DNA from: Isurus oxyrinchus | Lineage: Eukaryota | Direction: 5' to 3' | NCBI GenBank assembly: GCA_026770705.1 | Contig: JANJGN010000035.1 | Coordinates: 8,432,001 to 8,496,000, forward strand | Length of the DNA stretch: 64,000 bases | In this document: positions 1 through 64,000 of the stretch, in pieces | Layout: every line of letters starts with the position of its first letter | Numbering within the stretch: position 1 is the first letter of the stretch | The notes under the pieces: generated by a model | What the model was told of the DNA's origin: nothing | The model's input: only the letters and a program-made list of their open reading frames with translations | The model's database searches: none | Position numbers and translations under genes: made by a program

Positions 1-190
1 CCACTTGTCATCCCAAGCATGGATGCTCTCCATGTCTCTTTGCATTTGTACATGGACTGCTTCAGTAACTAAACAGTTGCTAATGAGGATGAGCATCCTG
101 AAATATTCACCGAACATCCCCTCTCCGGACATTATGATAGAATGAAAGTAGATAATTCATGATTCAACTGAAGATGGTTGTGCCGAGAAA
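1..190 (-). mobile_element. L2/Crack-like LINE RT fragment
   Basis: Reverse complement resembles the PTIFSCFINDLPSIIRSEVGMFADD region of the LINE family also seen at 17.1-18.1 kb. Confidence 0.55.
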
Positions 191-1466
191 ACTACACTAT
201 TGAAATACAATGGACTCAAAGTTTTTCAAGGGTAGATAAGAAGTAGCTTTCAGACCACAATAAGATCCACCATGCTACTTGTTCATGGGGTTGGGGACCC
301 GATAGGGCTAACTGAATCCTGCTCTTTGGTCATAGGTTCACATATTTTTGTAATGCTATTACACTTTCTGAAATTCGTAATGCAGTCTGCAGCTATGAAT
401 CAGATTGCCAATTATTTATTCGGCCAGGTAATTACAGAAACATCACTGTTTTGGATCATTTCTGAAATAAAAACTCTTCATGCAAAAAAGGTAGAGTTGC
501 TTCAGAGCAGAATTAGTGTCAGTATTTGACACCAAGACATACACGTTGATATTAAACAGATAATAGTGATAGAAATATCTCTTTGGGAAAATCAGCATAG
601 ACAGGTGAAAAGGCTAGAGGAGCATATGTTAGAGAGTAGGTCCTGAGACACGTAAAGCATCATCTGCATGTATGGAGCAAATTAAAACTGAATCTGCAAT
701 AAGTAATAATAATAACAACAACAATGTATTAATCATCATTAACATGATAATTGTAATCATCATTACGTGAAATCTTTTTGCAACTAATGAAACATGTTTT
801 CAGTTGGGCAAAAATGCATTTCCAGGTTAGTTTCGGATACCTTAACTTTCAGATACGTTTCCATCCATGGGCTTCTACCTATACCTGGCAATGTCCTTTT
901 TGGCTCTGGATTGGAATGCTATAATTTAGGAAAGAGGACTCAGAATTTCCTTTCTCCTTGCACGCGTTCTTGTAACAGTGTGTCGAAAATAAGTCTGGAA
1001 ATTCAATTTCTGCGTAGATTGTCAGCTCGGGCTTTGATAGTCTTGAACCATATTAAAATAGAAAATTGTCAGTTAATGGACACATTTTACATACTTCCGT
1101 TTTAAACACATTTTAAAACTCCGAGTCACATATTAATCAGGGATATATTTATAGCCTCTGCTGATGAGATTGTAGACGATAAATGCGATAGAAATTAAGG
1201 GAGCAGTTATAGAAACTAAACACTTCAAATCATTTCGAGCCACAAAAGCATTAAAATATTACACCAAGTTTCACAAAAGAAATTACCAAGCTCAATGTTA
1301 TTAGCGGAACAGCGTGAGAAGGAAAACAGACAGATGGGAAAAGCTTCTTTCAAAGTTAGGAGACTTGCTAAGTGAGCAACGGGTATTCGAGATTTGAAAC
1401 GTTTGTCAATGGGTTCTTACATTTAAGCGAATGGGAATCGTGAAGCAAGCCTTTCAATTTGCGAAC

Positions 1467-1755
1467 ATTTATTGTTCTTATGGATCTGGGCTCCACTGGC
1501 AAGGGCAGGAATTAAAGAACATCCTATTACTGGGGGGACGGAAGAGTCAACCACACTGTTGCAAGACAAGCACTGCGTATCTCCTTCCTAAAGGATATTA
1601 GTGAAATCGGTGGTGTTGTGCGACAATTGGCAAACGTGTCATCGTCATCATCAGAATTTTATTCCAAATTTTATTGATCTGCTATTTCACCATCTACAAT
1701 GGTGCGATTCGAAACTTGACCACTAGTCCAGTGACAATAAAACTATGCCGTTTCT
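1467..1755 (-). mobile_element. tRNA-derived SINE (Deu-SINE/SacSINE1-like), inserted in a GREB1-like exon
   Basis: The minus strand starts ggcatagttttattgtcactggactag with a B-box-like gtttcgaatc, has a central cactaatatcctttaggaagga block and an L2-like tail ccttgccagtggagcccagatcc. The family name is from recall. Confidence 0.7.
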
Positions 1756-3659
1756 AACTGCCCCCTTGTGTAAGTGCTGAGAATGTGCTGCAGCATATGA
1801 AGAGAAGGAACTTTGGCTAATGCTTCATGACTTTAATCATTCGTTTCAAAATGCTCTGCCAATGATGGAGTGGACAATTGCGCTTACGTGCTGTTAACAT
1901 TGAACAGCTAACATTGCTGCCTTAGGCAGGGAGCCCGAATCTGAATAGTTGAATTAGGCGCATTGAAAAGGCAGCTGAGAGTTATTTCGAAGAGAACACT
2001 GGGATTTGGGGCGGTGTAAGTGAGGGGCGGCTTGGGGGACCTCTATGTTAAAGAAGAAAATCGCTTTTGTCTCAATATTCATTTCATTGATTAACATTGC
2101 CAGAGGAATTTAGTAGAGCTGTAATAACATGACACGTGAAATGTTGCGTCTGCAGGCACATGTCAACAATTTAAGGGCGATGCAGAACTTACAACAATAC
2201 ACCATTTTAGTGCAATGTAAAATAGAAGGTCTCACATTTTGTTTAGGTGTTCCAATGTGTATTTAACGCACCTCATAGTCGGAATAATTATTCACGTTTT
2301 CGATTAAAAGCTGCACATTAGCAGACTCCACAAATTCTCCAATTGATTGCTCAGTTTTCCCACGGTTAGAATCCGTGTTACTCGCCTGCAGTTGGAGGAT
2401 TTCAGCAGCGGAATTTCCTGACAAATTGTGAATGAGAACTGATTAAATGCAGCTCCACCAATGACAAATGGAACATGAGGATCTACCGGTTATTGCATCA
2501 AGGCTGCTTTGGAAACATTCAAACAAGACAGATTCACATTCCCAAAATTGCACTAATAATTTTCGCTGTTTTCTTTATATTCGATGTGAACAGCGCAAGT
2601 TAGCCATTGGAAATAATACATTCTTGAAAATTATAAGGAATTGCAAATGCTGGATTACGTTAGTACAGATGTTATAGTGATGTGGCTTTAGTCGCCTACA
2701 CCTGAACCCATGTGACAGAATGGAGTGGACATGTTCGGGAACATAACAGGCAATGAAGAAAATTATCTTGAGGTAAGATGAGAGTACCGATTAATCGCAT
2801 GTCTACCTGCGGAAATATTCAAATTGGGACTGGAAGATAGGATGGGTGAATGAAGAAGTGGATCATGTATATGTAGATCTGACGATGTATTTGGCAGACT
2901 GACTGTTATGCATACTCGTATCGACACTAAAGGTAAAATCATTTTGGACAGCAAACCAAAAACTGCATTAGGTTTACTGATTTGGATCTCCCAGCTGTGA
3001 AACGGCATTCAGATATAGACACGTTTTAAAGGTGTTGGTTTCATATAACCGACACATAATTCAAAAGCGTCAGTAAGTGAAACAGTAAATTCATATTTTT
3101 CCTTTACTTATTCTCTTTCCCTTACCTTCATCATTTTTTTTATATAAAACTCAAATTATGATAATTATGGATACCACTATACCCGGCAATGAGAAAAATT
3201 ATGGGGAATTATTTGGAAAAAATAAAAGGGGGAGTCAGGACTGAAAACCTCCGCAGTCACGAATATTGAGCTTAAACATGACTGGAACTGAAAAAAATAC
3301 CAGAACTGAATAGCCTGCTGATGAAACTCTGCGGGAAGGAAAATGATTTGAGATGTAGCAGCATTGAAGGACAATGGGCAGTAGCTTCCTTGGAGTGGTG
3401 ATCAACGTTGGATTGCCACTTCCTGGACTGAGCGGCGTGGATTTTCTCCTTTGTCTATCTGCCGCCAGCCAGGCAAAGGCCTTTCATGTTCCAAGTTGAA
3501 CAGTAATCAGCACATGTCGAAGTGAAGCTTCGCAGAATTAAAGAAAAAACTGTCCTTTTTTATGGCACAAAATTCTGTATACAATGTAAATTAAAGGGCT
3601 CATTGAGTAGACAAGACAGGCAGTTTACGTCACTAAGGTGAGTTGATAGGAATTGGCGA

Positions 3660-4330
3660 GAGTATGCGGGTTAAGGGGTTGTTGTGTGTTGTTCGCAAGG
3701 GGGTTTAGTGTTGGAGGCAGAAGAATGGTGTTGCTGGACACCAGGAGCAGCAGAAGTCATATAGGGGTTGGATAGCGGAGGAGCTGGTTTTGCTGGGGCG
3801 GACAGACCTCTGTGGGTTGGCGGCCGGTGGTCAAGACCTCAGAGCTATGCATGTGGCTTTGGTTCTCCGTGGTGGGGGGAGGGAGGGCTTAGAAGTTCGG
3901 TAGTGTGAGGCGGGGGCGCCTCGGCTCGGCAGCAGTCTGGGATGGGTTGAGATTGTGAGACGGATGTCAGGGGTGGGGTGCGTGTGGGGGAGTTGGTCCT
4001 GCCGAAGGGCTGTCCTCTAGATTTTTGTGCTGGGCGGGGTTGGGCGGGCGCTTTGTCGGTTCGGGCCTGCAGTCGGGGTGTTGGGGGCCGATCATGGAGT
4101 CTTTCCATGTGCCGTCTGGATTTGGAGATGTTGAATTCTGTCAGAGTATGGATAGTGGAGTCTATACATTTGGGGTGTTGAGTGATGGGCAGGAGGGGAT
4201 TGTGGGGAGGTGCAATGTCGTGCGGGCCTACTGGAGCTTTAAGGGAGGACGGGTGTCGGCCATTGTCTTTACACAGTTACCCAGATGTTATAAGAGGCTT
4301 CAATTGGTCTATGTCTATTTCTGGTTAACT
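3660..4330. mobile_element. GC-rich unclassified repeat fragment
   Basis: Abrupt G-rich composition; Pro-rich minus-strand ORF 3845-4108 with no recognisable domain. Confidence 0.35.
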
Positions 4331-5981
4331 CTTTGACTAGCATAGGCGGAAAGAACAGTCGTTTGCGATTTCAATCACATTGTCAGATTCTGTCCAGCGC
4401 AGGGTAAATGCCAAGGGGAAGTTTGTACTTCTAAGCACTAGTCCATTCCATTACATAGGAGTTTGCGAGATGTATATCTCCAGCACTTCAATGATGTAGC
4501 ACCGAAGTCCGATGTTGTGGGAGTTCGGATATTGTGGCCCAACATAACAACAATCAACGGTTTGATTATTTTTCGAGTGTGGGTATTAAGGTGGAAACTT
4601 GAATAATCTAAGATGGTATAATTAGACAAAATATTTATTCGCTGGAATTTGTACGGTTGAAAATGTGCTTTTGTCCATCTTTACAAATTATGCTGAGAAG
4701 CTGAGCAAGTGGTTAGATTGAAACAGTTTCAGTTGGGTGGAGACAGAGTTTCTCTATCTCGCCGAGATGGTCAAACTAATTGAATAGGGAATTTAGAAGT
4801 GAAGGGATACACACTTCATGCTTGCCGTAGCAGGCAAACTGACAACCCACGAAGTAGCTAAAAAGTTAAATCAGAGAATGACAGATTCTTATAAACCACA
4901 GCGATAAAACAATGTAAAGAAAGGAGCTCTGTATAATAAATCTTGTTCAATGTTCTTTCATCAACTCATTGAATGTTGGAACAGGCAAAACAGTGAAAGA
5001 AACGATGGAAAAACCATGTCCTCATATGCAGCATCCGGAAAGTTTCAAAGATGCATTGATTAAGTCTTCCGGGCAAACAGAAGAGATTCTATACGTTAAG
5101 CAAGACGTACTTTAATTAACATCAAGGATTGAGTCCGGGTTTCCTTGTTACAGTCGCTCAAAGAATGAAAAGACCAGAAGATGAGTTGGAATTTGGAGGC
5201 AAGGACCACTATGTAGGCATGTAGCAAGTAGCTCCAACTAGCACGTAACTGATTTAGTACTGACTATAGTTAGGCATCATACATGCGCTCATTAGTGCCT
5301 TCTCTACTTTCATCGGATGGCAAAAATCTCCAAAGCTCCCAGCAATCGGAAAAGGAATGGAACAGTGCGTATCCACTGGCATAGCTTCTTGCAACGTCCC
5401 TTCATTACTGCAATATCAACAGTTTCTGTAAATGGTAGAAAATTACCTGTGCTGTTGTAATGCAAATATTTATTACCGTCAATCATTATTTGAGTCATTT
5501 CAAAAGGGTGCTGACACATTAACATCCTTTATTGTAACTTACCATTTTCTTTCAATATAACTTTAAAATTGATCACTGCTTCCAACTATGTACCTTCAAA
5601 ATCTCTATATGTTTCCTTAAATAATGGGTTAATAAAGTTTATGTCAGAGGTCTGTCAGAGAAGATTGGAAACGGTTTATGGCTCACTGAGCTACCAGATC
5701 TGCTACTGATCAACAAGTGACAAATCCAGATCATCTATTGCAGAAAGCCTCTTTACAAAGGGCAGAAAAAATACAAAAAATGTGATTAAAACTCAGTATT
5801 TGCGGGAGTATCTTTGGAGAATGAAACAGAGGTAATGTGCTGAAGGAAAGTAATTGAATGACTCTTAATACAGTTTTGCTGTGAACTCCCTGATTAATGG
5901 AATGTAAGCAGACATCTCGAAAGCTAACAGCCAGTTCTTGTGATTGTCTGAACTCATTGGGGACCTAAGTGTATGCTAACA

Positions 5982-6033
5982 ACTAAGTGTTGAGCAATTC
6001 ATTCGATACTAAGTGTTGAGCAATGGATTCGAT
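5982..6033 (+). repeat. 26-bp tandem duplication
   Basis: actaagtgttgagcaattcattcgat followed by actaagtgttgagcaatggattcgat. Confidence 0.9.
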
Positions 6034-6655
6034 GGGATACTTGGAAGGAGAACAATAATTGATCCGTTGTGTTATTCTTTAGCATCTCAATTTATTAGGG
6101 GACAGACAGAAAGTCAGGGCTTTGACTGCTCTTTTCTTTCACCCAGTGACTCCGTTGGATCCAGAAGCATATTCTTAATGGGTGATTTGCCTACAACCGC
6201 TGTGATTTCATGGATAATCACTTCTTTGAATTTTCCAAGGAACCAGCACGCTGTCCTTTATTGTGTACATTCGGATTTTCACCAACATAATTTCTGTTTG
6301 GAATACATGCAAAGGCGATTTTGAAAAAAATATTAGCTAGGGAACAAAACGGGCAATGTCGATTATTCTACCAGTATTGCAACTTGAAAAATGAAATGAT
6401 TAGAAATGAAAATGGGGCGGATAGGTAATGTGCAGCTCACCACATCTTTCTAAAGTACAACCTGGAGTTGGAAATAAGTTTTGGCCCAGCCAGAGAAAAG
6501 CACATCCCATGAGCGAATTGATTTTTTTAAAATTGTGGCTCAAATATCCGTCTTTCCAATTCTGTTACTCATGCTCTATCATGCTGCATAGAGCATTACA
6601 GTAATTTGACGGTTCAAACATTCGTTACACGAGGATTGCCTCAGTAGATTTTTAC

Positions 6656-6859
6656 TTGAATCTATGGTGATAATGAACTAAATTATCTGGAATTTTAACC
6701 ACAGAGTGGCCTCTGAAAACAATAATGGTGAAAAAGGATGCAGGCAAATTCGGCCAACGACCAGAACTGCTCTCATGGAATGAAGGGAAATACATTTGTT
6801 CTGTGTCATGAATAAAGCTTAAAACCTCTAAACAGCTAACATGATTCAAAACCACTTTT
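6656..6859 (-). pseudogene. GREB1-like exon remnant, 204 bp, open frame
   Basis: Polypyrimidine acceptor ttttgtttgctagtttatag and donor aa|gtaaaa. The phase-2 join with the upstream exon (donor at 7201) gives LKLGTLSKVVL vs GREB1L LGLQYRFEIIL. Confidence 0.65.
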
Positions 6860-8324
6860 CTATAAACTAGCAAACAAAAACACACATGAATAATATACCA
6901 ATGTGTGCTGCGCGTGCATGCAATGTCCAATTCCACATTGTCATGCCAGGCAGGCGCATGATAAGAAGACGCACAATATTGGGCAGACAAAATGTCGGAC
7001 CACGCATAGGTTCGTACTCACGAGGTGAATATATAGATGAACGGTACACGAGCGAAATATGCACACGCATATAATTTCAAGGCATGTAATGCACAGGCGC
7101 ACGAATTGCAGTGCCAAAAATTAGCAACAGAAATAAAGCTACATGAATGTGTGCTCTAACACAAAGGGAATTCCTTTCAGTAATGTTGCAGTTTTCGTTA
7201 CGATAAGGTACCCAATTTTAACAGGCATTTTAGAGCGTTAAATCTGGTTTTGATTTTTGGCACAAGGCAATGGTTATTTTGAATTTGCATAACACATACA
7301 TGTCATAGATTATTCATTCGTGTTTATTTTCAGTCTGAAACCCTAGCTGCCCGTCTCTTTGCAATAAGAATTTCGTTATAATCTATAAGTTTCTCTCCCA
7401 AACTTCTTTTTCTCTTCGTCTGCGAATAAATACAGTCATATTTTACCGATTCACATCATAGTTGCAACCACCACGTTGTTAGTTCACTCCTTTAAATGTG
7501 TCCCTCGAATTTTTCATGATTCCACAATTATGTTCCAAGACAAAGAACCTTGCGTATGGTGGGGTTTCCCCTGAATAATCGCTTTCCAAGCATTCATTCA
7601 AAAGTAATTATCGATTGAAAATTATTTACGTTGTTTTCTTTGGAAATATCTTCATGGCGTTGGTCCTTCAAATTAAACACGCTAATTTATTTTAGCAAAT
7701 ATTTCGTGGAATTACTTGCTTTTCGTGATGCTATGGAATATGCAATGCGTGCAAAAAGAATGATACCTGAGGCTTTTAGGACCAAAATAAATCTGCGATT
7801 GCGGCTGTATATTGAGACCTAGCATTTGAAATCGTTTTGAAATATGATCATTTCTTATTTTCTGAATGCTACCACAAATGCTTGGAAAATATATTTTGAA
7901 ACAATGATTCCAGAAACCACCTGTGCAATTTTTTTCTGAGAAGAACTACAGTGTTGTGCTTAAACCTTCACTTCACTATAAATAATATGTGTTGTTAGGA
8001 ATATTTGACCGCAAAATGGGATCTCCAAAATTGAATGCAACCGCATTATCATGTTATTGTCTTCAATTTTTGCCCATATTTAGTATGGTCTATATGTGCA
8101 CAGAGAAGTTGTGCTGTTCCCCAGCAGCTACAAATTGGAGGAGGTAAAATTTCCGGTATTTCACCAGAGGGAAAAAAAATCGAATCACTTTGCTATCGCT
8201 CTTTGCAAATTAGTCGTCAATCCACGTTTGTGCAAATGAACATAAATTGTTGAAAACATTTCGAAGCATGCATGGACGGGAATCATACAAAATTATTAAC
8301 TATGTCAGTCGTCATGATGAGCAC

Positions 8325-8490
8325 AGCAGATGTTGGAAATCTGAAACAAAAACTAAATACTGGAAAAACACAGCGGAGTTTCGTCTTAGGTCTGAAAAAG
8401 TGGCATACAGATTCGAAACTTAGCTCTCTGATTCTCTACACAGATGCTCTTAGTGCTGCGGAGTTTTTCCAAAAAATTTGTGTTCATATT
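8325..8490. mobile_element. Penelope-type terminal (pLTR) fragment in inverted arrangement, with a decayed hammerhead motif
   Basis: gcagatgttggaaatctgaaacaaaaactaaatactggaaaaacacagc is an antisense copy of the element end; it is followed by the sense copy ctgaaaaag..cgaaac..cagatgct..gagtttttcc, matching 44608-44702. Confidence 0.6.
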
Positions 8491-9539
8491 TATGTTATCT
8501 ATTAAGATAACTGAAAGCACTCTGACTGATAAGGCGACGAAATTGCTCTCTAAAGGAAAGAAACATCTTTGTGATTATTCAGCTATGCTATCTATCAGTT
8601 ACTTTATAACTATGAAATTGAAAAATAAACGGCGCCAATGCATTGTAAAGTAGGTTAGAGAAAATCTATTTTGCTGTGTTATTGGCAGCCTTTCCACTTG
8701 TGAAGCAAGGCTGGAAATAAATGTACAGTTGATCGAGGGAGAAATTAATCCACAAAATTACAGTTGGATATCGGCTATAAGTTGTCAGAAAAGGAACATG
8801 ACTTTGGAGTTCAAGAAAAATAAACAGGTGACATTATAACAAGTATGACAGACGGAGTTGAAAATTGGGAAGCCAAGTAAACTATGGGATGAAATGATCA
8901 GAGTTGAAAAGTCTAAATTCTGGACAGTGATATATGTTTACTCGGTTACAGACAGCAGTCAGTACTGAGACTGCAAGATCTCACAGTACATCCGATGAAA
9001 TTTAGAATGTAAGAATTATTTAGGGAAATTGAGGTTCCTAAAAAGAATCTAGAAGATGGAAAGAGAGAAAATAGAAATGGCTCACCTATTTTGCCAAGAA
9101 GCAGATTCCAGAATTCATCAACCAAAAATATGTGAGTTACGGGACAAATAAGAATAGTAGGGCATTGTTGCCAGAGAACTAGAAGGACTTGAAAACGGCT
9201 TAACTATTTTTTTTTCCAGCAGCCTTATATGGAAGTTTATTTAAAATACTGGAGTTTAAAATATTTTCTTTGCTACAATGGTTTTATCTTTCTTTTTTTA
9301 TGTCATCGAAGAATGTATACATGTTCTTGCCAATGAAATACTTTAAATCCTGTCTTCCTGCAAATCTTTTTAATTAATTTCCCAATCCACTGCAGTAAAA
9401 GGTTCCCTCATCTATTAATTTTTTCAGTTGTTCAGATATAGGAATGAAATATAGCACTTTAAAACTTAATGTACAAACCTATCAAGACATTGTCACGTTT
9501 TCCTGAATATTCATTTATAGCTAGGTTATAATGCATTCA

Positions 9540-10140
9540 TTACATTATATTAAATATAACATAACATCATGACATAAATGGATAAATGGTTCATAAGACG
9601 ACAGGTTCAGAAGCCCAACATATAGTAATTTCAAGAAATCGTTATGAACAGCATACCTGCTATGTTGTTTTGTCCGTTCGATAGACAAACTGACCACGCC
9701 CCTTATTAATCTATTTCCCATGTTGCCCGAAGCCCTAATGTCCTTACTGATATTGATACCAACGTAACCGATTAATTTAGTTGGGCTATAAGCAACTCGC
9801 AGAAATCTTTGCCCCCTCCTGTTGTTTCCCATCTCTATCAAGTGTAGTACCTGCACTTTGACCATTGGATCTCAGATGCTCCCTTAGAAAAGTACTGATA
9901 TTTTCCCTTCTTCACAGTGTTAACTGCCCCATAACGGATCACCCCGATAACCAACATTTTTTTTTTAAAGTCCGTCCTGATATGCCATTGTTCTTGAAGC
10001 TTTGGCTCACAGTATTGGGCATGCTGTAGCAAGGTCTCCTTAAAAATCATTAAATTATAGCCAATGACGTCCATTTTGGCCTTCAAAACAGCTACCGTGC
10101 TACGGAGGCTGGCTGCATTGAAATAGAGTGCGCTTAAGTT
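9540..10140 (-). mobile_element. CR1 LINE ORF2 APE endonuclease fragment
   Basis: LSALYFNAASLRS..YNLMIFKETLLQ and EMGNNRRGQRFLRVAYSP match CR1 EN motifs (YFNARS, ETW, GVVYRPP). Confidence 0.75.
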
Positions 10141-10459
10141 TATCTATTTAACATTCTTCAACATTCCAATCGTATCTGAAGCTCTGTCCTTGCATTGTCT
10201 GCTTTCTAATTTTGCGTAAACACTTTTCTACTTCGTGTTTGGAGTTTGGCTTCATTTAGAATAAGTTCCCTTGCAGATAGCCATCAACCTGCCAAACCAA
10301 TTGGAATCCTCCCCAAGAACAAAGGCAAATCTCTTTCCGAGGATATTAGACCCGGTCCTGCTACTGTGCTATCCATCCATTTGTCCATGTCCTACCTGCC
10401 TCACAACTGGTGCAATGCCTTCAAAAATCTGCTTCAAAAGCAAAACACTGTGGTTACTC

Positions 10460-10572
10460 GAAAACTGAAACAAAAACAGATGTTGCCAGAATATAAATAG
10501 CAGACCTGAGTGCATCTGGGGAGAGAGAAGACGAGTTGACATTCCGATGCAATATGACCCTTCTTCAGAGCT
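10460..10572 (-). mobile_element. Penelope 3' terminal fragment with hammerhead-like core
   Basis: Reverse complement ctgaagaagggtcatattgcatcggaatgtcaactc..cagatgc..tgtttttgtttcag is homologous to 44608-44702. Confidence 0.65.
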
Positions 10573-12073
10573 TATAAATCTCATGCCCCCCGCCTAAACC
10601 AATTCTGCCGCCACGTATGCAATTGTTCTCCCCTTCTATCCCTTTGCTCACTGGCGCATGGCAGTTAGAGTAATTCAGAGAATATATATTTGCAGCCAAT
10701 GCCCTTGAATTTGTTTTCTAACTCGCAAGCAGATCAGATTCCAGGAAGAACCGGAAGCTTTTTGAACTCCTGGAGCCAATCTCTCTCCTTTTCCGCTCCA
10801 GTTTCTATGTTCTTCCATCTTTTGGACTTTGCCCTATAACCTCAATGATGCTGTGTCTCAGCTATAATCCCTGTCGTCTATCCAAACTATTGACAGGTGG
10901 TATAAATTTGAATCTCGTTCTTTATAACAATTCCGTGTTGTCGTTCATGCTTTTAATGACTAGTTGTAAATTGACTGCAGCAAGTAGTTCAGGAGCAAAA
11001 ACGTTTCAGTTTTTTGGATTAAGTTTATGATTAGCATTGGTGATGTGAACATATGCATAGACGTGATCAATTAACATTGAACTGTATACCATAAATTTAC
11101 CCGCGGAATTTATCAGCCTGTTGCTGAATAGCAGCGATCGTGAAGAAAGACAGCTACAAAAATTTAAAGAGGTCGTGACCTTGCTCCAAGTATATGAGTT
11201 GCACTGTTTGCTAGTTTGACTATTCTTTAGTGTGTACATATCACAAGCATGCATGAATACCAACCACAGCCAATATGACCTGACATCCTTGCTGAGGGCT
11301 TTGAAAGTGGGTGTAGGTTGGGGTAGGGAAGGCACCTTAAAATGGTATTTGGAGAAGGTCATTAAGCCAGTAACAGATTGATGTTAAGAGGCCCGGTGGC
11401 AAGGCAAATGAACAGTTGCGTGGTTGTTACAACCATGGCATTGAAGACAACTAAAGTCGGGTCTGACAAGTGTTCAGCTGCTCTCTAACAGCTCCGCGAG
11501 CTCTGCGCCTATCTTTTGGACTTATTACTATTAATCACAAGGTTGCTGAATTATTTGACACTTGTTTGCCAATTAGCTCGTTCTAATTATCAGAGCTATT
11601 AACAAGGACTTGATATATTTGATTATAATGGCGATCATATTTGGCATTTGTTTTTATGTTTGTTGCATTCAGCAACAGAAAGGTCCAGCGAGGTGCCAAT
11701 AGAAGCTTAAGGCACCACGGTCACACCAAGTTGCAAAATTGAACAAACAAAATGAGCTGCCGGAAATTGATTGTTGCATCATCTTTCTACCATCTGGCTA
11801 CTAAAATTTGTGGGCAAAGCCATGGTGTTGAGATGGATTAGAAGTGTTTTTTTTTTCTTAGAGCAAGGAGAAATGTTCTGCAGCAATAGCCAGTACATAT
11901 GCCGCAGGGAGCCACACACTGAGGAGTGCATAAAACAGGAATCGCAAGGCAGTTCACAGAGGAGACCGCAGACAGGCCCCTGATTGGGTAAGATGATACC
12001 CTGTAGAAGGGGTAAATGTAAAGTGCATCAACTATCTCCTAATGTTGACGCAACAATGTTGCTGATTTATCAC

Positions 12074-12359
12074 CTGCCTGCCAATAGATTTTTAAGGTCT
12101 TTTGGCCATGATGATGGACTAGTCCTCTTATGCCAGTAACAGTAAAACTCATTTTGCCCCGTCTTCATGTACATCTGATGCATTTCACGGCCCAAGTATA
12201 TACATGCAGGGTACCACAATTCAACAGCATACAATTGAAACATTGGCTGACGGATGTGGTCTTCAGTTGGGTCACGCAATGTGTTCATTAAGAAACATAT
12301 CCGTAAAGCACTCTGAGCAAAACGTACTGGTTCCATTGCTGTATTCCTGGAGGTACAAG
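12074..12359 (-). pseudogene. GREB1-like exon remnant, 286 bp, fully open frame
   Basis: Acceptor catctgtcacag and donor ag|gtgata. Frame CTSRNTAMEPVRFAQSALRICFLMNTLRDPTEDHIRQPMFQLYAVELWYPACIYLGREMHQMYMKTG aligns by motif spacing with GREB1 [55 protein letters not shown]. Confidence 0.65.
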
Positions 12360-15300
12360 CTGTGACAGATGCACATAAATGCCATGCATACATCTATTGC
12401 AGATCTAGCAGCTTTCGTTAGCAGGTAGCAATCTATCCCCCCCACAACCCCCACCTTAGGGCGCCTTTCCAAGTTGCATTAATTATTTTCCTAGGTAAAG
12501 CGACAAACTGACCACATTGCCACCAATATTATGGGCTCTTGCTTACTAACAGATACGATCACACATTTCCATGCGATATCAACTCAAGGAACTCATCTGA
12601 GGCGTTGCCTTTGCCTGCTCCCTCAAAGCAGAACGTCCATTTTGATTCAACTTCCTTCCAAAGCGAATGTTTACTATGGGCAAAGTTTTGCATAATAGAA
12701 TAGGTTACCAATATTGTTATATCACTGCTGCCAGTGTGTTTTTTTTTACTTCCTATGAATTCACGGCAGATTAACCTGTACAAAATCTAACCCCAAGCGT
12801 GCATCATTAAGTTTAAATGTCAGCGTATGATGAAAAAAAAAAGTGCACGAAGTTGCCACTGTGACGCAGTGCCACTCGAGATCCTCTATCCACCATGTTG
12901 GAAAGCACGATTTTTAAAGGGCCTTTACCATCCCTGCATTACTAAACTCATGGCGCTCTACCATTGTCACAGTTGCAATACTGTTTAGATCTTCAGCGTA
13001 GAGCTGACTTGACAGTAATAAAGCTCCGGCTAATTTTGCTGAAAGTGAACTTCAGAGGATGGGAAACTTGGATGCAAGAGAGGGTAAGGAAAACGGTTAG
13101 TTTGACTGCCAGTTTGATTGTTGCTTGATTGCATAAAAATATCTAAGATTTGTATTCCCAGAGCCAAGCTTCAGGCTATGGCTACGTTTGCAGAAGTAGA
13201 GCTTCATGCAGATTTCCAGCTTGTCTGTGAATAGGATTTTTCTTTCCTCCAGAACGGATAGCGATTGAAATATAGTGCCGGCACATCCAATAGCATTCAG
13301 CTGGTTCTGCGGCAGCTTTATTAAGTTACCTCATGCCGCGGAATGGTCATTTGCTCCTACACTACAAGCAGATTATAAAGCAGCTGCCATGAGCTGACGG
13401 CAGTATTTGGAATCAGCATTCTAGTGTCAGTATGATTCGGAAGTATCTCTCCTTTCACTTATCACATAATAACATTACTCTCCCAGAGTTGCCAAATTCC
13501 TTCAAATAAATTTTTCACGAAGCACCATGTAAGCGGCTGTACGATGTTTATTATATAATATTTTCAAAACGGAGAGACGTCGTCCTTCCTTTAATGCACA
13601 TGGGCACAGATCCACATTCAGGTGCACAGAATCTGGAGCGTCCGATTCAAATTAACGATGACCAAGGGGGACATTCTCCATTAAATTACAAACGCTTATG
13701 ATAGAAAGTAGCAACAATTTTTTTTTTTAGAATCACCATTGCCTGAGAAGGTCAAGAAGACATGGAAATTAATATTCTTTTACAAACTTCCCAAATACTC
13801 AATGGCTGGGAATAAATCTGCTCATTTGTTAAGTAGTAATCTGACAAACGTTCTGATTAAATTACACCAGGGAAGGTCTGAAAGACATTCTTTTTTATCG
13901 GTGGAAATGTTTCTTTTCAAAACTGACCACTTTACGACAATTAACAATTTTCACAAAATTATCAGAAACACATGCTGGCATATGTTCAAAAAAATGATTC
14001 ATTCGTCGGCATATCTGGAGCGCTGATGGTCATCCCATCTAATGGAAATCTCTGGTCTAATTGGAAATCTGGTCCTGAGCCAATTAGAAGACAAAATGTA
14101 ATTAATTCCGTTCTCACCTTCCTGATACTTGGGCATGAGATCATCAGTCTGCAGATCTGAGATGCAGAACAATCGGCACTACTGGAAATTCTCACAGTAG
14201 AAGGATTATTGAAAAAAAACTGCCTGATTTTCTAACCTAGAATTTACATAAAGTATTATTTTCGAAATATATTTACCGCGGTACCCAGTAGCTTGAATTG
14301 AATGGTTCAGTATCCTGCCTCCAATATTGTTTAAGCAGCAACTGTTGGAGCATTAAGTGCCAATGGATACAATTTAACTGTTAATCTTAAATTAACAAGA
14401 AAGACTTTGCATGATTATAATGCTCGCCTTTTCTAACGCTACATTGATTTCTGGACTACTCACAGAGTGCGAAGCAGGCAAACTTAGATTGGAGGGAATG
14501 CTGGTGAATGATGGAATCTGAAAACAATTGCACGAGATTTGATTATATTGGTTATCATGCTATAGCATCAATGTGTAACATTTACGCGATATTGGCCGGC
14601 TGACAGTCTGAGAAGGGAAAGGTGTGTATTTAAGTCCACTTCTTCAGGTTGCAGAATGCCAGTCATTAATGAGAATTGTGAACCAAAATAAGTATTTTAA
14701 AATCAATCATTATTTAGTCAATGGAATGATATCCTGCCTAGTGATCACCTGCTGGTATCTCCGTGGTTGCCAATGTTCTTTTTTATTTCTCCAATGAAAA
14801 GGTAGAGACAACATGTTAGTTTAATAGCTATATATTTTACTTAGTGTCCCTTATAATTCAGCCTATCCATACTCCCAGTGGAATTATGGTTAACATTTTT
14901 AATATATATATATGCCAATTCACGGTAAACTTAAAAGCTATAGCTTTGATATAAATGTATTGATTTTTCACTGATATGTTACATTTTCTATGTGTTTGCC
15001 GAATTCTTACTTTTTAAATGAATGTTTAAAATCATAGTATGCTTAGATTGACTACTTTTTTGGCGAAGATATTTCCAGTTATCTGTAGCTCAAAACTTTG
15101 GTCGTGGACTATAAAGAATTCATGGTGATGCAATTTCCTTGTGAGATTTTTTTTTTCAAATGCTTGACGTTGATTATCTACCATCATGTAGTTAAACATA
15201 ATGCGTCTCACCCTACCTGGCCAAACTATCCACTACCCATATATATTTGGAATTGTTAAAATTTACGTCTCTAGTCTCTAATTTAACCACATCACTCACC

Positions 15301-16531
15301 AACATGAGATTAATCTCTACATTTCATGATTATTCATTCCATCATCATGTGTAATGATAGGGCTCCAAACTAAAGCTGAGTGAGCAGAAAATAGCTTTGG
15401 CCTGTTTGGTTTCTCGAAATAATAACATAGTGTAATTTCCGGCAGATAAAGAGGCCATTGACACTGTTAAGTCTTTGTTGGCTCTGCAGGAGCTGTCGAC
15501 TTGATACTGGTAGACCATCAAGTCTCACGTGAATTTCCAATTAGCCTTCGAAATCATTCATTATTTCCCCATCCACCACGTTCCTGTTCCTCACTGCTCA
15601 GTGTGCAAAATCTTCCATCTGAAGCCCCCGACCAGCTGTTGTGGACGTCATGCTCTCTGCAAGCTTCATTCCTTCTGCTTCAATTAAGAGGAACTATTTA
15701 CTCTTGTCTCCTACGCAAACCTAGCAACAATTGGTGAACATCAAACAATTGCACTCCTGCCCTCAATGAGAATCACCCCACCACCCCCCATCTCCCCACC
15801 CCCACTACCCAAAACGCCGCTTGCACACTAACAAAAAAAAATATAAACCCAGATGTCCGGTGTTATCATTGTAATTTAAATCCCCCAGAATGGGCACCAT
15901 TTTGGTGGATAAAAAATGCACGTTGTAAAGGTCTTTCACATTCACCATAAAGCAGTGCCACTGCATCTGTATGTAATATCCTATTTGCGGTGCAACGAGA
16001 GCTTTACACACTTTCAGCCGAACCTCCCTGCCTCTGTTGTCAATGACTTTGAAGACCACTTGGAAGTGTTTTTGCAAGACGAATTGTGCAAGAAGGGCCG
16101 TGTAACTTGAATATTTTGTGAAGTGGGATAAGAAATAACATAAAATATATATAAAACTGATTAGGTGATAATGAAATTGAATGACATTCGACATTAAAGG
16201 CACCTTGAACGCTCTCTGGCTGCATATGAATTTTAAGCATGTGGTAAGATAAAATGGGCGTACTTTTAGGAATATCTGTTTAAAGGCTCTGGACAAGAAG
16301 GCAACAATGAATGTGGCCAAGTAACCATACTCTTTATCCCATACCAAGCATTCAAAAAGTGCAAATTGACCAGAATTGCATAGATGGAACAGAACGCTCC
16401 TTGTCGTGGATCCCACCTCTAAACATAAATTTTAGCTCAATTCCAAAAGTATCGAATACATGTCATCTCGCAAATGCCACAGGCAAAGTTGGCCTTTAGG
16501 CAATGATGACATCTGGGATGAGTGTCCCAAC

Positions 16532-16555
16532 ATATATATATATATATATATATAT
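16532..16555. repeat. (AT)n microsatellite
   Basis: Run of about 12 AT units. Confidence 0.9.
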
Positions 16556-16989
16556 GTTTTTTGTTGAATCCACCTCCTGCTAACTGGTCACGACTCTGGT
16601 TGCTGAACAACCATTGTTTCCATTTAGGAGACGCAAAGCTGAAGAATTTGCATACATCATGACACAGAAGTTCCGAGTGGATTTACAATCTCGGCCTATT
16701 CACGATTAGCCAATGTTATTGCATCTACACGGCATGACATAAACTGTCCAGGTAAGCCCTGTTCACAAAAGAAAACAAATAGGACACACCGAAGGTGCTC
16801 AATTATTGAACAATCACTCTAATTTCGATCATCAGCAAGGTAATGTAAGGGAATTTGAACAGTGCTGTCAAGCGACACATACTCAGGAACAACTGACATT
16901 CACAGATGCTCAGTTAGGGTTCCTCTATGAACAATAATTAAGGGCCACATTATAATCTTAGACAAAGAAGAGGACAAGTAAATGTAAAT

Positions 16990-18100
16990 ATGAACGGAAG
17001 CGGTGAGGAGGCAATGCCTGACTTGAGCATTGAAACAGCATTCCATAGAGTGTTGTATCAAGTAGCCCTAACAAAAAGGGAGTCAATGGAAATCAGCGGG
17101 AAATTCCCCACTTTTTGGAGTCTCACCTCGCTAAAAGGAGCGTGGCTGTCCTTGTTGGAGTTCAATCATCTGAGTCCCAGGACATCAATGCAACATTTTC
17201 TCAACGTAGTATATTGCCCCAAGTACCTTCAGTTTCTTCTTCAATGACCATCCCTTCATCAGAATTTCAGTAGTGGACAAGTTCGCTGATTGCACAATGT
17301 TCAGCGCATTCGTGATACCTGAGACCCTGAAGGATTCTGTGTCATTATGAACCACACCTGGAAAATATTCAGGATTAGGTTGATAAGCAGCTAGTAACAT
17401 TTGAGTCGCACAATGACAATTAAGGCAGAAACGACAAGAGATAATTCAACCATCTTCCCTTGATCTTGAATCGCATTTCCATCACTGAATGCCCAATTAT
17501 CAATATCTTGGGAGTTACCATTGAACAGAAACGTCCCTGTGTTGCCATATAAATGTTAGCAGGTCAGAGCCTGTGTGTGGAAGCCTGTCCATGATCAACA
17601 ATCTTGATGTCAGGACTTGCTTTGAAAAGTGCAGTACCAACAACACTGAAGAATCTCGACAGCACCCTGTCTTTCGCAAGCTTGATTTGCATTACATCAC
17701 CCAGAATATAGAGTCAAGCCCTGCAGAATAAACAAACTTTGGCAGTTGTGCTTATCATCTGCATGGTGCAATGCGTCAAATTATAATGGGCTGCTTTGAA
17801 AGCAACTACTAAACCTAGAGCCTATAATAAACAGAAGGAGAAGGGAAAAAGAGTCACAAGAAAGCCACCAAGTGTATTTTGTTGCGCAAGACACACACCA
17901 TCTTGACAGGGAGCTATATCACCTTCTCTGTGACAAAATCCTGGTATTCTCTTCACTACAGCACTCTCGGAGTTCCTAAGTCCCATGGGTTGCAGCAGTT
18001 CAAGAAGGAAACTCGCCACCAACTTATCAAGGGTTAATGGCAACGTGAATATACACTATGACACAGTCAAATGTGTTCACATCAACTGAAATAATGAGAT
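16990..18100 (+). mobile_element. L2/Crack-like LINE, RT C-terminal half and 3' end
   Basis: Decayed GVPQGS..FINDLPSII..FADDCTMF region at 17.18-17.31k and a 3' tail ending near 18.09k. Confidence 0.7.
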
Positions 18101-19689
18101 CGAAAAAAAAATATTTTCCTTTTAAAATTTCCATTTTTCCTTTTGAATATTTCTTCGGATGCCTGACTATTACCATAATGTTTTGAGGTCCACCCACTCT
18201 AAGATGGGTGTGTTAATTAATTTACTGCCTATTAAGCATTCCAATTTTAATTGCCCTTCTCTTTCTTGATATGTTTTCTGCTGACAACTAATTGCAATCA
18301 TCTGTTGAAATTACCCACGCTGTAAATGTTTTGACTATGGTATGACGAGTCATGGAATCGATTGTTTCTTGTTAAAGGAAATTAAGCAGTCGAACACGAT
18401 GGCTGTGCTCATAAATGTAACTTGTTATATTTGGCAGTAACTCCTAACTTGTACCTGTTGTTGATTCTGGGACAGAAGTAGCTCAGGCTAGTTTTATTCT
18501 GTGCTTGGCGGATGATGCAAAAGTTAGAGCGTTGTTTTCCCCTGACCCAGGAAAATACCAGCAGCATAGGAGCCACTTTTCTATTAATGTAGCTACTTCT
18601 GGAGTGCAGCATTTTAAGACGATATTGTCAAGAAATGTAGGTTTCACTTTAGCCAGCACACCAGTTCTTTGCAGAGGTCTTTTGGAATGAATCACATGGA
18701 TTGCGAGTTATAGCGTTGGTGACGGAGAATGCAGTATGAAACTGGTAACGGGTGCACATGATGTCCATCATTTTGAAAATAATTGATAAGACTCTGTTTT
18801 ACATTTTGCCGTTTCAGTTTCATGATCTTTGATCCGAAATAGGAAAAGTTAATATAGGAATAAACATCTATAATTAGTTCTGTGGGGAAAATCTAGGCCA
18901 CAGTTCTTAATATGGCAGACGGCGTGGGGAATTAAGTAGCAAAAACCACCTTCATGGTGCTAGACGAAAAGGAGAAATAATGGGGAAGGTAACTATATCA
19001 TGATATCATCTGTGGATCCACACAATGCTGGATTGTGAATAGATGCTGGCTAAGTACAAAAAACATACGTATGAGAAAAAGGTGGGTGGACGCGATGTAG
19101 TTTTGGAATGTTAAGGTCCGAAGAGAATATCTTCACAATTCCCTGCAATGTCTCTCACCTCCCCTCTTCTTTCCCAGTCAAAAAACATGGCTGTAGCCTC
19201 CGACATGCCTCTGTGTGCACTCCTGAGAGCTTAGCTTCAAGGGTAACTTGGTGCCAACAGCAAAATATGACACAGGATTCTCTGTCTCTTCATCTAAGCG
19301 ATTAATATATAGAAGGCAATGTAAGATCAAAAGGTCGCTGTAAGCTACCACTGTCTCCACAGGAAACAAATTGAAAATAATCTCGTTTTGACTTCTTTAG
19401 GGGAAAATGATTTGCCTGGTATCTGTTTGAGTCTATTGGCTGTTGTTGTCTTAATGGACATTAGCTTGGGATTTTGTTAAAACAAATGACACTGATAGTT
19501 TGAAGCCATGCCTTGGTATATTTTAACCTCTGTAAAATATTGAAATGCTTCTTTAAGTGTCCTGTAAAACCTAGTGCCTGACGGCCTGATTACTGAATTT
19601 AGAGCTGCATCTCAGACTTAACAATTGAAATTATTTGTTATGACATTTCTTTAAAGTTTCCCTCTGGGGTATTTTAAATAAATCAGATA

Positions 19690-20780
19690 TACCAGCTCCA
19701 CCTGCCATAAAAAATCCTAAAATCCACGTATACCTGCTTGCTACTTTCTAACCATTAACCAATCATTTATCTATGTTGAAGCATAACAAAATAACCTATG
19801 ATCGCTTTTCTTGTATTTTAATCTTTGCATGTAAGAATCATTTAGTAATCATTTGCAGCATTTTCACAACAAAAGCTGTTTGAGCCAGCTGACCTGTATT
19901 TCACTCTTTTATAGCATCCTTTAATGAAAAGTATTTTAATATATTCCAACTGCCAATCTAATGGCACCGTTCCCCAATCTATAGAATTCTGGAAAATCAT
20001 AACCAGCGCTTCAGGTGCGTCTGCTACTGTCTCAATCAAAACTCTAGCCTCTAGGCAATCAAGTCCCTGTTTTATTTTTCAATTTCAATATTTTAGTCCC
20101 GGCAAATAATTTTTCTCTGCGAGAATCCCGCCTGCCTCATCTTCTAACTGCCCAGCATTTTCTTTACTCATTCACTTCCTATTTATAGGTTTCCAAAAAA
20201 TATTGAAATCTATTGTTATATATCCGGCTCGTCTACTCTCATATTCTCTTTCCCCCCGATTTATCAATCTTTCGGTGCCGCTAAGTTGATTTCCAAATTG
20301 TTTCATATCTATATGCTGGCTACTAATTTTGCAATGTAATAAGCATCTTATTTTAATATGGCACTATTCCACACTTTCTGAGCGAACTACGAATGGCCTA
20401 GCTTGCTGAGCTTTTGTTTGCCATGGAATGCATTTTGCTTGAAGATTTGAATGCTATCTTTATTTTTCTCCACTGTTCATTTACTTCCGTTTTTTATCAA
20501 ATGTACTGAATTACTATTCGCCAGTTCTCCTTCCTGGTTATGTAATTGGCTTTGTTTGAGTTTAATTTTTTTGTGTGTGCATTTTCATGGGAGTGTAATT
20601 TGCAAACATAAAATGGCATTCCGTCCCATTTCAATTATTATTTTCCTGTGGACCATATATTCCGTCATTAATTATGACCCTGCTTTATTATACCATGTTG
20701 GACATAAGAGAGCGTTAGCTTTCAAGAATTATTCACGTATTTCTCCAACAAACTACCATTAAAATATTCTACAAAATTAA
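19690..20780 (-). mobile_element. CR1 LINE ORF2 fragment (linker/RT N-terminus)
   Basis: ORF 19842-20039 EALVMIFQNSIDWGTVPLDWQ matches CR1 ALVVIFQNSLDSGxVPxDWK. Confidence 0.75.
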
Positions 20781-20809
20781 CCTTTAGATTGATCTTGTCA
20801 ATTGAAGAG

Positions 20810-22650
20810 GGAGTAGTATAGAGGTACTGTGGCTCAGCTAGTAATCCCGATACCCTGGGAAATGCTTTTTGGGCCTAATTCAAATGGTGAAATTTAAATG
20901 CAACTAAAGTCTGTCAACAAACGTCAATTGATTTCTATTAAACCATTGTCAATTTTGGGAAACTCAATCTGGTTCGCTAGTTTTCTTTGGGAAGCAAGTA
21001 TTCTGCCCTTTTCTGGTCTGCTCTGAAGGCGGCTCCAGACCAAAAATATTGCGACTAATTCCTAACTGCTCTCTACGATTTGCCAGCCAAGCACTGCGTT
21101 GCATAAATTCGCTAAAATGGAATCGAACTGGATGGACAACAAAACATCGACCATTAGAACCGAAACGACAGTGGCAAAGCCAGCCCTGTCGACAAGGCAA
21201 AGTCCTCCTGACTAAGATGTTCGAGCTAGTGTCAAAATTGGGAAACCTGCCTCACAGGCTTGTCAAACAGCAGCCTGACATACTCATACTCACGGAAACA
21301 TACCATTCAAAAATGGCCCAGGCACTAACATCACCACCCCTGGGTATATCCTGTTGCACGGGAAGGACAAAACCAGCAGACCGGGCGACACAGTGGCATA
21401 TATTCGGGAGGGAATTGCCCTGGGAGTCCTGAAACTCGGCACCGGACCCCGGGTATTCACATGGAATCAAATTAAAACATGGGCAAGGAATTCTCCTGCT
21501 GACCGAGAGATGAATTGCCAACTTCACATTGAGGGTACCATGCACCGTGTTGGTACGTCACTACCACTATGTTAATAAGGTAGAATTAGAAAAGGCTTAG
21601 CAATGTATCTAACATCTACCATCAAGCAACTAGATGTACTCTCAACAAGAGCAGAATTGAACGCAACCAATATCCATGAACTCATGTTCTGGCATAGCCC
21701 CAACTCTACCATTGCCATTATGCAAGAGGATGATTGTTGCTTCAATAAGAGTGAGAAGGGCATATCTCGAGCAGCACCAGGCATAGTTTATAAAATGAGG
21801 CGTTAACCTTGTTAAATTAAAGTTCACGGCTCCTTGCATTCCAAACAGCATAATCAACAAGTGTTACACAGAGCTCAGTGATTGCAAAACCGAAAGATAA
21901 GATCTAATTTCTGAAGTCCTGCCACATCCGGTCCTAAATGTTTGAGGAAATGTAAACAACTTACTAGAGGTGGATGAGGTTCCACAAAGGTCCCCATCCT
22001 CAATGATTGGGGAGATCAGCACATCTGTGCAAAGATTAGGTTAAGGACTTTGTGGTAATTTTCAGTCAGAAGTACCAGTTGAATTGTGTAAATAGGCAAA
22101 AATCAGAGCCCCCCAATATCACCGCTGCAAGTCTTCCATAAATTCTATTCACTCCACATAATATTAAGAAACGGCAGAAGACAGTATGTACTGTAAAGGC
22201 TATGGCCTGAAAACATTCCCTCCCTAATATTCAATACTTGTGCCACAGAAATTGCTGCGTCCGTAGCCAAGCTGCTTCACAACAGTTAAAAAGCGGTCAT
22301 TTAACGGGCAATGTGCAAAACGGCCCAGGTTTCTTCTGCACAGAAAGAGGAGAACAAATCAAACCCAACCAATTACCGCCCTATACGTTTTATCTCCATC
22401 ATCAGTAAGAGCTGAAAGTGGTAACCAATACTTCCAACAACCGAAACTTGTGAGCAACAACCTGCTCACTGACGGACATTTGTGTTCTGCCACAACAACT
22501 CAGCTCCTGACATAATTGCATCCTTGGTTCAAGCAGGCAGGGAAAAGCTGAACTCTGGAAATGAGGCGAGAGTGATTGACTTTGACATCAAGGCAGCATT
22601 TGACTGAGTGTAGCAACAAGGCGCCTACGTAAAATTGGAATCATGCCATT
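20810..22650 (+). mobile_element. L2/Crack-like LINE with SINE-like 5' end (EN plus RT N-terminus)
   Basis: LLTKMFELVSKLGNLPHRLVKQQPDILILTETY (APE EN). Later NPTNYRPI and DFDIKAAFD RT motifs at 22.36-22.61k. Confidence 0.8.
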
Positions 22651-23239
22651 GACTTGCAATGGCATTGTCGTCGATTAATTTAATATCGCAGTTTAGAATT
22701 GTAAAGTCCGCAAATCTAGGGTCAGTGTATTGTCAGAGAGCAATGATGAAAATGTGCAAATAAATGTTCAGAGCATCATCGTCTATGCCAGTGCTCACCT
22801 TTAGCTAGAATGTTGAATGTGTAGGGGTCAATAGTTTTAAGGGATATTGAGCTTGCAGCTGGTGAGCACTCACTGAGGAAATTGAGCTGACTATACACTG
22901 TGCGAATAGCCAGATAATTGAACACCATGCAGGTAATCAAATATACTTATATACTTTCATTTTCTCCTTCACAAATAGCAGACATTGAGCGAAGAAAAAA
23001 CAAACAACCCTCATTATAAGCATTTTTCGACTTTCAGCAATGAATGATCGTCCGTAGCTGAGGGAATAAACTATATCACACTGCATATTTGTACATTTAA
23101 GACGGTTGTTTGAAAATATGCTGACATCCAGAGGTATTGAGGGCAATACCGAGTTTTACAGCACGGTGCTCTCTGTATTCCTCATGGCACTGAGGAAAAA
23201 AGCCCTTCGTTTTACTCGCACTACGGGAATAATTTCATC

Positions 23240-24020
23240 CTGCTAGGAAGTCAGGCATGACATTAATTTGCATAACATTAAGTACACGGAGAATGACTGC
23301 ATGATTTGAAGGTGCAGAGAGATCTAGATATTACAATAGATGATTCAGATAAAGTTAGTGCGCTGGTACAGCAACTAATTTAAAAAGCTAATACAATGCC
23401 ATTATTTATTACGAGAGCAATTTAATATAAAAGTAAGGATGTTGGTTCAGGGCATTTGGAAGACCTCAACTCAAATGCTGTGTGCATTTTTGGGCTGCTT
23501 TTTACAAGGATGCTAAACTATTGGGCGCTATTCAAACGAGGATTAATGGATTTATGCCTTGGTAAGTGGGTTGTATTATGAGGAAAGGCTATAAAGACTG
23601 AGCTTGTTTCCACTGGAGTTTAGAGGAGCGAGCGTGATTTTAATGATGTATACAATATCATGATCCGCCTTACCATGGTAGATGGTGAAAGGATTTTCCC
23701 TGTTGTGGATGAGCTCAGAACTAGAGGGCATTGTTCTTTTAGGAGATACGAGGAGTTGATTTTGTTCTGTCAGACGGTTGCACAGCTTTGGAACTCTGTG
23801 CCTGAGAATATCGTGAGGAGGGACCACTGAATATTTTTTTTAATGCAGAGACAAATAGATTATTGTTAGGCAAGGGAATCAAACGTTATCGGGGTTAGAT
23901 GGGAAATGTGGAAGTCTAAACGCAACAAAATCAGACATAACCTAATGGAGTGGCAGAACAGGATCGGGGAGCCGAATGGTCCATTCCTTTTTCTGATGTA
24001 CTTAATATTGATATGCATCA
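23240..24020 (+). mobile_element. CR1 LINE 3' fragment
   Basis: Typical CR1 C-terminal sequence (QRDL, RPQLKC, LFPLEFR) and 3' tail ggagccgaatggtccattcc. Confidence 0.75.
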
Positions 24021-24109
24021 CGTAACATTCTGTAAGAACAAAAATGCCAGTGCATAAAAGACAGCAGGTGTGGCACAATTGCATCCAAAAGCAGATATAT
24101 CATTCCACG

Positions 24110-25720
24110 TCGCATGCATAACTTTCAGAACTGAGTGTGCTGGGGTTTAAACAATTTACATCGGTGGGCGAAGATGAACAAAAGGAAAGTACTAACGGAT
24201 GATAGACGGAGGGATATATGAAATGATAATATATCTTGGTTAAACGTTTGAAATGTGTTAACAATTTCAGTTAAATAAAAATAAAAGTTTTGTCAGAGTC
24301 AGAGTGAATGACAGTAATGAAGAGCACTGCCAGAAACGAAAACGATGGTTTTCAAAGCTGTCGATGACAAAAATATATATATAACTTACCAGGGCACAAA
24401 GATCCTAGTCAGAAATTCTTAAACTCAGTGTTGGATCAATATGACTGAAAAATGCCGACTCTGTAGATGAGCTGCTCTTCCTCGAACGAGTGTTGAACTT
24501 TAGTGTAATACAGCAGGCAGCAATGGAGAGAATTTTGAGCCTTTGTCCAAGTTCGTGAACTAATATAGAATAGGAACGGAAACGCTGAGCTACGGTTGGG
24601 GACTGAGCTGAGGTATTGCACAAAAGCTTTAACATATCGGTGTTTGTTCACTCAAATTTAGAGAAGACCATGTTAGTAACATTGGAATGCACTATGTGAA
24701 GACAACAAGTAAATCGTTGCGTCACGTGGACCGAATATTTGGACACTTGGACTGTGAGGAGTGATCAGCTCATCTGATAGATATTTAACCTGAGAAATCA
24801 AAGTAAAATGCCGTGAGGAGGGGGCATGGTGTTCCTGGTCATTGTGGAGTCTACACTTGGGAACAGAAGGGAACGTTCCATTCAATTTTTTTTTCAAGGA
24901 AGGGGAGATTGTATGTTGTCATGGTGTGATGTGGAAGGTGGTGCAATTGAATGATGATAATTGTTAGCAATTTTGTGTGGGTGGGCTGAGACGTGAGGAA
25001 AGGGGTGGAGCATTGGGCTCGGAGGTGCAGAGGGACATTATCACTGTTCCGGAAGGGAGGGAGAGAACTGATCTTCGAAGCGCATCATATTGGATTCTAC
25101 AGGTGTAGCCACTCTGAACTGCAGTGCGGATAAAGCATCAGTTGAGGAAAAAGTATGACATAGCTGAGTAGTTTTGGAAGCTTGCATCGTCAGAAGGGAT
25201 GGCACAGAATGAAGAAACTGGGCAAATATATTGGATTACTTAATGGGACATGGAGTGAGGAAATGCAGTTGCTATGCCAATGGGCGCCAGGAGAATAAAT
25301 TCAATTTTTGTAGCCGACCTATCACCAGAAATGAAGAAAAAGAAGCAGAGAATGAGAACGGTAGTGCTTGGGGCAGATGGGAGGATAAGGCTGGAAGTTG
25401 TAAGCCAAATTTGTGGCGGTTTCCTGTTCTGGGTTTGTACAGAAGTACTCACGGAGAGAGGTTCTAATCAGGGCATTATGTAATGTGGGGGTAAGTGTGT
25501 GGCGTGTGGCAGTGTAGTTTCAGGAAAACGGGCTTTCCAAAATCTCCCAGAAATACAAGCGTAAATAAGGTACATGCATGGACCATGGCCATCCATTTAT
25601 TTGGAGTAATTGAGACAAGTTAAATGAGAAATGCTAAAAAAGAGTTCTGGTTCAACAAGGTGCGATTGGGGGTAGTTTGGGGAACTAGTTGGTCCTCTGT
25701 TCATCCATTCTCTTTGCTTT
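24110..25720 (-). mobile_element. Decayed Penelope-like element (Neptune-type RT plus GIY-YIG)
   Basis: ORF 24436-24651 EEEQLIYRVGIFQ matches LEEQHLIFRLGTLQ of the 43.8-44.2k copy. 25140-25230 and 25550-25630 are antisense to RT motifs (SDDA, QINGWPW for QIKGVAMG). Confidence 0.8.
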
Positions 25721-26804
25721 GCATGGTCATACCAGCACTCAAATACAGTTCAGTCAATAATATAAGCAATATTTATTTTGAAACTGCATTAAATATCCAT
25801 TGAGCCATTTTTATATATCTTCCTTGATCAAGAGCCTGTATTATACATGTTGATATTCAAAAAAATATTTTGATTTTGATGCCATTACTAGCACTTTATT
25901 TTACTCATTTCCAGATTCTTGGCAGAAATCATGTATCACAGTTGAATGTTAATGTAGCAAGCTAAATTATGTAATAACTGTGTTATGATCAAAACTAACA
26001 CGGACACAATACATGAATGTTAAAATAACAACCAAAGTCCTTGTAGAATTAAACCAAATCGCTTAATTAGCTCACTGTCATTTTAGAACTTCGATTTTGT
26101 GGTCAAATCCATGCCTATGACTCATCAGTTGCCGAATAACAGAATGCGACATGGAAAGCTGAGGCATAAGTTCTATGTCTGAATGCTGTGAAAACATTTC
26201 GCTGCAAAAGTGTTAAGGTATTTAGAGTGTTTACTCAACAAATATAAGCATTGGCCGTGATCTCAGTTCAGTGCAGACAATTGTATAGCGACAAATGAAA
26301 AAGTGAGCTGCTTCCACTTGAGCATTGATCATTGGCGCAGTTGGCAGAGGAAACGCAAACCAGAGTGTCAGTGGCATGAAGGGCTAAACTAAAATTACAA
26401 GAGATCAGGAACTCAACTCCATGTTTTCCCACTGAATATGCAGAATATCGCCAGATCTCTGTCTTGCCTTCCGGAATAATAAGGAGAACACCTTTGAAAT
26501 AGCAAAAGCATCATTATAAGAATAACGAAATAGAAAGGCAGGTAAGATACTTTGTCACATCGCAAGAGCGTACGTGGATCTATACACTCTTAAGGGTGGA
26601 AGTCAAAATTGAGGTGATACTTTCATGCACCTACGTGTCCTGATGCACAGTCCATACAGGTGTTCAGAACAGCTCTGATGCTGTAATCTAAAAAAAAACA
26701 GAATTACACTGTTTGCATAAAACATATCAACAATGCTTCATTCTCTAATTACAATCAAAGTATCTGATATATTTGGTGATTAATATTGCTCTCTCCTTCT
26801 GTCC

Positions 26805-28290
26805 AAAATTGATTCTGCGTCAACCTGAAAAATATATTGGACCATGTGGAAGGTATGTATTATTAAGCTGTCCATTTTATGGTTTGTTCAGAATTATGAT
26901 CATGCTCTCTTCCAAACAATTATGTTAACGGTTATTGTTTATCGTGTTTTCGATTATAGGACGCTAATATGGCCAGCATTTTGTTTTTGCCTGTCACTTA
27001 TTGGCTTTAAGAACATTTTTGCACCCCATGTTCCCGAACCACTGGAGTGAGTATGTTGTCGGGAAACCCAGAATCTAAGAGTGACAAAACTTTTGCATTT
27101 ACCAGAAGACCAGGAAAGACGGACTATCTGTTATAACTGAGGCTGCTGCAAAAAAAAAATGTAGAGGAAGTGCAAATCATGGTGACATGTCTGCATCATT
27201 CGCCTTCTTATTGGTAGATGTTGCAGGTTTTGAAGATGCACTAAAAGTAGTCTCGGTAGCTAATACAATGCATTCTATATATGACACCACTAAACCTAAC
27301 GTGCGTCGGCAGAGTAGGAGTAAATCTTTAAGGAGGTGGATAGTGAGCCTACGATTTACCCTGTTTGGTGTCAAACGTCGTGCATGAGGTTAATTATGAT
27401 GTCATTCAGGCAATTGGTAAATATTTACCCGTACCTCCAATCTGAGCCTTTAAGTATTGAACACATTTGCAGTATCAGGAGATGCGTGGCTAACTGTAGA
27501 CGTAAGAACCAAAAGCCAATTTTTGTAGAAACAGCCTCACACATTATACAGTGCATAGCAAAGTGTCAATCCGCTTAACCATTTTTTCTCCACTCGAGCC
27601 TCCCAACTTTCCTAACCTAAACCCTTTAGTCTAAGCCTTCCTTCTCCTTGATATGCTTCTAGATCTTCCTGTAAAGTTCACGCTATGCATTAACTGATTC
27701 TGGGGATTCTCGTTTGTCTTGAAATCCAGCATTCATTGAATATCCCTAACTGCCCTTGAGAAGGCGACATCAACCCACCTGAGTAAAACGTTGTCGTCCA
27801 TGTGTTGTGCGATCACCCTCATTGTTGTTTGGAAGGGATTTCCATGATCTTGGCCTAGTCCCAGTGAAGTACCTGCAACAGCTTTCCAGATCACTCTCAT
27901 GAGTATCTTAAAGGGGACATTGAAGGCACTAGTGCTCACAGTCTTCTGATGCTCTTGTCCTTATACGTGGTTGAGTTCACGGGTTTGAAAGGAAATGGCG
28001 AATGACATATTCACATATAGATACATATTATTGCTGAATAATAATTAAAACAAAACATTCTGCACAATCCTTTCATCTTTCAATCAATAGTTCAGCCTCC
28101 AAACTATAAAACATACAATGTCAACGAGGATTTGTACTGCATGGGAACAGGATGTTGGCTGTTTAACAAAACGGCTCTTTGGTTGATGTGTTGGCCGGGA
28201 AATACACCACGGAATAGTTATCTCCCAAGCTTTGCTTAAAATCAAACCAGGCAGTTTGATTTTTATTAGTCACTGCATTTCCATTGAAAA
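26805..28290 (+). pseudogene. ESCO1/ESCO2-like cohesin acetyltransferase pseudogene (C-terminal domain exons)
   Basis: In order: LILRQPEKYIGPCG (cf LIIDAGQKRFGAVSCNVCG); FLHPMF..YVVGKPRI (FHNQF..YVGWKKERI); LHLPEDQ (VLPEDP); KKNVEEVQIMV (KKVDEIREMV); VDVAGFEDA (VDNDLGFQQA); ICSIRR..RRK..ASHIIQCI (ICGISR..RRKKIASRMIECL); weak last exon at ~28.17-28.29k. Multiple stops and frameshifts. Unassigned + strand exon-like pieces at 22.7-23.15k and 26.15-26.54k may be its N-terminus. Confidence 0.7.
27690..27995 (-). mobile_element. L2/Crack-like LINE 3' end
   Basis: Antisense of the family tail (ccagcattcattgaatatccctaactgcccttgagaagg). Confidence 0.6.
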
Positions 28291-29269
28291 ACAGTCGGGG
28301 AGTTGATGTTGGCCAAAATTGTTGTCTTGTGAAAAAGGCGGCATGCATTGGCATGTTTTTTTCCGTTTGTGAATGTCGGAGCCCTCTGTGCAAAACATGT
28401 CACCTCTACATCGACCACGTATAAATGAGCAACATTGTAAACGTCACTGATATTATTTTATTAGCTACAGTGCAGTGGTTAGTACAACCTGTTTTTTTGT
28501 GAAGTGTTTTCAAATTTTGGAATCATGTCTAATGCTTAACCACACCTTATGGTTTTTGCAGTTAGCGCTGAGCACTGTTAGTAGTTTGCATGTTCCAACC
28601 AACCGAATGGAGCGTAATGTTTGATGCAACGCAACAGCCTTAAAAACCTATGGCCTATATACCAGGCATGACACTGTAGCAAAATTCATGAGAGTGTGAG
28701 AGGCCAAAAGTCCTTCTGACATGCATTATAGCATCCAGTTAGTTGGGGAGAACACTGGTTTACCAAATGATGCGCTAAACATCTAGCTTCTATTGCTAAT
28801 CTTTTTTTTCAAAAATGCGTTACCCACCCATGGAAATCTGATGCAGATTCTGCACATGTCCAAAGCAAAAGTGGCGGTCTTAGGCCCAGTCATCTGTTTG
28901 CAAGAGATATAAATAAGGAACAATAAAGTTCAACCCCGGAAACGACATGTGTAAACTCGAAGCACAACTCGACTTTTCAAATTCTACAAAACTGCAGATG
29001 ACAAAAAATAAATGTTTTTCCTAATGAAGGTTCAACATTTGTCTCCATCGGACTGCCACTAAACATAACGGCACAGTCTTGCTCGAAGCAAGTGACAAAA
29101 CAGCTTGTTGCACTTGTTTAACAGTAACGATTCGATTGATGTTGTGTACTGTATGACTCGCCCTCACTCTAGAGTGCAGCCACGTATGCATAAGCTTCTC
29201 AGGAGACAGCAAGTATCATTCATTTAATCCCCGTTTTATATATGACATGTTCTGTACATCATGATGTCT

Positions 29270-29990
29270 CCAACTGGTTAAACCGGTTGCTACAAGTAAT
29301 TTTATTCACGTTTTCCACCAGGACGTTGAAAGATTACCTCACCATTTCATAGGCCATGCAGCCATTGCATATTGGTAGCAATGACGTATCCATGTGTTCA
29401 TTCCACATTGCTCTGCTGTTCACCAATGTGCCTATCAGGGAAACCATCGGGGTTTGCAATGCCTCACTATATCATAGCGATCCAAGTACATCACTGTTGC
29501 CTGAATCTGTATTCATTAAACTTGTGAATTCAGCAGCTCGTGCAGTGAGTTCCTTTTACCCCCAGACTAGGTATTCCCAAAAAGATGGTGATGCTGTGTG
29601 ATACCCTCTAGGCCCAGCTTTGCAAATCTCGTGGTCTGTTTTCACGATAAACGCATCTTCAATGGAATGACACCTAACTTCCTACACCGTGCATATTTCT
29701 GCTGTGTATATGATAGGTATGGATCCGAATCTGGAGCAGAATGTTAGCATTCCATGGTATACTTCAATGGGCTCTGACAAAAGCTCAAATTCACCATTGA
29801 CGTAAAACAGTTAAATAAGCTCCCACACAGTTGTCGGGTATTCTCTGCCACAAACAAACATTTGCTCGTCACTGTACATGTTCGGATTCAGGCTGTTCTT
29901 CAGGCTTCTAATTAGGGCCTACCACAGCCCCGTAAATCGGGGCCAAATAATTTTCTCAACATGCAAGAAAGAAGCAGAAATTGCACCACA
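29270..29990 (+). mobile_element. Penelope-like element, Poseidon-type RT fragment
   Basis: MCSFHIALLFTNVPIRETI (SFDVxSLFTNVP), YSQKDGDAV*YPLGPA (QIDGVAMGSPLGP), YFCCVYD (YFRYVDD), LKFTID. Confidence 0.8.
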
Positions 29991-30229
29991 GCTACCCTGC
30001 AGCATAACTGATATTCAACTCAAAACATGTTATTGCTGTAGATCTCACTATCTCACAAATGTTTCTCATTAGTGCCCTTCTCCCTGGATTGGCATGGACG
30101 GATAAGCTGCAATAAATTTGCGGAAAAAAAACAAATATAGTCATTTCACGCTGCTAAAATGCAAAAACAACAAGGGCGCTATCTATCACACTTGCACATG
30201 AAAATATGAGGGAGCACATCCTTGGTGAG

Positions 30230-32150
30230 GTACAGCCAAAGTGATTGTGGGTATTGGCAATTTGGTGCACAGTGGGAATTCGGGGAGCAGTGGAAGATGT
30301 GCTCATTGAATTTATTCTTGGTCATCCACCTTCTTGAATCTTCAGAGAGTGGGCTTGCTCTGCTGCAGCAGTATTGGCTACAAAGGTGGGAATGATTGGT
30401 AACAACTGGGTCAGTCTGGGTATGCATTTACTAATTTAAATGCTTATAGCTTAAGGTTCTTTTGTTGTTTATAGATTGTATGTTAAAGAGTAACAAAGAT
30501 CAGGAAAGAAGGGCCGTAGAGTAAACGTGTTATAAGTTTTAATTTAAAGGGATATCTCATGATAGGAGAAATCAAACCCAAAAGTGCTCCACCTGCTCCA
30601 TGTGGGAAGCCGGAGAAATCTTAATTTCCCAGGACTAGTATGTATGCAGGAAATATGTCGAACTGCAGTTCCTGGAAGCTCAGTTTTCAGAGCTGAAACG
30701 GCGGGTGGGGACTCTGTGAATCATCCGTGACTGTGAGGCAATTGTGGATACCAAGTTGAGAGAGGCGGCCACACTAAAGCAAAAGAGACTTGTGGAAGGA
30801 ACCAATGTGTGAACAGCAAGCAGACTAACAGAAACAGGCATATAGTTCAGGAGACCCCTGGGGCCCCAGTCACAAATCATTATTCCATTTTTGAGACTGG
30901 TGAGGACATTGTTTCTACCAGAGAGTGCAGACAGAGCCAAACTTCTGGCACCACAAGCAGCCTGTCTGATCAGGAGGGGAGGAAGAGAGGAAGAACAAGA
31001 GTAACAGCGGATTCTACAGCCAGGGGGATAGATCAGCCCTACTGTGGCCATCAACTTGAATCCAGGATGGTATGTTCCCTCCATGGTGCCAGTTATCCGG
31101 GATGTCACTGAAAAACTGCTGGACATACTGAGAGAGGATGGTGATAAGGCAGAGGTCATGGCACATGTTGGTAACAATGACATGTGTAGAAAGTGCGATG
31201 AGGTCGTTCATCAAGAATTCAGGCAGTTAAGCAGTAGACTAAAAGTCAAGACATTTCTGGATTACTCCCAGTGCCAAGTGCTAGGGCGTTCAGGAATAGG
31301 TTAAAAACACCTATGCATACGTGATTTAAGAGTTGATGCAGGAGGGAGCGTTTTAGATTCCTCGAACAGTGGGACCGTTTCTGGAAGTTGGAAACTGTTC
31401 ATGCGGGATGGAATACATCTGAACCATGGTGGGGACTCATAACACTTCCGGCGCATTTGCTAGTGCTGTTCAGAGGAGTTTAAAATAAACTGCATGTTGA
31501 GGGAACACCGAATGTTAGCACAATAGGGACGCTTGATAATACTGTAAAACAATGAAGTAAGAGGGCGTTCAGTTGTTTTAACTTTCAACGGAGGAAGGGA
31601 AGGCTGGACGGCCTCTACTTTAATGCCAGGAGCATTACAGGGAAAACGGATGAGTTAACGGTGAGGTTTGAAACGGGGAATTCTGACATAGGAGCCATCA
31701 CTGAGATGTGGCTGAGGAAGTGGATTGATTGGCAACTCAATTGGAAGTCTACAATGGATAAGTGGGGGGGGGGGGGGCGTTCAAAAAGGGAGTGTGCAGG
31801 GTACATTGTCAACATGCGCCGCATAGGGCGATAAGAAGGAGTAACAAGCGCAGCGAACCTTGGATGACCAGCGACAGTCAGCTTATTATGACAAGGAAAA
31901 TATAGGCTTTCAGCATTCACAAGGAAAGCAAATCAGCGGAGGCATTAGTGGAGTCCAGAAATTGCATGGTAATAAGGAGATCAAAGAAGGGATTTGAGAG
32001 TCTTCTGACTTGTAAAAGTATGGAAAATCCCAAGATGTTGTATTTTTATATCAATGGGAAGAGTGTAACCAGGGAAAGAGTAGAGCCCATAAGGGACCAA
32101 GGAAGCAATCTGTGGGTGGAGCAAGAGGAAATCGTTATAGTGTAGAATGT
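30230..32150 (+). mobile_element. CR1 LINE 5' portion: 5'UTR, ORF1 (zinc finger/leucine zipper plus SGNH esterase), start of ORF2 EN, deleted linker fragment
   Basis: CSTCSMWE..YVCRK; ADSTARGID..ESRMVCSLHGA; VMAHVGNND; DGIHLN; LYFNARSI..AITEMW; ENPKMLYFYINGK. Confidence 0.85.
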
Positions 32151-32459
32151 ATGCTTCACGCCCGTCAAACCAGGGAGGCGTACTACTTTTATACGAATGC
32201 TTATTGAGGTCCATGAATTTTATGGCATTGGTTAAACAGGAATGTCGCCCAGATGCCCCAAAGGCTATTGGTTCATTACGCTCACACATATAATTGGCTG
32301 CTCACGGCAGGAAAATCAATGATTGCACTCAACGAACCCATGTTTTGCAAATCCTTGAAGACTGTGCCCAACATTACACGTGGACATACGAGTAGACCAA
32401 ACTAGATAAGCAATCGTGATTCTGAAAAACATGATACTGATAACTGAATTAAGGTTGTC

Positions 32460-32760
32460 AGTTGGGCTCGCAGTGCACACCACATATGTTTCTGCCCATT
32501 ACCTTAAATCTATGCCCCCTGGTTATTCACAACTTTACGCAACCTGTGAACATCATAATAATGTAAACATCTATCAGGTCCCCACCTCAGCCTTCTCTTC
32601 GGAAAACAACTCCAGCCTATCTAGTGTCTCTTCATAGCTGAAATGTTCCAGTCTGAGTAACCTGCGGGTGAATCTCTGCTGCTCTCACTGCTCCAAAATG
32701 TGGCCACCAGAACTGCACACAGTTATCTAGATGAGAATAACAACACTTGATACAGCTTAT
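32460..32760 (-). mobile_element. CR1 LINE 3' fragment
   Basis: Antisense HLDNCVQFWWPH and gaaaacaactccagcctatctagtgtctcttcatagctg. Confidence 0.65.
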
Positions 32761-32944
32761 TTTCGCTATCTTTCTTGCATTATTTCTTCCTTCCCTTCCG
32801 TTGTCTGCCTTCTGTGTTTTACAATGGGCTTTAAAACGTATGGAGAAACTTGAGATGAAAATAAAATATTGTTGATGCTGGATATGGGAATTTTTAGGCA
32901 TTAGTTCTCTGTATCAGAAAACCCCAACTTTCTCGCTACTCACT

Positions 32945-33385
32945 CGAACAAAGACCATATAAGCCATGAAAGTCCAGCGTTGCCTCCCACCAAAATCATG
33001 ATTGAGAGACAGCTCGATGTTGAGGGTAAGGTTGAGGGTTGATAAAAATTTTGATGCTGTTCCTGGCAAACTGCACATCACAAATTCCATTTATTGAATT
33101 GTTGGATCTGTTCTGGATCTATTCCTTTTTGCTCATTGCCATTGACACACTATAAGATGAAAGTTGTCCATAACCACCTGCAACTATTCACTCCTGAAAA
33201 TTCTATCATGAGCAGATGCAACCTCAAAAAGTAACTTGATAAAGGCGAGCTTAAGGACTTGCCAGCTCTTGTTGTTTCTGTCTAGTCTAGTAAATATATC
33301 CTTCTTAGGTACACATTGGCGCTGCTAAAAAGTTACCATGCTGTTGTATATGAAGGACGCCTACCCGGAAGACATTCTGTGAATT
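32945..33385 (-). pseudogene. Possible C2orf50/CIMIP5-like remnant
   Basis: Weak: STLPSTSSCLSIMILVGGNAGLSWLIWSLF vs [30 protein letters not shown], and YTTAW*L vs TTSAGYRL. Supported mainly by synteny. Confidence 0.3.
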
Positions 33386-33444
33386 GAAACTAGAGGTTTG
33401 TGTTCCAAGTATTTTCAACAGGGTGGAGAGTCGAACAATCAGTA

Positions 33445-33760
33445 GGAGGAGACGGTGGTGTTTGAAAAGGTCACTCAATTAGTAATCCAGGTGTCGGCGG
33501 CAAATGCTTTCAGTACATACGCTGAAATTTCACCTTGGAAGCTTGCGGAATTTAAGTTCAATTGTAAATCAGGATCTGCATGCTAGTCCCATTTGTGGCG
33601 CCCTGAATCTATCATCGATTATTATAAACATTCATGTGCAGCAGAGGGCTCTTCCACTCCTGAATCTCCAATTATATTTTCATTCAATCTAATCATAGCT
33701 AAGCAGATTAACTAATTACTACATAATGATGTCTCAGGCTGGGAATATTCGTTAATAAGC
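33445..33760 (+). mobile_element. tRNA-derived Deu-type SINE (decayed)
   Basis: Head ggaggagacggtggtg..gtcactcaattagtaatccagg, same family as 1467-1755. Confidence 0.65.
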
Positions 33761-33954
33761 AATATGTTTAATTGGAGACACGCCTGTCATTCAAAAGAGA
33801 AGATGTTACTTGCCATTCAAATTAAATAGTTAAGCGAACATGGTTAGGTGGGATTCAGCAACCGTATAATGCATTTAAACATATTGTGCAGATAGAGGAA
33901 TTATACATATTTCAGTTTCATCTTACTCTGCTTCAGGCATCATGCCGTATCTTG

Positions 33955-34398
33955 CTATGAATTGCCATTGGATAGGAGACTCAAAAAAAAAATTCAGTGG
34001 CATGTGTGAGAGTCAGTGCAAGATTCTTATCGCTCTCTCTTTCTCTCTGTTTGGGTGCAAGTTCGTATAAATCTCTCTTTTTCCCTCTGTGTGTGTATGG
34101 TGCCTGAACAATGTGATCGATGTATTTGATAAAATATCCGTAAAGGTTGATAAATGAAAATTACTATGAATTGCCATTGGATAGGAGACACATAATGTAA
34201 AAAAAATAAAAATCTGTGGTCACAGTTTTCCAGTGGCATGTGTGAGAGTCGGTGCAAGTCTCTTATCGCTCTCTCTTTCTCTCTGTTTGGCTGCAAGTTC
34301 GTACAAATCTCTCTTTTTCCCTCTGTGTATATATGGTGCCTGACTAATGTATCAATGTATTACATAAAATAACAGTAAAGGTTGATTAATGAAAATTA
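33955..34398 (+). repeat. Tandem duplication of ~209/235 bp
   Basis: ctatgaattgccattggataggagac starts both copies (33955, 34164), and both end gtaaaggttgat-aatgaaaatta. Confidence 0.9.
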
Positions 34399-34399
34399 A

Positions 34400-34780
34400 T
34401 GTACGTTGTCCATGCCTGCAAGAAAAATATACTAAATGATGGCCTAACAAAAATGGAGATGATGCCATTTGAAAACCGTTGCCTGCTGGTGGGCGGATAG
34501 AGTCGGGGAGCTCAATGGCAAATAAGATTGGGACGTGGCAGATGATGTATTTTTCACACGGTGAATTATGGTAGAAAGCGGCGTTCCAGGACAAAGGGAT
34601 GTGGGTATTTCTGTGCATAGCTGCTTAAATTGATTGCGTGGTTGGGCAAGCAGATAGTGTCTTGTGTATCACACATGGGCAAAATATGCCTTCATGCATT
34701 ATCAATTGTATGCTGAAATTATATGAAGCGTCAGTTGGTGCGTAACAAAAATACAGCGCCATTTTGTGTCTCCCTGCTTA
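34400..34780 (+). mobile_element. CR1 LINE RT C-terminal fragment
   Basis: WQMMYF, QRDVG-like CR1 segments. Confidence 0.5.
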
Positions 34781-34794
34781 AAGGTTTTTCTTCC

Positions 34795-35340
34795 TCAATT
34801 TTTAAATGGGTTGTGGGTGGCATTGACAAGGCCAGCATTTGTTGACCACGTAAAATTAACTTTCTAACGAACACGCTGAGCTGCCTTCTTGAGCTGCCTT
34901 GACAAATTTAGTGCAGGCACACTCACAATGCAATTCGGAAGAACGTTCCCGAAATTTGATTCGGCAAGGTTCTGGAACAAAGTCAGACTGTTGTGTGGCA
35001 AGTTTCGTGTTGTGGTAAGTGGTGTTTGTATGCGTCTATCACCTTTAACAATTCAGGTGGAGGAGGCCCTGTATATGTAACGTGTTGCAAAATGAGCCTT
35101 GGCATGTTGTTGCATTACTATTTAATCAATAATACATATTACTGCCAATGTGCGGCAGTGGTAGAGCGAATGCATGTTTGAGTGAGAGTGTGGAGTGCAG
35201 ACCTTGGGGCCGCTTTGAACTGAATGTTCTCGTTGATCTTGAGCATTTTTTTGCCCCCACCTACAGGCAGGAAAGTGGTGTATTTTGCAACATGCAGCTG
35301 TTTTCAGCATTTTACATGGTCAAAAACCTTTGAGGAATCC
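34795..35340 (-). mobile_element. L2/Crack-like LINE 3' part
   Basis: Antisense tail gacaaggccagcatttgttgaccac..gagctgccttcttgagctg. Confidence 0.65.
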
Positions 35341-38300
35341 GGAGGTGAGTCACTCCCCTCAAAGGTCGAATGCATTAATATGCATTCATAACCCCATTTA
35401 TTATGTGAACAGTCCATTTCATTTTCTGGTCATTTGTAACTCCCTTAAAGATGATAGCGGGTGTAGTCAGTGATGGCAATTACAATGAATTTCATGTTTG
35501 TGAGCATTCTTGGAAGAGTGCCGAGCATAGTACCAGAGGGCTCATACATATGCAGTTTTTGCAACGTAGTGGGGGGTGATCTGTGGCTGCTTTCCTTCGA
35601 AGTTAGAAATTTGAGCAGCGATTTTATACAGGTGTAAAATATGTGAGATATAGGAAGACATAATGTACACATTTCATGGTAATAAAAAGACTAAAGGTGG
35701 GCAGATTGAAGCATTCTACCAACGTATGCAGTGCTAATATGAGGAAGCTTCATGGAATGGTTGGCTAATTAGTCAGTTGCTACGAGGCTCGCAGCAGTAG
35801 AGAAATCACTGAAATCAAAACATCATTTAACAAGCATATGAGGGAAATTAACCTCCAAAAGAATAGCACAGAGAGGAGATGCAGGACCGATTGTATTGCT
35901 GTAAAAACATCTAAAGGGACATGATTGAACAAATAACATCATTATACGCTGTAATTAAGTTATGACAATAACTTAAGAGGGTACATTCTGAGTCTTTGCG
36001 GTGATTGTGATTTGGAATGTTCTGACCGAAAATGTGCTTTAAACAGTTTCAGTGCACCTGAAAACTGAACTGAATAATTTGACGACATTGAAAAAGTTTC
36101 ATTTATATATCCCAAAACCAAGTGGAGTGTAACAAATGACAGTGCTTTCAAAGCGATGACAAATGCACATTTGGTGAAAATCACTCACTCTCTGCACTAG
36201 GACCCTGTGATTGTGAAATGAAAAATACATATTAACTTCCGCTGAATTCTAGTAATTTGATAAGAGCAGTGCTAAAACTGTATTCGGATGTATTATAATC
36301 CTAAAATATGAAGATGTGATGGTGCCAACATCCCATCTTGTGTACTCAATTACAGGTGATGGTGTGCGCGGCTGCAAGCCAAAAACATACTGTGAACATT
36401 TTTTTCCCTTATCTGTTTAGCCGGAATTGGTATGGAAGAAAATATCCCAAAAGCACCTGCAACACTTATTGATTAACAGGTCATTTAACACTGTTGACAA
36501 ATTACCTGAGTACGTTTAATTGAGTTACTGTGGGTTCCAGCTGATAGACGGCCTCCCGTTGTGCATCACAGAAACTGATGTTTAGTTTTTCAAGCAGCTT
36601 AACATCCTTTAATGACCTTGACAGAACCGCGAATCTGAAGGTTTAAGTTGATGTTTTGTGAATTTCGTTAGGTTCAGCGTTGATAATGCGACCGGCCTCA
36701 GGTTTAAGTCCCAAAATTGATGCAAGTAATCCAATATTTCTTTAGTGTGTTCTTTGGATTTGCCTTTCCTAAAGTTTTGAGCAAATTGTGAACAGTTTTT
36801 TTTTGAGCAATCCGACACAAGCTCGGCTGATTCCAGAGGTAATTTGCGCAATTCATGCTCAGGTTGATTAAATGAATCATGTGAAGATAGACCAAGAAGA
36901 AATCGTGAAAGCTCCTCAACTTTGCTTCCTCTTTCTATAGGTGTTTTCTGTTTATATTATTTTTGCAACTCGTTGCATAACATTGTTTCAAAGCAACCAC
37001 TTCTACGTAAAGTCAGGCGGGAACACCGGTATATTGGGCGTGAGTAGTTGTGTCCTAGCTCTTTTGATGAGTGAATTTGCAATAATAAGCAAAGGACTGA
37101 GCAGTACAGAGGATTATAGCACAATGCTTACAATGCTTATTTATACTCGACAAACTTTAATACATTTGCGGCAGGCTGTTCTTCGCCAAAATAACGCAAA
37201 AAATATTGCTTTGTCGCCTCGGAAGTGAAACCCACGGTTTCACCGATAAGACTCATGCGAGCCTTTGATGAAGACCCCAATTTCCATCCTCGACTTGTTG
37301 CCAGAACTAAACTACCTTTCAACAACTTCCCTTTAATAAAGCAAGTGCACGATATCAGGTAATTCACAATAATGCTGAGGATCTTTATATTGATTTTGTG
37401 CTGCTTGGCACTTTGTGGATCAGCGAAATCGATGGCTAGATGAATAATCAATTTTGAACAATATTTTGCTGGTTCTTTACACAAACATTCCAACTGGCTT
37501 TCGAAATCGGGAAAGGAATCATGAATCAGGCTATTGAACATCTACTACACTCTGTTGATTTCAAATGCCGAACATCATAAGGAAATGCTAATTTAAATTG
37601 TTGCTATAATTCCCCGCTTGACCATTCATAAATTAATTTTGGTGTCATGGTGCTTTTCCCAATCGTGATGTCCCGGATAGCCACAGTCGTGTAAACGGTT
37701 CCTGTTTCAGCTGAGTTCCTTCCCATTAAATAGGCCAGCTGAAATTTTTAGGGTTCTTTCTCCAATAATTCTCTACCTCGGGCCTTTTTGTCTTTTTCCA
37801 TAAGTCTCGGCACATGCAAAGGATGAGAGATGCTTATTTCAATATATATCTGATACAGGAAAATTGTGCTGCATTTTTCATTTCCTATTGCCTTTCACAC
37901 TGTAGTCTTCATATTCATTTTGTGAAAATTATCTTTGTGCAGTTGTGCTATGTCTTGAAGAAATAAATGTAACGACGTTATTGATGTCAGCCTGGTAATT
38001 CAGTAGACAGAAACTAACAGAACATGTCTGTAGAAAGAGGAAACCAACTTAAATATATATATACATATTAATATATTATATATATATTTAAAACCATCTG
38101 TTGTAAAAAATGAGACCAGAAAATTGATTCATCACACGCTGGCCCAAGATGGAATTTATAGTACCTTTGGGAACTAGAGAGCAGATTTCAAGGTTTGCAA
38201 TTCTCGTCAAAATCTATGTAAGAATATTTACAGGGGCGCATGTGCATAGCATAGGTATATGCAAAGATTAGATTCAAAATAAGAAATAACCATGTTATCA

Positions 38301-38499
38301 CAATACTGAAAGTAATGGGATCGGAATACATTAAGAACAGCAGGCAATTTTCATTTCAGTCTGGAGCCTGATTGCGGTAATTAGATGGTGCCAACACTTG
38401 CCCTGATATAATTAATAATAACAGCAGTGAGGAAATAAACTTCTATCACGTGGCCAAATCCTTTAAATTATGTGATGTTTCATTCTTTATTAGAGCTGG

Positions 38500-38990
38500 A
38501 AAAGTAATGTAAGAATTAACATGCAGAAGCGGAAGTTGGTGTTACCTGAAGACTAACATAATAAGAAAACCTGATAAATAGTCCATATGGTTGACAGTGT
38601 CTGCGGGAAATTAAATATGATTTAGAATTTTGAAACTCTGACCTTTCATCGGAAGGGTGAAACGTTAGAAATGCCACAGGATTTGAAGCAGTGAAAAGAC
38701 GGGGTGAATGGAAACAAAAAGAGGAAGATCTGCACAAGAGTGGAGGACTGGAGACAATTAAAATGCCAAACCTTTTGAAGTACAAAGGCAAAACAAGTGT
38801 AATCAACAAATAAATAAACAAAACATAGTGTGGAGGAACTGTGGACGGCAGGATAGCTGCCATCCGGACACAAGCTATAGTACATAGAGAAGACAGAAAA
38901 CAACAAATCAGAAACAAAATAAAAACAAATACATGAAATAGAGGCACAATTCCTTGGCTTTAAAATTTGAGCAGGCCGTTGAGTGCACAT
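38500..38990 (-). mobile_element. Penelope 3' terminal region
   Basis: Antisense element end including ccgatgaaaggtcagagtttcaaaa, a decayed hammerhead-like motif. Confidence 0.55.
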
Positions 38991-39559
38991 GTACTATGTT
39001 TCCAATTATGCGAGTAGTTTCTTGTTTTTCCTCACTTTGATATGGAAATTCTTCGGACTACTTCAGAAAGCAAATGTGAGAAATGTCAAAATGGAAGCAT
39101 AGGAATTATTTTAACTGACAGGCGATTGAAAGTTTAGGATTATATTACCATCTGAAAGGTGGTGCACTGCAATGCATTCACGAACTCTGCATGTTTTCCT
39201 TATTTTGCAAAAGTCTACAACTTGAGCAAGTAATTAGATTATCTAAATTGGGAAAAAATGCAAAAGAATTGCTCTTTAAAGGGGAAATTGTGTCCAGAAC
39301 CTTTTGCAGCGTAAAGAGAGCATATAAGATATAATTTGTTGCAACTGCTATAGCTGCATTGCAAGGTTCCAGACGGTGATGAGTGTCTCACTGTGTCTCA
39401 CATCAACAAAGTAATACTGAGTTACATGAAATGTGATGAATGGCCAACGACCCAAAATGTTATTGCTGTTCATATGCACGGATGCTGCCTGGCCTGCTAT
39501 GTGCATTTCTGCATTCACTACTTTGATTACAACATTAAGTGCAGCTGGTTGGTGAGGGA

Positions 39560-40500
39560 TCTGGTGACAAAATGAACCCAGTGGTCCGGAAATAGGAAGG
39601 CGTCGAAGTTACTGAGCACTTTTGGTCGTTTCAGTGATGTATTTTGCAAGGCACAGGGCCACGGTAGAACAAATAGAGTCCAGGGAAGCAGAAATTAGTG
39701 CATTGTGCAGGAAAATGGGATGGGTCTACCTAGGCACTACTTGTTATGGATCTGATACGGACTTAAAAATGGGCTTTCCGGTGATGGGGGAGGATGAGCT
39801 TTGAGGCCACTGAGGGAAGACCGTCACAGAGATGATGATTCTGGAATTCCCAAAAACTATTTTTTGGTGTTCGGTGGTGGGGTCATGATCAATATTGGGA
39901 GGTTGAGGCTTAAAGAAGCGTTCGCAGGTTGGCATTCTGAATTTGCTAGGTGGAGGTTGCTATGCCAGCCTGCGTTGCGATTCCCCTTATCAGCATAGTG
40001 TATAACGTTTTTAACGTTTGAAATTGGCAAATGGAGTCCGGAAAATTCTGAAAGCGAAGTAGAAAATTGAGGCTGAGAAACAGATACATTTTGAGCTCAA
40101 ATCTCTCCAAATTTATCAATGATTAATAACCTGGGCACTCCCCGTGCTGTAAGAACACAGAGACGCAATCCAGGTGGAAAGGCGATTGTGATGGCATGTA
40201 GAAGGGCCGACTTGAGCTTTGGGGAAATTCCATGCCAAACAATTTGATCTTGACGAGCAGGTGATGAATAAGATGTCAAAACCATGCCAAGTTTTTTTTT
40301 CATGGAACTGGGTTTTTAAACAGATGAGGCCGATGACTTTATTAAGGACAGTTCTTTCAGAGTCAGAGAGCGGAAGATCTTTGCCATTGCAAATTCACAG
40401 AAGAAGGGAGAGTTTGTAACCAGGGATAATTATAGTAAAATTGGCTGTGTTAAAGATCGAGAAGGATGCTGGAGCCCATGGTGTATTTATATTGCTATCC
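39560..40500 (-). mobile_element. L2 LINE RT fragment
   Basis: Antisense SDSERTVLNKVIGLI (HSTETALxKVxND) and downstream L2-like segments. Confidence 0.55.
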
Positions 40501-42453
40501 CTCACACTGTAATGCAGATAAACATATTTTCGTTCAAGTGCTGAATGAGGAAAAGGGAGAAATGAACGTTTCAACTGGGGAAGATTTCAGATATTGCTAC
40601 TTATGTATGGTGTGATACTGGTGTATGTTACTGGGCGTGCATTTCAGCATGAAGAGTGATTGGTGGTTCCATGAATTTGTAGACATTGTATAAAATTGTC
40701 GTTGTAAGTGAAACATGGAAGCAGAGCATTTCAAGAGTACTATTTCTCCTATAAGCTTGTTTTTGCTTAATATATATAGACGACTTTACTTATTACTTTA
40801 AACCTCCCTTATAGTTAACTCTAATGCACGCAACAATTATTGCATTTCCTTAGCCATACTTCCCAAATTAGTTACTTAATATACATTTAGTACCAAGAAC
40901 ACCGAAAGTCATTAGGTTTTGCAAGGCTCTTCAAGGAAGCCAAAAGCGTAAAAGTTTTATTCCCATGCATGATCAGCTTGGAACCATGTACAGCAATATG
41001 CATTATTCCATGCCCTCGGTGATGAGGCGACAACAATTTGAGTTACGTTATGTATTTTAATCCATGTATTAATCTATATACAACACGAATTTGTGGAAGA
41101 CACTTTCATATTTCTACGAGTCTTGATGGTGCCTTTCTCATTGTTTAACTTAACTTCGGTTCTATATATCACTTCGGCTGCATCTATTGATTTTTTTTTC
41201 CTGAAATCTAATGTTGTGGTAGCTGCATCACTGTTTCTGATGTTAATTACACCCTCAACAGTTGTTCTAAAATAAAATGCAATTTTTGCTAGATTATTTT
41301 CTCAATTTGCTTGCCAACCACACACAGCACAAGAGCACCCCCTTCAGTTACAATTCACAAACCCATCACCACCTTCACCCCGTCTCCATCCGTATTCCAA
41401 TTACAGTAATTTCTAACAATATGACATTTCCTTCCTGCTCTGAATTTGGTCCAAGCCGAGATAATGTCCAGGGCATCACAGCAGCACAAACTGTTCACTT
41501 TCCCATTACTCTTAGCAGTAGTGCTTGACTTTGCAACAGTTCTTTCCACATCACTCCTGTAGCCACGGTCAAAACCATTGTTCTCTTTGCCCCCATGTCA
41601 CTTAGGTAATTAACACTGCTGACTTAATATGATTAATCAAATTGACATCTAAATGTCCCCGCTGTAGTCTGTTCACAATTGTGTCCTCCCACATGCCCTC
41701 CCCCTCAATTTTTTGGAACATGTGATAGATTCTTCTGCATATAATTCCAATTTCCTTTCAGCCACATTAACACATTGTTAGCATCAGGTCGAAAATTTAC
41801 CCGTCGGGTGAATCGATCGTGCCGGAAGAGCATGCTGCCAGTTTCGTAAATGATGATTCCTTTGCAATTGCTGCATTTCTGTTACACCGCTTTCCACATT
41901 GAAATTTCAAGTGCTCCATTATCCAGCCCCTTTAATCAGTTTTGTTGTTTTCCTCCTCACTTTATCTTCACTTTTTTTTTCTCTAAACACATCTTACTTC
42001 TCCATTAGGGCAGTCTCTGCCGAAGCATTAACTTATCATTTGTTAGTACACGATATCCCATTGCCTCAAATTCACGTTCCAGCATTCTTGAACGTTTGCT
42101 TCAGTCTGTTGCATGATTGTGCTCAGAAGGAAGAACTACAGAAATTCCTTCCATTGGCGAATGCGAATGAGTAACAGATCCCAGCAAAACCAACGTATTT
42201 TGCGCAATAAAGTCAGCTAACTATCTAAGTTCCGCTTGCAAGCTGTAGTCCTATCAGATTTTGTGGCCCCTCCTGATTGTGCAGAACAAAGAATAACAAG
42301 TTTCTCACAAATCAAAATCTCCTCCAGCACACTGCATTTTTATTTGGCCAACCATCTTACGTCCATGTCCTCTTGTTATTGAATAGTTTGGTCCAGAAAC
42401 AGAAACATTCCGCTTAGCATTCCAGAAACCCAGTGATTATAATGATGGCTTCC

Positions 42454-42467
42454 ATCTATCTGTCTAT

Positions 42468-42498
<31 letters not shown>

Positions 42499-42536
42499 CC
42501 TTTCTGTCTATCTATCTAACTATTTTTTTTATCTAT
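42454..42536. repeat. (TATC)n microsatellite, imperfect
   Basis: atctatctatctatc runs. Confidence 0.9.
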
Positions 42537-43022
42537 CCAAAGTCGCTGGTGTTGTAATCCAGAGTACCAGGTTGAGCCGCAAGACAGATGTTGCAATTTG
42601 TATTCAATTAGTATCTGGAATTAAATTTCAAATGATGACTATGGAACCACTGTCGCTTGCTCTAAAAAAACATATGGTTCACGATTTCCTTTAGGGAAGG
42701 AAATCTGCTGCTCACACCTGGCTGGCATTTATTAGACTCCAGCCTTGCGGCAATGTCATATAACTGCCTTTCGGGAACACATCTGTCCGTGACAGTATGG
42801 GTAGGGGTACCAGCTCACAGTCATTGTGGAGAGGAAGTCCTGTCTTCCCATTAAGGGAAACCACCATCATGTTGTGTTGGCCTATCACTATGAAAAATGA
42901 GATGAATTTCGAACTGATCAATGAACTCAAGACTGGGAATGCACTGGGAAATCAGCAGCAGCAGAAGTATACTCGAACACAATGGATAAGCTGAGGGCCT
43001 GGCATATGTCGCACTTTACCAT

Positions 43023-44702
43023 GTTCAGTCTCTTTATGGGGTATGTGGAACATTCCTTGTTCCAGTCCTACTCCGGCCCCCTTCCACAACTCTTTCTCCG
43101 GTACATAGATGATAACTTCGGTGCTGCTTCATGCTCTCGTTGGGACATGGAAAAAATTATTAATTTTGCTTGCAATCTCCATCCCTGCATCATTTTCTCG
43201 TCGTCCATCTCTGACACATCCCTTCCCTTCCTTGACCTATCTGTCTCAATCTCTGGTGATAGACTGTCCACCAATCTCCATTACAAACCCACCGACACCC
43301 ACATCCACTTCGACTACAGATCCTCACACCACACTTCCTGTAAGGACTCCATCCCATTCTCTCAGTTCCTTCGGCTCCGTTGCATCTGTTCTGATGATGT
43401 TACATTCTCAAACAGTTCTTCTGACATGTCCTCCTTCTTCCTTAACCAAGGTATTCCACACACGTTCGTTGACAGGGCCCTCAACCGTGTCCAGCCCATC
43501 TCCCGCGCATCCGCCCTCATGCCTTCTCCTCCCTCCCAGAAACATGATAGGGTCCCCCTTGTCCTCACTTTTCACCCCACCAGCATCCGCATTCAAAGGA
43601 ACATCCTCCGCCATTTCCGCCAACTCCAGCATGATGCCATCACCAAACACATCTTCCCTTCACCCCCCCTATCTGCATTCCATAAGGATCGCTCCCTCCG
43701 GGACACCCTGATCCACTCATCCATGACCCCCAACTCCTCAACCCCCTTACTATGGCACCATCCCACACCCACGCAAAGGATGCAACACCTGCCCCTTCAC
43801 TTCCTCTCTCCTCAACGCCCAAAGGCCCAAACACTCCTTTCAAGTGAAGCAGCATTTCACTTGCATTTCCCCAAAATTAGTCTACTGCATTCGTTGCTTC
43901 CAAAGTGGTCTCTTCTACATTGGAGAGACCAAACGTAAACTGGGGGACCGCTTTGCAGAACAGCTGCGTTCTGTCCGCAAGAATGACCCAAACCTCCCTG
44001 TCACTTGTAATTTTAACACTCCACCCTGTTCTCTTGCCCACATGACTGTCCTTGGCTTGTTGCATTGTTCCAGTGAAGACCAACGCAAACTAGAGGAACA
44101 ACACCTCATCTTCCGACTAGGCACTTTACAGCCTTCCAGACCGAATATTGAATTCAACAACTTTAGGCCTTGAGCTCCCTCCACAATCCCCACCCCCTTT
44201 CTGCTTCCCCCTTCCTTTTGTTTTTTTTTCCAATTTATTATGTAGATTTTTCTTTTCCCACCTATTTCCATTATTATTAAATATTTTAAAATCGTTTATG
44301 CTCTCCCCACCCCCACTAGACTGCCTTGAGTGCCCTACCATCCATTCTTAATTAGGACATTCGTTTAGATAATATCACCAACTTTAACACCTATGTGTTC
44401 TTTTGTTCTATTGTTGGTGTCAAATTTTGATGATCTGCTTCTATCACTGCTTGTTTGTCCCTACAACCACAGGAACCCCCTCCACTTCTCTCTGTCTCTC
44501 TCTGTCCGCGCCCAACACCCCCCCCCCCCCCGCCCCCATCCAAACACACACACACACACCATATACCAGCTTGTATTACAAATCTTTCTTGGACTCGAAC
44601 ACAATTTCTGTTGAAGGGTCATGAGGACTCGAAACATCAACTCTTTTCTTCTCCGCGGATGCTGCCAGACCTGCTGAGTTTTTCCAGGTAATTCTGTTTT
44701 TG
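43023..44702 (+). mobile_element. 5'-truncated Penelope-like element (Neptune-type RT + GIY-YIG + 3' terminal repeat), with 8-bp TSD tttaccat
   Basis: RT FLRYIDD, LPFLDL, YKPTD, SIPFSQFLRLR; GIY-YIG LVYCIRC..YIGETKRKLGDRFAE; frameshift near 43750; tttaccat at 43015-43022 and 44703-44710. Confidence 0.92.
44600..44646 (+). ncRNA. Minimal hammerhead ribozyme motif of the Penelope terminal repeat (variant core)
   Basis: ctgttga (CUGANGA variant) 44608-44614, stem II gggtc/gactc, gaaa 44631-44634, then catc. Penelope terminal repeats are known to carry minimal hammerheads. Confidence 0.6.
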
Positions 44703-45634
44703 TTTACCATTATTAACCCTGGTTCAATGGAGAGTGCAGGGGAGCATGCCACGAGCAGCATTATAATGGTCCATTGCTTTTTGACAACTTGGTGAACCAA
44801 TAACACAGTACGACTTGCGTGCAAACAATATACGTTCCTGTAAATACCTTCTGATAAGAACTGTGGAATACCACAAAACATCCACTGCAGCAGTTGGAAG
44901 AGGCAGTACACATCACGATCTCAAGTACAACTAGGGATTTCCCATTCAACGAAGGCTACTTACGATGAATGAACCAAACAAACTTTTTCTATCTGCCTGG
45001 ACATCTATTGCTCCCAACTTTGGCACAAGCCGCAGGTGAACTTGTCAGTGCATGGAGGGCTGACTGTGCCATTGTTGTTTTCGCTGCCTCGGCCGCAGGC
45101 CCTTCCATTTTAATTCATTTTTAATGCAACAGAGTGCAGTCACATTTGACATGACGAAAAATGAGGTGAGCACGGCAATAAGTTAGATGGTAATTGCCAG
45201 AAAAAAGATCCATGATCATCATTGAACTCTCTTCATTTCAGTCATTCGTTGAGGATACATTTCGCTGGAACCCTTGGTGCAATTTGAAACAAGGTACCTC
45301 ATGCATTTTCCTGAGTTGCAGGATTACCTGTCAACTGAAAACACCATACACTATCACATCCCCGAAAGGTGACACCCTGACACTTTTCAAGAGGAGACTT
45401 TTTTGGGAAGAAAAGACACTAAGGAAAATGAAAAAAAAACATTTTGCGAAGAAACAAGCAAAGTGCTCGTTTGGTAGCACGGTGTTCCTCGTTGGTGTTT
45501 GCAAATAAATTACATATAAGTATTAGCCTTTTGTTTTAAAGCAAGGGATAAAGAGATACGAGATGGCTTTTGGAGGTCAAAGGGATAAGCAGCTGCATGT
45601 AGGGGCTTGCTGTTGGAACGTGCACAATAAATTC

Positions 45635-45726
45635 TTGGGCTGATTGGCAGGGTTTTAGAAAGGCAGTGGACGTTTTGACGTGGCGTCGTTGGGAAACCGT
45701 CGCGCCGTGGAGAGCCGCAAGTAAGT
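45635..45726 (+). promoter_or_regulatory. Candidate promoter/first-exon remnant
   Basis: Reverse CCAAT ctgattggc 45640-45648, tgacgtgg 45676-45683, X-box-like gttgggaaac, local CpG cluster, consensus donor caa|gtaagt at 45721. Confidence 0.4.
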
Positions 45727-46046
45727 TTAGGCAGATTATTGCAATGCTGAACATCGGCCAAATGAATGACACTTAAACATGATCTGGAAGAAATTCCTCT
45801 ATTTTGCCACATAGTTTATATTAAAAGTGGCATGAAAAGTGACCTGCAAAGTAAGGGTTGATCCTGGTCGAGTTTTGTTATGTTTCCAGCAGGGAAAGTC
45901 CCATTACGTTAACTATTGCACTTAGTTAAATTTCCTCGACTGTTGGGATCTTAATCTGTTTAAAAGTCGTCAAATTGAAGGGAATTCATAATCCCCAAAT
46001 GAAGTACACATGAACTCAAAGGCTACCAGTATCCTGGCAAGTGAAT

Positions 46047-47400
46047 ATGAAAAACATCAGTGCACCTGGAAGCTGACAGCTTCGTGTAGGCTTTCTCACT
46101 TTAGCAGGATGTTGCCTCGTGTGTATGTCGGTAACCAATCTCTCAGTCTTCTTGCTGAAAATCATGTTCCAATTGATATTTCGAGTAGTGCATGGATTGT
46201 GGCAGTGCATCCTTAGCCTGACAGGTGTTTGGCTGCATGGAAGTGTATTGAGATAAATACTTATTTCTGATGTTCAAATTGTTTAATAATCATGTATAGC
46301 ATGCATGGCCATTTAAATGTAATCGTTTTCGTGACAACTGTGTATAGGATTATCAATTAATACCATACACTGTTTGGGTTTATAGGGTCCCTAGCTTCAA
46401 CTGACGAATATCTGGACTAACAATGATGAAAGTTTCCTTTTGAACCACAAAAATCAATTCATAAATTTATTTATGATTATCACTTATCGTCTACAGGTCT
46501 AGAAATTATTTTGGACAGTGTATCTTTAAGCTTTGGATTCGAGTTTTGCACTTCAAGGAATATTCTTCATGTTGTTCGTTCTGCCGGAGCCCCATTTTTC
46601 GCAGAATATATTAAAATTCAGTTGGAGAACCTTTTTCATTTCATGAAGTTCAGCTAGCTTTCTGGCTTTCTGAAGGTGGAAGATATAACAATCGCAATTT
46701 GAATAGCAAGATTTAAAGTTAGCTNNNNNNNNNNNNNNNNNNNNNNNNNNNNNNNNNNNNNNNNNNNNNNNNNNNNNNNNNNNNNNNNNNNNNNNNNNNN
46801 NNNNNNNNNNNNNNNNNNNNNNNNNNNNNNNNNNNNNNNNNNNNNNNNNNNNNNNNNNNNNNNNNNNNNNNNNNNNNNNNNTCTCAAATTTAGGGACGAA
46901 CTAAAAGAAACACATCAATCAGGACAGATCAGCCTCGGTCAAATTGTTCGGTTTTAGGAAGCATCTTAAGATGGATCTTAAGAAAGAGGCATCGAAAGAC
47001 AAATTGGGACTAACATTGGGGTTTCAGAGTGAGGCAGCTGTGTGATCAGTGGCCAATCGTGGGTGACGAATTTTGACGTGTCATAACAAATCAAAAGCCA
47101 GCAGCATTCTTTATTGATACTAATAATACTGTGGAAGGGAAACAAATAGGTTTGTGAAAATGAAATTGCACAGCTTAAATCCATAAAGATATAGGCGAAA
47201 TTTATCATCGCTCTCAGTACAAAATGAAAATATTTCGAAACCAGTGCTCCTTTTACCATGCGGCCTATCTTAATAATATCGACCAAAACGAACTCGTAAT
47301 TCATTGCAATTTTTAACGTCATTCGTCCTGCTATTACCCACAAAGCATTCTGCAACAACCCACACTCTATGTGAGTGCTATACAACTATCTCTGAACACA
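46047..47400 (+). pseudogene. SLC66A3: SLC66A3/PQLC3-like pseudogene
   Basis: Exon 46047-46224 and exon from 46497 join in phase: CMSVTNLSVFLLKI..RVVHGL..ILSLTG|LEIIL..FGF..LENLFHF vs CNWSTLGVCAALKL..RSARGL..LLELAG|FLVFL..YGY..LLCIFHF. After the gap, FIIALS and LTSFVLLL (FISAAS, LLRFVIML). Stops present. Confidence 0.55.
46725..46881. other. Assembly gap (157 N)
   Basis: Run of n. Confidence 1.
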
Positions 47401-48249
47401 ATTGTCTGATGAAAACATTTTTTTTTGAAGTTTCTTACGAAACGTGCCATTCCATTCTAATTTGTTCATCTTTCATTGATCACGTCAGCAACGTTCAATG
47501 TTTCAGCTTGAACACTACAATTCCTATGCTTTCATAATGTGTTTTATGGATCAGATTATGAAGTCACGCTTAATATTTTATATCTTGTGCATGCATGTGT
47601 AATGCATTCTTTTGGATGCTCCAGGTTGGAATCGGAACTTCTACGAAACACAAAGCTCACAAGATATTCTATGTCTGTTGCTATAATGATTATCAAACTC
47701 TTAGCAACTATTATTACTTAAGATACAAACTCGCAACTCAAAACAAAAGTGAGGAATTTAAAAAGGATGTCATAGTTGTCATGATGCTTTCGAAGCGAAA
47801 TTCTACCATTAATCAACACATTAAAAGCTCCAATTAAACGTATGATTTCAGGAGAAAAGTCACCCCATCAATATTATCTCTCCATAAAACAAATCCCAAA
47901 GTAATTGTTATATTCCTATATTTTAAAGCTGACGCATTATCAATGTGCTTTTGTCTTTCTACAATTGAGCTGGGCTTTGGAGAAGCTACAACAGTCGGAC
48001 CTGCCTTATTGGTTTCTTTTTAATAGGATGTGTATTCTTGTGTCGGAGGCATATCAGAGAAGGACATTAGTTTGTTTATGCAACGAATGAGTTCTCTATT
48101 TTTTAAACTTTGAATATTCGGGGTTGCAAAACATGAAATTAAGAAGAATGAAAATTGATCAGACTGCACTATATTGACACTGAAAGTTCTTGGCAAGTTT
48201 GATGCCGTGCCTCTTTTTAATATACTAACTGCTGTGAATTAATTACTAT

Positions 48250-48535
48250 TAGAATATGTGGTCACACAGTTAAGGCAAGATGAGGAGAAACGTCTTTTTC
48301 CCTGGATCGTTAACCTTTGGACATCACCAATGTTCTGGCAGACTGAAATTTTCAATATATTCAAGAATGAGCTGCACAGCATTCGACCAAAACACAAGTT
48401 AATTGATTACAGGGGAAATTAAGATTTGTTCAAGACACAATTAGGTTTTAATCGATTTATCTTATTGTCAGAAGGGGATTGAAGGTCAGAGTGACATCAT
48501 TCCCATCCTATAATGTTATGCTCTTATGTAACCAT
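48250..48535 (+). mobile_element. CR1 LINE 3' fragment within the ROCK-like relic
   Basis: gatgaggagaaacgtctttttccc..aacctttgga and a tail ending cctataatgttatgctcttatg. Confidence 0.6.
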
Positions 48536-50214
48536 GTAACATTTCATATAACAACATTGTAATTGATATCCCAGTCCTTAAAAGGACTGCCTTTAATATA
48601 TATAACATGTTTTCTGGTCGCTTCCATATCCGGAAACTGATTTTACAGGTTTCTGTAGAATTCTAACGCATAGATATCATTGGTGCGCTCAGGCCTGTGT
48701 GTTTACTTTCAAGAATTATGTCATCTGGTAATCTTTACAACATAGAATTATGCCAGAGAAAAAGCCAAAATTGGTGACCGAAGGGGCGTTGCTGGAGGTG
48801 ATCTTTTCTTAAGAAAATGTGTTTAATGTCGGACAAACTGAAATAATTTGAGAGTTATGTGTTTGGCAAGTTCAGGCAGCATGCGGGATTTTCGAAAGAA
48901 TAAAGTGTATCGCACTGAAATTCCTAAATCAATGTCAGCGAAACTCTTGAACGGGGAGGGTCATGATAAGTATAACATTTGATATGTTCGGAGTCACCAT
49001 TTCAAAATCCCTGCATCCGGCAGTGAAACATATCCAATTATTTAGATCGGAGCTGTTCACTTTTCATCAGGACAATTATGTAAATACCCGACCTTGACGA
49101 CGGAAAAAGGCTAGATGTTCGGTTAGCTACTTCATGCAGTATGATGAATTTGTTAATATCGAATTTGTTGCACAACACCAGATGATACACTTGCGGAATA
49201 CAATAGACAAGTTGTACCTGCCTTTCTGATAAAGCCCAATTACAGTATTAATTTCGATGCAGCTTGTTATGCTCCTTAAAATGCTCGAATTTTGTTAAAT
49301 TTGTACATTCATAGTCAGTGCATATGTCTGTTAGCAAATATTGAACGTAGCTGAAACAGCATGGAGATATTTCCATTTGAATTACCCATCAAGTGCAAGC
49401 CGTTTGCCAGAGGATCATCAGAGTGAATCGACTGTTAGCTTCAAATGTATGTAATGTCAAATTTTCCAATGGTAATGCTACTAGTTCTCGAGAGTCCTTG
49501 AATCAACTCTTTCCTTTTTTGGAAATGGGCACTGATTGGCGTCTATCTTGCAGAAATGCTAATTGTCACTTATCTATCTAAGCTGTCAATTTGGTTTGGT
49601 ATCATGGCAGTTAAACGACCTTCAGAGAGCGGCATCTGATGCACATCTGTGTTGCAAACACATAATTAGGATTTTTGCGATGTCATTGCTAAAACGGCCT
49701 AGTTAATTATAATGGAATTATGGCTAATATATGATACTAGTAATGTAAACAAGTGTTGGCTGAACAGAGAGGCAGAGCTGCCAGGAGAGAAAAATAGAGC
49801 CTGAAAGCCATGTAGAAAATGTTCCAGAGGCTGGAAGTTGTAAGCAAAACAGGAAATGTTAGAAAAACCAAAGGCCTGTCTCCCTCAATGGGGAGAGGAA
49901 CACAATTAGTGCTTCGAGTCAAATATGGCAATGATTTGGAAGCACTTTGATGTCATTATTCTGGTTGGAACATTGGGGTTGTGGCATTTGGAGAAAAGGA
50001 AGTATCAGTGAGCGGTTGTAGGGTTGAGTAGTTTGAATGACAAGGATGTTATGGAACAGAGGGGTATGGACGCGACAATGACAATTAAAATAAGTAAATT
50101 ATTGGCCCAAATACGAGTTAATATCAGAATTTACAACAGTGCTTCCAAAAGGAAAATAGCAGAACGAGTTAACTTTATATGATGCTGTTTATGAGGTAAT
50201 ATTAAATGCCAAGT

Positions 50215-50770
50215 TGTTTCACAATGCTCTGGGAAGCCCGGCGAAGATAAATACGTCAGGGAAGTAGTGAAGATGTGCTGACGTGTTGCGGCTGTGTTTA
50301 GATTTTTGGCACAGGCCGAATGGGTGGAAGGGCCACAATAGAATTATCGTCAGGGGATTCTGGTTCACCGTCGGGGGTGCGGAGATTCGGCTGGTTGTCG
50401 GGGCAAGGGATACGCTGCAGCGTAGCCAGGGCCTCAACAACTCATTTTGGAGAGTCCGGGTAGGTGTCAGGCATCAGTAACATAGTTCATCAGGCGTTAT
50501 AAGATAACAGGTTTTCCCGAAGTCTCCAATATTTGGATGAGTCCTGGTTCAGAGTAATTATCCATCGGAATTTAAAGTCCCCGTGCAAAACCCGCACCGT
50601 TCCTGTGTTGGGTCTCCCGGTAGGCTGTCGAGGAGTGGGAGGGGGTGGGGTGGTTGGTATTGCAGTTCCACGGCCACCTCCACTGGGGAATACCGGCGGG
50701 GTACAATCGGAGGATATAATCACACACTTAAAATCTGGGTCACTTACTTTCAATATTTAGCAATTCTGAC
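50215..50770 (-). mobile_element. L2-like LINE EN/linker fragment
   Basis: VLHGDFKF (GDFN motif); GC-rich. Confidence 0.45.
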
Positions 50771-51879
50771 GAAACCCCTTACACCTTTTTTAAACACAGT
50801 TTCCAGCTTGTCTCTGACAGCTTATTGGGTTCTTATCTCTGGAGGATTAGAAAATTATGGGAAGCGTTTTCCATCTCCAGGCATCTTCATCTTATTTCCA
50901 CGGGATTCAAGCTTCCTTTGTCGGACGAGATGTGCAGCCCGGACTAAGGCCTACATTTTAATACAGCGGTCAATTCTCATCTTCTAACAATAGTTTTCTA
51001 GAATGCTCTTTGCTATTAAACTTTGTTAGAAAATGTTCATCCGGCATCATAGAAGTGGCCTTCGTCTCTGAGTATATCAAACGCTCATTATCGCTAATCA
51101 ATCAGCCGCATACGGTTTCTACAATTAGTACCATTATTATGATGATGGGAATGCTGCTTTACTTTTATTTTAACTGCCATTCCATTTTCCTAATATCCCC
51201 TAATTTCCCTGATCACTCGTATTTTCCTCTCCGCTTTTCGCTTCAACTGACCACATTGGATTGGTGTCATGGTTCAGAATTCTACCGACAGAATTAACGC
51301 TCTATTCATTTACTTCATGGCATTCTCCATCCCCAGAATTATCCAATAATCCCTTGTATGAATTTCAATCACTGCCTCGCATGTATGAATGTGCCTAGCA
51401 TATACATGTGACATGTCGGCCTCCTTAGTGACCACTCATTGATTTGTATGAGTATTTTATTTTAAGTCTTTCTATTTCCTCAAGTCAACCTGGTTCGAAG
51501 ACATGTATAATTTAGATTGTTCTTTCTTCTTTTGTCATTCTGAAATTTAAATCCTATGATGCAAAAGCAAGTGGCAGAGGACATTGGTCTACTTGGCTCA
51601 GTTGGGCAAAGCCTTCCGCAATAATTGGGCCCGAAATGTCAACTACACAGATGGAACAAAAACGCATTGCACAGGGAAGCTATTTTCCCTCTTCAGCATT
51701 ATTAAGTTTTTGCATGAATGCTCCTTTTTTGTGTAAATATTGTTTTTCTACTTCTCTTATTTTATGGAAGCTTGCTGCATTCATGCATTAGCTTGATCAT
51801 TCCAAACGTAATTCCAAAATCTAACTCTACCGAATGATGTGTTGAATTGTTAATGTCACAAAACTATACATTCATTCAA

Positions 51880-54480
51880 ACATGCTAGTTAGCTTATCGG
51901 GTAAGGGTTAAAGTCGGGCCAGGGCAGTTAGCAAATTGCAAATTTAAATAAATGTATAATGAAAAAGTTGTCTCAGTAATAACAAAACTGATACCCATTT
52001 ATGTTAGAACTCATCTTCTTCAGTAATGCCTTTTAGAGAAGGAAATCTTCCGTCCTGAGCTGATCAGGCAGGCATATGACTCCAGACACACAGCAATGCT
52101 GTTGACTCCTAACTGCTCTTTCAAGTACGTTTTTTAAACCACCCAGTTGTACCAAAATGTTGCTGAAACATGAATGGACTGAAAACAGATGGATAAAGTG
52201 ATGTCGTCCCAGGATCAGGAAATGGCAGCCGCAAACCCAAACCACCGTGCCCAAAAGGGCTTCATCACTAACATCTCTGGACATATGACAAATTTGAGAG
52301 AGATCTCCAACAAGCTGATCAGGAAGCGGCCAGATGCAGTTACATACATCGAATCATTACTTATAAGCAATTTATCAGACAGGACCATCACCAATCATGT
52401 GACATCATCTACCTTCCGGGAGAACTAACCCACCAGAGTTAGCGGCAAACTCAGGAGCTAGTTCCCAAAAGTGTCCTCGACATTGACTCTGTATCATTTT
52501 AATTCTGATGGGGTCAGTCAAAATCTACAGGAAACTGCCTGTTCTTTACCAGCCCCTCAATTCTTGTCCAGCTCCACACCCACCAGCGCCCCAGCCGGCC
52601 CCACCAACCCGCCAGTGAGCTGAATACGAAAAGCAAATAACAGAGCCATTGAGGATGAAAAGAGCACAGAATGTAATGTGCTAGGGGACTTCAAAGTATA
52701 TCAACAAGATTGGCTCAGTATCGCCACTATTCACCATTTTGTCCAAATAATAAGGAAAATTCTTGCGAGATTTTGCCTGTTTTGGGTGCTGAGGGAATGA
52801 GAAATAGGTTAAAAGCCACTTGACCCCGTGTTTACCAATATAATCGCTACAAGTGCATATGTCAATGGCAGTATCTGTCGAAGTGACCAGTTCACAATTC
52901 TTTTGGTGACGATTTCTGGTTTTCACACTGACCATTCCGTCTTTCGTGTTGTATGCCATTGTTATCATTGAAATTAGGTAACTTTCGAACTGATCTATCA
53001 AATCATACCTGGACAACTATATTGCTCTGTGTGCCGAAGGCAATAGCAGGAATATATACAAACGCAATGTGTCACTCCATGCCCTAGCATATGCCCCACT
53101 CTCCTATTATGATCATGCACAGGGATAAATACTTGTGCAATTAAAATTGCAAGAAGGCATGCCGGGATTCAGTCCTGCATTGCCTGAAGCTGAGCTATCA
53201 ACATGCTGAAGATACAGCTAATGACTGCTTGCATGCCACACTGTGGAAGCTGCATGTAATAGGCCAAGCTAAGAGATAATCTAGCCATCGTGTTAAATTA
53301 AAAAAATTGCAGTAGTGCCTCGCCCAGTCGTGAAAGTTATTGGACATTAATTAATTATCAGACAGGAGGGGACTCCACAAGTTGCCTCATTGCTTTGATT
53401 ATGGAGTCAAACACATCAAAGGAAGAGAGAAATCTCTGACAATTGAAACCAATAAGCCGGTAGTGCTGAAATAGTCATATGTTTCATCCTCCTTCTGGGC
53501 TTCCCAGATGTACAGAATATAATCTACAGTGTATGCGATTCAATCATCTCGATATCAAGATGAGGTTGATATCACCAGGAGTCTAACTGAAGGCCTGTTC
53601 TCCAGAAAGTAGCCATGCAGTTAGCAAAGCTTTTACATCAAATGTACAACGTTAGAATGTATCTGCCTCAGTTGATAAAATGCCCAGGTGTATCCTATAC
53701 ACAAAAGCAGAACAAATCCCTGCCAACTCATTATTGCTTCATCAGGCTTTTCACAATCATGAGCAAAATAATGGACATTTCCTTCAACATTACTTCAGGA
53801 GGCACGTACTCACCAAAAATCTAGTGACTGTTGCACAGTTTCGGTTCAGAGAATGTAAATAAGCTCCTGACCCAATTGTAGATGCAAACATGTAATCAAT
53901 AGCTTAACTCAAGACTTGAGGTGGCAAACATGCCCTTGACATGAAGGCATCATTTGTCAGTGCTGGCAAAAAGTAACCCTAACAAAACGTAAACAATTGG
54001 GATCTTTGGGAGGGTGGGGGGGGTGGGGGGGGGTGTTGGAGGGGGGGGGGGGTTGGGGTGGTGGGGGTTGGGGCTCATAGTTCCACATAGGTTTTATTCA
54101 TACCCTGAAGAATATAACATGTTTCTTGTTGCTGGAGGTCAATAATATCATTCCTGAAAATTTGCTGCAAGAGTTCCTCATTGAAACATAAACATGCTCA
54201 GCATATTTTATACGTGATCTTCATGCTATGATATGATATAAAGTGATAGTTTTGATGATGCTTGCAGGATATTCAGTACAATTGTGGTTCCTCGGTAACT
54301 GAAGCAGTCCCTTCCCGCATGCAATGATTCTCGGCCTGTTTTCAGGCTTGCGCTGAGGAAAGTTAATTTGACGCCACAAATCAATGAACATATCCAATAA
54401 AACCAAATTCAAAATCTCCCCCTTGATATCCAATGACATTACCAACGCTGATACCCACACCATCAAATCTCGTGTTTTAA
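51880..54480 (+). mobile_element. Decayed SINE-headed L2/Crack-like LINE
   Basis: FITNISGHMTNLREISNKLIRKRPDAVTYIES is homologous to the 21.2k EN; RT remnants at 53.6-54.45k. Confidence 0.7.
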
Positions 54481-54483
54481 CAG

Positions 54484-56605
54484 TGACTGGAAACTGAACA
54501 ATATGCAAAAATTACTGTGCCAGAACAGGAGAGCAAAAAAGGGATATGAGAATGCACTGACTAGTATGAGCAGGTAAAATCCCTAGATATTCCAGAAGTA
54601 TATCAACTTGAAGAGGATAGCCGGGGAAACGTTATGGGCCATAATGGACCAGGGGTCAATAATGCATGGAGCCAGAGGATGTCTCTAGAATGTTGAGTAA
54701 ATATTCCATATCCATCTTCACCCAAGAGTTTGAGGATGAAAGTATCAAACACGGGGAGTGAGAGAGAGAGAGACAGCTTCTTCAACAAATTGATAAAGGT
54801 AAGGACAAGGTATTGGAGCTTTTCTATGGCTTGGAAGAGGACAAATGTCCAGCTATGGATGAATTTTGTCCCAGAATGCTGAGGGATGAAAGGGAAGAGA
54901 TCACAGTGGCTCTGACCGAAAAGTTTAATACCTCCCTGGTCGTGGGAGAGGTGGCAGAGAACTGGAGAACAGCTATTGTGGTTCCCTTATTTAAGACGTT
55001 TTAGAAAGATAAGCCAGGGACCTACAGGCCAGTGAGTCTCACGTCAGTGGTCGGGAAACTACTGGAGGAAATTATGACGGAGAGAATCTTTCACCACTTG
55101 GATAGGCAACGTTTCATCAGGGATAAACAGCACGGCTTTGTCAGAGAGAGCTCATGCCAAAAAAATTCGACTGATTTTTTTGAGGATGATACCAATTGTG
55201 TAAATGAGGATAGTGCATTTGGTCTAGTTTACATAGATCTCAGCAAAGCCTTTAAAAAGATCCGACAGGGGAATCTTATAAATATGTCAAATATGCATTG
55301 GGTACAGGGTATTTTGATAAGGTGGATTCAAAATTGTCTCAGTTGTAAGAGACAGAGGGTGATGAGTGATAGATGCTTTAGAGACTTCAAGCTGATGTCC
55401 AATCGCCTACTGGAGAAACTTGCGCTCGGTCAGCTATTATTCATTATTTATATAAAGGGCATAGATGACGACGTGGGGTGTAGCATTAGTAAGTTTGAAG
55501 ATTACACAAGATCAGCATGCTGGGTAACAGTGAGGTTGAGTGATTTCGGCTACTCTAAGATCTAGATGGGATGGTCAAATGGACAGATAAGTGGCAGACG
55601 GAATTTAACCTTGAAACTTTTCAGGTGATACACTTTGGAAGGATTAAATTGACAAGGAAGCATTCAATGAACGGCATGAAACTAGGACAAAGTGATGCTG
55701 GTGTTCATGTCCAAGGCAGACGGGCCTGTTAATAGGGTGGTGAAAAGGGCCAATGGGACACTGGCCTTTCTCTAACGGCACATATATTACAAAAGTTGTA
55801 AGGTCCTGTTGGAGCTGTTTAGAAATTTGGTGAGGCCACAGTAAAGGAACAATGTGATTGCACTGGAGGCCGTGCAGAGGAGATTCTCCAGGATATTACC
55901 TTGGATGAAATATCTAAAAATATCTTAGTAGAGATATTATTTAAAATAATTTTAATTTTGACTGGAAACTGAACAATATGCAAAAATTACTGTGCCAGAA
56001 CAGGAGAGCAAACAAGGGATATGAGAATGCACTGACTAGTATAAGTAAGTAAAATCCCTAGATGTTCCAGAAGTATATCAACTTGAAGAGGATAGCCAGG
56101 GAAACATTAGGGCCCATAATGGACCAGGGATCAATTATGCATGGAGCCAGAGGAAGTAGAGATGTAGATGTAGAGAGTTTGGATAGACCAGTGTTGTTTT
56201 CTTGGAGCAGAGAGGACTGAGGGGCGTTCTGATCGAGGTGTACATGATTACGAGGGGCATGGACAGGGTGCATAGGGAAAGGTTGTTCCCCTTAGTTGAA
56301 GGGTTACTCAGGATGGGACATAATTTAATGGTGAGTGGCAGGAGGCTTAGAGGGTATGTAAGGATGAACGTTTTTACCCTCAGGTTGGTGCCAGTCTTGA
56401 ATACACTGCCTAGGAGGGTGATGGAGGCGTGATGCCTCACATCCTTTAAAAAGAAATTGAATGACCAATTGACACGTCATAACATTCAAGGCCAAGTGTA
56501 GGTAAAAACTAATAGGTTGAGAGGTCAGTTGTTTCTCACGTGTTGGTGGAGAATCTATGAGCCAAATTGACTCTTCTGCACTCTGTGACTCCGTGATTCT
56601 GTAAA
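54484..56605 (+). mobile_element. CR1 LINE, 5'-truncated ORF2 (RT) with 3' tail
   Basis: GEVAENWRTAIVVPLFK, YRPVSLTSVVGKLLE, QHGFV, DLSKAF, SKFEDYT; tail ctctgtgactccgtgattctgt. Confidence 0.92.
55959..56154 (+). repeat. 196-bp direct copy of 54484-54679 inserted inside the same CR1
   Basis: Both copies read tgactggaaactgaacaatatgcaaaaattactgtgccagaacaggagagc...tgcatggagccagagga with scattered substitutions. Confidence 0.92.
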
Positions 56606-58389
56606 CAGCAGGTCAGAGGCAAGTTTTCAATACTGCTTGATGCCAAAAAGATCCCTTGCACCTTTAAGAGTAGACTGTACGCCGATACATTGTGTTATCG
56701 ACTCTCGCAGTTATCGAGATTGAGAATTCAAATGCTGTCATAACGGATTGTTGTTCTTCGTTTTTCATGAGACGTCCTTACATTGGTAATTACCTTAACA
56801 TCAACTTAAAGAACAAATTATAGTTCCTGAAATATATCTCGGAACGGTAATGCATATTTTCATTCCAATGGCACCAATTTTAACTTCAGCCCCATTCTTC
56901 AAGTTACACCACTATCACTTAATATTCTGATTATGCTCCTGTTTACCAAGGCGAAATTTAAACTAGACATTCAGTCGTATTGTTCATCCAACACGATTGC
57001 AAGATATCTGTAACACAAGTCATGCTCCAGCTCGAAAGCGACAGTTTAATGAATTGTAATCATATAAATATGGTGCGGCCTCCTTGAAAATGAATTATGT
57101 GAAATAGGCAAATAGAATGCTGAAGTGTGTGAAAACCAGAACTAGCAATGCGTCCAAAAGTCAATCGCTTGCAGAATGCTCTCAAATTTGTGGCAGGGAT
57201 TAACAGAATCAAATCAGCCTGAGCAATAATACTGAATCTTATGAATCCTTATCCTCATCCCATTTGAGGAAGGTGTTACTTTTTGTCTCGTACTATGCAC
57301 AATAAAGGATCATTGTGTTTGGTGCCCGAAGCTGATCGGATTCAGGAAGCAGATGAAGAAATTAATGTCTTGCCTCAGCAAAATCCCGCCCCGTCATGCT
57401 GGTATTCAATTATATTAATTGATTATCATTTTCAGTATTGTGATCTTTATCATCACAATCATTATCATTATTTTTGTATTTTCATCTTGATGGCGAATTG
57501 TTGATTTGATAACATTGACCAAGAAAGCATAACAATAATCAAATTTTTTTGTGTTTGTTTTCTTTCTTTGCTATTTGCCATGTGATAAGAATTCTGGCTT
57601 TCGTTATTTGCCCCACGGAGGAAAACCGGACTCTTTCTTTGCCCGAAATCGATATTTTCTCCGAACCTTTTATTTGATCAAGTTGCTTGCCCCTGTTCCC
57701 GCCTAAATGACTTATTATGCAATCAATCCTTAGGCAATCTGGAATATGTCGCTCTCTATTGGCTCTCTGTGTTATTAAGAACCAGCTTCTGGCTTACCAC
57801 AGCAGCCTACAGAAAATCAATATTCAAGTTTTTCCTCGACACATTCTGGAGAAAAGAAGTGTTGTACATTCTAAGGAAACTTCACATACATCCTAAAGTT
57901 TTGTGGCTAGAACAATATCATTGCTGTGTCCTAAGCAGAACATTATCGGGTTTCAACAAACTTCCCTCCTTTTGCACTATATATAGTAATGAATTTCATC
58001 ATTCCAAATGCACTGCTAACCATTCGCTTGCTATGTTCTTCAAACTTTGAAGATCTGAGCGCATCATTCCCAAACTGCCTCTCTATTTCCTTTAGAGAAA
58101 AAAAAATGCCCTAACACTATCAATTGGGGAGCACTGTTTTCTAACATCATCCAATCTGCAAGATGGTTGACCGTGTTTTTAGTAATTACGTCCTCTGATT
58201 TAATTCAGATTGTTACAGGTCACCCTTCTCCTTCAGACTTCATTCATGTAATCAAAACCTTTTGTTTTACTTTATCTAACGAATTATTCAAACCTACCGA
58301 CAAATAATGCCAAATGCATTCTCAGCATGAGATTTATGAGTTCCTTCGTCAGAAACTTCAAAGTTAATTGGAGACCATGAAGGTGATTA

Positions 58390-59400
58390 AGACGGTCGGT
58401 CGCCGACAGTGAATTCTGCGTCTGGAAGTCTGCGGCATTGTGGATCGCGCGCCAGCAGTCAGTCCACTAATTCACTAATTGCAGTGAATTAACGGCAATG
58501 ATTCAGGACCGTCATCCTGCAAAATAAGCGTTGGAGCTCATCCTGTCAGGTCTCTAAGGCTCGAGGCACTGGCATGGAACAAGATAAGGGACAAAATAAA
58601 ACTGTTGAATTGGCAGTGTGTCAGTTGATCCATCAGGTGAGCAGTCGAGTGCAACTAATTTGCAACACTGAGGGTTTGTGCATTTCCCGTTTGGCCACGT
58701 GAGTAAAATTAAATGTTAGCTAATTTTGCAAACAAGTCAAACCCGAAAGGTGGATGAAGGTCTATGTTAAGCAATTTACCCACTTTTTGATACACGGAAT
58801 TCATAGAGTTATTATATGTAAAGCTAGATAGATCTGTAGCACCAATTCGAAATGGGAGGCGTTCAAAAGGGGGCTCATGTGTCCCCAGATTGAGTGAGGT
58901 TGCTCTTGGTGCCTTGTTCCATGTGGAAACTGAAAGACATCAAGATCTAACGCCGAGCACTTGTAAGAGAATGAAGCACAACCATGTTCATGCTGCGTGG
59001 GAGGAGATGACCAATGAAGTAACTGGAGTTCTTGCGGTGAAGTGGATTTTTTCCAGTGACACATAAGCTTCAATGGCCCCATGAGTACTGTATCGGGCAG
59101 CTAGATGTTTGCTTGTTTCCCCTTGATGTGGCGTAACATTGACTGCACCTCCGCTGAAGGTTTCACGATTGCTGGAGCCCATCAGGGTCTGGATATGTTC
59201 TTGCCACACCCAGAGGAGCACAGTTCCCCGTGTACACCCCACGCGCCAGGACCCCACACCATTTTTTCCTATCACCTTTCCTCCTACTACTCATAAACAT
59301 TATTTGCTCCCCATTCGAGACTGTATCTGCAAGTGAGGCCAAAGTCCCCATCTGACTCAAACAATTTTCACCCCTCAGACCTGCGTAATGGACAACAAAA
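58390..59400 (+). mobile_element. PIF/Harbinger transposon fragment (Myb/SANT trihelix gene)
   Basis: 58.89-59.10k PRLSEVALGALFHV..AAWEEMTNEV..FQ*HISFN matches the PRFS..L..L..AWEEVA..QCRKKFN pattern. Confidence 0.65.
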
Positions 59401-59522
59401 TAAATCATCAAAATAACTCTTTGAATAAGATTAGAGTTCAGCTCAAGAAAAAAATATCCAAAAGTTTAAACTCTCCACTCAGTCGAGCAGTGCCTGCAGC
59501 CAATAGAGTTGGAATATTATGG

Positions 59523-59603
59523 TGAGACCGTGATCTCAGCTGCAGTTTTGACCTAGTATTTGACCTGAGACCGTGATCTCAGCTGCAGTTTAAACCAAGT
59601 ATT
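59523..59603 (+). repeat. 43-bp tandem duplication
   Basis: tgagaccgtgatctcagctgcagttt occurs at 59523 and 59566. Confidence 0.9.
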
Positions 59604-61599
59604 ATTGATTGATCATACCTTGATTTTTTTTGTTAAGTAAGGACAAGAGCGCATAATCCTTTATAGTTTTAAATGTTTTATTGTATAATCCATTGGACTG
59701 CAAACATTTTACCAATATGTCGAAAAATGTATCAATCACATACAGTGAATATCGTCAAAGCAGCCTGACAGGAATGATAGAAAAGGCCATTATATCTGTT
59801 TATAAGATGAACATGTATGAAAACAACAGAGCCCAAAATTGAAAGAAAGCATATTTCAAAGGCGGATTATAAAATTTAGGGCCGGTTTAATGCTTTGAAG
59901 CGACCAGTGGTCGCTTTGAAAAAGCAGCCGGGAATATTTGCTTTGATAATTTTGTAATATTTGAAGAAACTAGATCCAAGAAAAAGTGCTCGATTGACAA
60001 GAACCTAAGTAATCATGTTAGAACTTGGAAATTGGAGTGGAAATATAACAACAAAAAGCGAGCTGACATTATCGAAGTGAGCAGGTGGAAAATGTTAAAT
60101 GCGTCCTTTCAGAGTGGCTATGAGTGGGAATAGATTCATCAAGATTCAAAGATTGCTCTAATCTTTCTCACAAGTTTAATGAACGACAAATGCTTTAAAA
60201 TGCCAAAAAAAACTTTGCAGACCTCACTATTGTGCAGGTCTGGAAATTATGTTCAGTAACTGAAACAAGTTTAAAGTTTAATTAAAATGCAGATTGATCA
60301 CTTTGAAGGCAAATAAATTTCATCACAGTTCCGGGCGAATGTTTTGACTTTGTCACCAAAGTTATAGAGACCGCGTGGCATTTAGAAAAAAAAATCAGGA
60401 ATCAATAGGCATATACAAAAAATGTGATCTGGGAGCAGTAACAGGGAGATTACTGATAATAGTGCTGCGTGCTAATAAGTAAAGATATGACAAAGCAATC
60501 ACTCCATTTCATTCATAGGTGGCAATGAATGGGGAAATAATGCCAGTTAAAGTATTTATAATTATCATGGCGAGATCAGAATTTACACGCAGCATCTTCA
60601 GAAGAATAAAAAAAAAAGTCAACCCAGCATGAAATGTTGATATGAAATGTTTTTTTTCCTCTGAAATTTCGATAGTTTTTGGTTGAGTAGGCATAAGGGC
60701 GACGAGTGTTGTAGTTATACGTGAGAGAATAGATAAATCTACAATCACCATAATATGATAGACAGAAAGTAATCAAATGCACAAGGTCCGGCATAGTACT
60801 ATGTTGTGCTTCCCAATAGCCAGTCATACTGGCACTGCAAAATCTGACTTAATAACACCTGGTGTATATGCTCTGGGAGGAGGATTGTTGAGGGGGCGGG
60901 GGGTGGGGGAAGAAGACGGTACCAATGTTTTTCAGTTTCCTTACAAGCTAGCCAAAGAACAATCTGAACACTCCGTGCCCACAGAAAGGTTGATTTTTAA
61001 AATGTCACACACAACAGTATCAATACACCAGGATATTTCATGTGCCACTGGAATGAAAGGAACACCACAGAAGGCAGCACAAGAGCAATTTTACCTATTT
61101 TCGAAATTAAAGATAAGTGGAGAAAAAAAATTGAATTCAATACTATCTTCAGTCTGGATGGTTTCTTTAATTTAGTGATTAACTACAAAACATACCTCTA
61201 GTTCATGAATATTCATTATTATTCTTGAATTAACACATGGATATAAAACCTTACTGAGATTAGCTGTCGCTAGTTAATTAAAAAAAAATGTTGACCTAAA
61301 CTTTTTACCTGTTGTATAATTTTCAGGGGGAAAACAACAGGCCTATAAAAGTGCCGCCCCTGTGCACTAAAATTGCTGGTTCGTATACACAGGCTGTAAA
61401 TTGGGAGATCGGTGTATGGAAAGCTCGATAGTGCAGACGTCCCTTAATTTTTGTGCTTGTTTCAGCACTCATTACCTGGCACATAATCTAGTACAGGGAG
61501 AGAAGCTGCATGGTGGATAAATGCTAAGTAATACTGTTCATTTTCAAAACAAGTTTTTTTATTGTTACGGTATGACAGGTCATCGCGGGTATGTGGAAT

Positions 61600-62500
61600 A
61601 TACATCTTGCTGCATGCAGGAAAAAACAGACACAACTGAAGTCAGAAAGAAGCAAAACTGCAGAAATTGTCATTTGATGTAGGAGCCTGAAATCCGAATT
61701 TCAGAATTGAAGCAGTGGCTGCGGTCACTGTTGTGCTTCTGTGAGGTAGTGAATTATGTGGAAGTAAGATTAGGGACGTGGTTAGGCCGCGGTATAGCAT
61801 CATACAGGGAGTGAGTGAATTGTGACCATTAGTCAGCCTAAGAGAATGAGGCAACTTACTAATTCTCTGCATGCTGGTGAGGAGAAAAGCCCCTCAGTGC
61901 AGGCATCGAGAAACAAGTCCATGTTAACTGCGTTGTCCCAGATACACAGGAGTGGAGGAAGGAAAATGGAAGTGCAAATAGTGTTCGGAGATTAAATGTT
62001 CAATGTATATCACCGTTGTTTCTGTGGCAGTAAACGTGAGCCCAGGATGGGTTGTTTCCTCCATGGTGCTGGGGTGAAGGGTGTGACGGTGTGTCTGCAG
62101 AACATTTTTTCTGGGGAGGGTGAAATGCAAGATGCCATGCGTCACATCAGTACGAATGACATAAATAGGAAGAGGGATGATGTATTGAAATCTGGTGTTA
62201 CACATTTGAGGAGGAAATTGAAAAGCAGTACCTCAGGATCAGGATTATCTGGACTCTTCACAGAATCATTTCATACTGGACATGAACATCGCAAGGTTGA
62301 TCGCTTGGACACAGTGAAATAGAATAGCTGGAGCTGCTAGGACATCAAATGTCTGAGTCCTTCTTAACTTTTGTGGTTCAGTTTGGAAAGATACAAGATG
62401 TGCGTGAGTTGAACCTTAAGAGAAACAGGTCTAATACCATCACAAGTAGCATTGTTATTGCTATTGAGGAGAACTTAATCTAGCTTGTCAGGTGGCTGGG
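61600..62500 (+). mobile_element. CR1 ORF1 (SGNH esterase) fragment
   Basis: FCGSKREPRMGCFLHGAGVKGV..HISTNDINRK is homologous to 31.0-31.2k. Confidence 0.75.
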
Positions 62501-64000
62501 TAACTTAGGGTTAGCACTAATTCATAGGAAATAAAGCTGGCAAAAAGAAGTGGTAAGTCATAATCAAAGGCAGGTGAAGGAAATACTGGCAGCAGCCAAG
62601 CTTGGAATATTGCTGAAGAAGAGGCACATGGAAGTTGTCCAACTTACATTTATGAAGACACTTTGCAAGAATACCAGTATGAGGGGCACGGGGCGGGTGG
62701 GGGGCACGCCGGGTGTACATAGGAAACACTACCCCTCTACATTACGGAACATTAAAGAAATACAACCTGCAAAGTGAGTTCTGATCGGTTGGGATTTGGA
62801 CTGTGGTTAGTAGAGATGTTGCAGAGGATATTCCAGCAGTGATGGAGATAGGCAGTTAACTGCCAAGCATTATTTTAGGTTTAAACCAGATAAATAAACA
62901 ATGATTGGTAAAAGCATTGCCCTGAATGACAAATCATGGCCAAGCAGCCTGGTATAAATTTCAAACAATGCCTGGCAGTTATCTGTCTGTCAACAACAAC
63001 TTGTGCTGTTTGTAATAAGCACGATCTTCACATGGAGTATAAATTCTTGACCCCAACAGCTCCCAAATTCTAATATCACGAAGCTCTTGATGAGTGCAAA
63101 AGAAAATCTTCACTACGTTTCTTCATTTTCAGCAAAAATCAATGTCTTTATTACAAACAGACCATAAGCTTAGAATGCGACACAATGCAAAAATGCAAAT
63201 TTAAACCCACTGTACCTGAATGCACGCAGCATTCACAATAAGGTGGATGGTTCAAAGGCACAAATAGGGGTGAATAAAAACGATTTATTTGCCATTAGAT
63301 AAATGAGGCCAAAACGTGCAAATGACTTTTTTAGGTCTTTCCAGCTGAAGGAGGACAGACAAACAGTCGGTGGTGTCGGGTTCGTTCAGGGCGGGGTAAG
63401 CAGTGTAGCTCTGATGACAATTTATGTGATCAGTACATTAGTTAGGGAGGAGCTCTGAACGGGAAAGCAAAAGTTGAATGTTAGGGTGGAGCAAAAGATC
63501 ACCAAGTAGCCAGGGTAGAATGTGGTATGGCAATAATTGTGAGCTGAGTTAAACATTTAGCATGGATAAATAGCTAACATCTAGATTTCATTCTGCATAT
63601 AGATTGTGTAAACCTGAAAAGCAGCAATGGTGTTAGAGATCGTTTTTTAGGGCATATATTTCTAGAGCAGTATAAGGGCTGGCCGACGGGACAAGATGCC
63701 ACTTTAGATTCTGCATTATGTTGAAAAATATGGTTTATTAAAATATGTGCAGCCAACTAACATTTTAGGGATGAGTGACAGTAATAAGCTTGAATATTAC
63801 TTTGTGTTTGAAAACCTGATTGTTCAATATGAAGCCATGGTGCTACACTTGAACAGCGAAAATTATGAAGGAATGAGAGGAAACCCGGTAAAGTTGGTTT
63901 GGAAAATATATTAAAAGCTTTAATGATAAACAATCACTGGGTAGTTGCAAAAATATTATGGTGTAGTTTACAGAAACTGCAGTATTTTTGATGGCATATG

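Follow-up and report, generated by a model that had tools for sequence, protein, structure and literature searches.

The H3K9me3 domains of Neurospora crassa have a higher single-base mutation rate, a different spectrum and low GC (PMC10234303). For the human germline, the available text of PMC9217108 describes regional, megabase-scale processes, of which process 5 goes with late replication, affects all substitution types and is enriched in C>A, whereas processes 6/7 produce maternal C>G spikes. The chromocline of whale sharks and zebra sharks runs gradually from the chromosome ends to the centre with chromosome dS medians of 0.061-0.111 and is tied to higher GC (PMC13100897). The fast-evolving chromosomes published for sharks have few conserved genes, a higher Ks (2.79 vs 1.54), more heterozygous SNPs and an enrichment in immune genes. 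NLR genes show lineage-specific expansion with birth-and-death turnover in a shark-expanded NLRP-related family (PMC8455134) and are clustered in one block, an arm of chromosome 4, in the zebrafish (10.1101/022061, PMC11075544).

We analysed a window of 64,000 nucleotides, which is 8.432-8.496 Mb of the 19.6-Mb shark scaffold C35. The chromosome is a small one, and the window is probably a piece of an autosomal, transversion-rich, fast-mutating domain that covers a tandem NLR array and is likely repair-poor heterochromatin. The C35 domain appears to work like the Neurospora domains, but these belong to a fungus and show a 10-fold effect measured directly with chromatin maps, whereas here the rate is read from fossil elements and the chromatin is putative (PMC10234303). 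Like human process 5 it raises all types, but the C>A enrichment is limited to TpCpN in the human process and not in C35, where C>A was no more frequent in TpC contexts than in others; the C>G lead and the strand asymmetry of process 6/7 are both absent, since C>A leads and the strands are equal (PMC9217108). With the chromocline the domain shares a substitution rate that depends on the position within the shark genome, but it is a mid-chromosome block with a 2.8-fold excess and below-average GC, and the 5 chromosome ends sampled were near normal (PMC13100897). C35 appears akin to the published fast shark chromosomes with the features named above; they were described per chromosome and from genes, the term NLR is absent from their main text, and the available text gives no spectrum, neutral TE clock or sub-chromosomal domain. 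Expansion with turnover and clustering in one block are also found on C35, but the available texts on the shark NLR family (PMC8455134) and the zebrafish arm describe no mutation-rate domain; membership of the C35 copies in the whale shark NLR clade is putative. A literature search within openly available text found, beyond the papers cited, no earlier description of this domain or of a comparable shark regime; subscription papers and supplements may bear on novelty.

The window and the NLR array

The domain is a bounded region with higher neutral substitution and an altered spectrum (Table 1). Along C35, fast stretches alternate with normal ones, and the tiles read from 9.77 to 9.895 Mb show no gap where the domain gives way to normal DNA. 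The GC content of the window is 0.40, and its CpG o/e is 0.54-0.55 as compared to 0.26 on the large chromosomes. When 50 ORFs of the window were scanned with Pfam, 1 matched (RVT_1). About 29 kb had no match in the compared loci; this part was checked for ROCK, ESCO and NLR, and by a genome-wide DNA search with 200-16720, which returned C35 duplicates and one dispersed repeat only.

Table 1. Positions of the domain and of the features of the window (window coordinates unless C35 is given)
Feature	Position	Strand	Description
Fast-substituting domain	C35 about 6.35-9.8 Mb		~3.4 Mb; the window (1..64000) is a piece of it
Old segmental duplicate	1..7910	+	74-78% identity to C35 8.040-8.048 Mb and 7.258-7.266 Mb
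Eroded LINE-A copy	16773..18038		non-CpG difference from consensus 0.25-0.30
Further LINE-A copies	~20.9-21.1, 21.8-22.6, 27.2-28.0, 34.8-35.5, 53.6-54.5 kb
Old segmental duplicate	18895..28050	+	64% identity to C35 8.536-8.545 Mb (L094)
Older copy of the Penelope-type family	24400..25366	-	transitions 0.154, transversions 0.223, CpG decay 0.26
Tandem NLR cassette	33316..41809	-	colinear, ~65% identity, with cassettes at C35 7.64, 8.65 and 8.82 Mb
Dead NACHT exon, shark-expanded NLR family	36505..37999	-	134 bits vs 5 in control
Young Penelope-type element	42925..44705	+	90-93% identity to 39 other full-length copies listed; best 92-93%
Eroded LINE reverse-transcriptase fragment	54527..56463	+	RVT_1 at 55005-55562, E 1e-12

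The sole gene relic recognised in the window is a dead NLR, a tandem copy within the C35 NLR array. Compared with an open sibling of 586 codons at C35 8.82 Mb, its NACHT exon carries 7 in-frame stops and 12 indels that shift the frame, and the degraded NLR of the first-pass annotation is thereby confirmed. The colinearity of the cassette spans the exon, its flanks and a common LINE insertion, and the transition/transversion ratio (ts/tv) of the flanks is 0.75-0.82. Of 96 NACHT matches, 30 fell on C35 and 16 of these within 6.35-9.8 Mb, where 4 of the 16 exons keep frames of 583-617 codons. In both siblings scanned, Pfam found NACHT, NOD2_WH and NLRC4_HD2. The tandem NACHT genes, open and broken and linked by segmental duplication, form a birth-and-death array. 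NLR duplicates born in the domain would lose their frames quickly and therefore be mostly pseudogenes, and the few kept open would diverge fast in protein sequence.

The element at 42925..44705, which we take to be Penelope-type from its reverse transcriptase and GIY-YIG-like frames, had no match in Pfam; its non-CpG transitions and transversions are 0.035 and 0.040. The LINE fragment at 54527..56463 is presumably of the CR1 type. The young Penelope-type element and the four open NACHT exons of the domain show that the decay is not uniform, contrary to what had been supposed.

The 31-mers sampled from 33300-42300 were all present in the contigs of 4 public runs, which come from one sample, possibly the source; an assembly error as origin of the window is thereby ruled out. 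No RNA dataset was among the matches listed for these 31-mers. In RAD run X8, coverage was seen over repeats only.

Divergence and substitution spectrum of the domain

LINE-A, an abundant non-LTR LINE, was used as a clock. The K2P distance from the consensus was 0.22-0.58 in the domain (76 copies, forming 50 groups by common flanks) and 0.05-0.24 elsewhere (42 copies), with medians of 0.346 and 0.113 (P 2e-16). The excess is 2.8-fold overall and 3.8-fold for transversions. The consensus was built on outside copies, which slightly lowers their distances, but leave-one-out gave the same gap. For 12 LINE copies of the window, K2P transitions and transversions were 0.170 and 0.200, as compared to 0.068 and 0.039. 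Transversions were 0.167-0.200 in the domain and 0.020-0.057 in the controls (mid-chromosome 0.039, chromosome ends 0.057, NLR clusters of C2/C3 0.054, small chromosomes 0.048, C32 0.020). With 10 of 14 repeat seeds the divergence was higher inside the domain (P<0.01); the 4 seeds without a significant difference all derive from the Penelope-type element, and older CR1-like seeds rose only about 1.3-1.7-fold, a figure that saturation and the limits of detection may understate. The TEs of the window are thus eroded, as the first-pass annotation had noted, and beyond the genome norm for the same families.

All types of substitution were raised, C>A 5.6-fold, C>G 3.5-fold, T>A 3.3-fold, T>G 3.2-fold, T>C 2.4-fold and C>T 1.8-fold. 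CpG transitions stood at 0.8-fold (CpG decay 0.233 in the domain vs 0.300 outside; ratio 0.78, 95% 0.65-0.94) and deletions at 1.3-fold. Hypomethylation would not be required for the doubled CpG o/e, which the raised background alone roughly predicts. The proposed hypermutable compartment therefore stands as far as the 2.8-fold substitution excess and its changed spectrum are concerned, but not by the loss of housekeeping genes that had been argued for it. AID/APOBEC and shark somatic hypermutation make context-specific C changes or tandem substitutions. A process of either type is not supported here, since all 32 non-CpG-filtered contexts listed rise in the domain and adjacent double changes are not in excess (1.13 times the expectation vs 1.18 outside).

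It could be argued that the domain is simply old, gained its LINEs early and was then largely closed to insertion and weakly methylated at a normal rate. The 80-90% identity class of repeats is nearly missing from the domain (1.6% of bases vs 16.6%), the CpG transitions are somewhat lower and many domain copies predate the tandem duplications, as expected for an old region. However, an older source element should differ from a younger one, and the majority consensuses of domain and outside LINEs differ at only 37 of 1606 columns (1.7-3.0% for all 4 LINE-A seeds). Outside, ts/tv is constant with age (1.44, 1.51 and 1.52 in three age classes), yet it is halved inside at equal divergence (0.81 vs ~1.5; 25 vs 8 copies, Fisher P 2e-13). 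Since the consensuses nearly match and ts/tv differs at matched divergence, age alone does not explain the excess. Young Penelope copies did insert in the domain, and the substitution types climb unevenly, from 1.8 to 5.6-fold, which also speaks against mere age. Duplicates other than TEs gave a ts/tv of 0.63-0.82, as compared to 1.49 for outside LINE pairs at a like distance; the duplicate at 1..7910, which has no recognisable gene, shows this same range. Among Penelope copies with a CpG decay of 0.2-0.3, transversions were 0.083-0.223 inside and 0.021-0.086 outside (5 copies each). The age explanation is unlikely, and these comparisons of sequence strongly suggest that the excess reflects rate.

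Given such a rate effect, its cause may be unrepaired damage or mismatch in heterochromatin, to which we give slightly better than even chances. The domain is likely late-replicating, silent chromatin that would be poorly repaired in the germline and so collect more substitutions. Mutagenesis linked to recombination or breaks, with double-strand breaks and error-prone repair synthesis in the tandem array, would place the cause outside closed chromatin. The domain is rich in tandem segmental duplicates, transversion-rich regional spikes in humans have been ascribed to damage or the repair of breaks in oocytes (PMC9217108), and for the shark chromocline recombination is the preferred cause (PMC13100897). 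Against this, neither GC nor equilibrium GC is raised, the deletions and adjacent double changes given above show little or no rise, and C>A leads in place of C>G with equal rates on both strands. Break-linked mutagenesis is accordingly quite unlikely.

Long-frame NLRs outside the core had a CpG o/e of 0.24-0.34 in centred tiles (5 loci) and broken copies 0.43-0.48 (3 loci). In this comparison, made after the fact, the long-frame genes look shielded, as expected under transcription-linked repair; the 4 open NLRs of the core itself lack such shielding.

Proposed sex linkage and proposed loss of conserved genes

A Y-linked, W-linked or B chromosome region that decays for lack of recombination had been proposed for this DNA. 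The region does have many pseudogenes, few conserved genes and an AT-leaning base composition, and the NLR-rich heterochromatic arm of the zebrafish is sex-linked (PMC11075544). The conserved X genes of elasmobranchs include nramp2-like, igfbp5-like, ahr-like, krt8-like and sp5-like, and two of these five families were searched. Nramp matches lay on C14 and C32 and none on C35; an IGFBP match lay on C32 at 5.25 Mb, and none of 27 matches was on C35. The two families are within 0.6 Mb of each other on C32. In elasmobranchs the HoxC cluster belongs to the pseudoautosomal part of the X/Y; as a weak test, the best 150 scored of 459 homeobox candidates included none on C35, but a HoxC cluster was found neither on C32 nor elsewhere.

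The read depth in a second animal of unknown sex, from shallow reads with no control locus, was 0.29-0.32, between the values for a diploid (0.38) and a hemizygous (0.19) region; repeat pile-ups led to the removal of 14 of 30 bins, and a stricter count removed 2 more. Tested against hemizygosity (P 0.008-0.05) it leans to diploid but is not decisive, and the presence of the region in a second individual itself argues against sex limitation or a B chromosome. There is no build-up of TEs (the repeats detected cover 0.28 of the window, 0.42 of its flanks and 0.50 of the large chromosomes), the equilibrium GC, an indirect guide to recombination, is shifted only a little (0.34 in the domain vs 0.37), and only tandem NLR duplicates decay, not once single-copy genes. 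The alternation of fast and normal stretches and the gapless edge of the domain also speak against this reading. Male-driven mutation follows Y/A = 2a/(1+a) and reaches at most 2-fold on a Y, which the 2.8-fold excess surpasses. Lost recombination relaxes selection and does not by itself raise neutral substitution. W linkage is further opposed by the available text of 10.1101/2025.02.26.637739, with no ZW system among 14 elasmobranchs. Taken together, these data make a Y, W or B chromosome very unlikely and moderately favour an autosome as the carrier of the domain.

Degraded ROCK kinase and ESCO acetyltransferase domains had also been reported in the window. When 17 full-length ROCK1/2 proteins were compared to it by tblastn, the best E was 0.16, as compared to 0.44 for the reversed window. 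A ROCK kinase-domain HMM had no match, and DNA searches with 4 real ROCK kinase exons stayed at chance level, with 1.6-6.5 bits on the window and 1.7-6.6 on its reverse. After decay of these exons in silico to 33% difference, the median score was 52-61 bits and 100% were detected. With 64 ESCO1/2 proteins, tblastn gave no match at E<0.05. The ESCO domain HMM reached 3.9 bits in the window, as compared to 4.7 for the control and to 73-105 when run on real exons, and 4 real ESCO exons as DNA queries scored 2.3-7.8 bits as compared to 2.4-3.7 in the control; simulated decayed exons scored a median of 30-35 bits as DNA and were detected in 97.5-100% of cases. Used by itself, the protein HMM detected single ESCO exons with 33% decay in no more than 28-50% of trials, so that a lone exon from a third, very old ESCO paralogue may have escaped notice. 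Weak ESCO-like and ROCK-like tblastn matches (E 0.018-0.04) were rejected as chance, since the ROCK-carrying repeat, searched as a DNA profile, had no match in the window. No homologues turned up for the ROCK-like repeat.

Both paralogues of ROCK and of ESCO have open exons, on C5 and C6. Because neither gene is in the window, the argument that dosage-sensitive housekeeping genes were lost simultaneously fails. The idea that the window is an ohnologous ROCK-ESCO block in decay is almost certainly wrong, since at the sensitivity given above neither gene left a trace and 200-16720 has only the matches named above, even though ROCK1 (79.17-79.19 Mb) and an ESCO gene (78.58 Mb) are neighbours on C5.

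Consequences and possible present activity of the domain

Sharks are among the slowest-evolving vertebrates and have a very slow clock. Mutation rates are known to vary by region, yet for a vertebrate germline a megabase-scale block with a 3-fold effect, a shifted spectrum and mappable edges is large, and here it falls together with an array of immune genes in a slow-clock lineage. It offers a concrete, testable basis for the reported fast-evolving immune chromosomes of sharks and a place to test directly whether chromatin sets the germline mutation rate. TE ages, duplication dates and NLR trees taken from such blocks would be inflated about 3-fold. We consider it rather doubtful that sharks have a two-speed genome, in which arrays of innate-immune and receptor genes lie in heritable domains of high, transversion-rich mutation that leave the bodies of some working genes untouched and are kept for faster NLR diversification. 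If true, the fast compartments known from fungal pathogens would have their first counterpart in a vertebrate germline, and its boundaries could be mapped to tens of kilobases.

In the pooled young Penelope copies, transversions were 0.025 inside and 0.015 outside and transitions were equal; the effect may be weaker today. Three haplotig-like pairs from a partly affected part of C35, with no pair for the core, differed by 0.3-1.2% with a ts/tv of 1.2-1.4, and four control pairs by 0.07-2.9% with 0.85-1.4, so that the classes were not separated. A normal-looking island at C35 6.315-6.344 Mb has best paralogues that are only about 75% identical, which rules out its recent import.

Repeat divergence in the window and its domain

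The window, with a GC content of 0.40 and a single N stretch, has no long host-gene reading frame in its 64 kb. It spans positions 8,432,001-8,496,000 of C35, a 19.6-Mb contig of the 4.98-Gb assembly. In 10-kb tiles (6 from the window, 20 from its flanks and 20 from large chromosomes), repeats were matched to a library of 453 kb taken from other contigs. The mean best identity was 70-72% in the window and flanks and 76% on the large chromosomes, the 80-90% identity class covered 1.6-1.8% versus 16.6% of the bases, and the CpG o/e was 0.51-0.55 versus 0.26. Ten of 14 repeat seeds were more diverged (P<0.01) inside the fast-substituting domain that holds the window (C35 ~6.35-9.8 Mb); the other four, all of a Penelope-type element, were not at this threshold. 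For the best-sampled LINE, K2P was 0.05-0.24 outside (42 copies) and 0.22-0.58 in the domain (76 copies, forming 50 groups by shared flanks), with medians of 0.113 and 0.346. The first-pass annotation had called most transposable elements very eroded, and this was borne out by a domain/outside bootstrap ratio of 2.79 (2.38-3.26) for these same-family copies. Transversions alone gave a ratio of 3.82, transitions 2.15 and CpG transitions 0.78.

Three results from the sequence comparison point to rate, not age, as the probable source of the LINE excess. The domain and outside consensus sequences differ at 37 of 1606 columns, 10 of them CpG-suspect, so that both sets derive from about the same element; the ts/tv ratio of outside copies holds at ~1.5 across three age classes (young, middle, old), and that of domain copies is 0.81 at matched divergence; and the CpG clock is not further advanced in the domain. 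Older Penelope copies agree with a rate effect, young ones more weakly: in the window's young copy transversions (0.040) exceeded transitions (0.035), which was not so in two other young domain copies. Non-TE duplicates had a ts/tv of 0.63-0.82, versus 1.49 for outside pairs. The domain spectrum is broad with C>A foremost, and no context hot spots, tandem-change excess or strand bias were found in its LINE substitutions. Deletions rose slightly, from 7.0 per kb outside to 9.3. Two local duplications in the window (93% identity) are younger than the decay around them, and a LINE with an open RT frame lies just past the domain's right edge.

Extent of the domain and its NLR array

The transversion distance was 0.167-0.200 at 6.42-9.71 Mb of C35, 0.104 at 0.3-6.33 Mb and 0.072 at 9.85-19.4 Mb. 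Five control sets, chromosome ends and the C2 and C3 NLR clusters among them, gave 0.020-0.057. Five tiles of unplaced NLR contigs looked fast too (0.160, 4 copies only); 20 further tiles of other contigs yielded 9 copies with a pooled raw value of 0.056, and 2 single copies exceeded 0.10. At the right edge the signal was ~0.13 at 9.78 Mb, had dropped to 0.06 by 9.80 Mb and reached 0.03 at 9.87 Mb; the stretch from 9.77 to 9.895 Mb contains no N bases. On the left lies a 30-kb normal island with fast DNA on both sides and an open NLR within, in which CpG is depleted to the usual degree and the LINE copies look young. A recent import of this island was rejected, and it offers a natural test of gene-body protection. 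Outside the core of the domain, the CpG o/e was 0.24-0.34 at 5 long-frame NLR loci versus 0.43-0.48 at 3 broken copies, a contrast spotted post hoc in few loci, and 0.4-0.6 in most gene-free tiles. Open NLRs within the core were not spared.

The degraded NLR reported from the window is a real NACHT exon, dead by frameshifts and stops. C35 holds 30 of the genome's 96 NACHT matches, 27 of these at 0.63-9.71 Mb. The window is colinear at 33.3-41.8 kb (~65% identity) with three cassettes, tandem units of NLR exon and flanks, at 7.64, 8.65 and 8.82 Mb, and contains other old local duplicates. Frames of 583-617 codons were kept in 4 of the 16 NACHT exons, all those scored at 6.35-9.8 Mb. The 8.82 and 7.64 Mb copies differ by 0.157, 0.159 and 0.169 at the three codon positions and by 0.177 in the flanks; since the codon positions differ alike, the protein is barely constrained, and one frame of the pair stayed open despite this. 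NLR turnover on C35 follows an ordinary birth-and-death course and agrees with the whale shark, for which an NLR expansion has been described (PMC8455134).

Class A GPCR frames are interspersed among the NLRs, at places where the transversion distance is raised (0.12-0.17). Unplaced contigs C53 and C1040, 98-99.7% identical to parts of C35, are probably second haplotypes retained in the assembly, so that NLR counts from it would be inflated. Two conserved-looking frames outside the domain, WWE and CCCH, are usable as synteny anchors.

Features and their coordinates in the Isurus oxyrinchus assembly G000 (C, contigs; L, loci taken from them)
Feature	Place	Strand	Remark
NACHT exon (NLR), dead	window 36505-37999	-	12 frameshifting indels, 7 stops vs open sibling
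Old local duplicates	window 1-7.9 kb; 18.9-28.1 kb
Local duplication, ~236 bp	window 33952-34436
Local duplication, ~208 bp	window 54475-54682/55950-56157
Normal island	C35 6.315-6.344 Mb (L214-L216, L052)
LINE, open RT frame	L221:7147-9999 (C35 9.827-9.830 Mb)		951 codons
Class A GPCR (7tm_1)	L127:7-933; L128:6282-7298 (C35 5.5-5.9 Mb)		single-exon
WWE-domain (Deltex-like) exon	L139:2626-3243 (C35 18.0 Mb)
CCCH zinc-finger frame	L223:5448-6077 (C35 9.845 Mb)
C53 (L189, L191, L145)	matches C35 0.63-1.1 Mb
C1040	matches C35 19.3 Mb
Two tandem Nramp genes, adjoining IGFBP gene	C32 5.25-5.84 Mb (L057-L060)
ESCO acetyltransferase exons	C5 78.58 Mb; C6 61.43 Mb		open frames
ROCK kinase exons	C5 79.17-79.19 Mb; C6 29.76-29.78 Mb
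ROCK-carrying repeat	L006-L013 (C195, C5, C4, C14, C20, C3, C21)		8 other places

Hypermutable compartment or sex chromosome

A bounded, spectrum-shifted substitution excess overlies the NLR array, and with its 2.79-fold size the proposal of a hypermutable compartment was largely right. We tentatively infer repair escape as its cause. The domain would be silent, late-replicating germline chromatin where mismatches and DNA lesions, oxidative ones included, go unrepaired, and the resulting rise would be equal on both strands and led by C>A; methyl-CpG deamination would keep its usual pace and the bodies of transcribed genes would be protected. The closest working models are the H3K9me3 domains of Neurospora (PMC10234303) and a late-replication process of the human germline (PMC9217108). 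In sharks, small immune-rich chromosomes are described as evolving faster (PMC7677710) and an end-to-centre rate gradient is reported (PMC13100897). No published bounded transversion-rich domain in sharks was found in a search that covered main texts, largely of open-access papers.

The same annotation had offered a Y, W or B chromosome, which is unlikely. Male-driven mutation raises a Y's rate to at most 2x the autosomal one, and the 2.8-fold overall and 3.8-fold transversion excesses lie above this ceiling. Nramp2-like and igfbp5-like genes are listed among the X genes of 13 elasmobranchs in a survey that found no ZW system (10.1101/2025.02.26.637739). Nramp and IGFBP matches occur together on C32 and neither on C35. 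C32 is a candidate X chromosome, and no other set has LINE copies as little diverged as those of C32 (K ~0.05, 5 copies), as expected of an X. Per run, the depth of another individual's reads over the window's unique bins was 0.32 with 16 of 30 bins counted and 0.29 with 14, where 0.38 is expected for diploidy and 0.19 for hemizygosity if the assembly size is taken as genome size; P was 0.008-0.05 under hemizygosity and 0.10-0.21 under diploidy in this one individual.

ROCK and ESCO searches

The argument from lost housekeeping genes was wrong, as no ROCK or ESCO remnant was detected in the window. With 64 ESCO proteins tblastn gave 0 matches at E<0.05 and with 17 full ROCK proteins a best E of 0.16; the score of the ESCO domain HMM was 3.9 bits, below the 4.7 of the reversed-window control, the ROCK kinase HMM found no match, and 8 ROCK/ESCO exons used as DNA queries scored just 1.6-7.8 bits. 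For a power check, real exons were mutated to 33% difference; the protein HMMs (>6 bits, 50 trials each) recovered 64-88% for ROCK and 28-50% for ESCO, and the DNA search (>12 bits, 40 trials each) 97.5-100%. The reported remnants were thus misreadings, save for a small residual chance that the window holds a single exon from an ancient paralogue. An ESCO2 exon from the assembly matches its white shark counterpart at 97% identity, which makes the animal a close shark relative of that species.

A dispersed repeat family, absent from the window, holds part of the Rho-binding region of ROCK in decayed form, with 44-61% identity to ROCK1; its copies are 68-80% identical across 0.3-1.9 kb. In this repeat LQLELNQE precedes the segment that it follows in ROCK, and the family may be a transposon with a captured back-spliced (circular) ROCK1 transcript.
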